IMG/VR virus record: IMGVR_UViG_3300024581_003939
Span: 3,513 to 67,512 of that record
Source: a virus
DNA: 64,000 nucleotides
Direction: 5' to 3' (one strand)
The notes beneath the pieces were generated by a model, which worked only from the letters and a program-made list of their open reading frames with translations, made no database searches and was not told where the DNA came from. This document shows, piece after piece, positions 1 through 64,000 of the stretch (positions are counted from its first letter, which is position 1; each line of letters begins with the position of its first letter). A program made the translations under genes and the position numbers.

Positions 1-232
1 AATCATCATAATCAACCCATGAATTATTAAGTTCGTCTTCTAGTTCTTTGTCAATTTCTTCATAGAATTTTTTAAAAACTTCGTATGCAGACATTCTTTC
101 GAATTCAAAAACAATATTTCCAAAATCATTTTTAATTCGAAAATTTCCATTTTCGTCTTTTTCTAAAGCAACACCTTCGACGTCTCCGTCGGGTGTTGCA
201 ATATTAATTTTTCTTACTTTTTGCCAACCCAT
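1..232 (-). CDS. hypothetical protein, truncated by window edge
   Basis: ATG at 232 directly after the stop of the upstream ORF; frame stays open to base 1 (MGWQKVRKINIATPDG...). Confidence 0.6.
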   Translation of the reverse strand, partial: MGWQKVRKINIATPDGDVEGVALEKDENGNFRIKNDFGNIVFEFERMSAYEVFKKFYEEIDKELEDELNNSWVDYDD

Positions 233-415
233 TTAAGATTCTCCAAAAAGTTTTTTAAGCTTAATGAATTCCTTTGTATCGCAGATTAGAATTCTGTTTC
301 CGTTCTTTGCCAATGTATAAAACGTATAACCACTCATCTCTGTTTTTTCAATACTGATTTCGTGCTTTTTATTTCCGTAACCTTTAACGCTTACAGCTTT
401 TTTATTTTCATTCAT
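233..415 (-). CDS. hypothetical protein
   Basis: 60-aa ORF overlapping the upstream gene by ATGA. Confidence 0.55.
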   Translation of the reverse strand: MNENKKAVSVKGYGNKKHEISIEKTEMSGYTFYTLAKNGNRILICDTKEFIKLKKLFGES

Positions 416-642
416 CGAATTACGCCCTCAAGTTGTTCAACGATGTTGTCAAGTTGTACAGTACTGTCACCTAATTGAGTTCTAATTTTTGCAACCTGAA
501 TTGCTTTCTTGATTACTTTAGGCTCAATTCCGTGATTGTCTTTCAAGTCTTCAATCAAGATTTTTTTATCTTCTTGGAGACATTTAATTTCATCCTCTAT
601 TGCTTTGTATTTATCGATAAAGTTTTTAAGTTCGTCTGTCAT
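412..642 (-). CDS. DUF2312/GapR/T4 DsbA-like dsDNA-binding protein
   Basis: ELKNFIDKYKAIEDEIKCLQEDKKILIEDLKDNHGIEPKVIKKAIQVAK fits the coiled-coil pattern of this family. Confidence 0.6.
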   Translation of the reverse strand: MTDELKNFIDKYKAIEDEIKCLQEDKKILIEDLKDNHGIEPKVIKKAIQVAKIRTQLGDSTVQLDNIVEQLEGVIR

Positions 643-674
643 ATTTGACTCCTTTGTTATATTGTTTTTTTATA

Positions 675-908
675 TTATTGTGCTTTTAGTTTATTTACAA
701 GTTTTATATCTATCGCTGTTACGTCAACATTATAAATCCCTTTGGGCGTTAAAATTCTGTAGAAAGTCATGCTTCTTGTTCCAGACAGATATCCTCTTTT
801 TTGCGTCTCTATGTGCAGAACTATTCCACAAAGTTCTTCAATAAAGTCAAAACGTTTCATTACGTATCTGTCGAATACTATGAAATCGCCAATCTCAATC
901 TTGTTCAT
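675..908 (-). CDS. small SH3/KOW-like hypothetical protein
   Basis: IEIGDFI...GIVL beta-barrel-like pattern. Confidence 0.5.
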   Translation of the reverse strand: MNKIEIGDFIVFDRYVMKRFDFIEELCGIVLHIETQKRGYLSGTRSMTFYRILTPKGIYNVDVTAIDIKLVNKLKAQ

Positions 909-1092
909 CTGGAAACCTACTCAACAATTGAATTTGAGCACCTCTCAGTCTAATTAGCTTTCCTTTGTGAAGAATAGTTCCTAACTTTTGAGTTTTGTCA
1001 TATTTAACCAACAACCCTGTTTCCCAATTCCCGTATGTCTTTGAGAAGATATCAATCATAAATCTTATCCTTACCAAATCACCGGGTTTCAT
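895..1092 (-). CDS. small SH3/KOW-like hypothetical protein
   Basis: MKPGDLVRI...GLLVK. Confidence 0.55.
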   Translation of the reverse strand: MKPGDLVRIRFMIDIFSKTYGNWETGLLVKYDKTQKLGTILHKGKLIRLRGAQIQLLSRFPDEQD

Positions 1093-1274
1093 AACACGGG
1101 TTCGATCTCTGTTTCATCGCCATGAATGATACTTCCGTTTGATAAAAGTATATTCCAACTATTAAATGGGATGTCACAACGCTTTAAAAGAATTCCTATG
1201 TAGAAATTATTCTCAGCATTAATTGATGACGACGTCTTTGCAAACGTCCACTTGACTAAGTCACCTGGTTTCAT
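1089..1274 (-). CDS. small SH3/KOW-like hypothetical protein
   Basis: MKPGDLVKW...GILLK; resembles its neighbour. Confidence 0.55.
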   Translation of the reverse strand: MKPGDLVKWTFAKTSSSINAENNFYIGILLKRCDIPFNSWNILLSNGSIIHGDETEIEPVL

Positions 1275-1276
1275 AT

Positions 1277-2518
1277 TTACTCCTTGTCGTTTCTAAAACA
1301 CACAAATGTAGGAAATCGTAAAGATCCGTCAGGTGTTTCTTCTTGATACCTTACCTCGATTATTCTACCGATGTGGCTGTCACGATCTTTCCAAATAGCC
1401 TCTCTCAGTTCGTCATTTAACCCAGAACCAACATTAACTTCAACGCCTTTATAATCTACCAAGAAGCTTCCTAACTTACCCTGGTGTTTACCTGTGCCTT
1501 CTTTAAGACCTACGATAGGACAGTCTGCGTCAAAGAAAGCTTTGTACTTCATCACAGACCAGTCTCGACCAAAACTATAGAGTGCGTCTGTGTCTTTAAT
1601 CATGATCCCTTCATATCCTTGCGAGACCCACCTGTCATGAGTTTCTTTTAGCACTTCTTCTGAAGGCATTAACTCAGCTTCGTATGGAACAGTTTTCAAA
1701 TATTTATTAGCTGACTCTATCACGTTAGCTTTTAAAATGTTTTTTCGACTCTTGAGACTATATGACCCTTCTTTTTTTCTCCACTCTTCTGGAGTTAAGT
1801 AATCAAAGATTGCAAAATACACATCACTGATGTTTTTGTCTTCTTTCCTATAAACCTGTCGCATCAGATCAGTGAAGTCATTACTCATAATTTCCCCGTC
1901 ATAACATCCAGAGACTAATTGTGAAAGTTCTTTACCGATTGTGTCATCAAAATTAGTGATAAGCTTTCCAGCTCGTGTAAAGAGTTTTGTCTCACCGTTC
2001 TCTACAATAGCTAGGCATCTAATACCGTCGAGTTTTGGTTCAATATAAACCCATTCACTCATTCTCTTTCTTTCGAATTTCTGAGCCAGTGCTACATCAA
2101 ACGTTGGAATGAAGTTAGGCTGAACTTTATTAAGAGACTTTGTGGAAACACCAATTGCTAAATTCTTTTTAAGAACTTTTCTCATCCATTTTTCCTGGGC
2201 TTCAGAACACTGTTGGAAAGTTGAATGAATTAAATTGATTGCTGCATTTCCTGTTACTTCTCTTTTAGAGCATGCATCGGCATTTAAAATAAATAATTTC
2301 CATGCTTCTTGAGGTTCTATTGGTTTTCTATTTTCTTTTTTTACTTTTGGAACTTTTACAACGTGAAAGGAACGATACGGGTTGAACGTATAACTCATTA
2401 GTGTTGAGAAGTACAAGTTATTAAGATACTCTTTTAAAAGAGCTTTTTTTGCATTTGTTCCCTTTGCTGCTGCTAAATTTTCAAAACAGTCCAAAACTTT
2501 GTCTTTAACATAATCCAT
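1277..2518 (-). CDS. lig: ATP-dependent DNA ligase
   Basis: motif I EPKLDGIRC, YDGEI, EGIMIK, KYK; C-terminal OB domain ending LRFPTF. Confidence 0.95.
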   Translation of the reverse strand: MDYVKDKVLDCFENLAAAKGTNAKKALLKEYLNNLYFSTLMSYTFNPYRSFHVVKVPKVKKENRKPIEPQEAWKLFILNADACSKREVTGNAAINLIHSTFQQCSEAQEKWMRKVLKKNLAIGVSTKSLNKVQPNFIPTFDVALAQKFERKRMSEWVYIEPKLDGIRCLAIVENGETKLFTRAGKLITNFDDTIGKELSQLVSGCYDGEIMSNDFTDLMRQVYRKEDKNISDVYFAIFDYLTPEEWRKKEGSYSLKSRKNILKANVIESANKYLKTVPYEAELMPSEEVLKETHDRWVSQGYEGIMIKDTDALYSFGRDWSVMKYKAFFDADCPIVGLKEGTGKHQGKLGSFLVDYKGVEVNVGSGLNDELREAIWKDRDSHIGRIIEVRYQEETPDGSLRFPTFVCFRNDKE

Positions 2519-2525
2519 GTTAATT

Positions 2526-2573
2526 CCTCCTGCGGTTTATTCATAGTATAACACAAGAGGTAACTAATTACAT
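2526..2573 (-). promoter_or_regulatory. ligase promoter ATGTAA-N17-TATACT with flanking inverted repeat covering the RBS
   Basis: -35 at 2568-2573, -10 at 2545-2550; arms CCTCTTGTG (2552-2560) and CGCAGGAGG (2526-2534). Confidence 0.7.
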
Positions 2574-2574
2574 T

Positions 2575-3759
2575 TTATCCTGCTGGTACAACTGCATTAA
2601 ATGCATCAGCTATTTCTTGATTTGAAACATCATCTCGGAGCATACGCATTAAAAGAATCACGTCATCAGCATCCGGATTGTTATCTTTAAGATACTGAAT
2701 ATGTTCTGCTTTAAATTTTCCAACGCCTATATTTATCCCTTCAACACTCGTTTTAATCTGACGTATCCTTGTTAGTACTTCAGTCTGACCTGACTTATTA
2801 TAGATATTTAAATACTGACATCTTGAAACGTTATACTCCAGAGGCATCCCCTCTTCTTTGGGTGATAATGAACTTTCATCTGAGTCTGGTTCGCCTGTTA
2901 TACATCCGTGATACTTTTCTTTAATAACCGGTTTAAGATAATTTCTAATGTCTTGACTGCCTTCGTCTTGATTATCTGAATAATTTAAAAGCGGTATTTC
3001 GTTTTGGTTATCAGCTGTAATTGTTCCTGGGTAAACAATCTTATATCGCTCTAAAGCCCTGTTTGCTAAGTTTGTTATTAAGTCTTTTCCACCAGTTGAA
3101 AATTCATCGTCAAAAGCATGGCTTAATTCATGAAATATTGTCTCTCTTACAGCATTATCAAATGATCCCCAACCATCAACGTCATCGTTAGCGATAAGGC
3201 TCAATGCTGCTCTAAGTTTTTGTGCATATTCATTTTTCCCTAAGTGCTTAGAAAATGAGTCTGTATTAACGGAAACTTCCCCATTGAAAAAAGCACCTTT
3301 AACATCCAAACCCTGATTTTTGCTTTTTCTAAAAAACTCTCGCCACTCTTGATTGTTTGTATCCATGGAAAGTTTAATATCATCAAACTTTTCTTTCGTT
3401 GTTTTAATAATTTGAGGGATGTTGTTTAGATAGTAAGGATCATTTTGATCAGTTACATCTCTATATCTCTGCTCTCTTTCTTTCGGTACGATCAATTCAA
3501 GAATATCATTTAAGCCCTTTTCTGAATACGCCATGGAAGCTTTTTTAGAGAGTATACTCTTTACTTTTTCTCTTAATTTATTTGTCAGGTCGTTAGAATA
3601 TAATTTTCTTATAAAAGAATTCTTTGCATCTTCAAAGTTTTTATTTATTATTGATTCCATTTTAACAAAACTTTGGTCACTGCTATCTGTCTCAGAATTT
3701 TCTTCTTCATTGAGGTAAGATTCAATAATAATGTTCAATTGTCTTCTTGTCAGTCTCAT
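2575..3759 (-). CDS. putative zincin metallopeptidase with virion-type leader
   Basis: HELSH (HExxH) motif; N-terminus MRLTRRQLNIIIESYLNE. Confidence 0.55.
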   Translation of the reverse strand: MRLTRRQLNIIIESYLNEEENSETDSSDQSFVKMESIINKNFEDAKNSFIRKLYSNDLTNKLREKVKSILSKKASMAYSEKGLNDILELIVPKEREQRYRDVTDQNDPYYLNNIPQIIKTTKEKFDDIKLSMDTNNQEWREFFRKSKNQGLDVKGAFFNGEVSVNTDSFSKHLGKNEYAQKLRAALSLIANDDVDGWGSFDNAVRETIFHELSHAFDDEFSTGGKDLITNLANRALERYKIVYPGTITADNQNEIPLLNYSDNQDEGSQDIRNYLKPVIKEKYHGCITGEPDSDESSLSPKEEGMPLEYNVSRCQYLNIYNKSGQTEVLTRIRQIKTSVEGINIGVGKFKAEHIQYLKDNNPDADDVILLMRMLRDDVSNQEIADAFNAVVPAG

Positions 3760-3776
3760 GGTTATAACTATCTTTA

Positions 3777-4046
3777 CTATTTTCTTTTAACACTCTTTAG
3801 CTGCTTTTCATCATCACCACAATAGTCATGATGAATTGTCACAAATCTAAACTCTGACTGGTCAATAAGCTGATAATAATAAGAATTAGTGGGTTCGTGA
3901 ACGTGTGATGATCTTACTTCGGCAAATCTAATTTTATTGTTTCTATCTAGATAATAGCAAAAGTCGCCAGCTTGATACACGTCTGTTTCTTTTTCATCAC
4001 TTGCTTTTTCTTTTTTTAGTTTTTTTGTCTTTGTCTTTTTGGCCAA
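3777..4046 (-). CDS. hypothetical protein
   Basis: TTG start with AGGAG RBS; SH3-like YQAGDFCYY. Confidence 0.55.
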   Translation of the reverse strand: MAKKTKTKKLKKEKASDEKETDVYQAGDFCYYLDRNNKIRFAEVRSSHVHEPTNSYYYQLIDQSEFRFVTIHHDYCGDDEKQLKSVKRK

Positions 4047-4293
4047 CGGTCACTCCTTTTTTATTACTATACTGAAGTATTTCATAAATTACATAAAGTG
4101 ACACCCAGTTTATTCCGCCCTGAGAATTCTGTATTTTCATTGTCTTGTTGTCGACTTCTAAGACAATACCTATGATGTGGTCATTATCTAAACTAACTTT
4201 GATTAAATCACCAATGTTAACGCAAGCTTTTACCGAAGTATCTCTGCGTTTTATATTGATTAGATCTTCAATAGTCAACCTAGTATATGCCAA
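3997..4293 (-). CDS. hypothetical SH3-like protein
   Basis: VNIGDLIKV...IGIVLEV; basic tail. Confidence 0.55.
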   Translation of the reverse strand: MAYTRLTIEDLINIKRRDTSVKACVNIGDLIKVSLDNDHIIGIVLEVDNKTMKIQNSQGGINWVSLYVIYEILQYSNKKGVTVGQKDKDKKTKKRKSK

Positions 4294-4300
4294 AATTTCC

Positions 4301-4744
4301 TCATTTAATTTTCAATGCTCGTCTAATATCATCTACAGAAGCCGGTGATCTTTGTGTTTTCATTTTCTTTTTCATGTTGTCGATTGTCTGATCGATTGAT
4401 TTGCCTACTTGCGTCTTATCCAAGTCAATAATCTTTTTAAGCCCAGCAACGGAATCTTCTTTTGCACTAGTTATTCCAACAGCTGCAAGTGTAACGTAGT
4501 CCATTACAGTTTTGTTGCCAGGAGTTTCTCCGTCAATACTAAACTGAAGATCACCTACGTCGTCTTTGAAGAATTTAACTTCTTTTTGTTCACCGTCTAC
4601 TTCGATCACAAAGGGTTCAATATTGTCAAATTCATCTTTCCCGCTATCAGTAGCTTCATCTTCAGATTCGGTGTCAGCGTTTTCTTCTTCTTCAAAAATA
4701 ATCGATTCAATCAGGCTTTTGAGTTCTCGCTTAGTTATTTTCAT
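4301..4744 (-). CDS. hypothetical protein with virion-type leader
   Basis: MKITKRELKSLIESIIFE followed by an acidic stretch. Confidence 0.7.
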   Translation of the reverse strand: MKITKRELKSLIESIIFEEEENADTESEDEATDSGKDEFDNIEPFVIEVDGEQKEVKFFKDDVGDLQFSIDGETPGNKTVMDYVTLAAVGITSAKEDSVAGLKKIIDLDKTQVGKSIDQTIDNMKKKMKTQRSPASVDDIRRALKIK

Positions 4745-4774
4745 TGTTTTCCTCTATAAGTATAAATATCTTTT

Positions 4775-4810
4775 AAAAAATAAAAAAGCACCTCATTGGA
4801 GATGCTCTTT
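4775..4810 (-). terminator. intrinsic terminator after rpsU
   Basis: AGCATCTC-CAAT-GAGGTGCT stem followed by a T-run. Confidence 0.75.
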
Positions 4811-4827
4811 AGAATTCGAAGTAATTA

Positions 4828-5028
4828 TTAGCTATTGCGTGATCTCTTAGCATTTTTTCTTCTTCTTTTTTCAGCACGTGCTTTTTTCTTTTTCTTTTTA
4901 ACTGATGGTTTATCGTAATGCATACATTCTTTTGCACGACGTAATATTCCTTCTTTGTCTACTAGACGTTTAAATCTACGAATAATCTTTTCACCTGTTT
5001 CATTTTTTCTTGACTTTACTGTTGCCAT
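4828..5028 (-). CDS. rpsU: ribosomal protein bS21
   Basis: MATVKSRKNETGEKIIRRFKRLVDKEGILRRAKECMHYDKPS plus basic tail; ATG at 5028 with AGGAG (ORF-track start at 5070 is over-extended). Confidence 0.9.
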   Translation of the reverse strand: MATVKSRKNETGEKIIRRFKRLVDKEGILRRAKECMHYDKPSVKKKKKKARAEKRRRKNAKRSRNS

Positions 5029-5036
5029 TTTTTCTC

Positions 5037-5981
5037 CTATTGAATATATCCTGTACCAATTACTTCCCACCAGCTGTAGCTTTCAATTGTTCCACCAAAA
5101 TCAGCGTATTCTTTCTTTTCTATTCTGTGACGCATCATATGAATAGAGACTAGATTGCCACTCTGATACTGCTGAAAATAAGATCCAGGAATCATCATAT
5201 AACCTACATCTTCTGATTTACAAATAGTCGTACCGTAATAAGCACTTCCATCATAACTATAAACAGATATATGGATTGTGAAGAAGCTATTAGCATCACC
5301 ACTAGGGCCCCATGTAAAGACATTGTTTCCGTTTCTATTAATAGGCGCTTGAAAAGCGTAACTAGGGTCAACGTAAAGCATTTGATATGGTTCAATATAG
5401 TCAAAACCGCGCAATGTCTCTACAACGTTATCTGCTGTTTTATTTTGAACACTTAAGTTGTGTGACGTATTTCTTCTAAAACTACTTTCCTGTATATAAC
5501 TATTTTCATAAATTACGCCTGTTTGATCACTAGTTTTGTTTAGTTGAATGTTATCACCAAATGTATTTAAAAGGCTTACAGTCTGTCCCATATCCACGTT
5601 AGGTGCAGAAACTGATGACTCATAATAATCTCTGCAACCGTCAATTCTAGGTATCCAGCTTGTATGTTCGCCTGTTGATGCTTGATGGAATCTTACTTTT
5701 GCCGTTGTATTTATTTCTTGCTGCAAACCCATGCAGTAAGGACACGAAGCCTGCATCAGACCTATCTCAACGTAACCAATAGTTTTGCTAAGGTCTTGGG
5801 TTGAAGTATCGGACGTATTTGTATCTGTTTCTTCTGTTGTGTCATTTACACTATAACCCGTGTCAGTAAAAACTGTATCCGATGAAGAATCACCTCCTTC
5901 ACTTTCAATTGTTTTGGAAATATAGACGTCGCCACCGCATGCTATGATCGCTGCAGTTAGTACTGTTAAGATTGTTTTCAT
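5037..5981 (-). CDS. putative lipoprotein
   Basis: signal peptide MKTILTVLTAAIIA-C; Thr/Asp-rich linker; CxxC. Confidence 0.65.
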   Translation of the reverse strand: MKTILTVLTAAIIACGGDVYISKTIESEGGDSSSDTVFTDTGYSVNDTTEETDTNTSDTSTQDLSKTIGYVEIGLMQASCPYCMGLQQEINTTAKVRFHQASTGEHTSWIPRIDGCRDYYESSVSAPNVDMGQTVSLLNTFGDNIQLNKTSDQTGVIYENSYIQESSFRRNTSHNLSVQNKTADNVVETLRGFDYIEPYQMLYVDPSYAFQAPINRNGNNVFTWGPSGDANSFFTIHISVYSYDGSAYYGTTICKSEDVGYMMIPGSYFQQYQSGNLVSIHMMRHRIEKKEYADFGGTIESYSWWEVIGTGYIQ

Positions 5982-6110
5982 TTGCGTTCCTACCTTTTTG
6001 ATATTATATGCAAGTCTAGTCGATTGTTAATGTTACCTTCGCTGTATCGTTGTTTTATATTTATTAAGAAAACGGGTTATAATTTAAAAAATTACAAGGA
6101 GTATACAGTT

Positions 6111-6797
6111 ATGGAAAAAATTTATCTCTATGATGACAATATTGGATCTGTTGAATATGTACAACACATGGGAGACGATCTTACGATTGTTAATTCAGCA
6201 CGTGTAAGCTTTGGAAAGCAAAAGGAGGATCTAGATGAAAGAGATGAAAAGCTCATTAAATACCTCATCAAACATCAACACACCAGTACGCTGGAACATA
6301 ATGTTGTTACTTTTAGGTTTTGTGTTCCTCTTTTCGTTCGTAGTCAGCACCATCGCCATCGGACATGGTCCTACAATGAAATATCTCGTAGGTATACTGA
6401 TGTGAACTTACAGTTCTATTCGCCCAAAGAATTTAGGACTCAGCACAAGAGCAATCGTCAAGCAAGTAATACAGACAACCTCATCAATCCAACTGTTGCA
6501 CCGTTGTTTCTTGACACGTACTCTACTGCATCTCAAGCTATATCTGAGTGGCATACGCAGTCTCTAGATCTATTTGACAAACTTATTGAATCTGGCGTAT
6601 GCAGAGAACAAGCAAGAGGTGTTTTACCCCAGAATCTCTACACCGAGTATTACGGAACTACAAACCTCAACAACTTAATTAAGTTTATCAAGCTTAGAAC
6701 TCACGATGGTGCACAACAAGAAATTCGTGTAGTCGCTGAAGCGTGCAAAAAAATAGCAACCGACTTGTGGCCAGTTGCTATGAAACACCTAGAATAG
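6111..6797 (+). CDS. thyX: FAD-dependent thymidylate synthase
   Basis: RHRTWSYNEISRRY signature; ATG at 6111 with AAGGAG and upstream TATAAT. Confidence 0.95.
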   Translation: MEKIYLYDDNIGSVEYVQHMGDDLTIVNSARVSFGKQKEDLDERDEKLIKYLIKHQHTSTLEHNVVTFRFCVPLFVRSQHHRHRTWSYNEISRRYTDVNLQFYSPKEFRTQHKSNRQASNTDNLINPTVAPLFLDTYSTASQAISEWHTQSLDLFDKLIESGVCREQARGVLPQNLYTEYYGTTNLNNLIKFIKLRTHDGAQQEIRVVAEACKKIATDLWPVAMKHLE

Positions 6798-6802
6798 AAA
6801 GT

Positions 6803-8086
6803 TTATTTTCTAATCGATTCAAAAATGGTGCGTCGTATTGAACTTCGCACCATTTTTCTTATGGTGCTTTCTGTCATAGTGGTAGGTGCAGGCGTTGTTG
6901 CTGGATTTGCAAAATTACCAAACATACCTGTCACAATAAACTCACCTGTTATCTTAAACGGATATCTACTAAACTGTTGATTTCTAATAACAACACCTTC
7001 ATGATCAGTTTCGTCCGGATTAATACCGCTAGCAATCAAATCTCCAAAGTCACTTGTTAATCCTAAAAGAAAACGTTGTCCTAATTTTCTTGTTGCATGA
7101 AGAATGATTACACCGTTGATCAAAGACCTAACATGCTCAGGGGGTACAATATCATCTACGTTAACACCGTCTTGAATAATTGACAAATACGTTGCTTTGT
7201 GATACGGATTAATCTTTTTTCCGTCTAGCTTTGGTAATTCTACATCATAGTGAGGTGCATAATATTGTGCTGGTTTTTGCTCAATTGACATTAACCAGTT
7301 TTGCAAGCTAGCCCCTTGAAGACTTCTTAACTCCGGATCTTGTGCCAAATAACTTTCAGAAACAGGTATTGTGATTGTCTCGAGAAGCGCAGGCTCATAA
7401 TTGATTTCATTGTTTTCAAGAGTTCTTACTGGGACAGGTCCAACAACTGTGAAAGGAGGATCCATAGTTTGAGCGACAGCATTAGCTTTTTCTACCAATG
7501 ATGCCAATGCTGCCTTGTCATACGGAACTTCAACACTCTTGTCTTTTGTTGGTTCATCCTTACCTTTTCTCGGATTAAACATTAAAGGTTTTTCAAGACC
7601 GGGTCGAGTTACTTTTCTATAAGTTGACTCATAAAAAGCATTGACACCGTGCAAAAATATATAATTTCCGTCATAAGCTGTTGCATTACTAGTACCTGCC
7701 TCAGCAAACTCTGTATTAATAAAGTAGTGAGGGTTGTCATATAATCCCAGTGCTCTTAATTCGTCCTCAATTCCTGCTTGCCTCATAATTGTTAAAACAG
7801 TAGGTATAGCGTTTCTCATGCCGTGATCTTCTTTTGGAAAGCGATCAACGATATTGTTAAAACCAATTCCGGGAACATCAGCATATGCTCCTCTATCAAC
7901 AACGATCTGTTCATTTTCGTCAACTTTAAAAGAAACATTTGAACCGTCGAATTTTACATTAGGCACATCTCCTTCACCAGTCCCTACTAGTAATTTTAAA
8001 TCTTCAAATATATTGATTAAGTCTTCACCTGACTGCACTGATTGCAGATCGAAGGGATGTCTCATGTGTCCAGCTGCACCGCCCAT
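6803..8086 (-). CDS. RNA/DNA-ligase-fold nucleotidyltransferase-like protein
   Basis: MGGAAGHMRHPFD start; motif I-like VKFDGSN; motif IV-like HEGVVIR and KITG. Confidence 0.55.
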   Translation of the reverse strand: MGGAAGHMRHPFDLQSVQSGEDLINIFEDLKLLVGTGEGDVPNVKFDGSNVSFKVDENEQIVVDRGAYADVPGIGFNNIVDRFPKEDHGMRNAIPTVLTIMRQAGIEDELRALGLYDNPHYFINTEFAEAGTSNATAYDGNYIFLHGVNAFYESTYRKVTRPGLEKPLMFNPRKGKDEPTKDKSVEVPYDKAALASLVEKANAVAQTMDPPFTVVGPVPVRTLENNEINYEPALLETITIPVSESYLAQDPELRSLQGASLQNWLMSIEQKPAQYYAPHYDVELPKLDGKKINPYHKATYLSIIQDGVNVDDIVPPEHVRSLINGVIILHATRKLGQRFLLGLTSDFGDLIASGINPDETDHEGVVIRNQQFSRYPFKITGEFIVTGMFGNFANPATTPAPTTMTESTIRKMVRSSIRRTIFESIRK

Positions 8087-8102
8087 AATTATTTTCTCCT
8101 AT

Positions 8103-8714
8103 TTAAATCCAGTCGTCATCGTCATCGTCATCTGAAACATCTACGTCGCTAGATGATGAAGTATTAAGTTTGATATCATCTTTGGTAGGTGTCACAAATA
8201 CATTAGTACTAGCATATATATCATCTTCGTCAGGAATGTTCTTTTTGATAGGTTTCTTATCTTCTGAAGATTTTCTAATAATCGAATCAAGCCTAGAAGT
8301 AATATTAGGTTTTGGTATTTTTAAAGCAGGCTTGCTAACAGGATCTTTAGGGCCGGCAGGACTTTGTACTTCAGAACCAAACGGGATTCCTAACAAGAAA
8401 GATCTAGTCATTTCAAGAAGATGAGCTCTAAAATCTTCCACTTCATCAAATTCTTGATAGGCATCTACGTATTCATCGACGATAGTCCATCCTTCGTTTT
8501 TCCATTGTTCGATCAGACCTTGCACCGGACTGATTCCTTTCGCTTCACGTGTATAGATAAATGTCAATCGCACTCTTGTTGTTGTGGGTGCTGATGGTCC
8601 GTACGACCACATAACAGCATGCATATCTGAAGTTACGTTAACAGCTTCATCTGCAAGATAAGACTGTGTATACAGCATTCGTGTTTCGTAGTTAGTTTTA
8701 AAAGATGACATCAT
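8103..8714 (-). CDS. hypothetical protein
   Basis: 203-aa ORF with AGGAG RBS and acidic tail. Confidence 0.65.
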   Translation of the reverse strand: MMSSFKTNYETRMLYTQSYLADEAVNVTSDMHAVMWSYGPSAPTTTRVRLTFIYTREAKGISPVQGLIEQWKNEGWTIVDEYVDAYQEFDEVEDFRAHLLEMTRSFLLGIPFGSEVQSPAGPKDPVSKPALKIPKPNITSRLDSIIRKSSEDKKPIKKNIPDEDDIYASTNVFVTPTKDDIKLNTSSSSDVDVSDDDDDDDWI

Positions 8715-8914
8715 TTTTCTCCTAGTAAGTCAAAATAGCCTTCAACAATTAATATTGCGAATTCGCTGTATTTAATCTTGTTATTTCCAATTATAGCCCA
8801 TTTTTGGGCTGGGTTTATATTGCCGATAATATTATCTTTATCATATATGATATTATTTTTAATGTTAAAGTTGAAGTGTTTGCAGTAATCTTGTAGATAA
8901 ACGTCATCTGCCAT
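8711..8914 (-). CDS. hypothetical protein
   Basis: 67-aa ORF coupled to its neighbours. Confidence 0.5.
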   Translation of the reverse strand: MADDVYLQDYCKHFNFNIKNNIIYDKDNIIGNINPAQKWAIIGNNKIKYSEFAILIVEGYFDLLGEK

Positions 8915-8915
8915 T

Positions 8916-9143
8916 TTATTTCCTTTTTTTATTTTTAAACGCCTTGCTTATTTTAACAGGATTCTTTTCTTGTTGCATTTCTGGTTCTTCTTCTTGCAAA
9001 CCTAAATACTGGTTTAAGGTCGGATAAGATTTAAAATATATAGGGTGACCTACACCGTAACCTTTTCCTCCTCTAACTTTTAATATATTGTCGTTTTCAG
9101 CGAGAAGCTTAATAATTTTTTGTATAATTTCTTTGTCTGTCAT
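8916..9143 (-). CDS. hypothetical protein
   Basis: 75-aa ORF in an operon-like run. Confidence 0.55.
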   Translation of the reverse strand: MTDKEIIQKIIKLLAENDNILKVRGGKGYGVGHPIYFKSYPTLNQYLGLQEEEPEMQQEKNPVKISKAFKNKKRK

Positions 9144-9270
9144 TTCTAATACCCTTTGTTAGTCCGTTAAACAATAAATAAGTATATACAGCACTTGAAA
9201 CTAGCACAGCTTCTGCAATTTGCTTTTTATGTTTTTTAATTAAAAAAGCAGCTTTAAGAATATTCATCAT
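9109..9270 (-). CDS. small hypothetical membrane protein
   Basis: MMNILKAAF...; ATG overlaps the upstream stop (ATGA). Confidence 0.4.
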   Translation of the reverse strand: MMNILKAAFLIKKHKKQIAEAVLVSSAVYTYLLFNGLTKGIRNDRQRNYTKNY

Positions 9271-9395
9271 AGTATCTCTCTTGTAATGAAAAGAAATACA
9301 GATATTAGTCCTACGACAAATATAATACTCCATCCAACATTATGAATAACATCGATAGCTTTTTCTAATTTTTTATATTTTTCTTCTTTGGCCAA
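9267..9395 (-). CDS. 42-aa single-TM peptide (not in ORF track)
   Basis: TTG start after GGAG; LAKEEKYKKLEKAIDVIHNVGWSIIFVVGLISVFLFITREIL. Confidence 0.5.
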   Translation of the reverse strand: MAKEEKYKKLEKAIDVIHNVGWSIIFVVGLISVFLFITREIL

Positions 9396-9703
9396 AATAA
9401 AAACTCCAGATTGTTTCCGCAAAGATCTTTTAAATAGCAAGACTCACTGCCATCGCGGTGTGTATGAAAAGTATGTCCTGCGTCAATTAAAGAATTTCTA
9501 TGCATGTCATCTATTTCAAAAGCAACGTGTGGAGGATGCTGACTAGGCAGTACAAAAGCTATTTTTACTCCACCTACTGATAACAGCGACCATGTATTGT
9601 CTTGATAAAGAATTTCTGCATCATATTGATCACAATACCATTTGACATTATTCTTCATCATAGCTTCTGTGGGAACAGTCAAAGCAATGTGATCAAAATT
9701 CAT
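9365..9703 (-). CDS. VOC/glyoxalase-family protein
   Basis: FDHIALTV...HVAFEI...YLKDLCGNNLEF. Confidence 0.8.
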   Translation of the reverse strand: MNFDHIALTVPTEAMMKNNVKWYCDQYDAEILYQDNTWSLLSVGGVKIAFVLPSQHPPHVAFEIDDMHRNSLIDAGHTFHTHRDGSESCYLKDLCGNNLEFLFWPKKKNIKN

Positions 9704-9840
9704 TTTTTAATATCCTCGATTGTTATTAATTTTTCGCAAGATCTACTAGTCATGATTGAACCTCCCGGTCCTAACCAAGTCCACTCAGTTACTTTATAAG
9801 TGTGTACACCGTGCTGTACATACTTCACCTCTTTCTTCAT
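9700..9840 (-). CDS. 46-aa hypothetical protein (not in ORF track)
   Basis: GAGGAG RBS; MKKEVKYVQHGVHTYKVTEWTWLGPGG...; ATGA overlaps at both ends. Confidence 0.55.
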   Translation of the reverse strand: MKKEVKYVQHGVHTYKVTEWTWLGPGGSIMTSRSCEKLITIEDIKK

Positions 9841-10631
9841 GCAGCCTCCTCAGTCGCATTGTTTTCAAAGCTTTCAAAAACAACTGAATATTTAGGATTA
9901 TTCTCCCAATAAACAATTCGATCACGAAGCTTATTAATTGATTTTTCATATCTAATCTTTTCATTCGATAAGATTTGTTCTGTTTTTTCTTTGAGTTTGA
10001 CAGCTTTTTCTGAGCATTTACTTAAGCGTTCTTCCAGCTCCAAGATTCTTGCATCTCTTTCTGCAATTTTTCCGACTAGTTCCGCCTGAACCTTAGCGAT
10101 ATTGTCGACTGACACATTAATCATGTCACCTACAAGTGGAACTAGCTTTTTGAATGCACTGTCTTTTCTCATTCGGGACTTGCCTCGACTTCCGCTAGCA
10201 GGCGGAAAATAATCTTCAGTTGTCAAGCCTTCAAAAAACAAGACAGCGAATTGATCAAACGTATCATTTGCAACTACAAAGACATAGTCGAGTTTTTCTT
10301 TTAGCTTTAAAGTAGCCCAATCTGTCTGGAACGAATACGATACTGTGCCTTTACTTTTACTTCCCGATGTTAATTTACATTCAAGCTCTTTGTCGATATC
10401 ACAGATGACAACGTCGGGTTTGCCAGGGGTACCGTCGTCCAATACCTGATCAAACTTTTTTCTCAGGACTCTTGCTGTTTCTTTTTCTTGAACAGCACTG
10501 AGCAACATATTACGTCGACCAATATTTTCGTGTAGATCGTAGTCATAGTCTGAAAACAAATTTTTAAGCTGGTCTTCAAACTTTTGCATGCTTGTGATAA
10601 TTTCGATTGAGTCTTGTCTTGTCAAATACAT
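9837..10631 (-). CDS. PD-(D/E)xK restriction-endonuclease-like protein with coiled-coil tail
   Basis: KPDVVICDIDKELECKLT. Confidence 0.55.
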   Translation of the reverse strand: MYLTRQDSIEIITSMQKFEDQLKNLFSDYDYDLHENIGRRNMLLSAVQEKETARVLRKKFDQVLDDGTPGKPDVVICDIDKELECKLTSGSKSKGTVSYSFQTDWATLKLKEKLDYVFVVANDTFDQFAVLFFEGLTTEDYFPPASGSRGKSRMRKDSAFKKLVPLVGDMINVSVDNIAKVQAELVGKIAERDARILELEERLSKCSEKAVKLKEKTEQILSNEKIRYEKSINKLRDRIVYWENNPKYSVVFESFENNATEEAA

Positions 10632-10673
10632 AGAATAACCTTTTTTAAAGTGTTAATTGTTGTTACTCTATTA

Positions 10674-10702
10674 GTATATATTATTTATCTTGTTTTTACA
10701 CT
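10674..10702 (-). promoter_or_regulatory. promoter GTGTAA-N17-TATACT
   Basis: read directly upstream of 9837..10631. Confidence 0.55.
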
Positions 10703-12327
10703 TTTGACTTTTTATAAGCAGTCACAAACAAGTCTTTCAATATTGAGCTATACAAACTATTTGACTCGTTTAGATCGTCAGTTTCAGCTTCTAAACTATC
10801 GTCTATTTTTAAGTCTTCTTCAGAAAGACCCCAATTAACTTGCGTTCTTACCATTACCTTCGCGTTTCCAACTCTAAATGTTACTGTATCTTCAAAGTCC
10901 TCAGCGTTACCTTTGGCAAATTGCATAGAAGTTTTAGCCACAAAGGCTTCTATAATATCTTCAGAATTATTTCTTATTGTTGACTCTACCCATTTAAAAT
11001 CTGGAGTTTGCTCTGTATTTAAATTACCAAATTTTTGAACATACTGATGAAGAATTTTATTGTCATAGTCACTAGATACGTCAGGATCAGATGTGTCACT
11101 TAATTGTGGGCTTGCTGTAACATCGCTAATTAGCAAGACAAATCTTAACAGCATAGAGTTAACTACTGCTATTTGTGTCTTGCTAGTATCTCCTCTATTA
11201 GATATAAAAACATAGTACTTGTTAACATTGTCTTCAGGAAATGATGCGTGAAGCCCTCTTTCGATTGTGTTTGGGCTTTTCGAAGATTTACATTCTATTT
11301 TGATATTATCGTTCATAACAATATCAGTTCCAGTTGAATCGATATGACTAGTTGTCTTATTAGAGAGTATATGAAAAAAATGTGCTACGGCAATCTCTAC
11401 GTCATCTCCTGTCGGTAAGATACAATTTTCCATAATGTAATGATATACTTCACCTGGGTTGCTCATATTTAATGCTTTATAAGCTCTCGTCACAACAGAA
11501 TTTTCAACTAGTGTAATCCCTTTAGACTTATCTGCGTTATACGCATACAATGAATGACTCTCTTTAGCTTGGAGACTTTTGGTGTTTCCAAATACATTTG
11601 CTCCCCAAGGCCACTTCGTCTTAAGTTCTTGAGCGATACGTTCCTTATCTAGAGATTCGTTATCAGCTATGTAGTTTTGTAATGCATCCGGTATTATACT
11701 AGTAGGCTGCAATAGTTGATCTTCAACATATTCTTGATAGGCATCTTCCAACGGGTTTTTTTCAGGGCGCCCTAAGATATCCCTAATTTTTTGATCAAGT
11801 TTTTTCTGACCTTCACTAGTTGAAGCAGGGATAAATCCGGATTGAATTGCAAGATATATATCTTTCATGACATCATCAGCATAAAAGTCTTCTGACTTTA
11901 TATGCAAAAATCTTATTTTATTAAAAATGTTTTTAGCAATATCACCCTTTGTTTTGCTAGTCCTAGGCGATCTAGTAGGATCTAGACTCGGCTCCATACG
12001 AGGATGTGTACCGAGCCTAGGATAATCTACAGTTGCAGGTACTTTAATTTTTCTTCTTTTGTTTTTAGGGTCTTGAACTTTATCTGTTGCTTGAGCTGGG
12101 TATTGTCCCATTTCTATTTGAAACTCTCCAAGACCGGACAACTGACTCGGGTCTTGCATGAGCTTGTATACTTCCCAAGCATTTCTAAGATGTTCGTCAG
12201 AAAACCATGGCTCATTTGCAAACTCAGTACCGCTTTTATTAGTTGGATCCTCTCCACCGGGTACAGCTTCCTGGATCATATTTTCCATAATCTTCTTAAG
12301 TCTAGCTTCTGATATAATTGTTTTCAT
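10696..12327 (-). CDS. protein with PD-(D/E)xK nuclease-like domain and virion-type leader
   Basis: GTDIVMNDNIKIECKSS; N-terminus MKTIISEARLKKIMENMIQE. Confidence 0.5.
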   Translation of the reverse strand: MKTIISEARLKKIMENMIQEAVPGGEDPTNKSGTEFANEPWFSDEHLRNAWEVYKLMQDPSQLSGLGEFQIEMGQYPAQATDKVQDPKNKRRKIKVPATVDYPRLGTHPRMEPSLDPTRSPRTSKTKGDIAKNIFNKIRFLHIKSEDFYADDVMKDIYLAIQSGFIPASTSEGQKKLDQKIRDILGRPEKNPLEDAYQEYVEDQLLQPTSIIPDALQNYIADNESLDKERIAQELKTKWPWGANVFGNTKSLQAKESHSLYAYNADKSKGITLVENSVVTRAYKALNMSNPGEVYHYIMENCILPTGDDVEIAVAHFFHILSNKTTSHIDSTGTDIVMNDNIKIECKSSKSPNTIERGLHASFPEDNVNKYYVFISNRGDTSKTQIAVVNSMLLRFVLLISDVTASPQLSDTSDPDVSSDYDNKILHQYVQKFGNLNTEQTPDFKWVESTIRNNSEDIIEAFVAKTSMQFAKGNAEDFEDTVTFRVGNAKVMVRTQVNWGLSEEDLKIDDSLEAETDDLNESNSLYSSILKDLFVTAYKKSKV

Positions 12328-12651
12328 TTAAATAAACCTTTGAGCAAATACAACAGCTGCCATCATAAATTGTATTACAGCAAAAATAGTGACCGCTTTT
12401 GTCTTGAAGAGTTTTAATTCTTCTACTTCTTCTTTTAGCTTCTCTATTTGTGTGGGTGATGCAACTTCATCAATTCTTTCTTTCCATTTGACTAGTTCTT
12501 GAACTTTGTCTTCTCGGGCTCTGATATCAGTTATCTCCCTTTTCATTTCGTTCATACTGTCATTTAGTTCTTTGATTCCTTGCGCTAATGTCTCTAATTC
12601 TTTCAAAACTAAGCGTGAGTACTCACCCCATCCGTTACTATCATTTGTCAT
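12328..12651 (-). CDS. coiled-coil protein with C-terminal TM helix
   Basis: MTNDSNGWGEYSRLVLKEL... ending AVTIFAVIQFMMAAVVFAQ. Confidence 0.65.
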   Translation of the reverse strand: MTNDSNGWGEYSRLVLKELETLAQGIKELNDSMNEMKREITDIRAREDKVQELVKWKERIDEVASPTQIEKLKEEVEELKLFKTKAVTIFAVIQFMMAAVVFAQRFI

Positions 12652-12871
12652 CTTCTTCGTCCTCAGGTTCAACAACACATATCAAGTCTTCAAGTGCATT
12701 AACTATGTCTTCTTTTTTAATCTTTTCAGACTCAGCTTGTTTAACTAAGTCTTTTAAATTATTAACGAGCCAGTCTTGCAAATAAAAAATTTCTGAAAAT
12801 TTATCTCTTTTTTTGCAAAGCGTCTCTCTCATTTTATGAAGCTGTTCGAATCTATCCGATATTTCGCTCAT
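12641..12871 (-). CDS. hypothetical protein
   Basis: 76-aa helical ORF, coupled to upstream gene. Confidence 0.55.
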   Translation of the reverse strand: MSEISDRFEQLHKMRETLCKKRDKFSEIFYLQDWLVNNLKDLVKQAESEKIKKEDIVNALEDLICVVEPEDEEDDK

Positions 12872-13113
12872 AGTCTTCTCCTGATTGACTCTCTAATCAT
12901 GTGTCTTAATATTGCTTCGGATAATTTAGCTCTTGGGTTGTCGTCATCGATCAATCCCATGTCTTTAAGATAATCGCCTATTTGTTTATATACGGGCTTT
13001 TTACTATCAACGTATCCTCCACTATGACCATGTGGCCAACCACCGTGGGATGTAGGACGATCTAAATACAAGTCTTTAATAGTTGATTTTTTACTTTTAC
13101 TTTTTTTTGACAC
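12868..13113 (-). CDS. hypothetical protein (LDRPTSHGGWP motif)
   Basis: GTG start after GGAG; C-terminus LSEAILRHMIRESIRRRL. Confidence 0.6.
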   Translation of the reverse strand: MSKKSKSKKSTIKDLYLDRPTSHGGWPHGHSGGYVDSKKPVYKQIGDYLKDMGLIDDDNPRAKLSEAILRHMIRESIRRRL

Positions 13114-13175
13114 TAAAATACTCCAACTGCAACATAACATAACTATAAAGACGAGAGAATATATTCTTGACTAAT

Positions 13176-13385
13176 TTATGTATTGTCTTTTGTTAGATCT
13201 TGCCTTTTTGCTGTTACGATTTCTCCCGTATCAGATCTTCTAAATCTAACCCACATTTGTTTTGAAAGTGTTCCCGGGCCAATATTTGCTGTTATAGTTT
13301 TATAAAAAACTTCAGTTACTAATCCGGATACACCCATGTTGTAAGTCATAAAGACTTTATCGCCTTCTCTTAAAAAATTAGACAT
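13176..13385 (-). CDS. small SH3-like protein
   Basis: LREGDKV...GLVTEV; GAGG RBS. Confidence 0.55.
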   Translation of the reverse strand: MSNFLREGDKVFMTYNMGVSGLVTEVFYKTITANIGPGTLSKQMWVRFRRSDTGEIVTAKRQDLTKDNT

Positions 13386-13432
13386 ATTTTTATTTACCTC
13401 GTATAATAGTTAGTATAGGGAGATCAAGTGAT

Positions 13433-14290
13433 ATGTTAATAAAAAAGAGAAACCTAGAAAGATTAATCAAAGACTTTTTGAGAGAAAACGAAGATAAAAA
13501 CAAAGAAAGACATACCGGGAATACCGTCTTTTATTGGAATAACACAGATAACCAAATTGACTATGCTTTTGATTGGAAAATCTTGGCTGATAAAAAAGTC
13601 GTACCTAGTTCTGATGCTGACATGATTGTTGGTAAGTGTGAACAAAATCATTGTTCACAATGGGTTTCAGATTCTTTTGGAAGAGAAATAAGAATCGGAA
13701 ATGCATGGCATGCTGATCGATTAATATCTGACGTAGGAATGCCAATTATCAAATACGCTTCTCATCATGATCCGGAATACGTAAATGATAATTTCTTGAA
13801 GCATGCTAGTTGGTGCTTTACAAGAATAAATGAAAATCCTAATAAGCAAACTATGTTAGAAAAAACAAAAGAATTGTCGAAAAGCTTAATACCTGATCAA
13901 AGCAAATTTTCTAATCTTGCATTGGGAGATATCGTAGGATTGTATTTTGAATCATCTTCAAACTTTTCAAAAGCATTCTTTGAGTCTGCTACAGGTTATA
14001 CAAGAATGGGGTCGGGAGACATGGAAACTCCGGCTGAATATTTCGTAACTGAAAGTGGTGAACCGTGGAAACAAGAAATGCTAGGAGAGAATATTCAATT
14101 CAAACCTAGCAGCAAACTTACCAATTCTAAAATAGGCTTCCCTATTAATACACACATTGGTGTAGTTGGGGCAATACACAATGGTATTCCAATTATTTAC
14201 CACAATGTTCATAGAAACGTTCATGCGGTTGGACTTAATGCCATTGATCAATCAGAGATTAAAATATTCTGGTCAGCAAAAAAGTCTTAA
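13433..14290 (+). CDS. putative CHAP/NlpC-P60-like Cys-His hydrolase with virion-type leader
   Basis: HCSQWVSD, GNAWH, THIGVV, IIYHN; leader MLIKKRNLERLIKDFLRE. Confidence 0.55.
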   Translation: MLIKKRNLERLIKDFLRENEDKNKERHTGNTVFYWNNTDNQIDYAFDWKILADKKVVPSSDADMIVGKCEQNHCSQWVSDSFGREIRIGNAWHADRLISDVGMPIIKYASHHDPEYVNDNFLKHASWCFTRINENPNKQTMLEKTKELSKSLIPDQSKFSNLALGDIVGLYFESSSNFSKAFFESATGYTRMGSGDMETPAEYFVTESGEPWKQEMLGENIQFKPSSKLTNSKIGFPINTHIGVVGAIHNGIPIIYHNVHRNVHAVGLNAIDQSEIKIFWSAKKS

Positions 14291-14295
14291 TGGAT

Positions 14296-15930
14296 TTACA
14301 CAATTAATCTTTTAAAGTCCTCGCAAAACAGTCTTTTGTTTCTGTTGTAGAACCTATCCCAATCACTGTCTAGAATATATGTAATTGCTGTATCTTCAGA
14401 ATTTCTTACGCTTCGACCAACTGACTGAACGACAGTCATTGCTGTTTTAAGCGGGTACCAATCTGGGAATTTGTTCATTCGCTTTTTGACAATTGGATCG
14501 CCTAGCCAAGGATACGGAACTTTACATATTACTTGGAATCTACTTAGATCGCCTTTCAAGTCAACACCTTCAGTCATGGATGGTGACAACAAAACAGTAG
14601 GTTCTTTTGACTTAATATGTTTTTTCAAAACTTCATCTCTATTTTCGCTATTATGAATTAAGATTCTTTTACCTAATTTCCCTTTGATATTGTTTTTGAT
14701 ATAGTTAGCAATGCGGTATGTATGACAATGAATGATTCCTTTTTCGTTTCCGTGCTCTTCCATGATTGCTTTAATTGCTTCTTTTAGTTTTGGTAGTGAA
14801 GCTTCAATAGTTTTAGCACTCATACTTCCAACAGCAGCATTGATAATTGGTCTATTCTCTACTGGAAAAGGTGATGGAATACTAATGGCTTCATATTGAT
14901 CTTTTGGAATTCCTAGCGACTGGGCAAAAGCATCAGCATTAAGAATAGTTGCTGACATTAAAATTACTTTTTGGCCTAGTCTAAAGAGATATTCTTCTGC
15001 ATAATTTGATATATCAATTGCCCTATATATAACTTTAACATAGCCGCGTTTTTCTGTTTCTTGACGTTCCATAACCCAATTTTCTTTATCGTAGTTATCT
15101 AAAAACTTCTTAAGTTTATCAGCATGACCGGTCATCATATCGTACTTTAATGAAAGCGATGACATCTCTTTAATTTTAGATGAGATACCTAATTCTTCAA
15201 TCTGTTTTTCAAAGTGCATAATTTGAGAAGTAAGCTTTGGCTGATACACATTTTCAATCCACTTTACAAAGTTAATGGGTGTTACTTTGTCAGGCCATTT
15301 ACACTTAACAATTTTCTCTGCAAAATATTGACTTACACCTACTTCAACAAAGTTACTAAGTACTTGTTCTGTATTGTGAGCTTCATCGATTACAAGAACT
15401 TTTCTTGGTTTGATACCTCCACTAAAAGTTGATTCAGTTAAGAAGTAAGGGAAGTTTGTAACAGATTCCGGTGACTCAAGAAATGCTGTTTTAGCTTTTT
15501 TGTATCTGCACTGAAACTTACATGTTCTAAAAAAGTCTCCAGTTGTTTTTCCTTCTGCTTTAAGCATTTGCTGTGAAGTTCTACAATCATTAGCTTTATG
15601 ATGCTTACATTGATAGTTTGATGAGGAGTAAACAGACTTCATACTGTCTTCGCTTTTTCCACCAAAATCTTTTTCGTACTGCTCTTGCAATATTTTCTGT
15701 GTTGTCAAAAAGTAAGATCCGTCTGCAAAACCCTCTTTGGTTTCCAATCTGTTGTTAAAATATCTTGCCAGCGTCAAACCAATTGCAGATTTTCCAACAC
15801 CAGTTCCTGCTTCTACGATACAAAAACGCTTATCACTATTTTCAATTGCATTGATTGCGAATTCTATTGCATCACATTGTTCTTTTCTAGGTGACTTGTA
15901 TGGAAAGTACTTTAAATATTCTTTTGTCAT
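14296..15930 (-). CDS. DinG/Rad3/XPD-family Fe-S helicase
   Basis: EAGTGVGKS, four Cys (CKHHKANDC...CKFQC), IDEAH, MSAT, EGVDL, QSVGRSVR. Confidence 0.9.
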   Translation of the reverse strand: MTKEYLKYFPYKSPRKEQCDAIEFAINAIENSDKRFCIVEAGTGVGKSAIGLTLARYFNNRLETKEGFADGSYFLTTQKILQEQYEKDFGGKSEDSMKSVYSSSNYQCKHHKANDCRTSQQMLKAEGKTTGDFFRTCKFQCRYKKAKTAFLESPESVTNFPYFLTESTFSGGIKPRKVLVIDEAHNTEQVLSNFVEVGVSQYFAEKIVKCKWPDKVTPINFVKWIENVYQPKLTSQIMHFEKQIEELGISSKIKEMSSLSLKYDMMTGHADKLKKFLDNYDKENWVMERQETEKRGYVKVIYRAIDISNYAEEYLFRLGQKVILMSATILNADAFAQSLGIPKDQYEAISIPSPFPVENRPIINAAVGSMSAKTIEASLPKLKEAIKAIMEEHGNEKGIIHCHTYRIANYIKNNIKGKLGKRILIHNSENRDEVLKKHIKSKEPTVLLSPSMTEGVDLKGDLSRFQVICKVPYPWLGDPIVKKRMNKFPDWYPLKTAMTVVQSVGRSVRNSEDTAITYILDSDWDRFYNRNKRLFCEDFKRLIV

Positions 15931-15990
15931 TAATTATCCTGGGTTAAGATTGATACTTTATAGTATAACTTATTGCCCAATTAATTACAA
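15931..15990 (-). promoter_or_regulatory. helicase promoter TTGTAA-N17-TATACT with weaker RBS-covering inverted repeat
   Basis: -35 at 15985-15990, -10 at 15962-15967. Confidence 0.65.
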
Positions 15991-16383
15991 ATTAATATTT
16001 TCAAATATCTCTTTTGCGTCTTTTATCTTTTTTGCACCGATCTTGTGCAAAAACAAATAGTATTCATTTATAGATGCACCTGTTTTGTTTAGATCTTGCC
16101 CGCCAAACTTGAGGTATTCACCATAACTGCCTCTTCGCAAATAAAGATTTGAAACGACCTTGGTTCCTGCCGGTCCCTTTTTAAAAGTACAAAAATACTG
16201 GATCTGTTTTATTTTGTGAGGAGTAAGCAATCTCAATTCCGATCTTAAAAATTCAACAATTGATTTTTTAGCATAAGAATTCATATCAATATTGTTAATG
16301 ATATCTGTGTCTAACCATCCGCCTGTTATAGCACCTATAGACTTAAATAGTGATACAGATTTTCTTCTAATTCTTGCTGCCAT
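15985..16383 (-). CDS. hypothetical protein
   Basis: 132-aa ORF with GAGG RBS. Confidence 0.6.
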   Translation of the reverse strand: MAARIRRKSVSLFKSIGAITGGWLDTDIINNIDMNSYAKKSIVEFLRSELRLLTPHKIKQIQYFCTFKKGPAGTKVVSNLYLRRGSYGEYLKFGGQDLNKTGASINEYYLFLHKIGAKKIKDAKEIFENINL

Positions 16384-16384
16384 T

Positions 16385-16870
16385 TTATCCTCTCATTCTT
16401 TTTGTATGCGAATCTGCAATACTTGAAGCCCAGCTTTCAGGTTTAACTTTTAAATCATACCCAGTTCCTGTAACCCACCCCTGTATTATGCTAAGAAATT
16501 TTGACGTCTCATTTTTCTTTTTTGTCCCTACGTCAACATGTACTTGAACATCGGAGTCTGGACAAACTTCTGTTACAAACTGTGCTGTTTTAATTGCCAA
16601 TTCAACTTCTTCTAAAATTTTCTTTTGCAAGTCTCTATAAGACCTAGAGGGTTTTTTGATATTTCGATAGTAATATCTAGCAATGTCGTGTTCTCTATTG
16701 TGAAAAGCTATCACGGCAGTAAAGTTACATTTATGAGAATGTAGCATACTATCTGTACCTACGTAAACTGTACCACCTAGACTAGTATAATCTTTAATCT
16801 CTTCGATGACAAAACTATTTAAGACTATTTTACCGTCTGCGTCTTTCCAATTTTCTGTCACCGAATTCAC
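16385..16870 (-). CDS. RNase H-like DUF458/YkuK-family protein
   Basis: VYVGTDS...EVELAI...QVHVDV...SIADS. Confidence 0.75.
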   Translation of the reverse strand: MNSVTENWKDADGKIVLNSFVIEEIKDYTSLGGTVYVGTDSMLHSHKCNFTAVIAFHNREHDIARYYYRNIKKPSRSYRDLQKKILEEVELAIKTAQFVTEVCPDSDVQVHVDVGTKKKNETSKFLSIIQGWVTGTGYDLKVKPESWASSIADSHTKRMRG

Positions 16871-16913
16871 TCCTTTTGTGTATAATACACAAACACGTCA
16901 ACTATTTATAAGA

Positions 16914-17969
16914 TTATTTTTTATAAGTTTGTTTAAACCACTCTTTTAGTATATCTCTGTTTTCGATTCCTACATCTGCATTCGAGGATTCGTTCAATGT
17001 ATTTTCTTTTTCTACTTCATTAAGACGATCATTTTTACGCTTTTGTCTTTTAAGTTCAGATATTGTGTGCTGAATTAATGACGCTTCTTTTCTGTATTGT
17101 CTTCCTTCTTTTTTTCTGGAATTATAAGAGCCTTTGATATACTGAAGCTCATCAATCATTTCTTGTAAATATCTAGAATAGTCAGCTGTACCCTTATCAG
17201 CTCTCTTAATTTCATTCAGAATAGGAGTAGAAAGTATTTGGAAAATTGAATTCTTTACATTTTCATCCATCCAGCTAGGCAAACCTGACTTAAAAGATTC
17301 AACATCTCCCATCTCTAGATATTCTCTCATTTTAGTTCCGCTAATATCTAACGTTCCGCCTTCACCGCCTCTAGTGAATCTGTCTGGAAAATCAGCACCC
17401 ATAAATGATACTCCAACTGGATCCATAGATCTTAACGCATCTGAATATTTGGGTGGTGAAGACTTAAGCTCAACTGATGGGTCTTTTTTAGAAAACTTAG
17501 GAAGAAGATAATAACCCTGTGTATCTTCTGGATCAGCATAGATATAAAACATATTGTCAGGTCTTACACCAGTATGTGCCAATTCGTTTGCTTCTTTTAA
17601 AAGAGCAAGAACTTTTCCAACAGGGCCTCCACCATATTCAATGTGAATATTGGGAGAAACGCTTTCGTAGTAGTCTTCAATATATGTTGACCAAACTTGT
17701 TGCATTGATTCACCTTTAAGTGCACCTCTATCTCCTAATCCAATAAAAAGAAGGACCCTTCCGTTCGGATCTTGTGCAGCGTCATTGATTGCATGCATAA
17801 TCATTTGATCATGACCAGCATGAAAAGGTTTAGTGCCTCCTGCAAATATATAGTAGTTTTCTCCCGGAACAACTTGAAAGCCTTCGTCACGATATCCTAC
17901 GTATACACCTCTTGCCATCTCATTTAAATTACCATACAGTGCTTCATATATATTTGTTTTTTTGCTCAT
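16914..17969 (-). CDS. HIGH-superfamily cytidylyltransferase-like protein
   Basis: GGTKPFHAGH and ISGTKMRE motifs; N-terminal LNE and C-terminal coiled coil. Confidence 0.75.
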   Translation of the reverse strand: MSKKTNIYEALYGNLNEMARGVYVGYRDEGFQVVPGENYYIFAGGTKPFHAGHDQMIMHAINDAAQDPNGRVLLFIGLGDRGALKGESMQQVWSTYIEDYYESVSPNIHIEYGGGPVGKVLALLKEANELAHTGVRPDNMFYIYADPEDTQGYYLLPKFSKKDPSVELKSSPPKYSDALRSMDPVGVSFMGADFPDRFTRGGEGGTLDISGTKMREYLEMGDVESFKSGLPSWMDENVKNSIFQILSTPILNEIKRADKGTADYSRYLQEMIDELQYIKGSYNSRKKEGRQYRKEASLIQHTISELKRQKRKNDRLNEVEKENTLNESSNADVGIENRDILKEWFKQTYKK

Positions 17970-18814
17970 AAATAACGCTCCCCTCTATCACATAGCATGG
18001 TTATAACTATACCTTCTGGATCGTGTTTTTCAACATATTTTTCTGCTGCCAATATGTTTGCTCCACTACTAATGCCAACCAGAATTCCACTCTCTTTCCA
18101 GAAACGTTTCATTCTCGCAATTGCATCTTCAGTTTTGATCGATATAGTTTCGTCCATCAAAGATCTATTTAATAAGAAGTCAGCACCATCATTGATTCCT
18201 TGAATTCCATGAGTTGCATTGTCTTCAGCAGGCTGAGTTAGGACACACTTTACACCTAGTTTTTTGTCGTCAATGTACTGCTTAATACCCATCATTGTAC
18301 CTCCAGTACCTGCTCCGTGTACAAAAGCGTTCCACTTACCAACCTTATTGATAATTATATCTTTGTGGATCTCTAGAGCTGTTTCCTGTCTATGGCACTC
18401 AACATTTAATGGATTGCTAAACTGCATTGGTGAAAACACATCTGGATCATTTATGAGACTGTCTCTCATATTAATAGCTGCCTGGAATTCATTTGGTCCT
18501 GTTTCAATTATTTCAGCACCAAATGCTTTCATCATTTGTTTGCGTTGCTCTGACATATTGCACGGCATAATAATTGTACAGGGACAGCCTAATGAAGCTG
18601 CATAACTAGCAAGTGCTATTCCAGTATTTCCACTAGTAGCCTCAACAATTCTAGTCACACCTGGATTGATATCTTCTTCAGCTACAGCTCTATCACAAAT
18701 ATACTCAATCATTCTATCTTTGACTGATCCTGTTCTATTGTGAGTTTCAAGCTTTGCCCATATTCTTCCTTCATCATCAATTGATATTAGTGGAGTTCTT
18801 CCTGTAATATTCAT
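17966..18814 (-). CDS. cysK: PLP-dependent cysteine synthase
   Basis: TGSVKDR, TSGNTG, GAGTGGT, IQGI, GISSGAN. Confidence 0.9.
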   Translation of the reverse strand: MNITGRTPLISIDDEGRIWAKLETHNRTGSVKDRMIEYICDRAVAEEDINPGVTRIVEATSGNTGIALASYAASLGCPCTIIMPCNMSEQRKQMMKAFGAEIIETGPNEFQAAINMRDSLINDPDVFSPMQFSNPLNVECHRQETALEIHKDIIINKVGKWNAFVHGAGTGGTMMGIKQYIDDKKLGVKCVLTQPAEDNATHGIQGINDGADFLLNRSLMDETISIKTEDAIARMKRFWKESGILVGISSGANILAAEKYVEKHDPEGIVITMLCDRGERYL

Positions 18815-19239
18815 AACTTAAAATATTCCCATACTATTTTTTCACACTCGACTGAGTGTCTTTTTAAGTAGCTTAAGCATTCACTTTTCATTTTTGAAAG
18901 TGATATCCATTCGTATCCTTCATGTTCTAGATCACCTGTCACAGGATTCTTAGCTATCTGAATAGAGGAGTCACTATCTACTATTCCTATCCAAATAGCC
19001 AGAGGTCCATAAACAATAGGTTCTTGTCTTATCAATCTAGGGCGCAATCCTGATTCTTCATAACATTCCCTGAATGCTGCTGATAAAGGATCTTCTCCTT
19101 TTTCTATGGAACCCTTAGGAAAGTCATAAGTACCTTTAGCTCTTTTTCTTTCTTTCTTTAGTGCAATTAATCCTAAAGCTTCAGGTGAATTATTATTATT
19201 TCTAATTACATATATACCTGAAGCAGTTACGTTTTCCAT
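18811..19239 (-). CDS. NUDIX hydrolase (Ap4A hydrolase-like)
   Basis: Nudix box GSIEKGEDPLSAAFRECYEESGL. Confidence 0.9.
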   Translation of the reverse strand: MENVTASGIYVIRNNNNSPEALGLIALKKERKRAKGTYDFPKGSIEKGEDPLSAAFRECYEESGLRPRLIRQEPIVYGPLAIWIGIVDSDSSIQIAKNPVTGDLEHEGYEWISLSKMKSECLSYLKRHSVECEKIVWEYFKL

Positions 19240-19298
19240 ATTCCATTCCTTGATTCAATAATTTATATAGCTAAATTTAAATAATTTACAATATATAA

Positions 19299-19847
19299 CT
19301 ATAGGAAATTAGCAATTGCGGGAATAGGATTCCAAAAAACATCTTCAATATTTTGAATATTATTCTTGCATATGTACTCTGCAAGTATAGTTAATAATAA
19401 TTCAAAAAATTCATTAAAGTCTTCAGATATTAAATCTTGCGTAAAGACTGGGTGCATAGAAGTTATATAACTAATATATTTATCATATTCAGTTGCGATA
19501 TTAGAGAACTGATTTCTGTCGCCACTATTGATTATTTTTTGATTTTCTATTTCTTCTTCTTGGGACAGCGGGAAATTCATCTCTACCCAAGACGAAAAAG
19601 AAGAAGCAACTTGATTATAGATTCTGTCGTAATGAGGATTACCAAAAGAGCAGCGACCGGGATTGTTTTTGTTAGGGTTCCAGCCACCTCCGCCGTCTCC
19701 GCCACCACCTCTTCGAGGTGGATCATTAGGCGGGATATGACCTGTCCCTCCACCTCCAGAAAAAACAAAATCGTCTATATTTAAGTCAAAAGTGTCCTTG
19801 AACTCTTTCAGTAATATTTTTTTTAGTTTTCGTCTTGATAATTTCAT
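19299..19847 (-). CDS. hypothetical protein with virion-type leader and Gly/Pro linker
   Basis: MKLSRRKLKKILLKE; GGGGTGHIPPNDPPRRGGGG. Confidence 0.65.
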   Translation of the reverse strand: MKLSRRKLKKILLKEFKDTFDLNIDDFVFSGGGGTGHIPPNDPPRRGGGGDGGGGWNPNKNNPGRCSFGNPHYDRIYNQVASSFSSWVEMNFPLSQEEEIENQKIINSGDRNQFSNIATEYDKYISYITSMHPVFTQDLISEDFNEFFELLLTILAEYICKNNIQNIEDVFWNPIPAIANFL

Positions 19848-19901
19848 TTCTTCTCCGATATTTCCTTTTCAATAACTATTTGATAAGTTTACTAAATTTT
19901 T

Positions 19902-22193
19902 CTAATAGTCTTCTTTTTCTATGCCGAGTTCTTGTAAGATATCTTCGCCCAATGTCCATCTTGGTGGAACTGAAAAATATGCTCTATCTTCTATTTCACT
20001 ATAGACTCTTTTAGCCACCAAATTCTTTTCATCTTCTGGAATTGAGATCGTATATTGATTATCAGGAATTTTTGGGCTTTCTAAGTCTATATATTGTCTT
20101 AGCGGTCTGTAAAGATCAACTAAGTATTGATCATCTGAATACCTTCTATTTAGCAAAAACCCTACGTAACCCATGCACATATTATTTTTAAAGTGGTTTG
20201 CCATTTTTTCTGATATGAAAGGGCTTTGTGAAAGTTTACTAATCAAGGTTTGAAAAACTGAGTTTTTATTGTTTCTCAAATAATTGTTCTTCCATGTGCC
20301 AGCTAACCACTCTAGATCCATTTCTTTAATATAAACGCCTATCATGGCGTCGTTCTTTCCTTTAACTCCCTTAAGAAAACTATTGAATTGTTCCCAGTTC
20401 ATTTGATAAAACTCTGGAAATACTGAAGTAAAAGTCTCTTCTACGTCCTGAACTAGCTTTGGATGAAAGCCTACATGATTAGGATCTCTAGACCCATATC
20501 CGTTAGTTAATTCTTTCTGAACAATTGACAAAGCTATTCCGTCTTTTTGATCTAAGACCGGGATAAGATCTATATTTTCAAAATCAGTTAACGTAAATTG
20601 ATCTGCTCCTTCTTCCATTAAATATCTGAAAGTTTTTAAAACATGCTCAAACCTGGAAGAAACCTCTCTTTCATAAAACTTTTCTTTTAAGTCATCTGAA
20701 GCAGCGCTAAAGTGATCTTTTGGAGAATTTGGAAAGCCGTTATCTAATGATCTTTGTATACCCTCTGGTGATAGAAGTCGACTTTGCAATTCGTGAATTT
20801 TCTGAGTTACTATCGGGTTTAAAGGAATTCTTCTACCATGAGATAATGAAGTTTTTAGGATTCTATTCATTCTAACATCAGTATCGATAACTGTGCCCGG
20901 TCTCATTTGACCGGTCTGGACTAGTCTCTCATCAAGTAACTCATTATATAAATCGAAAAACTTGTAAAATAAATCTTCGCTCATAAGATAACCTTTAAAA
21001 ATTATCACATCAAAGATCAATAAGTCACTAGCAAACATTGAACCACCCATGTTACCGTCAAATATTGCTCTAGTATCTGTTTTTTTTGTTGAAAACTCAT
21101 TGTATATTTTTTCCAATACACTGCGAGTTATAAACTCTACTTTTGGATTGTCGGAATTTGCGCCTCTAATAGTGTCATAAAAAACTCCAGGGTCACTAAA
21201 TAAAATAAATTTCACGACGTCAGGAGACGCACCCTCTAAATTTTTACTTACTTGTTTTATATAGTCACTTTTCGCATCTTTTTCATAATCCTTTATGACG
21301 CTTTTTAGATATAACAAATCTGTTCTTGACCTCTTTAAAGATTCTTTGGCGGGATGATTTGATCCAATTACTTGAGCTTCAGCTGTTAAAGTATTTAGTA
21401 TCTGGTCATAATACTGACCAAACCCACTGTCAGTTCTTAATATTTCTTCTGTCAAACCCTTGTTTGCCGCGTCAACAGATAATCCTCCTTCTATTCCTTC
21501 TAATTGAGGAGAACCGTTAACAAAACCCACACAAATTCGAGAATCATTGTTGTTAAGACAAGCTTCTTGTACAGCTGCATATGCATCATCTGGAGCCCTA
21601 TTATAATCCATTACATAAAAAAGAATTATATCAGAGTCTTCTCTACCTACGTAACTTATGAACATGTTTTGACCAGACCTCTTTGTTGTACACCATGTAG
21701 TTTCAAGTCCGGTGCGATCACATGCGATAGATCCCTGTATAGTCTTAGGCATTAAAATTGTCCATGGGCCTACTGTACCTATAGTGTCTACATGCTCTGG
21801 ATCGTTTATGGGATCTACAGCAGTATTTGATTCTTTTTCTTTTCTACTTTTAATTAGATTGTTTGCTTGATCTACTACGCTCTTGAGGCTTCCTGATGTT
21901 GGGTATGTTTTGACGCTTAAGTTTGTTTCAAATCCGTTGCCTTTGATAATAGACTGAACTTGTGGATCGAAAAAATCTTTTACATAAGATGCCAGATCAG
22001 AAATAGGTTCTGTGCCTCTTGTTTTTTGTATCCATGATAATTGACTAGTGTCTCTGAGACCCTCATTATATGCTGCAAGCAATTCGGGTCGATCTGCTTC
22101 CGGTTGATTATTGATCCAATTTCTTGTTTGTCTATTTTCTAAAAGCAAGTTCTCAAGCAAGATTAATCGCAGTTGTTTTCTTGTAATTTTCAT
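19902..22193 (-). CDS. WCT-motif family protein, paralog A
   Basis: likely start MKITRKQLRLILLENLLLE at 22193; TTWCTTKRSGQNMFISY. Confidence 0.75.
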   Translation of the reverse strand: MKITRKQLRLILLENLLLENRQTRNWINNQPEADRPELLAAYNEGLRDTSQLSWIQKTRGTEPISDLASYVKDFFDPQVQSIIKGNGFETNLSVKTYPTSGSLKSVVDQANNLIKSRKEKESNTAVDPINDPEHVDTIGTVGPWTILMPKTIQGSIACDRTGLETTWCTTKRSGQNMFISYVGREDSDIILFYVMDYNRAPDDAYAAVQEACLNNNDSRICVGFVNGSPQLEGIEGGLSVDAANKGLTEEILRTDSGFGQYYDQILNTLTAEAQVIGSNHPAKESLKRSRTDLLYLKSVIKDYEKDAKSDYIKQVSKNLEGASPDVVKFILFSDPGVFYDTIRGANSDNPKVEFITRSVLEKIYNEFSTKKTDTRAIFDGNMGGSMFASDLLIFDVIIFKGYLMSEDLFYKFFDLYNELLDERLVQTGQMRPGTVIDTDVRMNRILKTSLSHGRRIPLNPIVTQKIHELQSRLLSPEGIQRSLDNGFPNSPKDHFSAASDDLKEKFYEREVSSRFEHVLKTFRYLMEEGADQFTLTDFENIDLIPVLDQKDGIALSIVQKELTNGYGSRDPNHVGFHPKLVQDVEETFTSVFPEFYQMNWEQFNSFLKGVKGKNDAMIGVYIKEMDLEWLAGTWKNNYLRNNKNSVFQTLISKLSQSPFISEKMANHFKNNMCMGYVGFLLNRRYSDDQYLVDLYRPLRQYIDLESPKIPDNQYTISIPEDEKNLVAKRVYSEIEDRAYFSVPPRWTLGEDILQELGIEKEDY

Positions 22194-22194
22194 T

Positions 22195-22812
22195 TTACCA
22201 CCAAGTATATTTTGACTTTCCACCAAACAAGTGCGGGTAGCGTCCAATACGACACGCCCAATATCCTGCCTTGGTTTTATCTTTTTTATCTTCACAGTTG
22301 TGACGTGCAGCAAAAGATTTTCTACGAGCCGGATCTTTAAGGCCGACTGACATTCCTTTCGCGCCAAAAGATACTTTCTTGACATTTCCTGTCTTAGGAT
22401 TTTTTACATATACGTAGAACTTCTTGCTACCGCCTCGCTTTGGTTTATTTAATTCGACTTTTTTACCTTGATAATAAGACCCAGACTTTTTTTTATTTTT
22501 TTTCTTTCTCTTTCTTTTTTCATCTAGATTATCTGAGGCCTCGATAGATTCATCCAGTTCAGCAGGGATAGGGTAATCAAGGGGAACAAACCCGCCATCA
22601 TATTCTCCGTATTCTCCTATGTCCGACGTTAACAAATCATGATCCCAGTCATCGACGTTTATCAAGCCTTTGACGTAGGCTTTTTTTGCTTCTAAAATAA
22701 AAGAAAAGAAAGACTGAGAACCCGGTCTATAGACACTTTCTCTAATAGGTAAATCATTATCAATATGATAATTCATCCCTTCAGATAATAAAAAAGACAT
22801 ATATTTCTCCAC
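22195..22812 (-). CDS. hypothetical phage protein with basic RRKSFAARHNC...YWAC domain
   Basis: leader MEKYMSFLLSE; His/Cys-containing basic C-terminal domain. Confidence 0.65.
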   Translation of the reverse strand: MEKYMSFLLSEGMNYHIDNDLPIRESVYRPGSQSFFSFILEAKKAYVKGLINVDDWDHDLLTSDIGEYGEYDGGFVPLDYPIPAELDESIEASDNLDEKRKRKKKNKKKSGSYYQGKKVELNKPKRGGSKKFYVYVKNPKTGNVKKVSFGAKGMSVGLKDPARRKSFAARHNCEDKKDKTKAGYWACRIGRYPHLFGGKSKYTWW

Positions 22813-22854
22813 ATGCCTTAATTATCATATGTCTAGACTATTTTTAAAATCTTT

Positions 22855-24570
22855 TTAAATGAGCCTATGGTCTAAAGCAAACGTAAATCCATTTTCATAA
22901 CACCACTCAACAAATCCTTTTTTTATGTATCTGTTGCTTTCTATGTAATCTATAATTGAACCTGCTGTAAATGTCTGACCATATACTGGGACTCTTTCAC
23001 TGTCTTCGGGAAACCACATGGCAGGTTCACCACTCATATAGTCGTAGACGTCCTCAACTCTATCGCCGCCTTTTGTGCCGCCGTCGTCAGGACTGTAGAG
23101 TAAAGCAAAACCTGATTCAAATAAAATATTTGCTATATAAACACTTAACATCACTTTAAAGTCTCTACTAAAATTCCCATTCCAATGGCGATATAAATCG
23201 CTTCGCTCTTCGAAAAAATAAACAAGATACTGCTGAAAATCACTATCTTCAAATACTTCTCCGTAGGTCCCAGTGTTACCATCCGAGACAATACTTTCCA
23301 TTTCTTTAGCGAGTTCAGATGCAATTTCTTCTGCTTGCAAATAAATTGTGACAGGAACAGCTTTTTCCAAAACGTTGGATCCTTTGCAGAATCTTAAATC
23401 TGACGAATCTGATGGTAGTCCTGCGAGATCTCTAAAATATATTTCTTTTTCCTCTATGTATTTAGAATTTTGATAAACCATTGCATATCTTTGAAGTACA
23501 ACTTTGTTATTACTGGCAATTGCATCATCTAACTTTTTAATATCTTTTTCAGAAACTAGTGTTTCTTCAGCTATGAATTGATTTAATTGATTAGCGGGGT
23601 TAGTGAATATATCAATAATTAATTTTTTATCTTCTTCTTGTGTATCATCTTTTAAATAAGTCGATTTAAAAACATCAAGCATAGTTGAAGTCAGATCATA
23701 AACAACATCTTTTGACTTTCCACGCATCTCAACATTATAAAGCAGAGGATTCTTCATCATTTCTAGTGCTTTTTTCTTTGCCGGATGATGTCCACCCAAG
23801 CTTTTAGCATTTTCCTCAACAATTCTAATGATGTTGTTGCCTAAATCATTCCCGACAATTGACAAAAATCTAGATTTAGTAAGACCAGCGTTTCTACCGT
23901 CAACAACTATACCACCTCCACCTGCTCCTTCTCTAACCGGAAAATTAACTTTACCTTGCATGGTTCCTAGAGAAAAATGAGTCAAAGATTTATTTTCATC
24001 TTGTGCGTTTTTCTTTTTTAGATAGTAAAGAATTGCATCTCCGCTGAGAACATAATTGTAAAAAAGATTATTTCCTGCGCCTGGAATTGCTGTGCACCAC
24101 GATGTACCTTGCCCAATTGTACAAGAAGCTTCTCTCGTATGAGGTAAATAAAGAGTCCATGTATCATCTTCGTATAAAATGTCAGCCTCACTAACTAGTT
24201 GACTTTCTTCCAAAAATCCTCTTGACAAACTGACAGCGATGTTAATGTCTCCAGGAGATGTGTAGCTTTGCAATGTTGACGGCGCGCCTCGCCTTTTTAG
24301 ACCGGCTTCATTTTGCTTCAAAGACTTAATTGAAGCAACTATATCTTCTATTGGTTCTTCAGAAGCTGCGCCTTCTGGGGTTATAAAATATTTTGCAATC
24401 CACAAAAGCTCGGGTTTCTGCAGCTTGTGAGGTTTTTCTGATGCAATTCTTATTTGTTCTATTTTTTCAGGGTCGGTAAGCCCAACTTCAGACGCAACAT
24501 TGTCATGCAATGCCTCGTTTAATAAGTAGCTTTCAATTATAACCTTGAGCTGTTTTTTAGTTATTTTCAT
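22855..24570 (-). CDS. WCT-motif family protein, paralog B
   Basis: MKITKKQLKVIIESYLLNE; TSWCTAIPGAGNNLFYNY. Confidence 0.75.
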   Translation of the reverse strand: MKITKKQLKVIIESYLLNEALHDNVASEVGLTDPEKIEQIRIASEKPHKLQKPELLWIAKYFITPEGAASEEPIEDIVASIKSLKQNEAGLKRRGAPSTLQSYTSPGDINIAVSLSRGFLEESQLVSEADILYEDDTWTLYLPHTREASCTIGQGTSWCTAIPGAGNNLFYNYVLSGDAILYYLKKKNAQDENKSLTHFSLGTMQGKVNFPVREGAGGGGIVVDGRNAGLTKSRFLSIVGNDLGNNIIRIVEENAKSLGGHHPAKKKALEMMKNPLLYNVEMRGKSKDVVYDLTSTMLDVFKSTYLKDDTQEEDKKLIIDIFTNPANQLNQFIAEETLVSEKDIKKLDDAIASNNKVVLQRYAMVYQNSKYIEEKEIYFRDLAGLPSDSSDLRFCKGSNVLEKAVPVTIYLQAEEIASELAKEMESIVSDGNTGTYGEVFEDSDFQQYLVYFFEERSDLYRHWNGNFSRDFKVMLSVYIANILFESGFALLYSPDDGGTKGGDRVEDVYDYMSGEPAMWFPEDSERVPVYGQTFTAGSIIDYIESNRYIKKGFVEWCYENGFTFALDHRLI

Positions 24571-24935
24571 TTGAGATATCTCCTGCTAAACTTTTTAATT
24601 GACTCGAGTGACTCTAAAATTACTATTTTTATCTCATTGACTTCCATCACGTTCTTCATTTTATGACGTGCAGAATCAGTCCAGTAACCTTTCACCTCAA
24701 TATATGTATCGTATTCGGGTAGATAAAAATCAGGAATGTAGTTTCTTTTTCTTCCGCTTTTTGAAAAATACTTAAGCTTCATATCTTCACTACGGTTCCA
24801 TGCTATTTTAAGATGATCTAGGCGCTCAGCCATCGCGACCTCCCAGGTACTGTCCATGAGAACTTTACTTCCATCTTTTCTTTCGTATAACGACTGCTTA
24901 CTCCACAGTTTTTTCTTTTTCTTTTTCCTAGTCAT
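24567..24935 (-). CDS. PD-(D/E)xK endonuclease (TnsA-N/T7 endonuclease I-like)
   Basis: STWE...YIPDFYLPEYDTYIEVKG. Confidence 0.75.
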   Translation of the reverse strand: MTRKKKKKKLWSKQSLYERKDGSKVLMDSTWEVAMAERLDHLKIAWNRSEDMKLKYFSKSGRKRNYIPDFYLPEYDTYIEVKGYWTDSARHKMKNVMEVNEIKIVILESLESIKKFSRRYLK

Positions 24936-25390
24936 TAAGTCGAATAATACCAGTCACTACCTTCAGTCGTGGGTAAAACTATATTATCTGCATTAACTGT
25001 TATGTAACCTGCATCCAACAAGTCTTGTAACATTAGTTGGACATGATCTTCTGTGACTGGGTCATCAACATTACCGTCAGGGCTATTCGACCAACTATAA
25101 ACTGATGAAACAAAATCTGTAGCCCTAGAGACGACAGTATCGATATGTTCTCCTGGATTAACATCCCATGCAGGGTCAGCATTAGTTTCGATAAAATCAA
25201 ATAAATCTTTCTTACTTTCTTCATAGTGAGTATGACTTCTTAAACCTTCTTCAATTTCTGCTCTTTGCAATTGTAATTGGTGTGTACCTAATGCAATTTG
25301 TATTGCGTCACGATCTAAAGGACTACTAGGCGCAAACTTGAACTTGGCTTCCGCTATTAATTGTCTTAATTGTCTTCTTGTTATTTTCAT
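24935..25390 (-). CDS. hypothetical protein with virion-type leader
   Basis: MKITRRQLRQLIAE. Confidence 0.7.
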   Translation of the reverse strand: MKITRRQLRQLIAEAKFKFAPSSPLDRDAIQIALGTHQLQLQRAEIEEGLRSHTHYEESKKDLFDFIETNADPAWDVNPGEHIDTVVSRATDFVSSVYSWSNSPDGNVDDPVTEDHVQLMLQDLLDAGYITVNADNIVLPTTEGSDWYYST

Positions 25391-25402
25391 TTTCTAATCC
25401 CT

Positions 25403-25777
25403 TCAACTATAATAGATTTGTACAAATAGTATTGATATTGCTAGCATTGCACTGATCATTGTTTTTGCTGTAAACATAGATTCACCCATGAAGTACCATG
25501 TCATAACAGGAAAAACTGTGTAAGAAAAAACTGCAGCAATAAATCTTACACTCCATAATTCTCCGCCTACTGCCTCAAAACAATATTTTGTTCCGTGCCA
25601 AAAAGCCAGTCCTGCAGGTGTTCCAAAAAGAATTGTTGCCATTATAGGTTTATTTTTCCACCACTCCCAAACAAATTGAGAGTTGCCTGCAAACCACCCT
25701 AGTGTGTGACCCAATATTAAAAAACCAATTCCAATCAACATCTCTCTAGAAAAAAACTCTACAAACTTAACTAACAT
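25403..25777 (-). CDS. small multi-TM membrane protein (DMT/SMR-like)
   Basis: about four hydrophobic segments. Confidence 0.6.
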   Translation of the reverse strand: MLVKFVEFFSREMLIGIGFLILGHTLGWFAGNSQFVWEWWKNKPIMATILFGTPAGLAFWHGTKYCFEAVGGELWSVRFIAAVFSYTVFPVMTWYFMGESMFTAKTMISAMLAISILFVQIYYS

Positions 25778-25826
25778 TTTTTTACCTATTTTCGAATATA
25801 ATTATACACTATAAAAGGAGAATGAT

Positions 25827-26450
25827 ATGGCAAAAATTAAAAATATGGGTCAATCAACAGTCAGATTTAATGAAGGTGTAATAATAAGAGGCAAAGCCGA
25901 TAATGAAGATCATTCATTAATTGTGTCTGGAAGTGCTGTGATAAATAGCATAACCGGTTCTTTGCATGGCTCTTCTTTAATGACCCAAGAAGATAGATAC
26001 GGTTTTCCAGTCGTTGGAGGAATATTTGAAATAGATCAAGGCGTTTTTCAAAATCCTAGTACTAGTTACAATCCAATATACTTCCCTTCAGACGACTCCT
26101 TTGTTGAAAAAGTGGCACCTAACTCATCTAATTACTTTATTGCACCTTTTGATGGAGAGCTTATCAAAATTCAAATCAGATCAACAACTGACTTTAGCAC
26201 AAAGTTTTTAACTGCATCTCTTCATTTGGCATCCAATTCTTCAAATGCTTATAATTCTTCTCCAGCATCGTCAGTCGTTATTAACGGCCTTAAATCAAAT
26301 GAAACACATACATTTGATTTTATGAGTGTGTCAGGAAATTCATTTAGCGAAGGCCAGATATTTGGTTTTAGTCTAGGACTATCAGGAGGTTACGCGGGTA
26401 ATGAAACAATACACTTTACGACAACCATAAGATATAATCCGTATAGTTAA
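25827..26450 (+). CDS. putative beta-rich structural (fibre/collar-like) protein
   Basis: LIVSGSAVINSITGSLHGS; Ser/Gly/Thr-rich; preceded by ATAATTA and AAGGAG. Confidence 0.45.
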   Translation: MAKIKNMGQSTVRFNEGVIIRGKADNEDHSLIVSGSAVINSITGSLHGSSLMTQEDRYGFPVVGGIFEIDQGVFQNPSTSYNPIYFPSDDSFVEKVAPNSSNYFIAPFDGELIKIQIRSTTDFSTKFLTASLHLASNSSNAYNSSPASSVVINGLKSNETHTFDFMSVSGNSFSEGQIFGFSLGLSGGYAGNETIHFTTTIRYNPYS

Positions 26451-26971
26451 ATATTGCTACCCATGAAATCATAAAAGGGATGCATTATGTTCCCTCTTTT
26501 CTTTTTGTGTTTGTATCCTAGCGAGTGTCCAAGTTCATGCGCTAGCAAAAGATAATAATTGTGCGTACCTTCTTTAAAGGTAATTGATGCTGACTGAATA
26601 GAAACCAAATCGGTTTTTGTAGCAGTCGTTGCCAGAACATTATTTTCTATCGGTCTAGCATGCAAAGAATATTCATTCCTCAGAATAATAAAACCTTCCA
26701 CAAATTCATTTTTATTTTCGCATACTTCTTCGATATAATCGTACTCATAAAATAAAAACTTCTCTCCGTTCTCTTCCCAAAATTTTGTTGCATGTCTCAA
26801 AACTGATCGATCTAGTTCACCTCTAGTACAATTAACAACTATTGGTGGTGTATTCCAATAAAAAGGCTTTTTAGAAAGAGTAATGTAAGCTTTTTTTACA
26901 AAAAGACCAAGTGCAAATCCTGCAATTAAAGAAAAAAGAATTTGTTTTTTGTTTTTTAGAAGGTGATTCAT
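26447..26971 (-). CDS. matrixin/M10-like zinc metallopeptidase with N-terminal TM
   Basis: HELGHSLGYKH and Met-turn NIMHP. Confidence 0.8.
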   Translation of the reverse strand: MNHLLKNKKQILFSLIAGFALGLFVKKAYITLSKKPFYWNTPPIVVNCTRGELDRSVLRHATKFWEENGEKFLFYEYDYIEEVCENKNEFVEGFIILRNEYSLHARPIENNVLATTATKTDLVSIQSASITFKEGTHNYYLLLAHELGHSLGYKHKKKRGNIMHPFYDFMGSNI

Positions 26972-28563
26972 TGCCCACAACCTAAAACAGAATAGTCTAT
27001 CTGGATTGTTTTACCTGTCTCTGGAACATGACTAACATCAAAAAGAACAGTGTTTCTATAAGAATCGTAAGACCAGTCTGTTTCTGGTACAGAGTGACCA
27101 TTAACGTAAACTGTTATTGAGTCGACGTTAACATTTTCTTTGTCTAGTTCAAATTCTGACTTAAGCGAAACGTCTCTAGCAAGATCTTGCATTTGAAGTC
27201 CCCAGTCTGAAGCACATATTGAGTACCAACTCCCATTATAGCGTTGCGTTAATTCATAATATCCTGCACCAAATTCTATATTTCTGTTATAAAGAGAAAA
27301 TATTGTGCATCCAGCAGGATGATCTCCAATAACTGCAAACTGTCTGTGCTTAGTCACGTCACTCTTGATATTGTCAAAAAAATTTAAATAGCTTGACCAC
27401 CCATTATTACTGTAATCTTTTTCATCAGAAATGTATACAATTACAAGAGTTGCCGCCTCTCTAATAAATGTTGATAAAGGATCATTGGACATATTAAACA
27501 AAAGATGACGAACCATTTCAACTCCTTTTTCTTGACCTGACCCAGTTACTCCAATCCCAGATATTAGTGATTCAGACCAATAAACAGGGTCGTGATAACT
27601 AGAGTCAATCCATGAATATCCGTTTTCTGTTATTAGATAATGTGAGTCTGTTGTAATAAAACCTAAGTGATAATCGATACCTGTCAATAAAAAAATGTTT
27701 AAAAATGTGGACATTTGATTTTGAAGTTCGTTTTGAAATGGATGCATTGACCCAGAATTGTCGACAACGAAAATAATATCTAAAGGATCAGAGCTGTCTT
27801 GTACCCAAGATTCTGAAAACCATTGTTCGTCTTTACCTACGCCTGTCTGGCTTAGTACTTTTTCAGGAGTCAGTGGGTCATTACTGTAAATTGTTAACTC
27901 GCTATTGTCGTCTAATATATCATTAGGTACATAATCAATTAAAAGATCAGTTGATTCACCCGGAATCAATTCCGCAGGAATGATAAAATTAGCACCATAA
28001 GTAACAGTAATTTCTTGAGGTTGGGTGACCATTTGAGCAATATTACTAATTGTTAATGCCATGTTCCCCACGTTTGTGATCGTTATAACTTCTAGCATTT
28101 CACAACCAATACTTACCTCTCCAAAGTCAATTGTATCTACGGATGTCTGGATAACTGGTGCGTCACCTACACCAGCTACTGATATCTGCACTAAATCTTC
28201 ATCACTGTCATTTGTAGTTAATGTTATTTCTGACTCATTAACTTCATGTGTAATAGGTGAATAATAAACGTTGAAGTCGACAACATCACCCGGTTGTACT
28301 GTATATGTTTCTAAGAGATCATCGTCTAAAGAAAATCGACCTTCAGGTAGAACCGGCCTGTCAAATGACAATTCTCTATCTCCTGCGTTAATAACTGCAA
28401 AAGTCTTGAAGCCGGTTTCTGAAGATACATCAACATGACCAAAGTCAATCGCTGATGGGTATACAACAAGTTCCGGCTCTGTCTGAATTGTTTGTTTAAG
28501 TGCGTAGTCTGTACAAGAACACAACAATAGAATTAAGTTTATAAACATAAAAAATCTCCGCAT
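26968..28563 (-). CDS. lipoprotein with tandem Ig-like (ASH/choice-of-anchor D-like) domains and a vWA domain
   Basis: lipobox LLLCS-C; repeated IDFGxV...NxGxxxL; MIDAS DNSGS, ITTD, ISDE. Confidence 0.75.
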   Translation of the reverse strand: MRRFFMFINLILLLCSCTDYALKQTIQTEPELVVYPSAIDFGHVDVSSETGFKTFAVINAGDRELSFDRPVLPEGRFSLDDDLLETYTVQPGDVVDFNVYYSPITHEVNESEITLTTNDSDEDLVQISVAGVGDAPVIQTSVDTIDFGEVSIGCEMLEVITITNVGNMALTISNIAQMVTQPQEITVTYGANFIIPAELIPGESTDLLIDYVPNDILDDNSELTIYSNDPLTPEKVLSQTGVGKDEQWFSESWVQDSSDPLDIIFVVDNSGSMHPFQNELQNQMSTFLNIFLLTGIDYHLGFITTDSHYLITENGYSWIDSSYHDPVYWSESLISGIGVTGSGQEKGVEMVRHLLFNMSNDPLSTFIREAATLVIVYISDEKDYSNNGWSSYLNFFDNIKSDVTKHRQFAVIGDHPAGCTIFSLYNRNIEFGAGYYELTQRYNGSWYSICASDWGLQMQDLARDVSLKSEFELDKENVNVDSITVYVNGHSVPETDWSYDSYRNTVLFDVSHVPETGKTIQIDYSVLGCGQ

Positions 28564-28615
28564 ATAAATTAATTATATTGCAGAGATTCTCCTTATTAGC
28601 AAACTTAAGATAATG

Positions 28616-28807
28616 CTAACTAAACTGTACAAACTTTGAAAGAAAGTCATCTATTTTTTTAATAGTAGCGCCTAGCACCTTGATGTGATCCCATTCTTTC
28701 ATTATCGCATTTTTATCGCTTCTAAACGAAGTATACTTTTCGTATTCCAAGACTAGATCTTTTCTAAGTGACAATAGTTTTGCTAAATCTTCATTAGACA
28801 TGTTCAT
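28616..28807 (-). CDS. hypothetical protein
   Basis: ATG at 28807 after AAGGAG. Confidence 0.55.
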   Translation of the reverse strand: MNMSNEDLAKLLSLRKDLVLEYEKYTSFRSDKNAIMKEWDHIKVLGATIKKIDDFLSKFVQFS

Positions 28808-28907
28808 TGAATTCTCCTTTAAAATAAAAAACCAGAAGCTAATAATTGTATTTAGCAAGACTGATCTGAGTTTATTATAGTACTGTCAATGAATCTGTAT
28901 ATAAAAA

Positions 28908-29243
28908 TTAACTATATAGATCAGCAAAGTCTTCTGGCTTGTACATACTAGAAAGAATATTTGTAAGTTCAACTATTGCGTAACCATTGTTATCAATTGA
29001 TAATTTTTTAAACTTACCCCTAAGATAAACACTAGATCCGGCAGGTACGACAAACACAGAAGTATTTCCAGATCCATCATAAAAAGTTACTGTTGAATCG
29101 GAACTTGGGGCTGATAGTGTGATTCCACTAGCAACTTTAGCTAAATTAATTACGCTACCATCACCTGTTAATGGTAAAATCTGACCAGATACTTGATATT
29201 CACCTACGTGTCCTATTCCTGGTTTGGGCCAACTTTGTGACAT
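28908..29243 (-). CDS. hypothetical, possibly structural, protein
   Basis: PGIGHVGEYQVSG; beta-rich; AAGGAG RBS. Confidence 0.6.
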   Translation of the reverse strand: MSQSWPKPGIGHVGEYQVSGQILPLTGDGSVINLAKVASGITLSAPSSDSTVTFYDGSGNTSVFVVPAGSSVYLRGKFKKLSIDNNGYAIVELTNILSSMYKPEDFADLYS

Positions 29244-29254
29244 GATATTCTCCT

Positions 29255-29425
29255 TTAATTAATAATGACTGAAGAGATGTGCCACTCTTCAATCTTCCCT
29301 CTTGTCAGTACTCTTAGATACCCTGGATGATGAGGATTTTGATTTACGACTAGTCCTATTACTCTTTGTCTTCTGTGACTTACTAGTTTTCCTAGTAGGC
29401 TTTTTGGCTTTGTCTTCTTTAACAT
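29255..29425 (-). CDS. possible SH3-like small protein overlapping the next ORF
   Basis: LLGKLVSHRRQRVIGLVV...LRVLTRGKIEEWHIS. Confidence 0.35.
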   Translation of the reverse strand: MLKKTKPKSLLGKLVSHRRQRVIGLVVNQNPHHPGYLRVLTRGKIEEWHISSVIIN

Positions 29426-29591
29426 TCGATGATTTATTAACCAGATTAAATTGTTCTTCGCTGACAGGAACAAACTTTCTTTTTTCACAGTATTCTATGA
29501 ATTCATTGAATGAAGTTAACTTATTTTTATTAATAAATTCACGCAAAGTAGTCTTATTCTTTTCAAGCATTAACTCTAATTTTATTTTCAT
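29289..29591 (-). CDS. hypothetical protein with Lys/Ser-rich tail
   Basis: 100-aa ORF, GGAG RBS. Confidence 0.55.
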   Translation of the reverse strand: MKIKLELMLEKNKTTLREFINKNKLTSFNEFIEYCEKRKFVPVSEEQFNLVNKSSNVKEDKAKKPTRKTSKSQKTKSNRTSRKSKSSSSRVSKSTDKRED

Positions 29592-29851
29592 TAATGTTCT
29601 CCTTCGTCACTATCTAAGTATCTATCCGCTTCCAAAGATTCTTCTTTAAATAAATCAGCAATAATATCATGTGTTTGCTGTCCATAGTTTAAGAGAATAT
29701 CTGTTAGCAACTCTTCCGGCCCAATATTTGAATTAATTGCGTCATTAAAGTATACTAAAAAAGCCTGAAGGAGATCTTCATCCCACTCCAGACTTTCTAA
29801 AAGCGCTGTGTTAAATCTAATATTGTTTATGACAGCAAACTTATCTATCAT
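29591..29851 (-). CDS. hypothetical acidic protein
   Basis: 86-aa ORF with ATGA coupling. Confidence 0.6.
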   Translation of the reverse strand: MIDKFAVINNIRFNTALLESLEWDEDLLQAFLVYFNDAINSNIGPEELLTDILLNYGQQTHDIIADLFKEESLEADRYLDSDEGEH

Positions 29852-30141
29852 TTTTTAATACCAGAACTTAATTCATCCATGAAGTCTCTGATTGTTTCTT
29901 GAAATTCTGGATTGATTGCAATTTTCTTAAGCTTCTTTTGGTCCATTTCTACATCGTAAAGATCAGTAACCTCAGATGCAATCTTCATTAAAGCACGAAC
30001 ATATAGGTTGCGAGCTGTAGAATGATTCATCTTAAAACCTTGATCGTTAAGTTCATCTGCAATTTGATGATAAGTCATGCCGTCAAATTGTTTTGATGTT
30101 CCGTATCCGTTTTCTGATTTAAATCCTTTAGGCATTGCCAT
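29848..30141 (-). CDS. sigma region-4.2-like HTH protein
   Basis: MTYHQIADEL...MNHSTARNLYVRALMKI; AGGAG RBS. Confidence 0.6.
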   Translation of the reverse strand: MAMPKGFKSENGYGTSKQFDGMTYHQIADELNDQGFKMNHSTARNLYVRALMKIASEVTDLYDVEMDQKKLKKIAINPEFQETIRDFMDELSSGIKK

Positions 30142-30904
30142 TGTTGTCTCCTGCGTTGGTGTTGTTTTCTTCTACGTTATAAATATGTTTGTCATCTTCT
30201 AAGATTTCGTCTAATCCAAAACGAAGTCTTAAAACTAGCTCTTCTCTTTTCGACAAAGAAGATAATGCCTTAACAATTTTTTGTCGAATTAGCTGATTAT
30301 CAAGAATTGTTTCAATGTTTGTAGATGAGTTATCAGGAATAATATCACCTAATGTACGTGCTCCGTCTTCACCTACTTGTTGGTCAATCGATGAAATATT
30401 TCTACTTCTAATAGATGACATTGCCATTCTTACGTGTTTCTCTGTAATATCCAAGACGTCACAAATTTCTTCGATTGTTGGTTCTGTTCCGAACTCTTCC
30501 ATGTAGTCTTGCTTAAGTTGCCAAATCTTTCGTGCATTTGCAAGAGTATGAGAAGGTACTTTAAGGATAGTGCTATTAGAAGTAAGACTACGTGTTACAG
30601 CTTGTTTGATCCACCATGATGCGTAAGTAGAAAATTTAAATCCACGTCGCCAATCAAATTTTTCAACAGCTTTCATAAGGCCAATGTTTGACTCTTGAAT
30701 CAAATCTTCAAGTGTGGATCCGTATTTTGCGTACTGCTTCGCAATAGAAATTGCTAAACGAAGATTAGACTCAATCATCTTATCACGTGCACGCTTGTCA
30801 CCTAGCTCAATTCTTTTTGCTAATTCTACTTCCTGCTCGCGCGTAAGAAGTGTTGTTCTGTTTCGTATATCTCGAAAATAAGTTTCAAGAACTGAACTTT
30901 CCAT
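30128..30904 (-). CDS. RpoD/RpoS-like sigma-70 factor lacking region 4.2
   Basis: NLRLAISIAKQY, DLIQESNIGLMKAVEKFD, FKFSTYASWWIKQAV; ends soon after LSKREELVLRLRFGL. Confidence 0.9.
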   Translation of the reverse strand: MESSVLETYFRDIRNRTTLLTREQEVELAKRIELGDKRARDKMIESNLRLAISIAKQYAKYGSTLEDLIQESNIGLMKAVEKFDWRRGFKFSTYASWWIKQAVTRSLTSNSTILKVPSHTLANARKIWQLKQDYMEEFGTEPTIEEICDVLDITEKHVRMAMSSIRSRNISSIDQQVGEDGARTLGDIIPDNSSTNIETILDNQLIRQKIVKALSSLSKREELVLRLRFGLDEILEDDKHIYNVEENNTNAGDNNGNA

Positions 30905-30957
30905 AAAGCCTCCAATTTTTAATCTTTAATTTTTAGTAGTTGTTTTGCTATGTTTAT

Positions 30958-30986
30958 ATTATAAACAAAAAATGCGTGCGTTACAC
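30958..30986 (-). promoter_or_regulatory. sigma-gene promoter GTGTAA-N17-TATAAT
   Basis: -35 at 30981-30986, -10 at 30958-30963; overlaps the hsp20 terminator. Confidence 0.65.
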
Positions 30987-31004
30987 TTTTGCATACGCAC
31001 GCAT
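30967..31004 (-). terminator. intrinsic terminator after hsp20
   Basis: perfect 10-bp inverted repeat ATGCGTGCGT/ACGCACGCAT followed by a T-run. Confidence 0.8.
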
Positions 31005-31022
31005 ATTACTAATAGTAACTAA

Positions 31023-31418
31023 TTAGTTAATAGTAATTTTTTTAGTTTGTGGTTTTCGCTCTTCAAGAAGAGGAATTGAGATCGATAGCACACCTGAATT
31101 ATAAGATGCATCGATTGCGTCAATATTTACATTCTTTGGAAGCGACCATGAACGTTCAAACTTAGTTGTTCGAATATATTCTTGATGAATATAATTTCGC
31201 TTTTTCGGGTTTGTTGAAACACCTTTGATGTACAGCACATTGTTGTCGATATCAATACTAAAATCGTCTCGAGAAAAACCGGGTAAATATAAATCGAAAA
31301 CATAGGATCCGTTTTCTTGATAAATGTTACAAGGTGTGTTTGTGCGTGTGTTTACTTTGGGTGTATAACCCATAAATGAATTAAAATATTTATCGTCAAA
31401 AAAGTCATTTAAAGACAT
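31023..31418 (-). CDS. Hsp20/alpha-crystallin small heat-shock protein
   Basis: LYLPGFSRDD...FERSWSLP...IDASYNSGVLSISIP; ATG at 31418 after AAGGAG. Confidence 0.9.
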   Translation of the reverse strand: MSLNDFFDDKYFNSFMGYTPKVNTRTNTPCNIYQENGSYVFDLYLPGFSRDDFSIDIDNNVLYIKGVSTNPKKRNYIHQEYIRTTKFERSWSLPKNVNIDAIDASYNSGVLSISIPLLEERKPQTKKITIN

Positions 31419-31501
31419 AATGATATTTCTCCTTACATAAATAGTATATTTTGCTACGAAAGTAGCATACAAAATTTATAATGTGTTAAAGAAATTTACA
31501 A

Positions 31502-31831
31502 TTAAAAAATCAATTTTTTTCCATTCATTAAAATATTTCTTTTATTAAAAGAGACAACTGCTACTGTTTTGACACCCGGTAGCTTCTTTACTAATCTAGA
31601 CATGTCTTCTAGACTCTTATATATCTCATCTGATTCAGGTAGGAACTTAATACTGAGTAGTAAAGATCCGTCACCGTCAGAGAAGCGTGCAACTTTATCT
31701 TTTTGCCCGACAACAGCAATGCCGGGAAGAATACGGATTCGAGTCATTAAGTCTGGAACATGGGTCTCGTTTTCAATTTTAAGATTAACGACAGCTGCTG
31801 CCAATTTTCTTTGTAATTTATAATCCTGCAT
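31502..31831 (-). CDS. hypothetical protein (ferredoxin-like fold suspected)
   Basis: two IRILPGI / VKKLPGV repeats. Confidence 0.55.
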   Translation of the reverse strand: MQDYKLQRKLAAAVVNLKIENETHVPDLMTRIRILPGIAVVGQKDKVARFSDGDGSLLLSIKFLPESDEIYKSLEDMSRLVKKLPGVKTVAVVSFNKRNILMNGKKLIF

Positions 31832-31861
31832 TTATATTCTCTCCCGACATTATATCTTTAA

Positions 31862-33475
31862 TTATTCTTTAATTTCTGTTTTGACTTCAATTAAAGAACA
31901 ATCTGCAGATAAAAGCATAGTTGCAGCACTGACCGCATTCTCTAAGGCACAACGCGATACTTTTGCAGGGTCGATTACTCCAAGTTCAAACATGTCACCA
32001 AACTGTTTGTTACGGACGTCATATCCAACATTCGTATCATTTTCTGATTCTTTCTGTATGTTTGTTAAGATATTATGATGAGATAATCCAGCGTTTCTTA
32101 GAATTTGTCGGAACGGCTCTTTACATGCTGATATTAAAAGATCATGACCGGCAATTAAATCTTTGTCCATGTTTTCATAGTCAACTTGATTTTCATGCAT
32201 TGACGCAAACTGATAAAGCGCAATACCACCGCCGGGCAATACGCCTTCTTCCAACGCAGCACGTGTCGCATGTAAAGCATCATCCACGCGATCATATCGC
32301 TCAATTAGCTCTGATTCAGTTGCTGCACCAACCCTTAAAATAGCAATACCACCAGAGAGTTGCTGCAACCTGTATTTAAGTAGAAGCTTTTCATTGTCAG
32401 ATAGTCCAGGATAAGAAAGTGTCTCTTTGATTACTTTCATTCTCTCTTCTGATTCGGAGTTATCTTGATCAGCATTGCGAACAATGAGTGTTTTGCTTTT
32501 ATGAATAATGATTTTTTTACAAGTTCCAAACATTTCCATCTCGAAAGAAGACATGTCAAATCCTGCGTCTAAAACACTTCCTCCGATAATAGTTTGCAAG
32601 TCTAGCAAAAGATCATGTCTTGCTCCGCCAAACCCGGGTGATTTAATAGCAGCAATTTGCAAAGTCCCTTTAACGCGATTAAGGACTAGGCCTTGCATTG
32701 CGTCGCCTTCGATTTCGTTAGCAATAACAACAATAGGCCGCCCTGTGTCTAAGGCAACTTCCAGAGGTTTCATCAACTCTCTAATTGAGTTAAAGTTTCT
32801 ATCCGCCATTAAAATAAGTGGGTTTTTAAACTCAGCAACCATTTTGTTCTTATCTGTAACAAAATAGGGAGACAAAAACCCACGTTCCATTTGAAAACCA
32901 TCAACAACTGTCAAAGAACTGTCAAAACCTTTTGCTTCTTCAACCAAGACGTGACCATCTGGTCCAGCAGCTTCAATTGCTGAAACAATCAGTTTCGCAA
33001 TTTCTTCTTCGCCATTTGCAGAAATTGTGGCGACTTTAAGTAAATCTCCAGTCCCATCAACTTCCATAGAGAATTTTCTGATCATGCTAACGATATCACG
33101 CTTAGCTAATTCAATTCCTTCTTTTAATTGTTCAATATCAAACCCAGCAGTCTTATAACGTAATCCCTCATTATAGATGAATTGAGATAAAACAGTTGCT
33201 GTCGTTGTACCGTCACCTGCTTCTTCAGCAGTTCGACTAGCTGACTCTTTAAGGACTTGAACACCTAGATTTTCTACTTCATCTACTAAATTAATTGATT
33301 GTGCAACTGTAACACCATCTTTGGTCACAATAGGATGGCGTCCTTCTCTGTTAATTAAGACCAACTTGCCTTTCGGGCCCATTGTTACTTTTACAGCGTT
33401 TGCTAATTTATCAATTCCTTTCTTAAGTTTCAAATCTAATTCTTGACCAGAATAAATCTCTCTTTTGATTTCCAT
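31862..33475 (-). CDS. groEL: group I chaperonin
   Basis: TMGPKG, TKDGVTVA, GDGTTTAT, GGG motif, VIDPAKV; no GGM tail. Confidence 0.95.
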   Translation of the reverse strand: MEIKREIYSGQELDLKLKKGIDKLANAVKVTMGPKGKLVLINREGRHPIVTKDGVTVAQSINLVDEVENLGVQVLKESASRTAEEAGDGTTTATVLSQFIYNEGLRYKTAGFDIEQLKEGIELAKRDIVSMIRKFSMEVDGTGDLLKVATISANGEEEIAKLIVSAIEAAGPDGHVLVEEAKGFDSSLTVVDGFQMERGFLSPYFVTDKNKMVAEFKNPLILMADRNFNSIRELMKPLEVALDTGRPIVVIANEIEGDAMQGLVLNRVKGTLQIAAIKSPGFGGARHDLLLDLQTIIGGSVLDAGFDMSSFEMEMFGTCKKIIIHKSKTLIVRNADQDNSESEERMKVIKETLSYPGLSDNEKLLLKYRLQQLSGGIAILRVGAATESELIERYDRVDDALHATRAALEEGVLPGGGIALYQFASMHENQVDYENMDKDLIAGHDLLISACKEPFRQILRNAGLSHHNILTNIQKESENDTNVGYDVRNKQFGDMFELGVIDPAKVSRCALENAVSAATMLLSADCSLIEVKTEIKE

Positions 33476-33476
33476 G

Positions 33477-33698
33477 TTACCCCTTTAATAAACCCCCAGT
33501 GTTTCTTCTCGGGGGTGTTGTGTTATTCTGTTGATTCATTAGCGATTCAACTAGATGATGATCGATGTTAATAATTCTACGTTGCTGATCAACAACGTTA
33601 ACAGCAACATAAAGATCACCCTCTTTTTTTGCAACTTCATTAACTGTTATTGTATTAATGCTTCTTAGATGATTTTGAACGTTGTCCGGTAAATACAT
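33477..33698 (-). CDS. hypothetical protein
   Basis: ATG after GGAGG; MYLPDNVQNHLRS. Confidence 0.6.
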   Translation of the reverse strand: MYLPDNVQNHLRSINTITVNEVAKKEGDLYVAVNVVDQQRRIINIDHHLVESLMNQQNNTTPPRRNTGGLLKG

Positions 33699-34495
33699 TA
33701 TAATCCTCCAAATGTTTGAACGTATTTGTTCCAAGTTTTTTCTTTGAGCATGGACTTAAAGTCCATTTCATCGAATATGTCATAAAGCTCTTCAAAGTCT
33801 GCAACACCTTCATGCTTTTCCATTTCTTCCATGTTATCAGAGAAGTCGACAAGGCGGATTAGATGAACATTACGCTCAAATATCTGTTGTCTAATAGGGT
33901 CTTTTGCAAAGTACTCAGAAAGTAACTCTGGAGAACGCACCAGTTTGTCTGCTGTTTTATCACCACAACCTGGGATGCCGGCAATATTATCAGTTGCATC
34001 TCCTCGTAACGCTTTCCAAGTTACGTAATCATAGTCAGGTGTCTCAATCATTTTCTTTTTTACTGGATTGTAAATGTCACAGTTATCAAACACATTTAAC
34101 AATTGATAAAAATCAGAATCAGAAGAAATAATCGTGCAATCATCCCCAGCATCACAATGTTGCTTCACCAAAGTCGCAATCGTATCATCACATTCTAACT
34201 TAGGATGACGAACAGTTGTAATAGGAAAACATGCCTTAACAATAGAAATAATTTGTGCTTTTTGCTCATGAAAGTGTCTATCGTTATTTGAACGATTTGC
34301 CTTGTAAGCGTCATTTAGCTGCATTCTAAACTCTGGATTCCCCTCCAAGACAAAATAAACTTTGTCAGGTGAGAACTTTTCTACAAGAGGACGTAAGCCT
34401 CGAAAAAAGTTGTACACAACGGGATAGTCTCCTTTGAGATATCCGCTTCGTGCACGATAAATTAAGTTATATGCGTCTAATAAAAGTACTTTCAC
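33698..34495 (-). CDS. 5'-3' exonuclease / flap endonuclease (Pol I N-terminal, T4 RNase H-like)
   Basis: LLDAYNL, ECDD, SSDSDF, GDATDNIAGIPGCGDKTA. Confidence 0.9.
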   Translation of the reverse strand: MKVLLLDAYNLIYRARSGYLKGDYPVVYNFFRGLRPLVEKFSPDKVYFVLEGNPEFRMQLNDAYKANRSNNDRHFHEQKAQIISIVKACFPITTVRHPKLECDDTIATLVKQHCDAGDDCTIISSDSDFYQLLNVFDNCDIYNPVKKKMIETPDYDYVTWKALRGDATDNIAGIPGCGDKTADKLVRSPELLSEYFAKDPIRQQIFERNVHLIRLVDFSDNMEEMEKHEGVADFEELYDIFDEMDFKSMLKEKTWNKYVQTFGGL

Positions 34496-34950
34496 TGAGG
34501 AACTCCTGCGTTTTTTAGAGAATCAACTGACATTTTGCCGAATTTTCCATTCCCTAGGTCTACTTTTATTATATCTCTTTCTTTTTCTGGTTGCACTTTT
34601 ACATCATTAACATCATTCTTTTGATCTTCTTTGTCTTGTTTTACTGGAGTTTCTACATGACTGTGACTAAAGGCGTCGCTTGCGATTAACCCTGCTTGTT
34701 TAATCATTTCATTAATTGCATTTTTTGCATTGGCAACCATGTGGTTTCTGACTTCGTCCGTGCTTTTAAAAATCTGACCTTTGATTTTTTTGATATCTAC
34801 AGAAGAAGACTTACCATCCGGGAGTTTAATAATGTAAGTTTTTTCTTTTCCGTGAATCGTTGTTCTTATTACTTCTTCGTAGACTTGAATGGGCAATACT
34901 TTGTTACCCGACATTAAATACAAAATTTGCCCAACCTGATATGAATCCAT
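34492..34950 (-). CDS. hypothetical protein
   Basis: 152-aa ORF, GAGG RBS. Confidence 0.6.
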   Translation of the reverse strand: MDSYQVGQILYLMSGNKVLPIQVYEEVIRTTIHGKEKTYIIKLPDGKSSSVDIKKIKGQIFKSTDEVRNHMVANAKNAINEMIKQAGLIASDAFSHSHVETPVKQDKEDQKNDVNDVKVQPEKERDIIKVDLGNGKFGKMSVDSLKNAGVPQ

Positions 34951-35028
34951 TTTTCACCTCTGTGTTTTTAATGTATTCTATACTAGGATTGGGCAAATTT
35001 ATAATAATAAATTGTGTATATTTATTTG

Positions 35029-35538
35029 TTACCGCTTAAAGCCGAAACCAGGAAGAAAACTTCCTTGATGTGTGTAGCCTTTTTTACTTCTAGTAGGCTT
35101 TTTGCTACCGTAAACCCATTGACCAGAGATCTGCATTTCGTCAAAAACGTTTTGAACTTCTTCGTCAATAACTTGTCTAAGTTGTGCTTCAAACATCTTT
35201 TGCTTTCTTTCACGACGCTTAGACTCAGCTAATTGTTTTCTTCGCTTGTTTTCTTGCATAATTCTCTTAGCACGACGCAATTCTTGAACGAGCATGACTT
35301 CGTCAATTTCAATCATCTCATCCATGTCATCTTCGTCGTCTTCTTCATTCATGAAGGCAATATCAGCCATTTCGCTCATGTCGTCTTCTTCATCCATTCC
35401 GCATGAAGCACCTTCTTCCATTTCTTCCATTTCAGCAACTTCTTCTTCTTGATGTTTCCCTTCATTTAAAGAGCGACGAGAAGAATGATCTTCTGGAAGT
35501 CCGGCTAATTTACTTAATCTATTGAAATTAATACGCAT
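35029..35538 (-). CDS. acidic/coiled-coil protein (scaffold or core-like)
   Basis: acidic centre; SLNE, LAE and MFE sites; QLRQVIDEE. Confidence 0.6.
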   Translation of the reverse strand: MRINFNRLSKLAGLPEDHSSRRSLNEGKHQEEEVAEMEEMEEGASCGMDEEDDMSEMADIAFMNEEDDEDDMDEMIEIDEVMLVQELRRAKRIMQENKRRKQLAESKRRERKQKMFEAQLRQVIDEEVQNVFDEMQISGQWVYGSKKPTRSKKGYTHQGSFLPGFGFKR

Positions 35539-35588
35539 GTGTATTCCTCCACAAATTTATTATCACATTATAAGTATCTCTAAAAACT

Positions 35589-35948
35589 TTAATTATTATC
35601 TTTAGTGATATTTTTTCTAATGTTTTCAGTTATTTTTGCGCCTGCAGCAGCTGCTTCTCGCAAAGGCTGTAGTCCTAAACATTTTCTGACTTTGTTGTAT
35701 GTGTCTTCGTCTAGTCCGCTTTTTAAAACAGCCATATCAGCATATTGGTGCAAATCCATCTCCATGATAGGGACGGGATCACCCACTTCGTTAGGCTCCA
35801 TTTCTCCTGTCTCTCTACTCTCAAATATAAAAAGCATATTAGGCATTAGTTCACCGTTAGGAACCATAATAAATGGAATATTTCCGCTGACTCCATCGTC
35901 ACTTTCTTCATACATGATTTCAGGAATCCAATTGTTTTTATTGCTCAT
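35589..35948 (-). CDS. hypothetical protein
   Basis: 119-aa ORF, GAGGT RBS. Confidence 0.6.
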   Translation of the reverse strand: MSNKNNWIPEIMYEESDDGVSGNIPFIMVPNGELMPNMLFIFESRETGEMEPNEVGDPVPIMEMDLHQYADMAVLKSGLDEDTYNKVRKCLGLQPLREAAAAGAKITENIRKNITKDNN

Positions 35949-36001
35949 ACATCACCTCGTTTAAAACATATAATTTTATTTTAAACAATCGATTTGTTAA
36001 C

Positions 36002-37045
36002 TTAAAATCCAAATCGATTAGTAATTCCTGTCTTAGACATTAAATCATCAATTGTATCATCAAGAAAGTCTTTAGCACTACTAGGTGAGCCGAAACTATT
36101 CTTAAGATGAGGTGTTAGGGCTTCTAAGACTTGATCTAGTTTTGTAGCACGACGCGGATCTTCTTCAGGTTTTATTGAAACGTTTCGTCGCATAATATTC
36201 ATTATCGAAGAAAAACTATCTGAGTTTTCTTTAATTCCTGCTTTTAAAGATGAAAGCTTGTCTTTAGCTGTCGATATATCAGCATCGACATCATTTGCAA
36301 ATTTTACATATTCTCTATTAGCAAATATCTCAAACATATCTAGTTCAAAGCTGTCTAGATTCATTTCTTTTACATCATCATTATCTTGCAAGCTGCGTCT
36401 AGTTGAAGAATCAACAATGTCATTTGAAACTAAATTATCAGAAAATAGTTTTGCAAAGGAATTTTCAGGAACAGAAATTGAATTATCTTCGTCTTCTTTG
36501 TTATTATCTATATTGTTATTGTTATCGTTTTTGTCTATTCCCTTACGTGCTGCTTCAACGTCAAATTTGGCTCCAAAAAATGCAGCAATTGCAGCCAGAA
36601 AGTCTATTACAAATGTCTTAATCGCATCACAATCATTTTTTGTAAGTCCAAGTGCTGACGATGCTAAAAATCCAGCACCCATACCTAGTAGTTCAAGAGC
36701 AGGATGTGCTGCCAAATCTTTAAAAATTCTATTTGAGAGCGATCTTTCTTCGAGATCTTTGAGTTTTTCCTCTGGGCTTTTAAAAAAACTAAAAAAGGAA
36801 TTTCCACTCTTGGCAGCATCTTTTTCTTTGGCTATAGCTTTCTTTAATTTTTCTTTACTATTTTCTCTAATAGCTTCTGAAAAATTCCAAAATGCTGCAG
36901 GAATTCCACTTAAGTCACAGAATTCTGTTGTTGAGCCTCCTGATATCTTCCCCATTCTAAACTCATTGAGTTGGGATGATTCCAGTTCTCGTTTAAGAAG
37001 TTTTCTTCTAATCTCTCTTCTTAACTGTTCTTCTTTTATTATCAT
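36002..37045 (-). CDS. hypothetical protein with leader ending QLNE
   Basis: MIIKEEQLRREIRRKLL...QLNE. Confidence 0.65.
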   Translation of the reverse strand: MIIKEEQLRREIRRKLLKRELESSQLNEFRMGKISGGSTTEFCDLSGIPAAFWNFSEAIRENSKEKLKKAIAKEKDAAKSGNSFFSFFKSPEEKLKDLEERSLSNRIFKDLAAHPALELLGMGAGFLASSALGLTKNDCDAIKTFVIDFLAAIAAFFGAKFDVEAARKGIDKNDNNNNIDNNKEDEDNSISVPENSFAKLFSDNLVSNDIVDSSTRRSLQDNDDVKEMNLDSFELDMFEIFANREYVKFANDVDADISTAKDKLSSLKAGIKENSDSFSSIMNIMRRNVSIKPEEDPRRATKLDQVLEALTPHLKNSFGSPSSAKDFLDDTIDDLMSKTGITNRFGF

Positions 37046-37740
37046 TAGATTCTCTTAAGTAAGTTTTTAAATTTTCTTCTAACTTCGCTTAAGTTTTGTC
37101 TTTCATTGACCTTGATTGGCGTTGGAGGAGCTGTATCTTCATCTTCCTCGCCGCCTGAAAAGTTAGTTTGAGGTTTAGATTTTTCTCTCTTTGGCTCGTC
37201 TTCGTCTTCGTGGTGAATTGATATATCAGCATTGACGGGGGCATCGCTAGGATCAATTGCTTCTGATCCGTCAATAGCTCCTCGAAGAATTCTAGAAAGC
37301 TCTCTTAAAAAGATATGCAGCACAGTTCTTTCATCTTCTTCTAGTCTGTCGTAATACTGAAGGAGTTCACCCTTAATTTCTTTGTCTTTAGTTGACCTAC
37401 CTGCTCGAAGTGTATTGATATTTTTGATTACACTGTCAAAAGATACACCAAATTCGTCAGTGTCACCTAGGGTTTCATCCTTAACAGAATCATCTTTTTC
37501 TTCAGCTTCTGGCTCTTCAGATGACATGACGCTCGATTCCTGATCTTCGTTTCCTGCTTCCTCGTCTTCTTCTGTGAGAGGTACACCATACATGCTTTCA
37601 CTCTTTTTTAAGTTTGACATATAACGATCTTGTGCTGTATCGCCTGACTCTTGAAGAACGCCTTTGGTTTTCTTAACAGATTCTTCTGATATAATTTTTA
37701 ATATGTCAAGCAATTGTCTTTCGTTGTTTACTTTAAGCAT
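37045..37740 (-). CDS. acidic hypothetical protein (core-like)
   Basis: ERQLLDILKIISEE...LQE; Glu/Asp-rich. Confidence 0.65.
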   Translation of the reverse strand: MLKVNNERQLLDILKIISEESVKKTKGVLQESGDTAQDRYMSNLKKSESMYGVPLTEEDEEAGNEDQESSVMSSEEPEAEEKDDSVKDETLGDTDEFGVSFDSVIKNINTLRAGRSTKDKEIKGELLQYYDRLEEDERTVLHIFLRELSRILRGAIDGSEAIDPSDAPVNADISIHHEDEDEPKREKSKPQTNFSGGEEDEDTAPPTPIKVNERQNLSEVRRKFKNLLKRI

Positions 37741-38101
37741 GATCGATCTCCGTTTCTTTTTTAATAATTATTCTTACAGCAAGAAAATTACTATTGATCT
37801 TGCTAAAGTTTGCTATTCTTATATCCCTGCAGTTAATTCCTAAGTACTTTAGATCCCAGACAAATATATCTAAGGTATCACAGGTCAGTAGATTGTGCAA
37901 GGTCTTGTAACTGTTTGTGTCAATCTTTAAGTCAACATTAATATCGTTAGAATCCATTTCAATATTGTCAATTTCTACAATATTGCCTTCTGAAACAATT
38001 GAAAGAGGTGGGTAATCGCTTACGTCATTGTAGATGCTAGCATCTTCAAGTTCCTTCTCAGTTATTTTACCTTTTAGACTTTTGCTAACAAAAAACGACA
38101 T
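37733..38101 (-). CDS. hypothetical protein
   Basis: MSFFVSKSLKGKI start just after the upstream stop. Confidence 0.6.
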   Translation of the reverse strand: MSFFVSKSLKGKITEKELEDASIYNDVSDYPPLSIVSEGNIVEIDNIEMDSNDINVDLKIDTNSYKTLHNLLTCDTLDIFVWDLKYLGINCRDIRIANFSKINSNFLAVRIIIKKETEIDHA

Positions 38102-38102
38102 T

Positions 38103-38483
38103 TTAGCCCTTACTTCTTTCAATTGATTCATTTATATCGTTAGCTAGATCATCGATGTCTTTAGCTAGTTTTGTATCAGCATAAGTTACATCATTTAAAT
38201 CTTTTGTATATAAAACGATTGTGATTCTTTTACCGTCAATAGTAATTACTGGATCATGACTGTATTTTTCGCCCAGATTCATAACTTCACTTATAAAGTA
38301 CTTTCTTACTTTAATATTTTCAAAGCTAAAGTCTTTTTTTATAAAAAACTTGTTAACATCTTCTAGGTGTTCCCAAGTTGCCTCAGCAACAGTTACAGGT
38401 GAATCAACCATTGTACTCTCATTTAAATTAAATATATTACCCTTAAACCGGTTATTGAATGCATTCTCTAACAGTCTGTTCAT
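38103..38483 (-). CDS. pterin-4a-carbinolamine dehydratase-like protein
   Basis: FISEVMNLGEKYSHDPVI...TKDLNDVTYADTKLAKDID; degenerate His motifs. Confidence 0.6.
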   Translation of the reverse strand: MNRLLENAFNNRFKGNIFNLNESTMVDSPVTVAEATWEHLEDVNKFFIKKDFSFENIKVRKYFISEVMNLGEKYSHDPVITIDGKRITIVLYTKDLNDVTYADTKLAKDIDDLANDINESIERSKG

Positions 38484-41092
38484 TAAAGCCCCACTTGTCT
38501 AGCTCTCTTTCTATCTTCCATTTCCTGCACAGACTCTTTATAAGCTTTGTGCACAGCTTTTGCCATATTGTCAACATCTTCAGTAAAATTGTCAACTTCA
38601 TCAATCATAAGAGCAGCTAATTCAGCGCCATCTTGCATTTCATCCATTTTTGACTCTAAGTCTATCCAAATGTTATTTGCATTAGCCATGATCTCCAAGT
38701 ATGCTATTGGATTAATTCCTGCCTTGATAAGGTTTTTAGCAGCTTTGTTTTTATCTTCAAAGTCAGGATCTCCCTTGAGACCGGTAAAGTACTCAACAAC
38801 ACTATCTAACTGTTCCTTACTAAGATCTGGACCGGCGTCTGGATTATGTTTAGCTCTAATTTGATTAATAATTGATTTGATTTCGTTCGCCCATTCAGAT
38901 GAAAACTTGGTGACCAGTGCATCTAGCGGGTAAGACCCAACAGTTCTTGCTAGCCATCCGCCAAGAGTTGATGTTAATTGTTCACTAGCAAGATCGGTAA
39001 AGTCCATACCTGTCTCCATCAACTCAATAAGTTGTTGCAAGTCTGGCAAGGCTTCATTCTTAAGCCGGTCAAGCATTAAAGTTTCATCAACTTGTTTGAC
39101 TTTGTGCTTCTTTTGATCATAATTTCGCTGTTTAAGTTTTCCTTTTTTTAGATCTTCTTCCATTGCTGGGATAACTTTTTCTCTAATGGCTTCCTCTAAT
39201 TTTTTAATTATAAGCTCCATATTCTGATCGAATAGATCGTTGATTGACGCGCGACGGACCTCTCCAGTTTCTTCATCCACATATTTGTATTTAAACAGCC
39301 TAATCTTAGGGTCGACTTTCTTCAAGAACCATTGTCTTATACCTGATACATTACTAAATCCAAAATACGGGAATAAGTCTTGCCAGTCGATAGGTTGGCC
39401 TCTTGCAATTAATTCAGCATATTTTTCAATTTTCTTTATATATTTCTCTTCTTCAGTCAGTTCTACGTCTTCAGCGTCTTCAGTATCTTGGCTGTCATCA
39501 TCACTAGGTCGTTTATCTTCTTGAACGTTTTTAGCTCCTGCAAAAACACCTGCGACGTAACCATTTGTATAACTTCTAGCTTCTTCAGGTGTAATCAAGA
39601 CGCGCATATCTTTGTCTTTAAATTCAAATTCTTCATCTGTCACTTTATGTTGAGATTCGACAAATTCAAAAAACATCTCCTTGAAGTCTTCTTCAGCATC
39701 TAAATCAACATTTAAAGTAAAGTGTGTCATATTTTTAAACTTTTTATCACTGTCAGGTGACATCTTAACGGTTCTTATGAGCATTGAAAATTCTTTTGAC
39801 AAGATATTTTCAATCAATGCATCGGCAGTGTCAAATCTGCTTGATAATCCGTAATTAGCATAGTCAGCAGATATAGTTTCGACTAGCTTATTGATAAACT
39901 TATTTACGTCTTCACCAGCTTCTTCAGCTAATTTAGTTATCATTCTGTTGATGTACCTTTCAGATGCCATCATTTCTGTAACAATACCATGAAGACGTTT
40001 GTATATAAGCATCAAAAATTCATTTATCTTCTGCTCTCTCATTGCAGGATTTTTAATGTTTGATACCCTAGAAAATATTTGCTTGACTTTAATCGGGTTT
40101 AAAACAGTATTTTGATCAATTTTATATTGGTGTGTTAGGGGTTTAAGAAGGTTTCCAAACTCTTTTACGAAGTCTGCATCCATTAATTCTTTTGTATACT
40201 CAGCATCAACCTTTTTAAACAACAACTGAATTTCATCGTGCAAATTATAAACAGCTCTTTCGAAAGGAGTCAAACTTTCAAAATCCTTACCTGTAATATC
40301 TTTAATTGACTGACGCGTCAAATACTGCTGATAGTTTCTATATCTTGCACGTCCTACACCTTCCGTTCCGGGTTGTTCACCCAGGCCTGGCTCTTTCATA
40401 AACCATGGTCTTTCATCTTGTTTATTGAAGGGCTGATCACCAAGAGAAACCTCAATACCTGAGTTGTAGCCCGCTTTAAAAGCATCAGACTGAGATTCCA
40501 AGTAAGACTCATGTTGTTCTAGTTCGTCTTCTGATTTTCCTTCTGGGTTAAAGTCTGCTGCAAAGTCGAAGCCTCGTGTAAATTCACCCTTGTCTGAAGT
40601 TTCTTGATAACCGGGTGCTTCTTGAGCTACTACTGCCTCTGATAAGACATTAAATTCTCTGATTGTGGTTTTTTTAGAAATATTAAAAACAGCTTCGTGG
40701 ATATATCCGCCATTTAAATCTTCATCTTCCCTATCTAAAGCTTCATCTAAACTCATGTGAAGCTTTCTATAAAAGAATTCAATCTGATTAATTGGAACTT
40801 CTTTTGAAATAACAGAAGCGGCCGCACGTAGTTCATCAATCGTTGCCGGAACATATTCTTCGTCATCAACAGGTGGCTCTTCAATAGACAGCTGAGAAGC
40901 CATGTGATTGTTTGACTTAACAGGTAAAGAGTCATCCTCATAGTAACCGAAAGGATCTAGATCAGGAGACTGATTGAATGGGTGGATTACTCTGCCCGCC
41001 ATATCTCCTTGACTTCTATTTTCGTTTAAACGTTTTTTGAGTAGATTAAATAATACACTTTTTTTAACAGCAACTTTCATAAACTTCACCAC
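38483..41092 (-). CDS. large helical protein with RLNE leader
   Basis: 869-aa ORF; HTH-like WQDLFPYFGFSNVSGIRQW. Confidence 0.7.
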   Translation of the reverse strand: MVKFMKVAVKKSVLFNLLKKRLNENRSQGDMAGRVIHPFNQSPDLDPFGYYEDDSLPVKSNNHMASQLSIEEPPVDDEEYVPATIDELRAAASVISKEVPINQIEFFYRKLHMSLDEALDREDEDLNGGYIHEAVFNISKKTTIREFNVLSEAVVAQEAPGYQETSDKGEFTRGFDFAADFNPEGKSEDELEQHESYLESQSDAFKAGYNSGIEVSLGDQPFNKQDERPWFMKEPGLGEQPGTEGVGRARYRNYQQYLTRQSIKDITGKDFESLTPFERAVYNLHDEIQLLFKKVDAEYTKELMDADFVKEFGNLLKPLTHQYKIDQNTVLNPIKVKQIFSRVSNIKNPAMREQKINEFLMLIYKRLHGIVTEMMASERYINRMITKLAEEAGEDVNKFINKLVETISADYANYGLSSRFDTADALIENILSKEFSMLIRTVKMSPDSDKKFKNMTHFTLNVDLDAEEDFKEMFFEFVESQHKVTDEEFEFKDKDMRVLITPEEARSYTNGYVAGVFAGAKNVQEDKRPSDDDSQDTEDAEDVELTEEEKYIKKIEKYAELIARGQPIDWQDLFPYFGFSNVSGIRQWFLKKVDPKIRLFKYKYVDEETGEVRRASINDLFDQNMELIIKKLEEAIREKVIPAMEEDLKKGKLKQRNYDQKKHKVKQVDETLMLDRLKNEALPDLQQLIELMETGMDFTDLASEQLTSTLGGWLARTVGSYPLDALVTKFSSEWANEIKSIINQIRAKHNPDAGPDLSKEQLDSVVEYFTGLKGDPDFEDKNKAAKNLIKAGINPIAYLEIMANANNIWIDLESKMDEMQDGAELAALMIDEVDNFTEDVDNMAKAVHKAYKESVQEMEDRKRARQVGL

Positions 41093-41132
41093 CTATACAA
41101 GATTAATAACTTAATTAATTATCACAGACAAA

Positions 41133-41543
41133 TCAATTTTGATTGACTGAATGAGTAATTGCTATTGTTATAGCTGTTCCTAAAGAGAATCCTGCAACAA
41201 ATGCCGTTCTCTGAATTAAGTCTTTTCTTGCTTGAATTTTTAATTCTTCGTCTCTTTTTTCAATCATCAGTTCTTGAATTTCTTTTGTTGCCTCGCACTC
41301 AATCTTGTAGATGTTATGCTCCAATGACATGTCAATAACTTTTTGATTTAATTCGTTTTCTTTTTCTAGGCGCAAGGCCTCTAATTCTAATTCGTGTGTA
41401 GAGATAATTTGTGCTAGTGCTTCATTTGTTAATAATTTTCCATCAAAAGGTACTTCTTCCCCTTTTTTAACAGTCGTAAAGTCTACACTTTCGCCACTGG
41501 CAATTGCTAAGTTTGTTAGCAAAAATAGTATATTTAAAAACAC
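41133..41543 (-). CDS. signal-peptide coiled-coil protein with C-terminal TM
   Basis: MFLNILFLLTNLAIA; AFVAGFSLGTAITIAI. Confidence 0.6.
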   Translation of the reverse strand: MFLNILFLLTNLAIASGESVDFTTVKKGEEVPFDGKLLTNEALAQIISTHELELEALRLEKENELNQKVIDMSLEHNIYKIECEATKEIQELMIEKRDEELKIQARKDLIQRTAFVAGFSLGTAITIAITHSVNQN

Positions 41544-41891
41544 TTATCCCTCCCTGAGATCGTATTTCTCCTTTAATATACTATCAAGTTCATCGGGATT
41601 GTTTTCTAATTCTTTTGCTCTTTTTTCTTTGTCTTTAGCGAGGCTAGCTAAGTCTTTTTTGTATTTCTCGTTATTTCTTTTTGTATCTTCAGCGTATTCT
41701 TTTAAAGCTTCTTTATTTTTCTCTAAAGTTACATTGTTGATATTAATCATATTTTCATTGTCGCTTTCTAATACTTTCTTTTCACTGTCTCTTTTTTTAG
41801 ATGAAGCTATAGCGATAATTGCGATTAATCCGCTAACAATCCAACCCCATTTATCTTTTATTTTTTTCCAAATTTTCTGTGACCATTTCAT
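41544..41891 (-). CDS. N-terminal TM plus coiled coil (i-spanin-like topology)
   Basis: WGWIVSGLIAIIAIA followed by a charged coiled coil. Confidence 0.55.
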   Translation of the reverse strand: MKWSQKIWKKIKDKWGWIVSGLIAIIAIASSKKRDSEKKVLESDNENMININNVTLEKNKEALKEYAEDTKRNNEKYKKDLASLAKDKEKRAKELENNPDELDSILKEKYDLREG

Positions 41892-41894
41892 GTG

Positions 41895-42164
41895 TTAGCC
41901 TTTCCATATTCTTGCGAAGTCAATTGCTGACTGACCGCCGATGTACATCATTGCAATCATGCCCCATGTGTCTGCATCTAGACCGGCATAAACTAATAAC
42001 GCAGTCGCTGTCCCAAAAACAAGTAACTTTCTAGAAATAATTTTTTCTTGAAGGCCGTCAATTATTCCTTTTGTCTTGTCTTGAACATAAAAATCTTTTT
42101 TAAGTTCTTCTACTTTTTCTGGAGGTAATTGTTTTACTGCCTTTTTAATATCTTCAAATTTCAT
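41895..42164 (-). CDS. holin-like two-TM protein
   Basis: SRKLLVFGTATALL...WGMIAMMYIGGQSAID. Confidence 0.5.
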   Translation of the reverse strand: MKFEDIKKAVKQLPPEKVEELKKDFYVQDKTKGIIDGLQEKIISRKLLVFGTATALLVYAGLDADTWGMIAMMYIGGQSAIDFARIWKG

Positions 42165-42172
42165 AGTATATC

Positions 42173-42442
42173 CTATTGATCATCTTCTTCAATCATGTTG
42201 AATATGCTTTCAACGTCTGATTTTGTAAATGCTTTGTTGGCTTTTTGTTTCTTTTCTTCAACTACTTCATCTAGAAACTTTAGCATTTTATTATCTTCGA
42301 TTTGCATTCTATTGGCAAACGCTTCAACAACTTCTTGCATTGACAAACCTCTTGCTGCGCAAGCCATTTTTAACGCAGCATGCGCGTCTTTTGTCAAATT
42401 AAAGTGAACAGACTTCTTTACTAATACGTCGTATTTAGACAT
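42173..42442 (-). CDS. ribbon-helix-helix DNA-binding protein
   Basis: KSVHFNLTKDAHAALKMACAARGLSMQEVVEAF. Confidence 0.7.
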   Translation of the reverse strand: MSKYDVLVKKSVHFNLTKDAHAALKMACAARGLSMQEVVEAFANRMQIEDNKMLKFLDEVVEEKKQKANKAFTKSDVESIFNMIEEDDQ

Positions 42443-42443
42443 A

Positions 42444-43070
42444 TCAAGAACCACCCACAGATCCTGCACCCGCAGGATTTGCTCCAATTGCATGAGGTGC
42501 ATCAATATCATCATAGTTTCCGCCAAATTCTTTAGCTGAAACGCCAAACTGCTCTTCAAGCGTTCTTAGAAATGCTTGGACATAATCGTCACCGTAGTTT
42601 TTATCTAAGAAGTTTTTTGTTCTGTTGATGACAGCGCGCTCGATATCTAATAATTCTTTGTAGTTCATTGTTAAACGTGCAACATCTTTTGTGAATTTGT
42701 CGATATCTAAGTCTGGAAGCTTTTGTGTAGTTGCCGGTTCTGCAGTCATTTCTTCTGATCCAACAGGCTCTTGAGAATCATCAGCAGGAGCATCAGCAGG
42801 AGCATCTCCACCCATATCTCCCTCGTCACCCATAGGCATTGCAGCATCTTCGTCTTGCTCTCTTAGCAATGCTGACAACGAAAGTTTTCTTAGTGATTCA
42901 CTAATTGACTGTGATTCTGATCTGATTGCGTCTTTTTCGTACATTAAGATTAAAGAGTCAACTTGATCGTCGATGCTGTCTCCAGACTTTCTTGCTAAAG
43001 AGCTGTTTTTAATCTTAATAGTACCTTCCGATCCCTCAAATATTTTTGCTCTGTTTCTTTTATATCTCAT
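42444..43070 (-). CDS. acidic hypothetical protein (core-like)
   Basis: KIFE and LLRE sites; Asp/Glu/Pro linker. Confidence 0.65.
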   Translation of the reverse strand: MRYKRNRAKIFEGSEGTIKIKNSSLARKSGDSIDDQVDSLILMYEKDAIRSESQSISESLRKLSLSALLREQDEDAAMPMGDEGDMGGDAPADAPADDSQEPVGSEEMTAEPATTQKLPDLDIDKFTKDVARLTMNYKELLDIERAVINRTKNFLDKNYGDDYVQAFLRTLEEQFGVSAKEFGGNYDDIDAPHAIGANPAGAGSVGGS

Positions 43071-43750
43071 TAGACGCCTCTCAGTACTTGAATAATTTTG
43101 TCAGCTTTTGCAATACGTTTTTCAATCGTTGACCACTTAAGTGTTTTCATCATTGCACGTGTATAAGTATCTACATCTTTTAGATAATCTCTGTAGTACG
43201 AATGTTGCCATGCATCAAGAACAATAATTGGATAAGATCCAGCTGGCATATTGTTTGAGTGTAGATCCACAACAGCATTCATTAAGGTTTGTGTATACAT
43301 ATTGAGATAAGTAATTGCCCACCCACATTGTGAAGCAGCTGCACATGCCATAAAATCTTTTTGCCATTCATCAAAAGAACCAAAGTCTCTTGCAATTCTC
43401 ATATAAGCAAGTGAATCCATTTTGATTTCAGAGTGTGGATCACCAATATTTGCAAAAAATAACTCATGAAGGTAAACACCGTTCATGTTAAATGTCTCAT
43501 CAACTTTAAGTGATCTAAATTCTGAATGATTGCAATTAACATCTGTTTTGTCAACAGTGTCTAATTTTGCGCTGATCTTGTTAAAGTTTTTAATATAGCC
43601 TTGATATAACTCAACATGATTCTGAAAATTTTCATCACTTAATAAATCAACGTTAAATCTAAACTTTTTTTCTTGTGCTGAAAGCGCTTCGTTTAGTCTT
43701 AGAGTTTCTCTGATTGCTTTCTTTGCTTTTTCATTGAATAGTTCGTTCAT
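43070..43750 (-). CDS. sod: Fe/Mn superoxide dismutase with N-terminal extension
   Basis: metal ligands NH, LHELFF, DAWQHSYY; FGSFDEW; start MNELF at 43750. Confidence 0.88.
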   Translation of the reverse strand: MNELFNEKAKKAIRETLRLNEALSAQEKKFRFNVDLLSDENFQNHVELYQGYIKNFNKISAKLDTVDKTDVNCNHSEFRSLKVDETFNMNGVYLHELFFANIGDPHSEIKMDSLAYMRIARDFGSFDEWQKDFMACAAASQCGWAITYLNMYTQTLMNAVVDLHSNNMPAGSYPIIVLDAWQHSYYRDYLKDVDTYTRAMMKTLKWSTIEKRIAKADKIIQVLRGV

Positions 43751-43754
43751 ATGC

Positions 43755-43991
43755 TTACACCTGTTCGTAGTTATCAAAGTCTTCCATTTCTATTCTTAGA
43801 TAGACTTTTTTATTGCCGGGACCGTTATAATATCTATATGCAAATATAACAGGTTTGTTGTTTTTGAAAAGAATTTTTTCAATAGTATACTCAATTTTTG
43901 TCTTTTTGTGGCGAATTAATAAAGAGTCGCCTAACATTGATATGAGTTTTCCCTTCTTTTTTCTTAAACCCTTTTTTAAATTTTCTTTCAT
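43755..43991 (-). CDS. hypothetical protein
   Basis: 78-aa ORF preceded by ATATTTA. Confidence 0.55.
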   Translation of the reverse strand: MKENLKKGLRKKKGKLISMLGDSLLIRHKKTKIEYTIEKILFKNNKPVIFAYRYYNGPGNKKVYLRIEMEDFDNYEQV

Positions 43992-44024
43992 ATAGATCTC
44001 TTCTTCATAATAAATATTAAATTC

Positions 44025-44966
44025 TTATTGAATTTGTTCTATGGACAAGTAAGGTATGCCATATTTTTGGCTAACAGTTTCGATTGCGTTATTGAGCGCA
44101 ATTGAATGTTCATCTTGCCTTGTTTTTAAGTCTTCAACATCGATAAAGGCATCAATTTGCCAGTTATCAATAATGAACTCGTTCCAATCACCTTGTCTCC
44201 ACATGAAGTTGTGGAAAAGCTTTTTACGCCCGGGATCATTAATTCTCATATAACTTTCTTCATCAAGAATGATATTGTTAGTTATTTTTTCAAGCCATGT
44301 TCTTAGCCCACCTAAAATAAAAGATAAAGAAAAGCCTCCTTTTCTTTTTATATTTTCGATAGGATCAACATATTCCGGAAACTTAGGAACGCCTGAGGCG
44401 GCATATTTTTCTTCGTCTTCAGCATTCGGCTTTCTCCCAGAGAAAAGATTGTCATTTGCTGCCAGCGTCGTGTATCCTGACATCTTAACAGCAACTTTAT
44501 ATCTTGCTTGTTGATTTTTTCCATACCATGCTTGCTTCGCCAATTCAACATCTTTTATGTTATTTCTAAATTCTTCAGGAAGATAACCTACAGTTGAAAT
44601 TTCATTTTTTTTATTTGAATTAACTAAAGCTTCTAGCTCTGCCAATGGATCTTTTCTAGTATCTAGTGGCGTAAAATGAACTTTAATTACGCTATCTATA
44701 AAAGCTCTGTCAACATGCGCAGACCACGCTTGTTTAACTATGCTTGCAACTCCTCGTGTCATACTTCCAAAAAGCTGAACCAAGAAAGATTCACCGCCTT
44801 CTTTGTAGTACTGCTTAAGCCTATCTCTTAAGTCGTCTTTAAAATCATCAACGCGTTGGTTGCCTGTTCTTAGAAATCTTTGTGTTCCAAAAACTTCGTT
44901 TAACTCGCCATCTTGCTTAAGATAGTTTTCTATAATTGTTTTTAAATTTCTCTTAGATATCTTCAT
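44025..44966 (-). CDS. hypothetical protein with virion-type leader
   Basis: MKISKRNLKTIIENYLKQDGELNE. Confidence 0.7.
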   Translation of the reverse strand: MKISKRNLKTIIENYLKQDGELNEVFGTQRFLRTGNQRVDDFKDDLRDRLKQYYKEGGESFLVQLFGSMTRGVASIVKQAWSAHVDRAFIDSVIKVHFTPLDTRKDPLAELEALVNSNKKNEISTVGYLPEEFRNNIKDVELAKQAWYGKNQQARYKVAVKMSGYTTLAANDNLFSGRKPNAEDEEKYAASGVPKFPEYVDPIENIKRKGGFSLSFILGGLRTWLEKITNNIILDEESYMRINDPGRKKLFHNFMWRQGDWNEFIIDNWQIDAFIDVEDLKTRQDEHSIALNNAIETVSQKYGIPYLSIEQIQ

Positions 44967-44996
44967 GATTACCTCTTGTAGATATATATGTCAAAT

Positions 44997-45413
44997 TTAA
45001 TCTAATTTCACAACTTTGACGCCACTATCTCTAAGAACGTTAATGCCTGACATGTCTGGTGCATATTCGTTAATAAAGAGTACTTCGTCAATCCCAGCAT
45101 TGACTATGCATTTCGCGCATACCAAACAAGGTGAATGAGTCAAATACATTTTTTTCTTTTTAGGATTGTTAAAGTCACATTTAATCAATGCATTGACTTC
45201 AGCATGTATAAAGCCGCTTTTTCCTGTTTCTAGACTGTCTCTTTGATTTGGGCCGCCTTTGTGATCTCCATTGTATCCTAAAGCTAAGACCTGTGTATTG
45301 TCTTCAGTTACAATCACAGCACCTACTTGAAATTTTTGATCAGGAGATCTTTTTGATATATCTAAAACAAAGTTCTTCCAAATACTATTCCATCCAGGGC
45401 GAATATTGTTCAT
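44997..45413 (-). CDS. dCMP deaminase
   Basis: VGAVIV, GYNG, HAEVNAL, SPCLVC. Confidence 0.9.
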   Translation of the reverse strand: MNNIRPGWNSIWKNFVLDISKRSPDQKFQVGAVIVTEDNTQVLALGYNGDHKGGPNQRDSLETGKSGFIHAEVNALIKCDFNNPKKKKMYLTHSPCLVCAKCIVNAGIDEVLFINEYAPDMSGINVLRDSGVKVVKLD

Positions 45414-46009
45414 ACAGGTTTTCTTCCGCTTTTAAGTACAATTTCACAAATATGGTCTAATCTTTCAATATGCTCGTATGCATCCCACGGATTGGATCCT
45501 ACGGCGCAAACTCCATGTCCAGCTTGAGCAACAATATCATATACTATTTTGTTGTCTTTAGTCATGTTATCGAAAGTACATATTGCCAGTTCCGGAGAGA
45601 TCACTGGAAGGACTGGAACAGTAGGGCCTACCTTACTATATCTTGAAACCTCTGGGAATTCATCAGACAGCTTCTGCATATCCCAGCCGCCATAGACAGC
45701 TGATATAATATTAGTAGGGTGCAAATGAACAACAGCTAAAGTTTTGTTGGTCGACTTTTGTAGCATCCAATGCATTTCCAATTCTCCTGAAGGGTTAACA
45801 TTTTCAGGAAATTCAATGTCTCCAAAATACTCACCTTGAATATCAGTCTTAATAATAGACTCTGGGTGAATAATTGTTTTTCTTACTCCAGAAGGTGTAA
45901 TGTACATTTTTGTTGAATTATAGCGTTTTAAAGAAATATTTCCGTCACGAGTTGTTATCCAGCCCTTTTCATAAGCTCTTCGCATTACATCGCCGATTGC
46001 TGTCAACAT
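45410..46009 (-). CDS. class II aldolase/adducin-family protein
   Basis: DGNIS, ITPSG, PSGELEMH, VVHLHP, GHGV. Confidence 0.88.
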   Translation of the reverse strand: MLTAIGDVMRRAYEKGWITTRDGNISLKRYNSTKMYITPSGVRKTIIHPESIIKTDIQGEYFGDIEFPENVNPSGELEMHWMLQKSTNKTLAVVHLHPTNIISAVYGGWDMQKLSDEFPEVSRYSKVGPTVPVLPVISPELAICTFDNMTKDNKIVYDIVAQAGHGVCAVGSNPWDAYEHIERLDHICEIVLKSGRKPV

Positions 46010-46851
46010 GGTTGATCCTTGTCAAAAAGATCTTCTATTTTAAAATCGCCAGGAAGTGTAAAGCCGGCCGCTTTTTTGTGACCGCCGCCGCCATATCTTT
46101 TTGCAATTTCAGAAACATCAATATGCTCATGAAATGCTCTTAAGCTAACTTTGATATTTTTATCATTATGATCATAATACCAGATCAAAGCAAAGTCACA
46201 GTCTGGAGATAGTTTAGCACCAATCTCACTCATCCAATGCGATGAATTAACAACCATAACATGCTTGCCGTTAATTTTTCTATTAGCGGCTTTATCGCAT
46301 ACTTTTTTGACAACTGTTTTTGAATATGCTAAAATATAAGATCCGCGTTTAACTGCATCATCAAAAACGCTATCATCTTCAAATTTTTCAAACTCTTCAA
46401 AATCAAAAGGAACCATGTCAAAAGCAGCACTAAATTCTTTTGAATAGGGTAGCTCCCATTTCCACAAATCTCTATCTGTAATATATTGAACAAACTTAGG
46501 TGATTCTTTCCCTGGATGGAAAAACTCCCATGCCATTGTTGCTCCGCTTTTGCTCATGTCAAAAATTGTATTTGATATGTCGTGAAGTTCTACGACAGCT
46601 GACTTGTGATGATCGATAATTACCAAGTCTTTTGCTTCTGATATCATTTTCTTTGTTACTTCATTACTGAATGAAAAGTCTAGTATCACCACAGTCTTGT
46701 CTTTTACATCTGGTGGTTCTTGTCCATGCTTACAAGGATAATACTCAGCTCTGTTACCAAGCAGCTTCCAAGCAGCATATGCGGATCCGAATCCATCTGT
46801 GCAATTTGCATGATAAATAACACAGTTAACACTTGAAGGGTCTAACATCAT
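46003..46851 (-). CDS. DHH/DHHA1 phosphoesterase
   Basis: YHANCTDG, LDFS, IDHH, GGGHKKAAG. Confidence 0.88.
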   Translation of the reverse strand: MMLDPSSVNCVIYHANCTDGFGSAYAAWKLLGNRAEYYPCKHGQEPPDVKDKTVVILDFSFSNEVTKKMISEAKDLVIIDHHKSAVVELHDISNTIFDMSKSGATMAWEFFHPGKESPKFVQYITDRDLWKWELPYSKEFSAAFDMVPFDFEEFEKFEDDSVFDDAVKRGSYILAYSKTVVKKVCDKAANRKINGKHVMVVNSSHWMSEIGAKLSPDCDFALIWYYDHNDKNIKVSLRAFHEHIDVSEIAKRYGGGGHKKAAGFTLPGDFKIEDLFDKDQPC

Positions 46852-46862
46852 TTTCTCCTGAA

Positions 46863-47453
46863 TTAGTCTCTCATATAATTATGGTGTAATTGACATCTTG
46901 GCTCGTAAAGTTCAGCCCCTCCTACTTGGATTTGATCTAATCGATTATCAGATTTAAAACTTTCTACGTGTTTTACAGAACTTTTTTTACAGGTGTAGCC
47001 GGCATCTTTTTGACAGACACTGCAAACCGCTGTACACTTTTCAATTTTTGTACAATAAGGCATTAGATTTTTTACTTCTTCAAACGCTTCCCCTGTAAAA
47101 GACAAATCAATTGAAGCGACAACGACATTATAGCCTTTTTTAAAAAGCTTGATGCATGCCGCGGCACCACCCTCAATTAGAAATAACTCATCGATTATTA
47201 CAGTATCGATATTGATGTCTGTTTCTAGATCAACTATCTTATTGATAATCTCATCACCTGTTGAGACTAGGTGTGCAGGAAGCTTGTTAAAGTTATGTGT
47301 TACAATCTCTCCGACATTTGTGTATCTGTCATCCATTCTTGACTTAAAAGAAATGATATTTTGTTTTTGATATTGTCTTTTGTCTGCTTCCATCAATAGG
47401 CGGGTTGTTTTAGAACTAAACATAGGCCCGGTATATAAAATAAGTTCAGTCAT
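46863..47453 (-). CDS. tdk: thymidine kinase
   Basis: GPMFSSKT, IIDE, CSVC...YEPRC. Confidence 0.92.
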   Translation of the reverse strand: MTELILYTGPMFSSKTTRLLMEADKRQYQKQNIISFKSRMDDRYTNVGEIVTHNFNKLPAHLVSTGDEIINKIVDLETDINIDTVIIDELFLIEGGAAACIKLFKKGYNVVVASIDLSFTGEAFEEVKNLMPYCTKIEKCTAVCSVCQKDAGYTCKKSSVKHVESFKSDNRLDQIQVGGAELYEPRCQLHHNYMRD

Positions 47454-48451
47454 TTAAGCCCCCACCATTTATATGTTTTTTCCATTCCTTCCCAAAATGT
47501 TACTACTGGCTTATAACCAAAATCATTAAAGGCTTTGCTGCAGTCTGCCAATGTATGCTTAACATCACCCGGCCGCTCTGGCGCATTTTTGATCTTAACT
47601 TTATCGCCAAATTCTTCTTTTAGGTGGTCTAGAATCTGATTATTTGTTACGCTACTACCGCATGCAATATTATAGCATTCTCCTAAGAACTTTTTATTAG
47701 AATTTGCAGCTAAAATATTTGCTGAAACTACATTGTCTATATGACACATATCTCTTGACTGTTCCCCATCGCCATCAGATCTACACTCTAGACCGTTTGT
47801 AATTGCATGACACCATGCTGACACTGCTGTTGAATAAGGACTGTCTCCATATTGTCCTTGCCCAAAAACATTAAAGTATCTTAAACAGACAATATCTAAA
47901 TCATAGAGGCCTGCACACACCTTTGCAAAATCCTCAATAGCTGATTTTTGCCAAGCATAGGGAGAGAGAGGTGACTTATTTTGACGTTCAGTTGTTGGAA
48001 GGGATCCAGCGTCTCCATAGACTGAAGAAGAAGATGCCCAGACAATTCTGTCAACAGAACCACGTGCTGCCTCAAAAAGTCTAACAGTTTTTGAAATATT
48101 GATATCAGTTGTATGCCATGGCTCCTCAACAGAATAGCTTACGCGAGGTAAGGCAGCCTGATGAAAGACGACGTCATAATTTCCTTGATATACAGCGTTC
48201 AAGACATTGTCATCAGCAAAATCATCTTGAATTACTAACACTTCATCTTGATGCCTTTCGTGATCTTGCATTTTATAAGCTGTATAAAATGTCCCGTTGG
48301 CTAAAACTCTAAATTTTAAATCATTTAAAAGCTCTAAATGACCGTTAGACATGTCATCAACAATATCTACTTGCCACCCTTGTTTTACCAGTTCTTTTGC
48401 GAGATTGCTTCCAATAAATCCACAACCGCCTGTTACTAATGCTTTTTTCAT
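47450..48451 (-). CDS. NAD-dependent nucleotide-sugar epimerase/dehydratase (extended SDR)
   Basis: TGGCGFIG, HQAA, SSSSVYG, YAWQK, RYFNVFG. Confidence 0.92.
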   Translation of the reverse strand: MKKALVTGGCGFIGSNLAKELVKQGWQVDIVDDMSNGHLELLNDLKFRVLANGTFYTAYKMQDHERHQDEVLVIQDDFADDNVLNAVYQGNYDVVFHQAALPRVSYSVEEPWHTTDINISKTVRLFEAARGSVDRIVWASSSSVYGDAGSLPTTERQNKSPLSPYAWQKSAIEDFAKVCAGLYDLDIVCLRYFNVFGQGQYGDSPYSTAVSAWCHAITNGLECRSDGDGEQSRDMCHIDNVVSANILAANSNKKFLGECYNIACGSSVTNNQILDHLKEEFGDKVKIKNAPERPGDVKHTLADCSKAFNDFGYKPVVTFWEGMEKTYKWWGLK

Positions 48452-48531
48452 ATAGGCTCCTATAATTAGTGTTATTATAACTAGCTAAATTAAAATTTAT
48501 ATTATTTGAGTTCTTTGATTGAAGTTAAACT

Positions 48532-49086
48532 TTACAGCACAACTTCAATGTCGCATTCATCAATGTCTAAACTTTCAGCTAGTCGACTTTTTCCTCCAAG
48601 CCCTTCAATTTCCATTAAAAACCAAAAAGAAACAGAATTAGCATTCAACGACTGGACAATGTTTCCAACTGCCTCAGCTGTCCCACCTGTTGCAAGAACA
48701 TCATCAACAATCAATACATTGTCTCCTCGAGTAATATCATCTTTGTGAATTTCAATTTTATCATTTCCGTATTCTAGACCATAAGATTGGTACACAGTTT
48801 CTCTAGGCAGCTTTCCTTCTTTCCTGGCAAGAACTAGGGGTAAACCAGTTTCGTATGCAAGAAGTGTTCCTAAAATAAAACCTCGCGACTCTATTGCAAC
48901 AATTTTATTAAAATTGCGTCCGTCATTTTTAATCCATCTAGCGTGAGAAGAAATAATATTTTTTAGTTCAGACTGATCTCTTAAAACAGGGGTAATGTCC
49001 TTAAACAGGATTCCCTGTTTTGGAAAGTCAGGTACATCAATAATTAACTTCTTTATTCTTTCTAGCATAAATTTATATTCGCTCAT
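48532..49086 (-). CDS. apt: adenine phosphoribosyltransferase
   Basis: ESRGF, RKEGKLP, PRPP loop VDDVLATGGT. Confidence 0.9.
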   Translation of the reverse strand: MSEYKFMLERIKKLIIDVPDFPKQGILFKDITPVLRDQSELKNIISSHARWIKNDGRNFNKIVAIESRGFILGTLLAYETGLPLVLARKEGKLPRETVYQSYGLEYGNDKIEIHKDDITRGDNVLIVDDVLATGGTAEAVGNIVQSLNANSVSFWFLMEIEGLGGKSRLAESLDIDECDIEVVL

Positions 49087-49379
49087 TTGTTCTCCTCTGG
49101 TAACTTATAATGTGAATCGCCTAGCTCATCACAGCTCTTTCGATAATCAGGGTCTAGCTTGTCTATTAAGTCCCGCATTGGCTGCAAGTATTGTATCCAA
49201 TCGTTAGTGTCTGCTGGTTTAAACTCTTTCTCTCCAAAGCAGCCAATAGATAAGTTGTGTGCACCCGCTGTAACTGTATCAATCATTAGCTTGTCTTTTT
49301 TTAGCAATTCACATAGCACAATTCTTGAAGACAGTTCTACTACAAACATTTCTTCATCTGTTAATTCTAATGTTGTCAT
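49083..49379 (-). CDS. hypothetical protein
   Basis: 98-aa ORF, AGGAG RBS. Confidence 0.6.
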   Translation of the reverse strand: MTTLELTDEEMFVVELSSRIVLCELLKKDKLMIDTVTAGAHNLSIGCFGEKEFKPADTNDWIQYLQPMRDLIDKLDPDYRKSCDELGDSHYKLPEENK

Positions 49380-49765
49380 TTTTTCTCCTTTGGAAATAGT
49401 GGATGAAGAGGATTTTTCACTTCTTGACGCTCAATCATAATTTCCAAACGCTCCAGCTGTTCTAGAAGTTCCTTTTTTTCGTGTTTGAGTTTGTGGAGTT
49501 TCCACCGATGTTCCATAACACACCACTCAAGTCCTTCTGCTTCTACAATTTCTGTTTCATTTAGTAAACATTTCCAGATTGGATCGCCTTTATAATCTTC
49601 ACCTATCTTCTCAATAAGTTCGATAACATTCTTTTCTCCAAATGTCTTTCCACCTGTGAAAGTTATCTTGTTTGAATCAACATGGCTTCTATGGATTTTA
49701 ATTCCAAATGGGTGGTTTGCTAATTTCATTCCGGGTTTTAAGTCTTTTCTAATATCAAATTTCAT
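49376..49765 (-). CDS. hypothetical protein
   Basis: 129-aa ORF, ATGA coupling. Confidence 0.6.
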   Translation of the reverse strand: MKFDIRKDLKPGMKLANHPFGIKIHRSHVDSNKITFTGGKTFGEKNVIELIEKIGEDYKGDPIWKCLLNETEIVEAEGLEWCVMEHRWKLHKLKHEKKELLEQLERLEIMIERQEVKNPLHPLFPKEKK

Positions 49766-50172
49766 TTGTCCTCCTTACTTGGAAATAAATTGTCCCTCAT
49801 TTCAGAAATGGCTTTTAGCATCTCCTCTTCACTAATTGGAAACTCTTCACCTTCTTCATCTTTGAATTTAGACCTTGCTTCCATAACCTTTGCTCTATCG
49901 AGTTCTTCACGTTTCGAATCATTAGTGCCTTCCATTATCTTGATCCATTGAACAAGCTTATCTTCAAACTCGGCAAGTTTATTGTTATAGGCTTCCGTTC
50001 CTATCTCTTCACCGGGTTCAAATCTCAACTCTGCTCCTTTGAACATCGTTAGGTCCATTGTTATTGTGCGATAAAACACACTTCTTTCCTCGTCCCACAT
50101 TGTTGGTGTGGTGGAAAGACGACTAGCGTCTATTCCTGCTCTTGTTGCTACTCTTTCTAAAAAATCGTTCAT
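49762..50172 (-). CDS. hypothetical protein
   Basis: 136-aa ORF, ATGA coupling. Confidence 0.6.
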   Translation of the reverse strand: MNDFLERVATRAGIDASRLSTTPTMWDEERSVFYRTITMDLTMFKGAELRFEPGEEIGTEAYNNKLAEFEDKLVQWIKIMEGTNDSKREELDRAKVMEARSKFKDEEGEEFPISEEEMLKAISEMRDNLFPSKEDK

Positions 50173-50393
50173 TTTTTCTTTTTTCTTCCTCGTTTTTTAG
50201 GTGGGGGTTTAACCTCTTTTTTCTCAGGTATCTTTATATGATTCTGATGTATCGTTAGTTGGAGCACGAAGTCTTTTCCTCCCTTTTCAGTTGATTTAAA
50301 AGTTACCCAACCTTCTGAGTCGCAAGAAACGACTTCGTGCTTTTTAAATCTCTTGCCAATTTTAACAGAGATCTTGTCACCCTTAGTAATCAT
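50169..50393 (-). CDS. small basic hypothetical protein
   Basis: MITKGDKIS...; AT-hook-like PKKRGRK tail. Confidence 0.55.
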   Translation of the reverse strand: MITKGDKISVKIGKRFKKHEVVSCDSEGWVTFKSTEKGGKDFVLQLTIHQNHIKIPEKKEVKPPPKKRGRKKKK

Positions 50394-51360
50394 TTTTATT
50401 TTCAAGTGTTTTTAAGAATGAAACAATACTATCTACTTCTTTCTGGCTTAAATCTTTTCCAAGCTGAATTGATGCCATAATTCGAACTGCATCTTCAATT
50501 GTTTCTACACTTCCGTCGTGAAAATATGGACCGGTATTTGTGATGTTTCGTAAAGAAGGAACCTTAAATACTTCTTTGTCTGCTGGATTACCTGTTACGT
50601 TAAATCTACCTAAGTCAATATGACCACCATCAGTTCGATAAGGTTTTAAAACACCTAGTTTTTGAAAGCTATTACCTCCAAATAGCGCGCCGTTGTGACA
50701 CGAACCACATCCAGTGGAGACAAATTTCTCATATCCTTCAACTTCTTCTTTTGTCAGATACGTTTTCCCATTTAGCCATGCATCAAATCGATCAGAGGTT
50801 ACCAAAGTTCTTTCAAATGCAGCAATTGCGTTCGCAATATTATCAAATGTAATAGGGTTTTCTTGATCAGGAAACGCTTTTTCAAATAAAGGTGGGTAAG
50901 ATTCGATACTTGAAATGGATGATTCTGCATCTTCTTTTGTTTTTGTACCCATTTCTCCTGCAGCAAGAATTGGCCCTTTTGCTTGTTCTTCTAGAGTAGG
51001 TGCACGGCCGTCCCAAAACTGTGCTACATGATATCCTGAATTAAAGGTTGAAGGTGCATTCCGTTCTACAGGTTTACCATATGCCCCTATCGAAACTTTA
51101 AGTGGTTCAGCACCGTGATGACTTAATAAGTGACATGATTCACACGACTGAGTTTTATTTCCACTCAAAGCTTTTTCTGAGTAAAGCAAACGTCCTAGGT
51201 CTACCATCTCCTTAGTATCTTTTTTAATTTTTAAATCGTCAATCGTTCCAAACATCGACTGAGCTTGAGCTTTAATCTCAATTTCTTTGTTCTCGTCTTC
51301 TGACGTAGTTTTTAGTTCTGGCTGCTGATTACATGCCATCATTAATAACGCGATATACAT
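50383..51360 (-). CDS. di-haem cytochrome c peroxidase (CcpA/MauG family), lipoprotein
   Basis: two CxxCH motifs (CESCH, CGSCH), RNAPST, QFWDGRA, VPSLRN, PYFHDG; lipobox LLMMA-C. Confidence 0.92.
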   Translation of the reverse strand: MYIALLMMACNQQPELKTTSEDENKEIEIKAQAQSMFGTIDDLKIKKDTKEMVDLGRLLYSEKALSGNKTQSCESCHLLSHHGAEPLKVSIGAYGKPVERNAPSTFNSGYHVAQFWDGRAPTLEEQAKGPILAAGEMGTKTKEDAESSISSIESYPPLFEKAFPDQENPITFDNIANAIAAFERTLVTSDRFDAWLNGKTYLTKEEVEGYEKFVSTGCGSCHNGALFGGNSFQKLGVLKPYRTDGGHIDLGRFNVTGNPADKEVFKVPSLRNITNTGPYFHDGSVETIEDAVRIMASIQLGKDLSQKEVDSIVSFLKTLENKNDY

Positions 51361-51369
51361 AGTTGCTCC

Positions 51370-51789
51370 TTAGTTACCTGTACTTCCATAACCGCCCGAT
51401 CCTCTTTCTGTCGGTGTCAGTTCATCTACTTCATTAAATTCAATCTTAGGATATGGCATAATAATTAATTGCCCAATCCTATCTCCAATTTGATATTCAT
51501 TTCTGTTAGCTGATAGAGAAAATTTCATCATGATCTCACCTCTATAGCCAGAATCGATAACTCCAACACAATTAGTTAGCATTTGCCCTGTCTTATAAAC
51601 TGAAGATCGAGGAAATAATAACCCGACATGCCAACGAGGAATCTCAACGGCCAATCCAGTGTGATATGTAAAACAACCATACTGGTCAGTTGTTACGTCC
51701 ACCGCGGTCAAATCCAATCCGGCATCCCCCTTTTTAGCGTATTTAGGGATAACTGCATCGGGGTGCATTTTCTTAATTTTAACTTTCAT
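51370..51789 (-). CDS. dut: trimeric dUTPase
   Basis: AGLDL, PRSS, GVIDSGYRGE, RIGQL, RGSGGYGSTG. Confidence 0.95.
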   Translation of the reverse strand: MKVKIKKMHPDAVIPKYAKKGDAGLDLTAVDVTTDQYGCFTYHTGLAVEIPRWHVGLLFPRSSVYKTGQMLTNCVGVIDSGYRGEIMMKFSLSANRNEYQIGDRIGQLIIMPYPKIEFNEVDELTPTERGSGGYGSTGN

Positions 51790-52105
51790 TATCTTCCTCT
51801 GTATCTTTGATTGTTTTAAAAGCTTCGTCATATAGTTTTTTCGTTTTAATAAAATTTGACAATGCTTTTCTTTCTTTCTTTTTGACTGTATTAAAATATT
51901 TTACAGCTTCGTTTTGTATGTCTTCCAGTTCTCCTGAGGGAACTTTTATAGTTTTTATATAGCTTTGTAATCCATCATATGAGATAATAGTGATCTTAAA
52001 TAGTTCGTCTTTATAAATTGACATTCTCAGTTTGATTCTTTCTACATCAGCATCTTTGTAAACGTAGTACTTTGCTGAACCTATCGATCGATACATTTCC
52101 CACAT
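51779..52105 (-). CDS. hypothetical protein
   Basis: MWEMYRSIG after GGGG RBS. Confidence 0.55.
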   Translation of the reverse strand: MWEMYRSIGSAKYYVYKDADVERIKLRMSIYKDELFKITIISYDGLQSYIKTIKVPSGELEDIQNEAVKYFNTVKKKERKALSNFIKTKKLYDEAFKTIKDTEEDNES

Positions 52106-52106
52106 T

Positions 52107-52355
52107 TCAACCCCATCCTTCCAAGTCTGCTTCAACAAAAGAATTTACCATAAGCCATCCGTCGCTTTTTAAGAAGTCACGTCTATAAAGGTTGCCTTCT
52201 TTGTCAAAAGCATAAGAAAGAAAATTGGCAAAATATCTTTTTTTATACTCTATCCATCTTGCAACATATACAGCGTTTAATTGGTTTTCTTCTCTTGCAT
52301 TTCTATAGTCACGCAAAGAATTTTCTGTTACGGGAATTAAATCTTGATCTTTCAT
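52107..52355 (-). CDS. hypothetical protein
   Basis: 82-aa ORF, GGAG RBS. Confidence 0.6.
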   Translation of the reverse strand: MKDQDLIPVTENSLRDYRNAREENQLNAVYVARWIEYKKRYFANFLSYAFDKEGNLYRRDFLKSDGWLMVNSFVEADLEGWG

Positions 52356-52365
52356 TTTTTCTCCA

Positions 52366-53277
52366 TTAGATTATATGTCCTGAATTAATTTTAATTTCAA
52401 TTTTGCAATAGTGCCCTAGTCGATCACACTTAAAGTAACGAAAAACCTCAGAAGACAAATGCTTTATGAAGTTTAGGTCATATTTTAAAGTTTCTTTTAC
52501 ATTTGATGATCTTAAAAAGAATTTTGCGTCAAGGTGATTGTCTCTAATTAAAAAATGAGCAAGACTAATACAAGAATCATCAGTGTAAATAAATCTTCTA
52601 GACTCCAAGCTTTCTTTTCTTCCATACTCATTTTTACCTTTCATTTCTAGACTGATTTTTTCAAAGACTCTGTCTTGAATATATTCATAATATTCTTTTT
52701 CTTTTTCGTATAGTAAAAGGTCTTTGTCAACATCAGAAAAGTCACCTGTATCATAATGAACAAAATTAATACCTAATACTTCATTATTTTCTTTCGTACT
52801 GGCCAAAATTGTAGATAGAGAGCTGATATCAATCATTCTGTTATTAGTAACACTATTATAATGTTTCACCAAAGACTTGACCAGCTGTTCATCCACGATC
52901 TTTCTGACAACTGTTACGTTTGGATAATTTTGGAATTCATTTGCAGCCTCTTCAAATAAATCATATAAAGATTTAAGACTAGTGATATTTTGAATTGGAT
53001 CACCGCGTTTTTGAAAACGATCAACAATGATCTTCCAATCAGGCAAACAAATAATTAGCTGATTGTTTAAATTGTGCAATTCACGCTTAAGTTGTTCAAC
53101 ATGATTAAAAGTATCTCTACCGTAGTATCTTGCGTGAATGAGCATTGACAGTGCTGACCGGTCCTGGATGTTCCATTTATAACCTGATTCTTTATGAATC
53201 ATCTCGTATAATGTTGTTTTACCAGAGCAGTCAGGACCTTCAATAAAAATATAATCAATGGGTGTGCTGTGCGACAT
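52366..53277 (-). CDS. dNMP (thymidylate-like) kinase fused to a minimal thymidylate-synthase/dCMP-hydroxymethylase-fold domain
   Basis: P-loop EGPDCSGKTT and DRS; C-terminal SRR..SC...HFLIRDNHL...RSSNV..LKYD...NSGH. Confidence 0.75.
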   Translation of the reverse strand: MSHSTPIDYIFIEGPDCSGKTTLYEMIHKESGYKWNIQDRSALSMLIHARYYGRDTFNHVEQLKRELHNLNNQLIICLPDWKIIVDRFQKRGDPIQNITSLKSLYDLFEEAANEFQNYPNVTVVRKIVDEQLVKSLVKHYNSVTNNRMIDISSLSTILASTKENNEVLGINFVHYDTGDFSDVDKDLLLYEKEKEYYEYIQDRVFEKISLEMKGKNEYGRKESLESRRFIYTDDSCISLAHFLIRDNHLDAKFFLRSSNVKETLKYDLNFIKHLSSEVFRYFKCDRLGHYCKIEIKINSGHII

Positions 53278-53281
53278 TAGT

Positions 53282-53326
53282 TACCTCGTTTAAGAATATT
53301 ATACTTAGACAAGGTATTCTTTACAT
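53282..53326 (-). promoter_or_regulatory. promoter ATGTAA-N17-TATAAT with RBS-covering hairpin
   Basis: -35 at 53321-53326, -10 at 53298-53303 in the loop; arms 53304-53316 and 53282-53294. Confidence 0.72.
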
Positions 53327-53335
53327 TGTTATGTA

Positions 53336-55756
53336 TTAATATTCTAAGAATTTATTAAACTTGTTTGGCCAAGGAACACCGTTCTGTTGAGAATAACTTT
53401 GCCATGTCGCCTTTCCTTTGAGGACATAGCTCGCCATGTTATAGAGTGTAAGTATCCATTCATTATAGCTATCTTCTCCGTCTTCTGGTTCGTCTTCATA
53501 AGTCTGCATATATGCAATAATTTCTGATAAATAGTTGTCAATATTTACAGGTTTACCGTAAGACTTGTCAAAGAGTTTTGCAAAATTAGATTCTGTTCCA
53601 CCATGAATATCTTCTTCTAACAGCTGCCCGATCTCCATATACTCGTCAGAGAAATACTCGCTCATGTCACTGACAATTGTCGGGTGGACAAACAAAGATA
53701 CGTATAAAGCTAGCCTTTCTGTTTTGGACTGCTGCTCAGTCAGGTTTTCTGTGTTCGTCTCTCCGTGCAGCCTATCTTTCTGGAGTTTTAAAATAGTTGG
53801 AGCAAATAAACTAGGTTCAGTTCTAAAAGAAAGTGTCTTTATGCCTTGCTTGTTTTCATAGTTATTAGAATTAAAAAGTACTTCTCTGTGAATTCCTCTT
53901 TCATAAGTCTTGATCATATAAACAGGGTCTAGTTTAAGATTAGACATGAAGAAATGTCCTTTTGCTACATACGCTAAAGTGTCAATCAAAGTATCAAACG
54001 ATTCTTTAGAAAGAGACTGAAAAAAGCTATTATCAGATAATCTAATTAGACTGTTTGCTGCATATGAAACCTCTGATATGCTTTCACCCGCACCATTGGT
54101 TGAAGTTTCAAGATCTCCGGAAGAATTTGTCGGAGTCATTATAAAATTGTCACTAATTGCTTCATCAACAATTTCTTTTGGGCATTCTGGGTGTGCAATT
54201 AAATTAGGTATATTTCTTCCAGTGCGGTCTGTGTATCTATCATTGCTAAATTTTTCATAAAGTTTAGTTATGCTTTCTGGGTTTAGCATGTCTTTCTTTT
54301 TAACAATAGAGTGAAGTAAAATAGCTCTTTGCGGATCTCTAGAGTGATAATCTGTTGCATACGTATAATTATCATTGACTACATCATCAACCATTTCACT
54401 AAAGAGTTCAGGAGAGATTGGTCTTACAGCACTGTTGGATCTTAACATGTTCCACATGTAAAACCCAGATGCTTTACCTCCAGAAGACTGCTTTTCATAA
54501 TGATAAAGATCAGTTATTAGACCGGAAGGAAGTGGAAGATTGTATGACTTAATTAATTCGTCTATATCTCCTGTTTGGATAGCAGCTTGAGTTGCTCTTG
54601 CTGTCTTCCCAAATCTTATACCTACCCCTCTAATTCTTTTATGAGGATCTTTGATCATTTCAATAATAATGTCTTCGTTTTGTGTATGAACTGCAATTTC
54701 TCTGGCTTCTTGAACAAAAAGTGCAATATCATTTTCAGACTGGTGTGCTTCTCTCATTGCCTGATATTGCTCAAGACTGATCGATTTATAATATTCCTTT
54801 GGGTTAATTTCCTTTCTTTCTGGATTGTTTTTAACATCATTTTCAATCAAACTAAAGAGTCGCTGACCAATAATGTTTATTACACTCTCTTTAGAAATAG
54901 GTTGATTATTTCCGTCAACAGTTGCGTGACTACCGTCTTTTAAGGCAACATAGTCTCCTTTCTTTATAAAACTTAAACAAAATTTTCTTTCTGGGGCATT
55001 TGGGTCGTAGTCATTAACACGTGTCAAGTAATACATGTGCAAGTTCATTTTTTGATGGTAGTTAAGAAACATGTTTCCAGCACCATCAATTGTGGTGCAC
55101 CAACTCATCTCACCTAATTGTGCTTTTTCTTCAGGCGAGTTTGGATTAAGATACTCATAATTAGGACCCATTCTTCCTAAAGCTATTGATCCCTTGTAAG
55201 TTTTAGGATAAGCAACAAAGTAAGGATTGCCAGATGATGGCATTGCAACCACTTCGAATTCTGAAGTTCGCCCATTGATTCCATCTGTAATTACACGATT
55301 AAGAATATCTGATCTTTTTCCTACCCCTGATCCACTTTCTATGTATTGCATTGCTTCGTCATATGTTAGTGTTGTGTTGTCAGGCTGACTGACGTCAATT
55401 TTTGGAAGGATGTCGATCATTTGACCACCGGTACCTCTCATAGCCCTAGGCGGTAAATCACCTCTGCGCGCGTTGCTAACAATTTTGTTGAGTATTTCTT
55501 CGCCACCTTGTGATATGTCACCTAGACTATGTCCTTGATTTGCACTAAGCGTGTTAAAGAGTATTTTTCCCATAATAGGGTCGTTAAAAGGGTATACCCA
55601 GTCTTTGTCAAAGACGTATCTATTGAAATCGCTCTGTGTGATCTGACCTTTTTGTATAAAATGATTAAAGGCTTTTTTCTTTATTTCAAAGATAAGCTCA
55701 GGTCCTCTTAAATAATTTTCAATTACTAACTTTAATTGTCTTTTTGTAATTTTCAT
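53336..55756 (-). CDS. WCT-motif family protein, paralog C
   Basis: MKITKRQLKLVIENYL; MSWCTTIDGAGNMFLNY. Confidence 0.75.
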   Translation of the reverse strand: MKITKRQLKLVIENYLRGPELIFEIKKKAFNHFIQKGQITQSDFNRYVFDKDWVYPFNDPIMGKILFNTLSANQGHSLGDISQGGEEILNKIVSNARRGDLPPRAMRGTGGQMIDILPKIDVSQPDNTTLTYDEAMQYIESGSGVGKRSDILNRVITDGINGRTSEFEVVAMPSSGNPYFVAYPKTYKGSIALGRMGPNYEYLNPNSPEEKAQLGEMSWCTTIDGAGNMFLNYHQKMNLHMYYLTRVNDYDPNAPERKFCLSFIKKGDYVALKDGSHATVDGNNQPISKESVINIIGQRLFSLIENDVKNNPERKEINPKEYYKSISLEQYQAMREAHQSENDIALFVQEAREIAVHTQNEDIIIEMIKDPHKRIRGVGIRFGKTARATQAAIQTGDIDELIKSYNLPLPSGLITDLYHYEKQSSGGKASGFYMWNMLRSNSAVRPISPELFSEMVDDVVNDNYTYATDYHSRDPQRAILLHSIVKKKDMLNPESITKLYEKFSNDRYTDRTGRNIPNLIAHPECPKEIVDEAISDNFIMTPTNSSGDLETSTNGAGESISEVSYAANSLIRLSDNSFFQSLSKESFDTLIDTLAYVAKGHFFMSNLKLDPVYMIKTYERGIHREVLFNSNNYENKQGIKTLSFRTEPSLFAPTILKLQKDRLHGETNTENLTEQQSKTERLALYVSLFVHPTIVSDMSEYFSDEYMEIGQLLEEDIHGGTESNFAKLFDKSYGKPVNIDNYLSEIIAYMQTYEDEPEDGEDSYNEWILTLYNMASYVLKGKATWQSYSQQNGVPWPNKFNKFLEY

Positions 55757-55873
55757 AATTTCCTTCATCTTTAAGCTGTTTTAAACACGGGTAGATCATA
55801 ACCACGAGTGTAGTCTTCACCTTGCACGGCCACTTTGTAAGCTATTTGTTACTAACAAATATAACATATATAT

Positions 55874-58800
55874 TTAATCTGTAACTAAAGGTCTAATTTT
55901 TCTTGAACTAGTGCTAGCACCCCAGTTAGGATCATTAGACGCTTCTGTCAACCAGATTGAATATGGCACCATCGATTCAGGTTTTTCACCCCACATTCTT
56001 AACCAACCTGTGTTATTTTCGTAATCAGTAATCTTAAGTCGATAAAAAGTCTTTTTGTTTTTTGTTGTCTTTTTAATCATGTCAACAATACAACACCAGG
56101 CGATACATTTTTCACCAGGAAGCATATTAAGAACGGATTTTACTCCTGCTGATCGAATCTTTTCCATCATTTCGTCAGGAAAGGCCAGATCATCACGAGT
56201 TGCTGAGCAAAGATCTTGATACATTGTGAGTTTATCAATTCGACCCCAGTCTTCTGTACCTCTTGTTTCATCTATTAAAACTGGTAATATTTCAGGGGCG
56301 TTTTCTTTCTTTGCTTTACGGGCTGTCATACCCCATTTACTTTTCTTGAGATTGGAATAGTTGTCAATAATGATATTATAGAGCTGCTTATGATTATCAA
56401 TTGTACCATCCCACATTTCTTGTAATCCATTAAATGCTTCTACTTGACACAGAGACGCAAACCCTGTTTTATTAAGTTTGGAATGTCGCCATTTGCCATC
56501 ATCATCAAACAACATGCTTGCAACTGATTCATATGGTCGATTTTGCATAATTTCAACAACTGCTGTTTTTCCTACCCCTTTAATTGAAGTTAAAGGAGGG
56601 ATAAATGCCTGTTTCTTTTCAGACCACTGCCAGTAAGTACCTGATTCATTAACATCAGGAAGAGCCACACGATAACCCATTTCTTTAATTTCGGCAATTG
56701 CTTTTGATAGTGCATTTGGATTATTGTTTTCAGACTCAAGAATTGTGCCTAGCCAGTCAGTTTCATAGTATGTGTGTAACCAAGCAGCGTAATAAGAGCC
56801 GATAGCATAAGCAATCGCATGCGATTTATTAAAGCCGTAAACTGAGAAGAATTCGATCCGTTCCCACAACTCTTGTGAAACATGTTCAGGTACACCATTG
56901 ATTTCTTTTGCGCCGGTCACAAATTTAATGCGAGCTTCTTCACGTTCATCGCCTTTTTTGCCCATAGTATCAAGAGACTTCTTAACCAGCGTCTTGCGAA
57001 GTTTATCGGATTCAGCAGGCGTGAAACCTCCTAGCTTCTGCGCAAGAAGCATGAACTGCTCTTGGAATGTTACGTGGCCAAAGGTTGGTCCAAGAATATC
57101 CTTGATGATTGGATGTTCATAGTGAATTTCATCAGCACGAAGTTTGTCTTTTACATATTTCTTATGCACATTTGCACGAAGAGGACCAGGACGATAGATT
57201 GCAGTTAGCGCTGCCAATTCTTCAATATTAGTTGGTTTGGCATCTTCACAGAAACGACGAGCACCTTCAGCTGTAAACTGAAATACGCCTACTTTTCGAC
57301 GCTGATGATAAACATGCTTCCAAACTTCTTCATCATCTTGATCGACATATCGACAGTTAAGATGCTTATCAAACCAGTCGCGTATCTCTAAGAATGTAGG
57401 CTCTTTACCTGTTTCACGTGTTAAGATCCGCTTAATACAGTTTTCAACATCTTTTAATAGTGTTAGGCCAAGAAAGTCAAACTTAATAAAGCCGTTATCT
57501 TCGAGATTACGGAAGTTCATACCTTCAGTCCAGGGTGTTTGTAATTCACCACGCACGCCAATAATAGGCATTGATTGTTCTAGGTCACGAGGAGGACCAA
57601 TAATAACCCCACCAGCGTGTCGACCAATCGAGCGGTTCTGCATGAATAGAGCTTCGATATGATCCTTTACTTTTGGATATTTTTCCATGAATTCACGATA
57701 TCCTTTAGAGAATTGCATGCAATCTTCATGCTTAAGAACGAATACAGACTTCTCAGTATTTTCATCACGTGCTTGTGACATAACCTCATCTTGTAGTGGG
57801 CCGGTCATTTTATTTACTTCACCAAAGTCGACACCATAAAACTTGGCGATATCCTTAACCAAGGACTTGAGTTTAAGCGTGTTAAAGTTGGATACAGGAA
57901 TTACTGCTTCGTCACCATACAGCTCTCTAGCTGCATTGATTAGTGCATCACGGTCACCAGCATCAGAGTCGATATCGGGCCACGAAGTACGATGGCGACC
58001 TAGGAAGCGCTCCCATAGCAAGTCGTATTTAAGAGGATCGACCTGCGTAATACCTAACAAGAAGTTTACAAGTGAACCACCACCAGAACCACGTGCTGCG
58101 CCAAATAGAGTATGATCAGCAGCTTTATGGAATACCTCATTCATTACTAAGAAGTAGTTTTCGAATCCGAGGAATTTGATGTCTTCGAGTTCTGCTTTTG
58201 TTCTTTCAACATACTCAGGTTTCGTATGAAGTCCTTCCTTAACGAGTGCCTCTTTAACTTTTTGCGCAAGCTGTTGAAAAGCAGATTGGTTAGGGTTGTT
58301 GAAATCGGGAAGCTTAACAGAAGTATCAATCCAACAGTCTTCGCACTTCTCCCATGCAATATCGTGTGTAATTTCAATAGATTTTTTAATCGTTTCTTCG
58401 AAACCTTCATATGTGTCTTTGTATTCTTCATAATGTCGTGTAAATTCATCCCACATCTGACCTGCATTTTTTGGATACAGTTCACATTTAAGATCTTCAA
58501 ACTCCGGTAACGGACTTGGGTCGTTACCCATCCACCCTAATTTTTTATAAAGTTCTCTGGCCTCCCATTTATCAGGTGAGTAATAGTGTGAGTCTGGTGT
58601 GGAAATAAGTTGTAAACCAGTTTGTTGCGCATGACGTAACATATGATGATTTACAAGATGTTGTTGTTTAAGTCGATTAAATTGCAATTCCAAATAGAAA
58701 TTGTCTTCACCAACTGCATCAACAAAACGTTCAGATAAGTATGACAGTTCTTGCTGAATTTGCTCGTCAGAAAGCTTTAAAGCATTTCCTCGCATAATGC

Positions 58801-59392
58801 GATTCGAAAAAATACCGCCTAGACAAGCTGTGGAAACATTAAGCCCTTTACCGTATTGTTTAAGAAGATCGAAGTCAATGCGAGGATATCTATAAAAGCC
58901 GTCAGTATAGGCACGTTTAATTAGAGTAAACAAGTTACCCAAACCTTCACGGTTTTGTGCAGTAACCACCAGATGATAACGTCGTTTCCATTCGTCTTTT
59001 CCTAGCTCGAATGTTTTAGTTTCATCTTCGTTTTCAATAATATGACCGCCTTCCTCTTCTTCTTTAATCGCTTTTTGCTTTGCTGCAGCTCGGTCGATCT
59101 TGGCTTGTTCGTAGTCTGATTTCCAATCTTTAAGTGAGGGGACAAAATAGAATTCACATCCGTAAATTTGACGGAATTTCTTGCCTTGCTTTTTTACTTT
59201 TTGTGCGTGCTTATAGGCGTGAGCAAGACCGCTACCGTTACCATGATCAGTTAATGCCCAGGCATCCATGCCGTTTTCTAGTACGAAGTCGATGTGATCA
59301 GACGGATAACCTAATCCATCAAAAACGGAAAAGCCTGTGTGTCCGTGAAAGCCAACAAATCGATCGGGTGGTGTAAGTAATTTGATATCCAT
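55874..59392 (-). CDS. dnaE: DNA polymerase III alpha subunit
   Basis: PHP domain (HGHT..S..DG, TDHG), GRGSGGGS-like ARGSGGGS, catalytic PDIDSD, KFDFLGL, FNKSH, HhH and OB domains. Confidence 0.96.
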   Translation of the reverse strand: MDIKLLTPPDRFVGFHGHTGFSVFDGLGYPSDHIDFVLENGMDAWALTDHGNGSGLAHAYKHAQKVKKQGKKFRQIYGCEFYFVPSLKDWKSDYEQAKIDRAAAKQKAIKEEEEGGHIIENEDETKTFELGKDEWKRRYHLVVTAQNREGLGNLFTLIKRAYTDGFYRYPRIDFDLLKQYGKGLNVSTACLGGIFSNRIMRGNALKLSDEQIQQELSYLSERFVDAVGEDNFYLELQFNRLKQQHLVNHHMLRHAQQTGLQLISTPDSHYYSPDKWEARELYKKLGWMGNDPSPLPEFEDLKCELYPKNAGQMWDEFTRHYEEYKDTYEGFEETIKKSIEITHDIAWEKCEDCWIDTSVKLPDFNNPNQSAFQQLAQKVKEALVKEGLHTKPEYVERTKAELEDIKFLGFENYFLVMNEVFHKAADHTLFGAARGSGGGSLVNFLLGITQVDPLKYDLLWERFLGRHRTSWPDIDSDAGDRDALINAARELYGDEAVIPVSNFNTLKLKSLVKDIAKFYGVDFGEVNKMTGPLQDEVMSQARDENTEKSVFVLKHEDCMQFSKGYREFMEKYPKVKDHIEALFMQNRSIGRHAGGVIIGPPRDLEQSMPIIGVRGELQTPWTEGMNFRNLEDNGFIKFDFLGLTLLKDVENCIKRILTRETGKEPTFLEIRDWFDKHLNCRYVDQDDEEVWKHVYHQRRKVGVFQFTAEGARRFCEDAKPTNIEELAALTAIYRPGPLRANVHKKYVKDKLRADEIHYEHPIIKDILGPTFGHVTFQEQFMLLAQKLGGFTPAESDKLRKTLVKKSLDTMGKKGDEREEARIKFVTGAKEINGVPEHVSQELWERIEFFSVYGFNKSHAIAYAIGSYYAAWLHTYYETDWLGTILESENNNPNALSKAIAEIKEMGYRVALPDVNESGTYWQWSEKKQAFIPPLTSIKGVGKTAVVEIMQNRPYESVASMLFDDDGKWRHSKLNKTGFASLCQVEAFNGLQEMWDGTIDNHKQLYNIIIDNYSNLKKSKWGMTARKAKKENAPEILPVLIDETRGTEDWGRIDKLTMYQDLCSATRDDLAFPDEMMEKIRSAGVKSVLNMLPGEKCIAWCCIVDMIKKTTKNKKTFYRLKITDYENNTGWLRMWGEKPESMVPYSIWLTEASNDPNWGASTSSRKIRPLVTD

Positions 59393-59397
59393 ATAAG

Positions 59398-59452
59398 AAA
59401 ACTCCTGGTATTATTTTTGTTATAGTATACCACAAGGAGTTTAAGATTACAT
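59398..59452 (-). promoter_or_regulatory. dnaE promoter ATGTAA-N17-TATACT with RBS-covering hairpin
   Basis: -35 at 59447-59452, -10 at 59424-59429; arms AAACTCCT-TGT-GGTAT and ATACC-AGGAGTTT. Confidence 0.72.
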
Positions 59453-59527
59453 TTTTAACTACTTATTAAACCTTGTTATCAGAAGCACTACCGTAAATAA
59501 ATTTGCCCTTATATAGTTTTCGCTTCC

Positions 59528-61336
59528 TTAAAACAGAAATTTCAAAGTGTATTTTTTTCTTTCACTTAAGTTTCTTTTTTCTAAATTATCTCTGGCACTA
59601 TCTCTTACTTGTTCGTCTCTATCGTTTAGTAATTCTTTTAAAGTTTGAACATTTGTATTTTGATTTTCTGCAACATTTTGCCTTACCCATTTATCACTGT
59701 CTCCTGACATTATTTGCAAAGTTTCAGATCGGGTTGACGGGTTTGAAGCGACAAATGATCTAACTCTTTTGCTGGTATCGTATGATAGCTTGTCTATGAC
59801 ATCTGGAGTTGCTGATTCATTCATTGCTATAAATACCCTTACCCATTCAACAGTATCGTCAGTCATTTTAAGCAAAGTCGTCGGGCCTGTTGATTCATTT
59901 TGAGCAATTGCTGACCTTACACTCCTATCAGCATCATCTGATAAGATATCTAACAATCTGGAGTCTACTGGATCTTTTTGTGCTATAGACTGTCTTACGC
60001 CACTTGATCGATCGCTTGTTAAGTTTTTTAATATCTCAAAAGGCGTCAATTCATTATACACGACTGATCTTCTTACATGTTCTGAAGTGTCTTTTGATAA
60101 CTTTTCTAGAAGTTGTAAATTTTCTAAATTTCTTGCAACTACTGATCTTACAGTTTCATCTTTATCATTTGATAGTCTTTCTAGTATTTCTGACTTAGAT
60201 GGCATGGATCTGTGTCCAATATTTTTTACTGCATTTAATCTTACAACAGGTGACGGATCATTTGAAAACTTGTTTAGTAAAACCTCATCATCAGTTCTTA
60301 ATGCAACATTTTGTCTTACGCTTTCGCTCTTGTCGTTTGACAAATAAGCTAATACTTCCGGTGAAACATTTCCTTGATCGAGAACCGAACTTATAAAATC
60401 ACTTTTTTCACTTTCACCGTAATCTTTGATGACAGATATTAAAACTTCTAAGTTTTCTGCGGACTTTTCTAATATTTCAATTGCTGGACTTATGCCGTTG
60501 TACTTTTGAACAGTTGAATTAATTGCGCTCATAATATCGTTATAGTACTGTCCTAGCGCTTTTGAAAAAGATGCTTGTGTCAGCCCTTTGTTTGATGCAT
60601 CGACAGATATACCTCCGTCTTGACCATGAAGCTCAATTTGACCCTCCACGAAACCTAAAGACATTCTAGAACAATTATTAGCCATGCAAGGATTTTCTTG
60701 ATATATCTGTGGGTCGTCAGGCTTTCTATTATAGTCCATTATGTAAAATAGCATCATGGACTCTCCGTGTGCACCGGCATAAGAATAAAATAAGTTTTGC
60801 CCATTTCTTTTTGTTGTGCACCAAGTTGTGGACTGAGGGTTGTCAAAGTCACAAGAAACTGACCCTCTGACTGTCTTAGGCAGAATAACGGTCCACGGGC
60901 CAAATTTGCCAACAATTTCTAGATCAGTACCGTTCTCTAACGAAACCATGGTTTTTCTGTCGTGCGAGCTTAAATCAACATTGACACCCTGTATAAAGTT
61001 GTCTAGCTCTTGAATTGAACTAAAGGACGAGAGGTTTAAGTAAGATAATATGCTAGGGTCATTAAGCCTCTTTGACTTAACCCTAACTTTTTGTTTAAAT
61101 GCTTCAGTTTTAAATTCTAAAACTGACTGAATTATGTGAAATAGGTCAAAGTTGTCTCTAATTTTTTGAATCCAGGAGAAGTCTTGAGTTTTAAGACCGC
61201 TGGCTTCGGCATTCAAGTATATTCTCTTATCTTCTTCAGAAATGTTTAAATTGTTAATATAATCTCTATCTCTTCTTCCTTCAGAAATAAGATAATTTTC
61301 TATTAATGTGTTCAATTGTTTTTTTGATATTTTCAC
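59528..61336 (-). CDS. WCT-motif family protein, paralog D, with LRV/HEAT-like repeats
   Basis: MKISKKQLNTLIENYLISE; TTWCTTKRNGQNLFYSY; C-terminal repeats. Confidence 0.78.
   Translation of the reverse strand: MKISKKQLNTLIENYLISEGRRDRDYINNLNISEEDKRIYLNAEASGLKTQDFSWIQKIRDNFDLFHIIQSVLEFKTEAFKQKVRVKSKRLNDPSILSYLNLSSFSSIQELDNFIQGVNVDLSSHDRKTMVSLENGTDLEIVGKFGPWTVILPKTVRGSVSCDFDNPQSTTWCTTKRNGQNLFYSYAGAHGESMMLFYIMDYNRKPDDPQIYQENPCMANNCSRMSLGFVEGQIELHGQDGGISVDASNKGLTQASFSKALGQYYNDIMSAINSTVQKYNGISPAIEILEKSAENLEVLISVIKDYGESEKSDFISSVLDQGNVSPEVLAYLSNDKSESVRQNVALRTDDEVLLNKFSNDPSPVVRLNAVKNIGHRSMPSKSEILERLSNDKDETVRSVVARNLENLQLLEKLSKDTSEHVRRSVVYNELTPFEILKNLTSDRSSGVRQSIAQKDPVDSRLLDILSDDADRSVRSAIAQNESTGPTTLLKMTDDTVEWVRVFIAMNESATPDVIDKLSYDTSKRVRSFVASNPSTRSETLQIMSGDSDKWVRQNVAENQNTNVQTLKELLNDRDEQVRDSARDNLEKRNLSERKKYTLKFLF
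59583..60363 (-). repeat. about ten 24-26 aa LRV/HEAT-like repeats (protein level)
   Basis: repeat unit LxxLSxDxxxxVRxxVAxN. Confidence 0.8.
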
Positions 61337-61361
61337 GCGAAGACCTTTTTAGATATAAGTA

Positions 61362-61766
61362 TTAACGCTCTCTACAATTTTCACACAATGTATAGATCCA
61401 GCCGCGATTATTATCTTGCTTTTCTGATGGTTTGCCACACTCTGTACAGATATGATATGACATAGACTCAGCCATGCTTACCAACCCATCAATATAATCA
61501 TCACTACCGTACGTGTAAAAGCAGAGGCCACCAAACTTTTCCTTGACTTGAACTGCTTCGCAAATAAGATGTTCTTCTTCTGGCTTGTTTCTATTAACAT
61601 TGATAATTCGATTTTGAATATTTTCACATAGGGTGTCGATTAGGTCGTACCATCCGTCTCCGCAAGAGATTCCCCAGCACATTGCTGTCACAGTTTTGTC
61701 TAGGTCTTTCTGGCGAAAGATGTTTGGGTATTTTTCATAAAGTTGTTGTTGAAGTTCTGCTTTCAT
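61362..61766 (-). CDS. conserved phage-type hypothetical protein with C-terminal Zn ribbon
   Basis: GWYDLI, QVKEKFGGL, CTECG...CENC. Confidence 0.7.
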   Translation of the reverse strand: MKAELQQQLYEKYPNIFRQKDLDKTVTAMCWGISCGDGWYDLIDTLCENIQNRIINVNRNKPEEEHLICEAVQVKEKFGGLCFYTYGSDDYIDGLVSMAESMSYHICTECGKPSEKQDNNRGWIYTLCENCRER

Positions 61767-61957
61767 TTTTCTACCTCTTGTTCTAGTGTTATAACTGACG
61801 TTGCGCCGTCATAAACAATTGCTTTTATTTTTCCTTTAGTCAGTGCTTGTATCTCTTTAAAGCCGTATCTATTATAACAGCTAAGGACTATAGAGTATAC
61901 TTTTTCACCTCTATAGTCCAAAGTTGATATCAAGTCACCCGCCTTTATTTCGGTCAT
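61763..61957 (-). CDS. small SH3-like protein
   Basis: IKAGDLIS. Confidence 0.5.
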   Translation of the reverse strand: MTEIKAGDLISTLDYRGEKVYSIVLSCYNRYGFKEIQALTKGKIKAIVYDGATSVITLEQEVEK

Positions 61958-62949
61958 TAAAAGAATTCCGTCAAATCGATATTCTTTTCTTGTGCTTCTT
62001 CAAGATAACGAAGTGGATTATACCCTTCTGACTTTAAAATACTTTCGTATGACATGCGTATACCTTCTACGAGACCTATCTTAGGATACCAGCCAGTATA
62101 CTCTCTGACTTTTCTACCACTTAAGATATGATTACCCATATATTCTGTTTGGGGTAGCCATTCAATTGTATCTGCGAAACTCTGGCCGCATACTTTATCC
62201 ATTAATTCTACTATTTCTCCTGTCACAAGTGGTGTTTCTGCCGCGATATTAAAGTCGTTGTTCCAACATTTGTCTTCTTTGATGCAGGAAAATACACCAT
62301 CACAATAGTCATTGACATGTAGATAATCTTTAATTTTTGTTGGATCCAAGAACATTTGAATCTTTTTTACGCCGTTTAATTTTGCATAAATAGTTTTTGC
62401 GATCAGAGAATTCATATCACCTTCACCGCCGTATGCAAAAAGAGGTCGAATAATCATCCACTTACTACTATGAGACTTAACTACTTCTTCAGCTGCTAGC
62501 TTTTGACAACCGTAAAAAGTATGAGGACCACGATCAGAGTCTTCTTCGATAGCAGTCTCTTGATACTTGGGTGTATCATAAATAACAGTCGTGCCCATAT
62601 AACATACAGGAATTCCGCATTTTTTTGCAGCACGACAGATATTGAAAGTGCCTTGAACATTTGTCAATGTTGATTCTTTTGAATTAAGCGCTACGACATC
62701 AGTTCCTACAACGGCTGCATTATGAATAACGACATCGATATTGTTGACTCTGAAAAAAGATGCCCAAGCCTCTTCTGAGTTTCGATGAATGCAGGGCTCG
62801 CCTTTTTCTGTTGTAAATTGTGAAACAAAAGCGGCATCTTCATTTATCTCGTGCACCCCAGAAATAAAGTTAAGACCATTTAGTTTGGCACGCTTCGCAA
62901 GATTAGTTCCAATAAATCCTCGCTCGCCAGTGATAAAAACATTTTTCAT
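61957..62949 (-). CDS. second NAD-dependent epimerase/dehydratase (SDR)
   Basis: TGERGFIG, HNAA, YGCQK, IRP..AYG. Confidence 0.88.
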   Translation of the reverse strand: MKNVFITGERGFIGTNLAKRAKLNGLNFISGVHEINEDAAFVSQFTTEKGEPCIHRNSEEAWASFFRVNNIDVVIHNAAVVGTDVVALNSKESTLTNVQGTFNICRAAKKCGIPVCYMGTTVIYDTPKYQETAIEEDSDRGPHTFYGCQKLAAEEVVKSHSSKWMIIRPLFAYGGEGDMNSLIAKTIYAKLNGVKKIQMFLDPTKIKDYLHVNDYCDGVFSCIKEDKCWNNDFNIAAETPLVTGEIVELMDKVCGQSFADTIEWLPQTEYMGNHILSGRKVREYTGWYPKIGLVEGIRMSYESILKSEGYNPLRYLEEAQEKNIDLTEFF

Positions 62950-62954
62950 AAAAA

Positions 62955-63013
62955 AACTCCTAGTTGTTAAGTTATTAGTCTATAACATACTAGGAGTCTG
63001 ATTAATTTTACAA
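62955..63013 (-). promoter_or_regulatory. RBS-covering hairpin with candidate TTGTAA-N18-TATGTT promoter
   Basis: arms GACTCCTAGT-A-TGTTA and TAACA-ACTAGGAGTT. Confidence 0.6.
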
Positions 63014-63023
63014 ATTGAATATA

Positions 63024-64000
63024 TTAGTATCTTCCGTAATATCTTCTTCTGTAAAGAGAAGCTCTACTTAACCCTTCTTGTAAAGATTCTTGTTCTACTT
63101 GTGCTTCATAAGCATCTAGTGCGTTCTTGTTTTTCTTGAACATGTTTTTAATTTTGCTATCTAAGTTTTTGATTCTTCTTTCTTCACCTTTTTCTTTAAG
63201 TTTGCTTCTTAAGCTAGCTGCTTTTTCCACTGCATTTTGTAAAAACTTATTCTTATCTTTCTTACTGTTAACTTCGTCAGCAAACATTGATGCATCGATG
63301 TCTTCAATGAATTTTTCATCAATTTCTTCGGGCATCTCAGGCATTTTAATAGCTGGGTTTGATGTTTTTCCAGAAGATTTGTTTCCGTCTTTTACCACAC
63401 TCGGCATGTTAATGTCTTTTAAAAATTGCAATACATGCTTTGCGCCAACCCCGTAACCTAGCTCAGTCAAGACTTTGGTATTTTTCTTTAGCGTAGACTT
63501 GATTCTTTCCATGTCTTCTTGTGATACGTTAGGAAAAGTCTGTTTAAACTTGCTATCAAAGTTTGGGTTAAACATTCTATTTTTTGGATTACCGTCTTCG
63601 TCTTTTTCTTTAGACTTACCAATTACAGTTTCTTTTCCGTCAATGTACATTTCCCATGCTTTTTGTGTACCTTTTCCCCATGCACCATCATGCTTAGTAT
63701 GCTTTTCATACGGATCAACAATTTTTTGAATTCCTTCTGTGTTTGAATTGTAACTGATTGCAGCAACTCTTTGAGTTCCTCTTTCAGGGTTTTCAACACT
63801 AGATTCTCCAGGTGCAAATTCAAAATCATCTTCAATATCGAATTTGATATTTTCAAGTTCTTCTTTAATATCATTTAAATATGCTTTTATATCTTGCTTA
63901 ATCTTAATAGCGTCTTCATTGGTCCCAGGTAAAATCACTGTATCGTTGTTGTCGATTATATCTATAGAGTTTTCAATTTTAGTTAAAAATACTTCTAGAC
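63024..64000 (-). CDS. 5'-truncated protein with peptidoglycan-binding-like motif
   Basis: frame open to the window edge; HDGAWGKGTQKAW; C-terminus LQEGLSRASLYRRRYYGRY. Confidence 0.55.
   Translation of the reverse strand, partial: LEVFLTKIENSIDIIDNNDTVILPGTNEDAIKIKQDIKAYLNDIKEELENIKFDIEDDFEFAPGESSVENPERGTQRVAAISYNSNTEGIQKIVDPYEKHTKHDGAWGKGTQKAWEMYIDGKETVIGKSKEKDEDGNPKNRMFNPNFDSKFKQTFPNVSQEDMERIKSTLKKNTKVLTELGYGVGAKHVLQFLKDINMPSVVKDGNKSSGKTSNPAIKMPEMPEEIDEKFIEDIDASMFADEVNSKKDKNKFLQNAVEKAASLRSKLKEKGEERRIKNLDSKIKNMFKKNKNALDAYEAQVEQESLQEGLSRASLYRRRYYGRY

Follow-up and report, generated by a model that had tools for sequence, protein, structure and literature searches.

Promoter-containing hairpins at gene junctions of an uncultured phage

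We analyzed a 64,000-nucleotide stretch (the window; positions 3,513 to 67,512 of IMG/VR record IMGVR_UViG_3300024581_003939) of an uncultured marine/estuarine large phage, and found that several of its genes are preceded by RNA hairpins that enclose the gene's own promoter and often end in its ribosome-binding site (RBS). These hairpins are real and conserved. The phage lineage is known from uncultured contigs, which encode DnaE and reach ~236 kb. A nucleotide search of annotated phage records found no close relative, protein searches returned relatives that were all below 30% identity, and no Rfam family matched in the window. Earlier identifications of the ligase, DnaE, and epimerase genes stand, while for a gene read as a kinase-TS fusion (here, the kinase gene) we obtained only a weak kinase match. 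The features are as follows, with minimum free energies (MFE) and z-scores where calculated:

2521..2566, minus strand: ligase junction hairpin; ATG at 2518; MFE -13.3 kcal/mol, z -3.5
2545..2573, minus strand: ligase promoter-like site ATGTAA-N17-TATACT, a member of a strand-validated promoter class
4049..4102, minus strand: orf89 junction; TTG start at 4046
15931..15990, minus strand: helicase promoter TTGTAA-N17-TATACT; gene start 15930
28549..28592, minus strand: junction hairpin of the 28548 gene (Ig-domain protein), an extra instance; MFE -18.7, z -7.3
35957..35988, minus strand: AU-rich hairpin with TAAAAT in its loop, adjoining the Shine-Dalgarno sequence (SD) GAGGTG of a 119-aa gene with start 35948; MFE -7.4, z -4.8
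53282..53316, minus strand: kinase junction hairpin; ATG at 53277; MFE -10.9 kcal/mol, z -4.1
59393..59452, minus strand: dnaE junction; ATG at 59392; MFE -11.2 kcal/mol, z -2.9
62950..63013, minus strand: epimerase-2 junction; ATG at 62949; MFE -17.6 kcal/mol, z -5.3

The first-pass annotation had described a promoter within a hairpin upstream of ligase, kinase, dnaE, and epimerase 2. This description was borne out: all of the arm pairs it quoted are present where it put them, on the minus (coding) strand. At all four sites the -10 box is enclosed or abutted by the hairpin, and (A/T)TGTAA lies 17-18 nt before the -10. In the ligase hairpin, CCTCTTGTG (2560-2552) pairs with CGCAGGAGG (2534-2526) over 9 bp including two G-U pairs; its 5' arm falls within the promoter spacer, its loop includes TATACT (2550-2545), and the SD GGAGG is part of its 3' arm. 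The kinase arms (53316-53304 with 53294-53282) pair over 13 positions with one mismatch, with TATAAT (53303-53298) as the loop, the SD GAGGT in the 3' arm, and the ATGTAA of the promoter starting at 53326. No T-run follows the hairpin at either junction. The dnaE promoter, ATGTAA-N17-TATACT (59452-59424), overlaps a hairpin (59442-59399) in which 59442-59435 plus GGTAT pairs with ATACC plus 59406-59399; its 3' arm contains the SD AGGAG and is followed by a T-rich spacer, TTTTCTTAT, before the ATG. The MFE of this hairpin is -20 to -23 in the relatives G001 and L004, versus -11.2 in the window. At epimerase 2, TTGTAA (63013-63008) precedes a hairpin (62999-62954) that pairs 62998-62989 plus TGTTA with TAACA plus 62964-62955, with TATGTT/TATAGA in the loop region and the SD AGGAG in the 3' arm; the SD-ATG spacer is a T7 run that follows the hairpin.

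Two further hairpin junctions extend the earlier list, at gene starts 28548 and 4046. The first has TATAAT/ATAATTA in its loop, the SD GGAG in its 3' arm, and a T6 spacer next; the true start of this Ig-domain gene is probably ATG 28548, not 28563. At orf89, the 5' arm GTCACTTT precedes the -35 and the loop takes in the entire promoter ATGTAA-N17-TATAGT (4094-4066). The SD itself forms the 3' arm, AGGAGTGAC, with no T-run after it; the energy of this hairpin is not significant by itself (z -1.7). Orthologues of the 35948 gene in G003 and G004 have different hairpins at or adjoining the SD. A weak hairpin had also been reported at the helicase. We rejected it as chance: its duplex reaches -3.3 kcal/mol, which 34% of shuffles match, the hairpin z-score is -1.6, SD accessibility is not reduced in long RNA, and the pairing is not conserved in relatives.

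Two interleaved promoter-like classes

The motif TGTAA-N17-TATAAT occurs 35 times on the coding strand and once on the opposite strand of four related phage contigs, and a reversed-pattern control gave 0-1 occurrences. Most of the 59 promoter-gene pairs have AAAA before (G/A)TGTAA and an SD 12-60 nt past the -10. The -35/-10 class found at the four named sites also precedes the phage sigma gene, the helicase, and the ligase. A second promoter-like motif, ATAnTTA, lacks a -35 and is found in the loops of hairpins with the same geometry at other sites, such as 28548. Two promoter-like classes are interleaved in these genomes; their assignment to early or late expression, and the transcript starts, are putative.

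Promoters pair with their own ribosome-binding sites

Duplexes of -9 kcal/mol or stronger between an SD and its upstream sequence are found at 20 of the 272 genes with an intergenic gap in five related genomes. Dinucleotide shuffles yielded 2.3 +/- 1.4 such duplexes (maximum 7), giving an observed excess of about ninefold. The upstream part of a promoter pairs more strongly with its own RBS region (mean -7.5 kcal/mol) than with those of other promoters (-5.8; permutation p < 5e-5), and own-RBS pairing at -9 or stronger occurs at 16 sites versus 8.5 expected. Such pairing is carried by only ~10-15 of the 59 promoters of the TGTAA class. We used a general hairpin census, since forcing the -10 to be unpaired missed sites whose arm overlaps it. 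In a sense/antisense comparison, which is a symmetric census, we counted 40 strong intergenic hairpins on the sense strand versus 15 antisense; with a coding-sequence baseline of 66 versus 45, the excess is only modest. Comparing energies on selected hairpins is biased by the choice of set.

Judging from motif geometry, which puts the -10 either in the loop or where the 5' arm ends, any plausible start from the embedded promoter falls downstream of that arm, in agreement with the earlier claim that a gene's own transcript lacks it. We folded the junctions of ligase, kinase, dnaE, epimerase 2, and the 28548 gene with and without the 5' arm. The predicted probability that the SD is unpaired is 0.00-0.02 in a 160-nt long RNA versus 0.32-0.64 in the short RNA (ligase, 0.00 and 0.64; kinase, 0.02 and 0.40; epimerase 2, 0.00 and 0.33); for orf89 the values are 0.26 and 0.74. 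RNA-library material from three runs covers parts of the stretch as short contigs (150-620 nt, depth 2-5). One of these, 62796-63022, spans the entire epimerase-2 hairpin to the end of the upstream gene; it is compatible with read-through, with DNA carry-over as an alternative source.

Hairpin arms covary across relatives

Compensatory changes in relatives had been suggested as a check on these hairpins, and we detected them: the arms covary at dnaE, kinase, epimerase 2, orf89, and the 28548 gene. At least seven lineages, differing in arm sequence, keep the dnaE hairpin, and its cognate arms average -17.5 kcal/mol versus -7.8 for arms combined across lineages. Between clades we used this energy comparison and limited column-wise covariation to a sister clade, clade B: the 3' arm occupies non-homologous positions in different clades, which invalidates a column-wise analysis over all dnaE relatives. 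Within clade B, RNAalifold predicts 13 pairs, of which nine, by pair count, have changed on both sides; paired cells make up 88%, versus 72% when shuffled and 37-56% when slid, and 0 of 500 shuffles reach the observed values.

At other junctions the pairing is likewise held by different sequences. The epimerase-2 orthologue in G001 has different arms around TTGAAA-17-TATAGT, the 28548 hairpin is retained with its SD and T-run in G001, G002, and G004 with unrelated arm sequences, and the orf89 pairing is maintained in G001 and G002 through compensatory changes. The kinase spacer in G001 pairs to the SD through different arms, and the hairpin is lost in L082-L084. The ligase element is absent in G001 and G002, where orf89 abuts ligase. 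These comparisons support selection acting on the hairpins; those at kinase and ligase are labile over evolution, so their benefit may be small or context-dependent.

Some hairpins resemble terminators

T-runs follow 13 of 23 SD-in-arm hairpins. Across genomes, the T fraction of the SD-ATG spacer is 0.64 for SDs within an arm versus 0.31 for the others (p = 2e-7), and at least five T in the 8 nt after a hairpin are found for 38% of intergenic hairpins versus 7% of those within coding sequence. The clade-B dnaE hairpin leaves the SD outside and takes the canonical terminator form, with a short loop made up of the -10 box and then a T-run; a neutral scanner classed these hairpins as terminator-like. 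The same scanner flagged none of the window elements, whose loops, at 9-20 nt, are longer than in efficient intrinsic terminators. Within the window, dnaE, epimerase 2, and 28548 have a U-tract; ligase, kinase, and orf89 lack one. We also observed a second geometry, in which the loop contains the -35 and the spacer contains the T-run.

These data bear on two alternative readings. In one, each hairpin is just an ordinary intrinsic terminator of its upstream gene: overlap with the -10 and SD would be a by-product of compaction in an AT-rich phage, with SD and anti-SD providing the G+C of the stem and AT-rich boxes fitting the loops, and RBS masking would have no selected role. The clade-B form, the T-run association, the second geometry, and several SD-in-arm hairpins with no recognizable promoter in the loop all fit this reading. 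We nonetheless find it decidedly unlikely, as the ligase, kinase, and orf89 hairpins lack a T-run yet are significant and/or covarying, the window loops are poor for termination, and the position of the orf89 5' arm makes a loop of ~38 nt that is incompatible with a terminator. Without a T-run, these three hairpins could act only through the SD.

The other reading, that of the first-pass annotation, is that the hairpins solely hide the RBS and thereby silence replication genes in late read-through RNA from leader-bearing, virion-type genes, in a reversal of the logic of T4 gene e. It is favored by SD occlusion predicted in long RNA only and by the three hairpins without T-runs. Against it stand the clade-B dnaE SD outside the hairpin and the T-run signature at the majority of SD-in-arm sites; the T-rich SD-ATG spacers are not explained by RBS hiding alone. 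Two other readings were rejected: translational coupling and, on general grounds, RNase III sites. RNase III substrates are typically longer than the 9-16 bp stems found here.

Leader genes and the timing of expression

The genes directly upstream of ligase, kinase, and dnaE do carry the "virion-type leader" ascribed to them, a shared protein N-terminus (MKITRRQL..LI-like). These leader-bearing genes favor the ATAnTTA promoter-like motif, unlike the hairpin-embedded promoters of TGTAA type. SD-covering hairpins are enriched after leader genes (5 of 39, versus 22 of 826 for other genes; p = 0.006), and the ligase element is found only where a leader gene is inserted upstream. All of this argues for RBS hiding directed at late RNA, and together the two interleaved promoter classes and the association with leader genes give indirect support to "reverse T4" timing. 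On the other side, the dnaE element is independent of the leader gene upstream: different leader genes precede it in G000 and G002, and none in G001. The late or virion status of the leader genes is also putative, and hairpins of the same geometry hold ATAnTTA in their loops, which therefore suggests two-way insulation rather than specifically turning replication genes off late. We consider it unlikely that RBS hiding alone accounts for the elements. Selection on the hairpins and the predicted occlusion of the SD in long RNA survive from the earlier interpretation; RBS hiding as a full account is not supported, the annotation having left termination out.

The exchange of leader genes at the same dnaE element could also point to action at the DNA level, with inverted repeats around the -10 serving as operators for dimeric regulators or as recombination cassettes for gene shuffling, as in the promoter-early stem-loops (PeSLs) that set a precedent (PMC2839356). 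A variant in a DNA run, in which 45 bp directly upstream of the dnaE -35 are replaced by 10 nt, fits such a role. We judge this very improbable: G-U pairs are frequent in the stems (106 of 717, in a set chosen on the sense strand), and strong intergenic hairpins are commoner on the sense strand. Moreover, complementarity alone is kept while arm sequences differ between sites and lineages, which argues against both a sequence-specific binding protein and recombination through stem homology.

A model for junction insulation

The explanation that we favor, with moderate confidence, is that these elements are compact junction modules: each combines a terminator and/or RBS mask with a promoter and RBS, and shields its gene from transcription arriving from upstream. 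In this model, one hairpin is overlaid on the promoter of the downstream gene. Its 5' arm falls within or ahead of the -35/-10 spacer and its loop takes in the -10 box. The 3' arm comes just past the -10 or coincides with the SD, and a T-run often doubles as the SD-ATG spacer. RNA entering from the upstream gene would contain both arms and fold. A T-run after the hairpin would make it an intrinsic terminator, and an SD within the arm would leave any read-through RNA untranslatable. RNA from the embedded promoter would lack the 5' arm and be translated. The downstream gene would then depend solely on its own promoter, and would therefore be insulated from a neighbor of another expression class. 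We infer actual termination and actual translational masking at the junctions; RNA arriving from upstream is probably stopped or made untranslatable.

More tentatively, a broader scheme is possible. The two promoter classes (sigma70-like TGTAA-N17-TATAAT, and -35-less ATAnTTA, possibly read by a phage sigma factor) may work with systematic terminator/promoter/RBS-mask hairpins as two-way temporal insulators, including true reverse-T4 silencing of replication genes in late read-through RNA, and the junctions may be preferred insertion points for leader-tagged, possibly capsid-targeted, protein cassettes.

Comparison with known systems

These junctions are a variation on designs previously described in T4-like phages, and they open no new mechanism. 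They serve to delimit transcription units and to sort promoters by class in genomes made up mostly of unknown genes, to correct start codons (28548, and probably 55756), and as compact natural insulator parts.

In T4, genes e (lysozyme), soc, 49, and I-TevI have an RBS-sequestering hairpin with a promoter in its 5' strand: the SD and/or AUG is in the helix of long RNAs initiated upstream, and the internal promoter produces shorter, translatable RNAs (PMC3014915). The SD is similarly base-paired in upstream-initiated RNA at five window sites, as predicted by folding, and motif geometry places the promoter so that its own transcript would lack the 5' arm. In T4 it is early or middle RNAs that are masked, and the internal promoter is of the gp55 late type (TATAAATA) (PMC3014915), whereas the four named sites here have a sigma70-like -35/-10 promoter, apparently not of a late class, before replication-type genes. 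Many sites here also add a T-run, a terminator signature, and the phage lineage is unrelated to T4.

PeSLs, described in the T4-type phages RB49/phi1, PST, and nt-1, are composite intergenic cassettes. Behind an A/T-rich stretch comes a sigma70-like promoter with a stem-loop that either falls between its two boxes or overlaps the -10, and the cassette closes with an SD and start codon. The stem-loop has been shown to terminate or attenuate transcription, and PeSLs are linked to variable gene content (PMC2839356, PMC4122927). The elements described here share the promoter type, the A/T-rich upstream region, and the 3' SD and start codon, and have variable leader genes directly upstream. Their stem-loop also overlaps the promoter, with the 5' arm in the spacer, but the 3' arm lies beyond the -10. 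The PeSL stem-loop is a repeated, sequence-conserved motif (e.g. Gn-loop-Cn) that excludes the SD; here, the arms are site-specific with weak non-cognate pairing, the loop contains the -10, and the SD itself often serves as the 3' arm.

Compared with intrinsic terminators, a 9-16 bp stem followed by a T-run is found at dnaE, epimerase 2, and 28548, and clade-B dnaE fits the scanner definition. Intrinsic terminators have loops of 3-8 nt, shorter than those in the window, and have the T-run that ligase, kinase, and orf89 lack; the elements here additionally hold a promoter and the RBS of the next gene. Two designs of T4-like coliphages, the promoter in an RBS-masking hairpin and the promoter-terminator cassette, are thus fused in a ~60-nt element in an unrelated, uncultured phage group.

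Hairpins at gene junctions are genuine and under selection

The window spans positions 3513-67512 of a 72 kb viral contig from IMG/VR with an estimated completeness of 22%, has a G+C content of ~35%, and carries almost every gene on the minus strand. Annotated phage records contain no close relative of it, and Rfam gave no family match in the window. A related DnaE is encoded at 79 loci in a viral-contig collection, the largest of these contigs being ~236 kb long; the sequencing runs in which the sequence occurs carry estuary, seawater or marine metagenome labels. We compared the window's own contig (G000) with four full relatives, G001 (236 kb), G002 (202 kb), G003 (138 kb) and G004 (141 kb), for a total of five genomes.

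In the four relatives, 35 copies of the motif TGTAA-N17-TATAAT lie on the coding strand and one on the other, with 0-1 matches for a reversed-pattern control; by sequence it is a genuine promoter-like class. The first-pass annotation had described hairpins that combine a promoter with the Shine-Dalgarno (SD) sequence upstream of the ligase, kinase, dnaE and epimerase 2 genes, and weakly at the helicase. All quoted arm pairs were found on the coding strand. Each of the four main hairpins encloses a -10-like box, which at ligase, kinase and dnaE lies exactly 17 nt past ATGTAA, and their stability exceeds that of dinucleotide shuffles (z = -3.5 for ligase, -4.1 for kinase, -2.9 for dnaE and -5.3 for epimerase 2). 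The same TGTAA-type promoter precedes the window's helicase, orf89 (start 4046), a 264-aa gene and a phage sigma-factor gene.

Across 59 promoter-gene pairs collected from the five genomes, the -35 to -10 segment pairs with its own RBS region at -7.5 kcal/mol, versus -5.8 with the RBS regions of other promoters (permutation p < 5e-5), and 16 sites reach -9 kcal/mol or stronger versus 8.5 expected; such pairing is found on only ~1/5 of TGTAA-class promoters. SD-to-upstream duplexes reach -9 kcal/mol or stronger at 20/272 genes that have both an SD and an intergenic gap, compared with 2.3 +/- 1.4 in shuffles. Five sites stand out in the window genome: ligase, kinase, dnaE, epimerase 2, and a new site upstream of an Ig-domain gene (the 28548 gene). 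The weak helicase hairpin failed all tests. We conclude that the junction hairpins, the helicase site excepted, are genuine and under selection.

The Ig-domain gene probably starts at ATG 28548, which has an SD (GGAG) and a T6 spacer, and not at ATG 28563, which does not (window 28546-28563). The gene first described as a kinase-TS fusion (window 52366-53277) gave weak kinase matches only (AAA_28; PHROG thymidylate kinase, E = 5e-11), with no thymidylate-synthase family detected by Pfam or PHROGs. In the leader of the 264-aa gene (start 10631; window 9837-10700, minus strand), a hairpin of AGAGTAAC with GGTTATTCT spans the region of the SD and AUG; the hairpin is conserved in G001, and G002 has a related pairing. 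Because this hairpin lies 3' of the -10 box, RNA from the gene's own promoter would contain it, and it may be a translational operator separate from the promoter-in-hairpin class.

Hairpin arms change sequence and remain complementary

At dnaE, the -35/-10 promoter and the hairpin around the -10 are kept from 94% down to ~55-64% protein identity. Arm sequences differ by lineage and complementarity stays, with cognate pairing averaging -17.5 kcal/mol versus -7.8 across lineages. In seven sequences of a sister dnaE clade (clade B), both partners differ at 9 of the 13 pairs of an RNAalifold helix; the paired fraction of cells is 88%, compared with 72% after shuffling and 37-56% after sliding, and none of 500 shuffles matches the observed values. 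Orthologue comparison extended this pattern to four further sites: arms of different sequence still pair at kinase and epimerase 2 (G000 and G001) and at orf89 (G000, G001 and G002; 5' arm upstream of the -35), and unrelated arm sequences keep their pairing at the 28548 gene in four genomes. The ligase element is confined to the window genome, and three close relatives have the kinase promoter without the hairpin, indicating that the SD-masking version is evolutionarily labile.

Predicted RBS masking and termination

Transcripts reading through from the upstream gene (long RNA) had been proposed to mask the RBS, and those from the gene's own promoter (short RNA), which lack the 5' arm, to leave it open. 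We computed the probability that the SD is unpaired in a 160-nt read-through RNA and in an RNA starting 7 nt past the -10. Folding reproduced the switch at ligase, kinase, dnaE and epimerase 2.

Predicted probability that the SD is unpaired
ligase: long 0.00, short 0.64
kinase: long 0.02, short 0.40
dnaE: long 0.00, short 0.33
epimerase 2: long 0.00, short 0.33
28548 gene: long 0.00, short 0.32
orf89: long 0.26, short 0.74
helicase: long 0.70, short 0.20

Several features are those of terminators. In clade-B dnaE (L006, L008, L009, L011-L014), the loop is the TATAAT box, the 3' arm directly abuts the -10, a T-run comes next, and the SD is free, outside the hairpin and further 3'; a neutral scanner called these hairpins terminator-like. 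Across the five genomes, at least 5 T within the 8 nt after the hairpin are found for 38% of intergenic hairpins versus 7% of those within coding sequence. The T fraction of the SD-ATG spacer is 0.64 where the SD lies in a hairpin arm versus 0.31 otherwise (p = 2e-7), and 13/23 SD-in-arm hairpins have a spacer of at least 60% T versus 11.5% otherwise. Such a T-rich spacer is not predicted by RBS masking alone. In the window the hairpin loops measure 9-20 nt, longer than is usual in efficient terminators, and none of these hairpins was flagged by the terminator scanner. The ligase, kinase and orf89 hairpins are without a T-run (the orf89 loop is ~38 nt), and these elements could work only through the SD.

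In a second geometry, found for instance at the sigma-gene promoter in relatives (G001, G002 and G004), the loop contains the -35 TGTAA and the spacer a T-run. In other strong hairpins (-15 to -23 kcal/mol), the 3' arm contains the SD of the following gene and a T-run precedes its ATG, but the loop has no recognisable -35/-10 promoter.

SD-in-arm hairpins without a recognisable loop promoter (forward-oriented coordinates)
G003:133637
G001:199990
G002:152448
G004:118816
G004:120486

Taken together, the terminator-like clade-B hairpins, the T-rich spacers and the sites without a T-run lead us to read these elements as junction modules, in which two overlapping devices, termination and RBS masking, would be combined in site-dependent proportions. 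They most likely work as insulators, through termination, RBS masking or both.

Leader genes and the timing of expression

The "virion-type leader" of the first-pass annotation is a shared protein N-terminus, and the genes preceding ligase, kinase and dnaE do encode it. The peptide, M-K-I-T/S-K/R-K/R-Q-L-x-x-I/L-I-E-x-Y-L, is encoded by 39 genes for otherwise unrelated proteins in the five genomes.

Leader-peptide gene starts in the window (minus strand)
3759
19847
24570
44966
55756
61336

At window 55754-55768, AAGGA precedes ATG 55756, and the protein from there, unlike that from ATG 55768, opens with the leader MKITKRQL, making 55756 the likely start.

A further promoter-like word, ATAnTTA (recovered independently as TAATTATA), lacks a -35 partner. 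Its matches are strongly concentrated 25-36 nt ahead of start codons (94 in those two bins versus ~5-15 per bin elsewhere).

Upstream regions carrying ATAnTTA / TAATTATA (window, minus strand; also genome-wide in G001-G004)
25777
28548
41092
46851
48451
61336

In the five genomes this word occurs on 10/39 leader genes versus 13% of other genes (p = 0.03), and the TGTAA-type promoter on 1/39. The preference of ATAnTTA for leader genes makes it a candidate target promoter of the phage's own sigma factor (30128-30904). The 5' leader of the sigma-factor gene (window ~30905-30965, minus strand) contains A-rich (A/C)ATTAAA-type repeats, tandemly iterated in G002 and G003.

SD-covering hairpins follow 5/39 leader genes versus 22/826 others (p = 0.006; cases not all independent). 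Synteny shows that the window genome alone has a 394-aa leader gene inserted between orf89 and ligase, and it is the one genome in which ligase has its own promoter-hairpin. Other leader genes lie upstream of dnaE in G002 and of epimerase 2 in G001, and the same junctions receive different leader genes in different genomes, for example directly upstream of the dnaE promoter-hairpin. That region is also where related genomes differ in gene content, and a variant from an estuary DNA run has 10 different letters in place of the 45 bp directly upstream of the dnaE -35 (window 59478-59524). The promoter-word bias, the hairpin enrichment after leader genes and the synteny indirectly support the premise of two interleaved expression classes of genes, insulated at these junctions.

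A reversal of T4 timing, silencing replication genes in late mRNA, had also been proposed. The enrichment after leader genes agrees with it; the dnaE element in G001, with no leader gene upstream, does not. ATAnTTA also occurs in loops of terminator-like or SD-covering hairpins, including the 28548 site, which likewise argues against a logic that is reverse only. Evidence from mapped transcripts for temporal insulation in both directions would raise the significance of these elements.

Comparison with known systems

In T4, the SD/AUG of genes e, soc, 49 and I-TevI is sequestered in a helix whose 5' strand contains a late promoter; at gene e this structure cuts lysozyme synthesis 100-fold (PMC3014915). 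PeSLs of T4-type phages are composite cassettes of a sigma70 promoter and a stem-loop terminator, with the stem-loop between -35 and -10 or overlapping the -10 and an SD at the cassette's 3' end; both promoter and terminator activity have been shown, and PeSLs have been tied to modular gene shuffling (PMC2839356, PMC4122927). The window elements combine the T4 gene e-type and PeSL designs. They stand apart in that they have site-specific covarying arms, place the -10 in the loop, and use the SD as the 3' arm and the T-run as the spacer.

What the first reader, a model, noticed from the sequence alone, without database searches (positions are those of the whole stretch)
2575..61336. Shared N-terminal leader on about a dozen unrelated proteins: candidate capsid-targeting propeptide
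Seen: MRLTRRQLNIIIESYLNE (3759), MKITKRELKSLIESIIFE (4744), MLIKKRNLERLIKDFLRE (13433), MKLSRRKLKKILLKE (19847), MKITRKQLRLILLENLLLE (22193), MKITKKQLKVIIESYLLNE (24570), MKITRRQLRQLIAE (25390), MKISKRNLKTIIENYL..LNE (44966), MKITKRQLKLVIENYL..IFE (55756) and MKISKKQLNTLIENYLISE (61336), with looser versions at 12327, 37045 and 41092. The downstream domains differ (zincin, CHAP-like, nuclease, WCT family). Known: T4 internal proteins carry a short capsid-targeting sequence ending in IAE, and the T4 gp21 prohead protease cuts after (L/I)-x-E. Inferred: this amphipathic basic helix ending in L/I-x-E is a portable tag that loads a large enzyme cargo into the head and is then cleaved.
Basis: partly seen in the sequence, partly recalled or inferred. 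Interest (0 to 1): 0.85.

Follow-up and report, generated by a model that had tools for sequence, protein, structure and literature searches.

The report
Shared head-loading tag on phage proteins
Fourteen otherwise mostly unrelated proteins of this uncultured marine giant phage begin with the same short helical tag ending in the cutting motif of a T4-type head protease, so it most likely marks proteins for loading into the capsid, but no virion data exist to prove it.

Summary
All ten core leaders sit exactly at the stated start codons. Three more lie on the same 72-kb contig just outside the window. One of the three "looser" cases (12327) holds; 37045 and 41092 do not.

An unbiased clustering of N-termini gives 67 similar pairs against about 1 expected. 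A leader model hits start codons only. Conservation is in the protein, not the DNA. Four tagged proteins are paralogues, so there are about ten distinct cargo families.

The tag is very widespread. It occurs on 5,511 protein clusters in public metagenomes, often as arrays of 9-18 consecutive small genes. No Pfam or PHROG family, paper or cultured phage carries it.

The conserved block ends in [I/L]-x-Glu in 99 of 101 cases. This is the cleavage motif of the T4 gp21 prohead protease.

The window's contig is only about 22% of its genome. Overlapping contigs of a sister strain show a T4-type head module: gp21-family protease, gp23-type capsid protein and a contractile tail. Every leader-bearing record at least 50% complete and holding several leader genes has that protease.

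Best reading (about 0.65): a longer, non-homologous analogue of the T4 capsid-targeting sequence. This is a new variant of a known kind. Packaging and cleavage are untested. This scan has flagged the same tag family on other DNA.

The parts
2575..3759 (-). Tagged ORF, 394 aa. Leader codons 3703-3759, then an acidic linker of variable length, then a domain with invariant HExxH.
   Evidence: homologues keep the leader, the linker has a 20-aa indel, H210-E211-x-x-H214 is invariant
4301..4744 (-). Tagged ORF, 147 aa. Leader 4688-4744 followed by a long acidic linker.
   Evidence: no Pfam or PHROG family
10696..12327 (-). Looser leader version, 543 aa. The helix is shifted by about 4 residues and ends I-Q-E followed by Ala.
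   Evidence: joins the leader component in the unbiased clustering; not hit by the HMM
13433..14290 (+). Tagged ORF, 285 aa. The only one on the + strand; leader 13433-13489.
   Evidence: (18.8 bits)
19299..19847 (-). Tagged ORF, 182 aa; leader 19791-19847.
   Evidence: (15.7 bits)
19902..22193 (-). Tagged ORF, 763 aa from the leader Met at 22193. WCT-domain paralogue.
   Evidence: orthologues P0020-P0027 start at the leader
22855..24570 (-). Tagged ORF, 571 aa. WCT-domain paralogue; leader 24514-24570.
   Evidence: (27.0 bits)
24935..25390 (-). Tagged ORF, 151 aa. The leader ends I-A-E, as the T4 CTS does.
   Evidence: (26.1 bits)
44025..44966 (-). Tagged ORF, 313 aa; leader 44910-44966.
   Evidence: (28.3 bits)
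53336..55756 (-). Tagged ORF, 806 aa from the Met at 55756. WCT-domain paralogue.
   Evidence: the 800-aa orthologue in L013/L021 keeps the leader
59528..61336 (-). Tagged ORF, 602 aa, GTG start. Leader, then WCT domain, then HEAT/LRV repeats.
   Evidence: AlphaFold model with pLDDT 85 puts the leader at the start of helix 5-28
63024..64000 (-). C-terminal part of a weaker tagged ORF of 429 aa. Its leader start lies just outside the window, at window-equivalent 64313 (G000 67825).
   Evidence: (5.8 bits)

Best explanation
The leader is a portable N-terminal address tag. Its consensus is M-K-I-T-K/R-R-Q-L-R/K-x-I/L-I-x-E. It is an amphipathic helix with net charge about +4, followed by an acidic stretch.

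Inferred mechanism, by analogy with the phage T4 capsid-targeting sequence:
1. The helix binds the scaffolding core of the assembling prohead, so tagged proteins are built into the head.
2. The gp21-family prohead protease then cuts after the Glu of [I/L]-x-E at residue 13/14, and often again at a second such site around residue 18-22. This frees the cargo inside the capsid.
3. The cargo is delivered into the next host cell with the DNA.

Shown here: the tag, its N-terminal exclusivity and portability, its terminal motif, its very wide distribution, and the T4-type head machinery of the lineage.

Inferred only: binding to the core, cleavage, packaging and injection.
For: 1. N-terminal only, and far beyond chance.
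2. Protein-level conservation with synonymous codon variation.
3. Among 101 distinct leader ORFs pooled from related viral contigs, 99 end an [LIVMF]-x-E at residue 12-15 and conservation decays right after. A second such site at 16-26 occurs in 11 of 13 tagged against 19 of 85 untagged proteins of this contig.
4. Portability. In the WCT family the Glu before the domain is invariant. Distant members (P0030, P0031, P0033) have a different or no leader, yet still keep h-x-E followed by G or A at the domain boundary. In the HExxH family the leader and domain are conserved while the linker has indels.
5. The lineage has T4-type heads. G016 (DnaE 91% identical to this contig) carries tail sheath and tube genes. 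Contigs of that strain, with identical proteins (G025, L135), carry Peptidase_S77 at 99.6 bits and Gp23 at 259 bits.
6. Co-occurrence. S77 is found in 14 of 18 large records chosen only by a leader DNA pattern, including all 11 that are at least 50% complete. It is also in 2 of the 3 complete records of the first pattern set.
7. The protease has a near-invariant [IL]-x-E followed by S or A at about residue 23, and L-[RK]-E before its C-terminal tail. This matches T4 gp21 processing (PMC9026906).
8. The gene right after the protease, and a ~80-aa gene next to it, begin with leader-like helices. Leader genes also sit between the capsid and tail genes in L135.
9. None of the recognisable enzymes carries the tag: ligase, helicase, DnaE, GroEL, sigma factor, FEN, SOD and others.
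10. T4 precedent: diverse internal proteins share only a CTS, 10 residues suffice, and cleavage is at L/I-X-E (PMC3012670, PMC9026906, PMC8442874).
Against: - No virion proteomics exist and no cultured phage carries the tag.
- The protease and capsid genes are not on this contig, which is 22% complete. They are linked only through sister-strain contigs.
- The leader profile does not match T4 at all.
- A related complete phage with the protease (G028) has no such leader family, so the tag is not required by the head type.
- No TATAAATA late-promoter enrichment upstream of tagged genes, and they lie among replication and nucleotide genes.
- In the AlphaFold model the leader is continuous with the first helix of the WCT domain.
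- One 45-kb 'complete' record without T4-type genes has a single leader-like ORF.
- There is no leader-negative control set for the co-occurrence count.
Confidence: 0.65

Rival explanations
1. The helix is a docking or oligomerisation module that gathers these proteins at some intracellular site during infection, with no packaging into the head. Candidate sites are the inner membrane, a phage-made complex, or the phage chaperonin.
For: The helix is amphipathic and basic: hydrophobic moment 0.47 against 0.26, charge +3.9. Tagged genes lie among replication and nucleotide-metabolism genes and lack a canonical late promoter. The leader runs on into the first domain helix in the model. The contig encodes a GroEL.
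Against: It does not explain why the conserved block ends in the gp21 cleavage motif. It does not explain why the tag is confined to genomes with that protease. It does not explain why head-module genes next to the protease carry similar N-termini.
Confidence: 0.17
2. The shared N-terminus is only a relic of common descent. One gene family expanded in tandem and diverged beyond recognition except at its start. The start is kept for a reason unrelated to targeting, such as translation initiation or stability.
For: Tandem arrays of 9-18 small leader ORFs occur in relatives. In-frame fused double-leader ORFs are common. The first codons are A-rich.
Against: Synonymous sites vary freely while an amphipathic heptad-like pattern and the terminal Glu are kept over 16 residues. 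The tag sits on clearly unrelated folds and sizes from 42 to 806 aa. The same WCT domain occurs with other N-termini. About 5,500 clusters at 50% identity keep the tag, which requires strong selection on the peptide.
Confidence: 0.1
3. The leader is an export or membrane-insertion signal for the host secretion machinery.
For: It is N-terminal and positively charged at the start. The contig also encodes true lipoproteins.
Against: There is no hydrophobic core, no twin-arginine motif context and no lipobox. The leader is followed by an acidic linker. The contig's real lipoproteins have ordinary signal peptides that look quite different.
Confidence: 0.03

Closest known systems
Capsid targeting sequence (CTS) of phage T4 internal proteins IPI, IPII, IPIII and Alt, removed by the gp21 prohead protease
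   Same: A short N-terminal tag shared by otherwise unrelated proteins. It ends in I/L-x-Glu and starts Met-Lys. The genome lineage encodes a gp21-family protease, a gp22-like scaffold and a gp23-type capsid protein. Cargo genes are hypervariable and scattered or clustered outside the head operon (PMC3012670, PMC9026906).
   Different: It is longer, with 13-16 conserved residues against 10, and strongly basic. The leader profile finds nothing in T4. The scale is far larger: 14 tagged ORFs in 72 kb here, 27 or more in one relative, and 5,511 clusters overall. Cargo reaches 806 aa. A second cleavage-type site is frequent. Packaging and cleavage are not demonstrated.
Propeptides of the ejection and inner-body proteins of giant phages phiKZ, 201phi2-1 and SPN3US
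   Same: Many head-internal proteins of a giant phage are processed after Glu by a diverged gp21 homologue. Propeptides carry redundant cleavage sites (PMC9026906, PMC10052503).
   Different: Those phages cut at S/A-x-E and are not reported to share one conserved N-terminal leader. Here the protease is a clear Pfam S77 member, the motif is I/L-x-E, and one sequence-conserved tag is reused.
Encapsulin cargo-loading peptides
   Same: A short portable peptide directs diverse enzymes into an HK97-fold protein shell.
   Different: Those peptides are usually C-terminal, bind the shell protein directly and are not cleaved. No encapsulin is involved here. This comparison rests on general knowledge and was not tested.

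Membership tests
T4-type capsid targeting sequence / gp21-processed propeptide | Short tag at the extreme N-terminus, shared by proteins otherwise unrelated in sequence | tested here: met
   HMM hits only at start codons. A 14-member N-terminal cluster against about 1 pair expected. BLAST without the leader finds only one 4-member paralogue group and one short match.
T4-type capsid targeting sequence / gp21-processed propeptide | Tag ends in the gp21 cleavage motif L/I-x-E | tested here: met
   99 of 101 leader ORFs have [LIVMF]-x-E ending at residue 12-15. 68 of 101 have a second one at 16-26. Motif definition from PMC9026906.
T4-type capsid targeting sequence / gp21-processed propeptide | The same genome encodes a gp21-family (Peptidase_S77) prohead protease and a T4-type core and capsid | tested here: inconclusive
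   Not on this 72-kb contig, which is 22% complete. Present in sister-strain contig L135: PF03420 at 99.6 bits and PF07068 at 259 bits. The link runs through G016 and G025. Present in all leader-selected records at least 50% complete.
T4-type capsid targeting sequence / gp21-processed propeptide | Sequence similarity to the T4 CTS (MKTYQEFIAE, PMC8442874) | tested here: not met
   The 68-sequence leader profile finds nothing in the T4 genome at E up to 10. Only the Met-Lys start and the I-x-E end resemble it.
T4-type capsid targeting sequence / gp21-processed propeptide | The tag is sufficient for encapsidation and is removed in the mature virion | not testable with these tools
   No cultured phage with the tag. 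The co-fold of leader with scaffold gave no answer.
Sec/Tat/lipoprotein signal peptides | Hydrophobic core of about 10-15 residues after a basic N-region, plus a peptidase site | tested here: not met
   Positional composition shows alternating basic and hydrophobic residues, then Glu, with no hydrophobic core.

The most novel reading that the evidence does not exclude
The tag defines a very large, so far unnamed cargo-loading system of marine T4-like giant phages. Dozens of proteins per genome would be packed into the head through one universal address tag and injected as a first-wave effector arsenal. Cargo includes a putative metalloprotease, repeat proteins and kinase fusions. Cargo genes would be shuffled in tandem arrays, and even encoded as in-frame multi-tag polyproteins that the head protease could cut apart.
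Probability: 0.45. Interest if true: 0.75.

Novelty: new variant of a known kind. Interest (0 to 1): 0.6.

Why it matters
If the tag works like the T4 CTS, a 16-residue motif would identify thousands of candidate injected proteins in uncultured ocean phages directly from sequence. Such proteins would include anti-defence factors, host-takeover enzymes and proteases. In that case a large block of viral 'dark matter' would become a defined functional class. It would show that the T4 internal-protein strategy has been scaled up many-fold in giant phages. It would also offer a second, unrelated targeting peptide for packaging foreign proteins into T4-type capsids. The claim is directly testable by virion mass spectrometry or by an in-vitro protease assay.

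Tried and rejected
- **Pfam and PHROGs on the ten tagged proteins.** Essentially nothing except HEAT/LRV repeats in the 602-aa protein. PHROGs on ten untagged candidate structural proteins of the window also gave nothing.
- **Late-promoter test.** An EM motif search on upstream regions of structural genes did not converge on a clean motif. TATAAATA with up to one mismatch is not enriched upstream of tagged genes. This is inconclusive. The capsid gene of L135 does have TATAAATA.
- **Co-fold** of the first 45 residues of a tagged protein with the gp22-like scaffold of L135: no answer, score 0.00. This is not evidence either way.
- **Fold of the WCT domain.** The model is good (pLDDT 85). There is no convincing PDB match: Foldseek finds none at E up to 0.001 and VIA-align's best Z is 5.6.
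- **Fold of the HExxH protein.** The model is poor (pLDDT 40), so it was not searched. Atlas leads to zincin families are weak, with TM 0.3 or less by query.
- **Co-variation idea.** I asked whether the cargo leader mirrors the N-terminus of the gene after the protease in every lineage. G028 keeps that gene but has no cargo leader family, so the idea is not supported.
- **Cultured phages.** Flavobacterium phage immuto is the closest by protease (44% identity) and has no leader. T4 has none. A 32-aa leader query finds nothing in 50,697 phage records.
- **Literature.** No paper holds the leader strings or links capsid targeting with marine or jumbo phages.
Full report
**1. The observation**

Each begins at a start codon: ATG, or GTG at 61336.

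The window is bases 3513-67512 of a 72,198-base IMG/VR virus record that CheckV rates 22% complete. The rest of the contig adds two clear members, with starts at G000 68745 and 69497, and a weaker one at 67825.

A profile built from 12 leaders and run over all six reading frames scores them at 15.7-28.3 bits. It gives nothing above 10 bits inside any real gene, and model position 1 always falls on the start codon.

I also clustered the N-termini of all 99 ORFs without assuming any motif. This gave 67 pairs scoring 30 or more, against 0.98 (maximum 4) in residue shuffles. The pairs form a single 14-member component: the 13 leader ORFs plus 10696-12327. The looser cases at 37045 and 41092 are not recovered.

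The coding DNA differs freely at synonymous positions and the upstream DNA is not conserved, so the peptide is what is kept.

With the leader removed, four tagged proteins (763, 571, 806 and 602 aa) are paralogues sharing a ~300-aa domain with a WCT motif. The others show no mutual similarity.

**2. What the tag looks like**

I pooled 101 distinct leader ORFs from this contig and related viral contigs. The consensus is M-K-I-T-K/R-R-Q-L-R/K-x-I/L-I-x-E-E. Conservation fades after about residue 16.

- 99 of 101 end an [LIVMF]-x-E at residue 12-15.
- 68 of 101 have a second such site at 16-26, peaking at 18/19 and 21/22.
- On this contig the second site occurs in 11 of 13 tagged proteins, against 19 of 85 untagged proteins and 19% of internal windows.

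The leader is amphipathic (hydrophobic moment 0.47 against 0.26). It has net charge about +4 in residues 1-12 and about -3 in residues 13-40.

In the HExxH family, the leader and the domain are conserved while the linker between them carries a 20-residue indel.

In the WCT family, the Glu just before the domain is invariant in 23 sequences. Distant members with a different or no leader still keep h-x-E followed by G or A at that boundary. The tag is therefore a separable module placed in front of a cleavage-type site.

**3. How widespread it is**

Two degenerate DNA patterns for the leader found 21 and 83 stretches in IMG/VR. Many come from contigs of 130-370 kb.

Relatives carry tandem arrays: 18 leader ORFs in 10 kb plus 9 in 3 kb in G026, and 14 in 6 kb in L023.

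A 68-sequence, 32-column profile searched against 1.84 billion cluster representatives found 5,511 proteins at E up to 0.001, and 144 at 1e-10.

No Pfam or PHROG family covers the leader. No paper holds the string. No record among 50,697 deposited phages matched a 32-residue leader query.

This scan has flagged the same family before on other DNA. Note e1-5367008 is the G026 array, and several earlier follow-ups describe look-alike leaders. Those are unchecked AI notes and I used them only as leads.

**4. What kind of phage this is**

The window holds the following genes, none of which carries the leader:
- DnaE
- GroEL
- a sigma-70 factor
- DNA ligase
- a helicase
- a 5'-3' exonuclease
- superoxide dismutase
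- a di-haem peroxidase
- sugar epimerases

Contig G016 shares DnaE at 91% identity. It runs 46 kb further and carries tail sheath, tube and baseplate-hub genes.

Contigs G025 and L135 carry proteins 100% identical to that strain. They add the head module in this order:
- portal
- a 287-aa protein
- a Peptidase_S77 (T4 gp21) protease at 99.6 bits
- a 182-aa and a 79-aa protein with leader-like N-termini
- a gp22-like acidic scaffold
- a Gp23 capsid protein at 259 bits
- further leader ORFs before the tail genes

By protease, the closest cultured phages are Flavobacterium phage immuto, T4-like cyanophages and pelagiphage HTVC008M. The window therefore belongs to a giant, distant T4-like myovirus. 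Its head genes simply lie off this fragment.

**5. Link between tag and protease**

- Records related by tail sheath: S77 is present in 8 of 12, which are all the long ones.
- Records chosen only by the first leader pattern: 5 of 21, including 2 of 3 complete ones.
- Large records chosen by the second pattern: 14 of 18, including all 11 that are at least 50% complete.
- The single exception is a 45-kb record with one lone leader-like ORF and no T4-type capsid gene.

Conversely, G028 is a complete 305-kb relative with the protease but has no leader family. T4 and immuto lack this leader too. So the tag occurs only with the protease, but not in every phage that has the protease.

Aligned proteases keep [IL]-x-E followed by S or A near residue 23, and L-[RK]-E before the C-terminal tail. 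These are the positions where T4 gp21 is thought or known to process itself (PMC9026906). This argues that the L/I-x-E specificity is retained.

**6. Comparison with what is known**

In T4, diverse internal proteins share only a capsid targeting sequence that takes them into the scaffolding core (PMC3012670). Ten residues suffice, residues 4 and 7 matter for targeting, and residues 8 and 10 matter for cleavage. gp21 cuts after L/I-X-E (PMC9026906). The T4 CTS string is given in PMC8442874.

The present leader works, on all indirect criteria, like a longer and more basic version. It is not detectably homologous and is used on a far larger scale. I therefore file it as a new variant of a known kind, not as a member of the T4 CTS sequence family.

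**7. What remains open**

- Packaging, cleavage and injection are inferred, not shown.
- The late-promoter test was negative or inconclusive.
- The co-fold gave no answer.
- Cargo functions are mostly unknown. The WCT domain folds confidently but matches no solved fold. Only the invariant HExxH supports the 'zincin' label.
- The co-occurrence count lacks a leader-negative control set.

My confidence in the capsid-targeting reading is about 0.65. The main rival is a non-packaging docking helix, at about 0.17.

Noticed in passing
P0038-P0187; L010 and L023: Many database proteins, and some ORFs in related loci, carry two or three leaders in one reading frame. The internal copies mostly start with Met and are preceded by residues such as E-G-K that look like an in-frame ribosome-binding site. 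These may be fused tandem cargo genes or polyprotein-like precursors.
   Followed up: partly
P0030: A homologue of the WCT domain is fused to a protein kinase domain (PF00069) instead of HEAT/LRV repeats. The WCT domain therefore acts as a common N-terminal module for varied C-terminal parts.
   Followed up: no
window 50383-51360 and 43070-43777: The phage encodes a di-haem cytochrome c peroxidase with a lipoprotein-like signal (PF03150, 173 bits). It also encodes an Fe/Mn superoxide dismutase with an N-terminal extension. Together they suggest an oxidative-stress module.
   Followed up: no
window 30128-30904: The sigma-70-type factor matches regions 1.2, 2 and 3 but only the first 18 positions of region 4. 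This is as another first-reader note says.
   Followed up: no
window 31862-33475: Full-length GroEL-type chaperonin (PF00118, 228 bits) in a phage with a T4-type capsid protein.
   Followed up: no
L135:6120-6170 and upstream of L135:15234: The canonical T4 late-promoter core TATAAATA precedes the capsid gene and a 382-aa structural gene of the sister strain. The tagged genes lack it.
   Followed up: partly
G028 (L139-L154), about 34-103 kb: The leader-less relative has instead a family of about 22 small proteins (58-149 aa) with CxxC...CxxC N-termini, found by the same N-terminal clustering.
   Followed up: no
window 895-1274; 47450-48451 and 61957-62949: Two adjacent small paralogues begin with the same MKPGDLV start. 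Two NAD-dependent epimerase paralogues also occur on the contig.
   Followed up: no

Follow-up and report, generated by a model that had tools for sequence, protein, structure and literature searches.

The window analysed here, a stretch of 64,000 nucleotides from the IMG/VR virus record IMGVR_UViG_3300024581_003939 of a large, uncultivated phage of marine origin, carries four large open reading frames (ORFs) with a common W-C-T motif, which raises the question of whether they form one family, how their products would reach their site of action, and what they might do there. An earlier note on this DNA had listed these four ORFs, and all of them are present on the minus strand. Paralog A (19902..22193, 763 aa) consists of a leader (residues 1-19), a helical N-domain, the WCT core (Cys168) and a helical C-terminal part of ~460 aa, and paralog B (22855..24570, 571 aa) of leader, N-domain, WCT core (Cys159) and an acidic C-terminal part. 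Paralog C (53336..55756, 806 aa) combines leader, N-domain and WCT core (Cys220) with a C-terminal part of ~500 aa, and paralog D (59528..61336, 602 aa, GTG start) has leader, N-domain and WCT core (Cys173) followed by LRV/HEAT repeats from residue 330. The longest open frames of A and C begin further upstream, at 22385 and 55768, respectively, and the starts at 22193 and 55756 are those opening directly with the leader. Between B and A lies a 205-aa ORF without family match (22195..22812, minus strand); its stop falls one base before the ATG of A, so that the two ORFs probably share one operon, in which A is translated.

Four paralogs with a common N-terminal module

After removal of the first 22 residues, BLASTP related the four proteins to each other, most strongly A-D (4e-55), then A-B (7e-12), B-D (1e-11) and B-C (7e-11), and most weakly C-D (2e-5) and A-C (5e-6), while the same leader-stripped sequences did not match any other leader-bearing ORF of the window. 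With a 12-sequence profile, the four frames scored 1e-66 to 2e-30 and were the sole matches in the 72-kb record. The similarity is much too strong to have arisen by chance and confirms that A, B, C and D are true paralogs, with A and D, as had been proposed, nearest to each other (37% identity across 316 residues). The alignment also bears out the motif read from the letters, in the form P-x-T..S...(T/S)WCT...G.N.F..Y...[LM][FY]Y...VD..N. Conservation reaches further than the earlier note described: it begins at the leader, continues through a helical N-domain in which a Trp is conserved (SWIQK / LLWIAK), and takes in an alpha/beta core where P, W-C-T and N are invariant, so that the common module extends over ~260-300 residues. 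Paralog C has a 17-residue insertion directly before WCT and forms a long branch in the family tree. Orthologs of A (P0068 and P0076, both also 763 aa) and of D (P0066 and P0124) were found, and as A, B and D each have their own orthologs elsewhere, the paralogs appear to be old and retained.

A large family without a name

The family comprises 3398 representative clusters at 50% identity with E<=1e-3, and its ESM Atlas clusters are 94-100% viral, which, judging from these matches, makes the WCT family very large and apparently confined to phages. Searches of the core and of the family profile against Pfam, NCBIfam and PDB sequences matched nothing, and PHROGs gave matches for B alone, to two families, both of function not assigned; these are thus thousands of sequence clusters without a name in any curated library. 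The genome represented here holds four copies in the ~22% covered by the record, compared with seven in SCTP-2 and one each in PA5oct and CcrBL9. For B, 27 further marine metagenome proteins matched over the core at 36-65% identity, and a locus search with B alone as query returned one relative.

The residues P, W, C, T and N are invariant across 139-145 aligned members, and conservation of the cysteine, a point on which the proposal depended, held up well: WCT occurs in 149 of the 150 best representative matches and in every copy of SCTP-2, PA5oct and CcrBL9. One natural relative has Phe at the Cys position. Several polar residues close to the Cys in sequence are nearly invariant (T160, N168, S149, T156, Y173, Y183 and N227 in B numbering), and a second Cys (B residue 150), nine residues upstream of the WCT Cys, is present in 89% of members. 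No column of the core alignment holds a conserved His, Asp, Glu, Lys or Arg.

Divergent C-terminal parts

The roughly ten LRV/HEAT repeats that had been described in D pass the Pfam thresholds over residues 330-600 (HEAT 3e-18, 64.6 bits against a cut-off of 23.5; LRV 2e-14, 53.2 against 21.6; HEAT_2 3e-13, 50.1 against 27.7), and the C-terminal part of B is indeed acidic (pI 4.4). Pfam gave no repeat matches in A and B, and the C-terminal part of A has no clear look-alike. The tail of C, in a low-confidence ESM Atlas model, is nearest to HEAT, importin and LRV clusters (TM 0.43-0.55), and is probably a HEAT/ARM-like solenoid. Among relatives, the core is fused to LRV/HEAT, LRR_5, WG repeats, pentapeptide repeats and GNAT domains, and one viral ESM Atlas cluster of 714 members joins the WCT core to LRV/HEAT. 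The description of the tails as "swappable" is therefore supported by the wider family, whereas, for the window itself, alpha-solenoids may make up the tails of at least C and D. In ortholog pairs the N-module is 54-67% identical, in contrast to 23-54% for the C-terminal part; the C-terminal parts evolve about twice as fast.

A portable leader

All four proteins open with (M/V)K-I-(T/S)-(K/R)-(K/R)-Q-L, in agreement with the leader that had been claimed for them. This leader of ~20 residues forms a short amphipathic helix with hydrophobic-x-Glu at its end. It was found on ten ORFs of the window, among which A-D alone show relatedness past residue 22. Its portability is exemplified by an unrelated 313-aa ORF (44025..44966, minus strand) with the same leader (MKISKRNLKTIIENYL); the others lie at 24935-25390, 19299-19847, 4301-4744 and 2575-3759 and, with a looser match, at 10696-12327. 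The copies differ at synonymous sites, indicating that the leader is kept at the protein level. The leader word also occurs in IMG/VR, on 94 distinct unrelated ORFs, in which positions 9-16 remain conserved.

Of 141 family members, 99 have a hydrophobic-hydrophobic-x-E-(G/A/S/N) motif within their first 30 residues, as opposed to 4.8% of control windows. The candidate (L/I)-x-E sites are LLE (A), LNE (B), IFE (C) and ISE (D), which denote presence of the motif and not cleavage. AlphaFold2 models the leader helix confidently (pLDDT 93 for the first ten residues), and a helix predicted with such confidence is not, taken alone, what one would expect of a flexible peptide that is removed. Peptidase_S77, the T4-type prohead protease, is encoded in all four of the large leader-carrying IMG/VR contigs tested, where no WCT core was found, and also in SCTP-2 and PA5oct, both with a WCT core. 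Since many large marine contigs come from T4-like phages, the co-occurrence in the four contigs adds weak support for a link with the leader.

Virion evidence and genomic context

The WCT core also occurs in the PA5oct protein EST35_0205, whose annotation reads 'structural protein, ESI-MS/MS'; no leader obviously shared between this single family member and other PA5oct ORFs was seen. The 93 virion-linked PA5oct products (PMC7318152) include seven 'virion-unrelated enzymes', which indicates that the preparation picks up non-structural proteins, and detection by MS in a virion preparation is no proof of specific packaging. Considering this annotation together with the leader on unrelated proteins and the S77 protease in the contigs tested, packaging of A-D in the head is plausible.

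In the 72-kb record itself, no head gene, S77 protease or Gp23 was detected. The neighbours of A-D are replication and metabolic genes (DnaE, an epimerase, NUDIX, a PLP enzyme) and not a structural block, and a PHROG scan of the acidic gene block at 34.5-43 kb for possible head-core genes gave no matches. A related 67-kb contig is syntenic, with GroEL, a sigma factor, an Ig lipoprotein and an M10 peptidase followed by a B ortholog, and no head genes were seen in it either.

Predicted fold and the conserved cysteine

The earlier note had proposed structure prediction and Foldseek of the core as a check. AlphaFold2 models of paralog B residues 1-290 and 118-262 are confident (pLDDT 92; pTM 0.78 and 0.89, respectively), and neither the 290-residue model nor the core by itself found a PDB match in Foldseek at E<=1e-3. 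In a wide VIA-align comparison the top Z score was 5.3, for the helical N-domain against NLRP14. For the core, GNATs filled about two thirds of the top 50 VIA-align rows; they aligned over roughly 90-100 residues, through the N-terminal 110-130 residues of the GNAT chains, at an rmsd of 4-5 A and at Z 3.5-4.8, which is under the usual chance level. A-D have no Pfam acetyltransferase match. As all structural matches are under the usual chance level, we name no fold. Active sites of the peroxiredoxin, papain and E2 types were considered by eye and set aside, the partner residues being absent.

The suggestion that the Cys is possibly catalytic did not fare well. The lack of a conserved acidic or His column in the core speaks against a catalytic Cys of the classical type, the fold of no solved enzyme was matched, and one relative has replaced the residue by Phe, so that we regard catalysis by the WCT Cys as unlikely. 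With neither a conserved acid or His nor a solved look-alike, any activity assigned to the core is a guess.

A proposed model and its alternatives

Based on the leader, the constant module and the divergent tails, we tentatively favour, at a little short of an even chance, a scheme in which A-D are leader-tagged proteins that are packed in the head and ejected, the constant module sharing one job and the tails choosing the partners. As in T4, the leader would serve both for capsid targeting and as a propeptide, carrying the protein into the prohead, where a gp21-type prohead protease would then remove it. In the constant module of ~260 residues, the conserved P, W-C-T, N, S, T, two Tyr and several Gly probably line one binding pocket. 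The proteins would ride in the head with the DNA and be freed into the cell on infection; there, the module may perform one common task, directed to different partners by the fast-evolving C-terminal part, mostly a predicted alpha-solenoid (LRV/HEAT), which would select them. A tag, a constant module and a fast-changing tail make up a layout typical of host-virus conflict proteins. To our knowledge, large phages carry many proteins in their heads of which very few have a known role, and the Pseudomonas phages PA5oct and Paride and the Salicola phage SCTP-2 offer cultivable entry points.

The evidence for packaging applies identically to a structural set of head-internal proteins of the inner-body or core-like type, packed by means of the leader, which would organise or condense the genome or build the prohead core rather than act as effectors. 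The WCT module would then serve assembly or putative DNA contact, the solenoid tails would be spacers or putative DNA binders, and the Cys would be structural or linked with the second Cys upstream, whose presence in most members fits such a role. A core lacking conserved acid, base or His and any enzyme-like fold match is also in line with this explanation, as is the occurrence of several copies per genome, here and in SCTP-2, since paralog sets of head-internal proteins are known from other jumbo phages in the form of phiKZ-type inner-body proteins. We nevertheless consider it unlikely, because tails evolving about twice as fast as the module and fused, among relatives, to LRR, pentapeptide, WG and GNAT domains better fit partner recognition in a conflict, and because PA5oct and CcrBL9 have a single copy each.

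It is rather improbable, in our judgement, that A-D are made after infection and act in the cytoplasm, in host takeover or against defence, with the PA5oct MS match a carry-over and the leader serving otherwise, for example as an oligomerisation helix, localisation signal or stability element. The position of the genes among replication and nucleotide/sugar metabolism genes, adjoining DnaE, in a fragment devoid of structural genes would agree with such a role, and so would the enzymes among the PA5oct virion-linked products and the confident helix predicted for the leader. However, T4 internal-protein genes likewise occur outside the head gene block, and a tag of this length, found on many unrelated proteins with hydrophobic-x-Glu at its end, is what characterises T4-type capsid targeting, as in the T4 internal proteins and Alt; moreover, the leader co-occurs with the S77 protease in every large contig tested. 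A Cys-dependent enzyme that modifies a host protein or nucleic acid picked by the C-terminal repeats is doubtful: the persistence of the Cys in nearly all best representatives and in the distant phage copies, the near-invariant polar residues around it and its superposition by hhalign on an invariant PcfJ Cys (at a probability of 4.8%) speak for it, but thiol activation would call for a His, Asp, Glu, Lys or Arg, none of which is conserved in the core, a natural Phe variant exists, and the best structural matches, to GNATs, do not rise above chance.

Comparison with known systems

The head-packed scheme that we favour draws on a likeness to the T4 internal proteins and Alt, in that a conserved short leader ending in hydrophobic-x-Glu stands on unrelated proteins of one phage, that this leader co-occurs with Peptidase_S77 in related large contigs, with the protease also present in SCTP-2 and PA5oct, and that one WCT relative, in PA5oct, is annotated as found in virions. 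The capsid-targeting sequence (CTS) of T4 has 10 residues; the leader described here is about twice as long and differs in sequence, and A-D are much larger (571-806 aa) than IPI-III and Alt, with no detectable homology to them. If the leader is indeed a packaging tag, it might become a tool for loading foreign proteins into the capsids of marine T4-like phages. In comparison with LRV/HEAT proteins (PF01816, PF02985), the repeats of D form the tail only.

Polyvalent proteins resemble the WCT proteins in that both are thought to travel with DNA, and some metagenomic relatives of 1259-1844 aa have 3-5 core-profile stretches together with LRR_5, WG repeats or a GNAT. A polyvalent protein, by definition, is very large and combines several unrelated effector domains, whereas each of A-D has one core and one tail. 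Two Aravind-group papers, the description of polyvalent proteins by Iyer et al. 2017 (PMC5512222) and a survey of jumbo phages (PMC7824862), mention neither PcfJ nor the WCT domain.

The PcfJ domain (PF14284), to which the family had been called loosely similar, is uncharacterised and occurs in conjugative elements, in Herelleviridae and in other large phages; a literature search found no functional study of it, and PDB searches found no solved structure. Membership of PF14284, defined by the Pfam gathering cut-off of 25 bits, does not apply to A-D: the model matched neither the proteins nor their cores at E up to 10, nor any frame in a six-frame search of the whole record. The remote resemblance, on the other hand, stands. 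Two distant relatives match PF14284 exactly at the WCT region with sub-threshold scores of 16-19 bits (P0151, E 1e-3; P0161, E 1e-2), and Foldseek against BFVD returned, after the family's own models, at least 12 PcfJ-like phage models (E 2e-3 to 0.3, probability <=0.97, TM 0.2-0.28). The hhalign superposition of the two Cys residues spans 41 columns and used a PcfJ profile of 4 sequences, a search for further PcfJ sequences having yielded two proteins only. In the alignments, the same order of elements is seen in both domains: a beta-hairpin that terminates in Pro is followed by a helix, by the loop that bears an invariant Cys, by a further helix, where a Tyr is conserved, and by a hydrophobic strand. 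In contrast, PcfJ reads N/H-C-V without the invariant W, T and N of WCT, nothing in the WCT core corresponds to its own invariant I-E, R and W columns, and its domain is C-terminal in three phage proteins examined, unlike WCT, which lies in the N-terminal half.

That the WCT module and PcfJ belong to one superfamily, an effector head delivered with mobile DNA, with a Cys pocket for chemistry or ligand and exchangeable repeat tails for aiming, is a speculative reading to which we give little credence. Under it, jumbo phages would deliver the head via the capsid and conjugative elements via the mating channel, and if true, it would mean that a modular set of tools for early takeover or counter-defence is widespread. 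Overall, the WCT family gives the PcfJ domain of plasmids and phages possible distant relatives.

Shared module of the four paralogous ORFs

The four minus-strand ORFs A (19902-22193, 763 aa), B (22855-24570, 571 aa), C (53336-55756, 806 aa) and D (59528-61336, 602 aa, GTG start) are present as open frames, as the earlier note had read them, and the likeness it saw among them is real. BLASTP without the first 22 residues connects these four alone among the ten leader-bearing ORFs of the window, with values of 4e-55 for A and D, 7e-12 for A and B, 1e-11 for B and D, 7e-11 for B and C, 5e-6 for A and C, and 2e-5 for C and D. Besides, a small family profile matched exactly four places in the record (1e-66 to 2e-30). 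The longest frames of A and C begin further upstream, and the leader, a tag of about 20 N-terminal residues, opens the starts given in the earlier note; the ATG of A comes a single base after the stop codon of the ORF before it.

The motif proposed as the common core is indeed present, but the shared part is longer: it begins with the leader, continues through a helical N-domain in which a Trp is conserved (SWIQK, LLWIAK) and ends in the core, which has the consensus P-x-T..S..(C)...T-x-W-C-T....N-x-F..Y....L-x-Y...S-x-G...G...V-D..N-x-G. ORF C carries a 17-residue insertion ahead of WCT, which MAFFT is prone to misalign. In a quick maximum-likelihood tree including relatives from the protein search, B forms a group with P0009, P0028 and P0038 (support 99), D one with P0066 and P0124 (support 99), and A one with P0068 and P0076 (support 86); one 20-row clade holds both A and D, and C forms a long branch. 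These groupings indicate that the paralog copies are old and that each has been retained in other phages.

The IMG/VR record around the window comprises 72,198 bases at a CheckV completeness of 22%, so that the whole phage genome would be roughly 300 kb long. The G+C content is about 35%, and nearly all genes lie on the minus strand. The order GroEL, sigma factor, Ig-domain lipoprotein, M10-like peptidase and B paralog (window 26447-28563) recurs in a related 67-kb ENA contig, that of P0009; a T5orf172/MUG113 gene directly precedes the B ortholog there, with no A paralog after it.

Predicted fold and conservation of the WCT core

AlphaFold2, run with the family alignment, gave confident models of B residues 1-290 (pLDDT 92.0, pTM 0.78) and of the core alone (118-262 of B; pLDDT 92.5, pTM 0.89), with the modelled core running helix, beta-hairpin, helix, WCT loop, helix, three strands and long helices. 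Foldseek found no match to either model in the PDB at E<=1e-3. VIA-align of the core model against 48,161 chains reached a best Z of 4.8, and its list consists mostly of GNAT acetyltransferases (Z 3.5-4.8, rmsd 4-5 A, 85-105 aligned residues), values which the tool's own calibration places below the usual level for unrelated models. We read this as a loose topological likeness to GNAT acetyltransferases, at a sub-chance Z, and leave the fold unnamed.

When the family profile was searched exhaustively against 1.84 billion representative proteins, 3398 clusters scored E<=1e-3, of which 439 reached <=1e-10 and 86 reached <=1e-30. The Cys is conserved in homologues, WCT being present in 149 of the 150 best representatives; the sole Cys-less one, the metagenomic P0089, reads TTWFTART for TTWCTART through a single G-to-T change and is either a natural variant without the Cys or a sequencing error. 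P, W, C, T and N show no variation across alignments of 139-145 members, which for W, C and T is partly a selection effect because the rows were chosen for WCT. Conserved in more than 90% (B numbering) are W138, S149, T156, F170, Y173, L181, Y183, G202, G206, G219, V223 and N227, and 89% of members have a second Cys nine residues upstream of the WCT Cys. No acidic or His column is conserved in the core alignment. Since no conserved residue could activate the thiol, the catalytic role suggested for the invariant Cys appears doubtful from these alignments.

Distribution of the family

No match to the WCT core was found in Pfam, NCBIfam or PDB sequences, and the two PHROGs families that match are both of unknown function. 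ESM Atlas clusters of matching shape are 94-100% viral, among them one of 714 members with LRV/HEAT repeats and another with WG repeats. Isolated phages with the core fall into three groups: Salicola phage SCTP-2, with seven copies, of which six lie together at 30-42 kb (loci at 28-42 kb and 346.8 kb of its record); the PA5oct/Paride group of Pseudomonas jumbo phages, with a single copy adjoining the large terminase; and Caulobacter phage CcrBL9, with a single copy. The six clustered SCTP-2 copies have their own common N-terminus, MK(V/I)(K/T)HITQYLFES(Y/F)KDAQ, and a sigma-32-like gene lies alongside. Three BFVD entries labelled Marseillevirus LCMAC201/202, from giant-virus bins (A0A481Z016, A0A481YZT2 and A0A481YW50, one with ankyrin repeats), also give matches to the module (E 1e-6 to 4e-4); either phage contigs ended up in giant-virus bins, or the family extends to eukaryotic viruses.

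Variable C-terminal tails

In ortholog pairs the N-module is 54-67% identical, as against 23-54% for the C-terminal part. The tail of D carries about ten LRV/HEAT repeats and that of B is acidic (pI 4.4), both in agreement with the earlier note. A low-confidence ESM Atlas model of the C tail is nearest to HEAT, importin and LRV solenoids (TM 0.43-0.55), and the A tail, described as helical in the earlier note, has no clear look-alike. Large metagenomic relatives combine up to five core-profile stretches with LRR_5, WG repeats, pentapeptide repeats or GNAT. Four of them (P0051, P0125, P0151 and P0161; 1259-1844 aa) contain three to five such stretches in a short form, …WCTA… followed by KYQFHF…FMD, fused to BspA-type LRR, WG repeats or a GNAT domain.

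Leader and probable association with the virion

Ten ORFs of the window (2575-61336), mutually unrelated except for A-D, start with (M/V)K(I/L)(T/S)(K/R)(K/R)(Q/N/E/K)L..(I/L)(I/L/V).E. The leader DNA varies at synonymous sites, so that the constraint acts on the peptide. The leader word is very common: scanning IMG/VR for MKITKKQL gave at least 117 stretches (loci L037-L153), and the matches listed include 94 distinct ORFs of >=60 aa. Most of these are small and not related to one another, and positions 9-16 are still conserved in them as [KR]-x-[IL]-[IV]-x-E-E-[LIV]. Among ORFs of the matches listed, hydrophobic-x-Glu with Glu at 17-26 occurs in 64%, compared with 20% of control windows. Irrespective of their leader sequence, 99 of 141 WCT-family members have an N-terminus that closes with hydrophobic-hydrophobic-x-E-(G/A/S/N), a motif present in 4.8% of control windows.

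In T4, capsid-targeting sequences are cleaved after (L/I)-x-E, and by analogy the leader and the family N-terminus, ending in hydrophobic-x-Glu, would follow the same pattern. Peptidase_S77, the T4 gp21-type prohead protease, is encoded by SCTP-2 and PA5oct and was not found in CcrBL9. It also occurs in all four large leader-bearing contigs searched, a weak result because many large marine contigs come from T4-like phages, and none of the four has a WCT core. Neither S77 nor a Gp23-type capsid gene was found in the 72,198-base record, itself 22% complete. No leader common to the PA5oct family member and other PA5oct ORFs was found either.

A link to the virion comes from PA5oct EST35_0205, which contains the WCT core and is annotated in its record as "structural protein" with the note ESI-MS/MS. 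The PA5oct study lists 93 virion-linked products, 7 of them "virion-unrelated enzymes", and names gp152 as prohead core scaffold and protease (PMC7318152). The best-supported picture is that of a leader-tagged family, probably head-packaged, in which one constant module is joined to a variable tail that evolves fast and is mostly a solenoid. By inference, the proteins would be released into the host and act there. Alternatively, the family may have a purely architectural role within the head, or a cytoplasmic role with the leader serving some other function.

In a ten-ORF block at window 34492-43070, several of the products are acidic and have leader-like N-termini ending LNE. None of the ten ORFs has a PHROG match and none of the five scanned against Pfam rose above threshold; as head-core proteins they would have to be very divergent.

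Comparison with known systems

The earlier description of the core as loosely PcfJ-like stands in part: sub-threshold PF14284 matches and BFVD neighbours point that way, but the proteins do not qualify as PF14284 members. PF14284 coincides exactly with the WCT region, under the 25-bit cut-off, in two distant members, P0151 (residues 897-996, E 1e-3) and P0161 (a C-terminal copy, E 1e-2). The core copies that reach PF14284 are those of the short form in giant metagenomic proteins. Against the window, SCTP-2, PA5oct and CcrBL9 PF14284 gave no match even at E 10. In BFVD the family's own members rank first (E 7.5e-8 to 4e-4, the PA5oct "Structural protein" included), followed by at least 12 "PcfJ-like protein" models from other phages (E 2e-3 to 0.3). 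The PcfJ domains of Brochothrix phage A9, Lactobacillus phage LP65 and Acinetobacter phage ME3 can be aligned with the core by eye and hhalign over W-x-[IVL]-x-x-P ... G ... C-[VT]-A ... Y ... I-L-F, so that the Cys residues coincide; hhalign gives this a probability of only 4.8% over 41 columns, from a PcfJ profile of four sequences. A distant relationship is therefore possible; the literature searched held no functional study of PcfJ.

The libraries and literature searched contain no description of the WCT domain family, of how large it is, of the absence of a solved relative or of a possible connection with PcfJ. The kind of protein is already known, both as phage proteins with a packaging leader and as modular conflict proteins with repeat tails.
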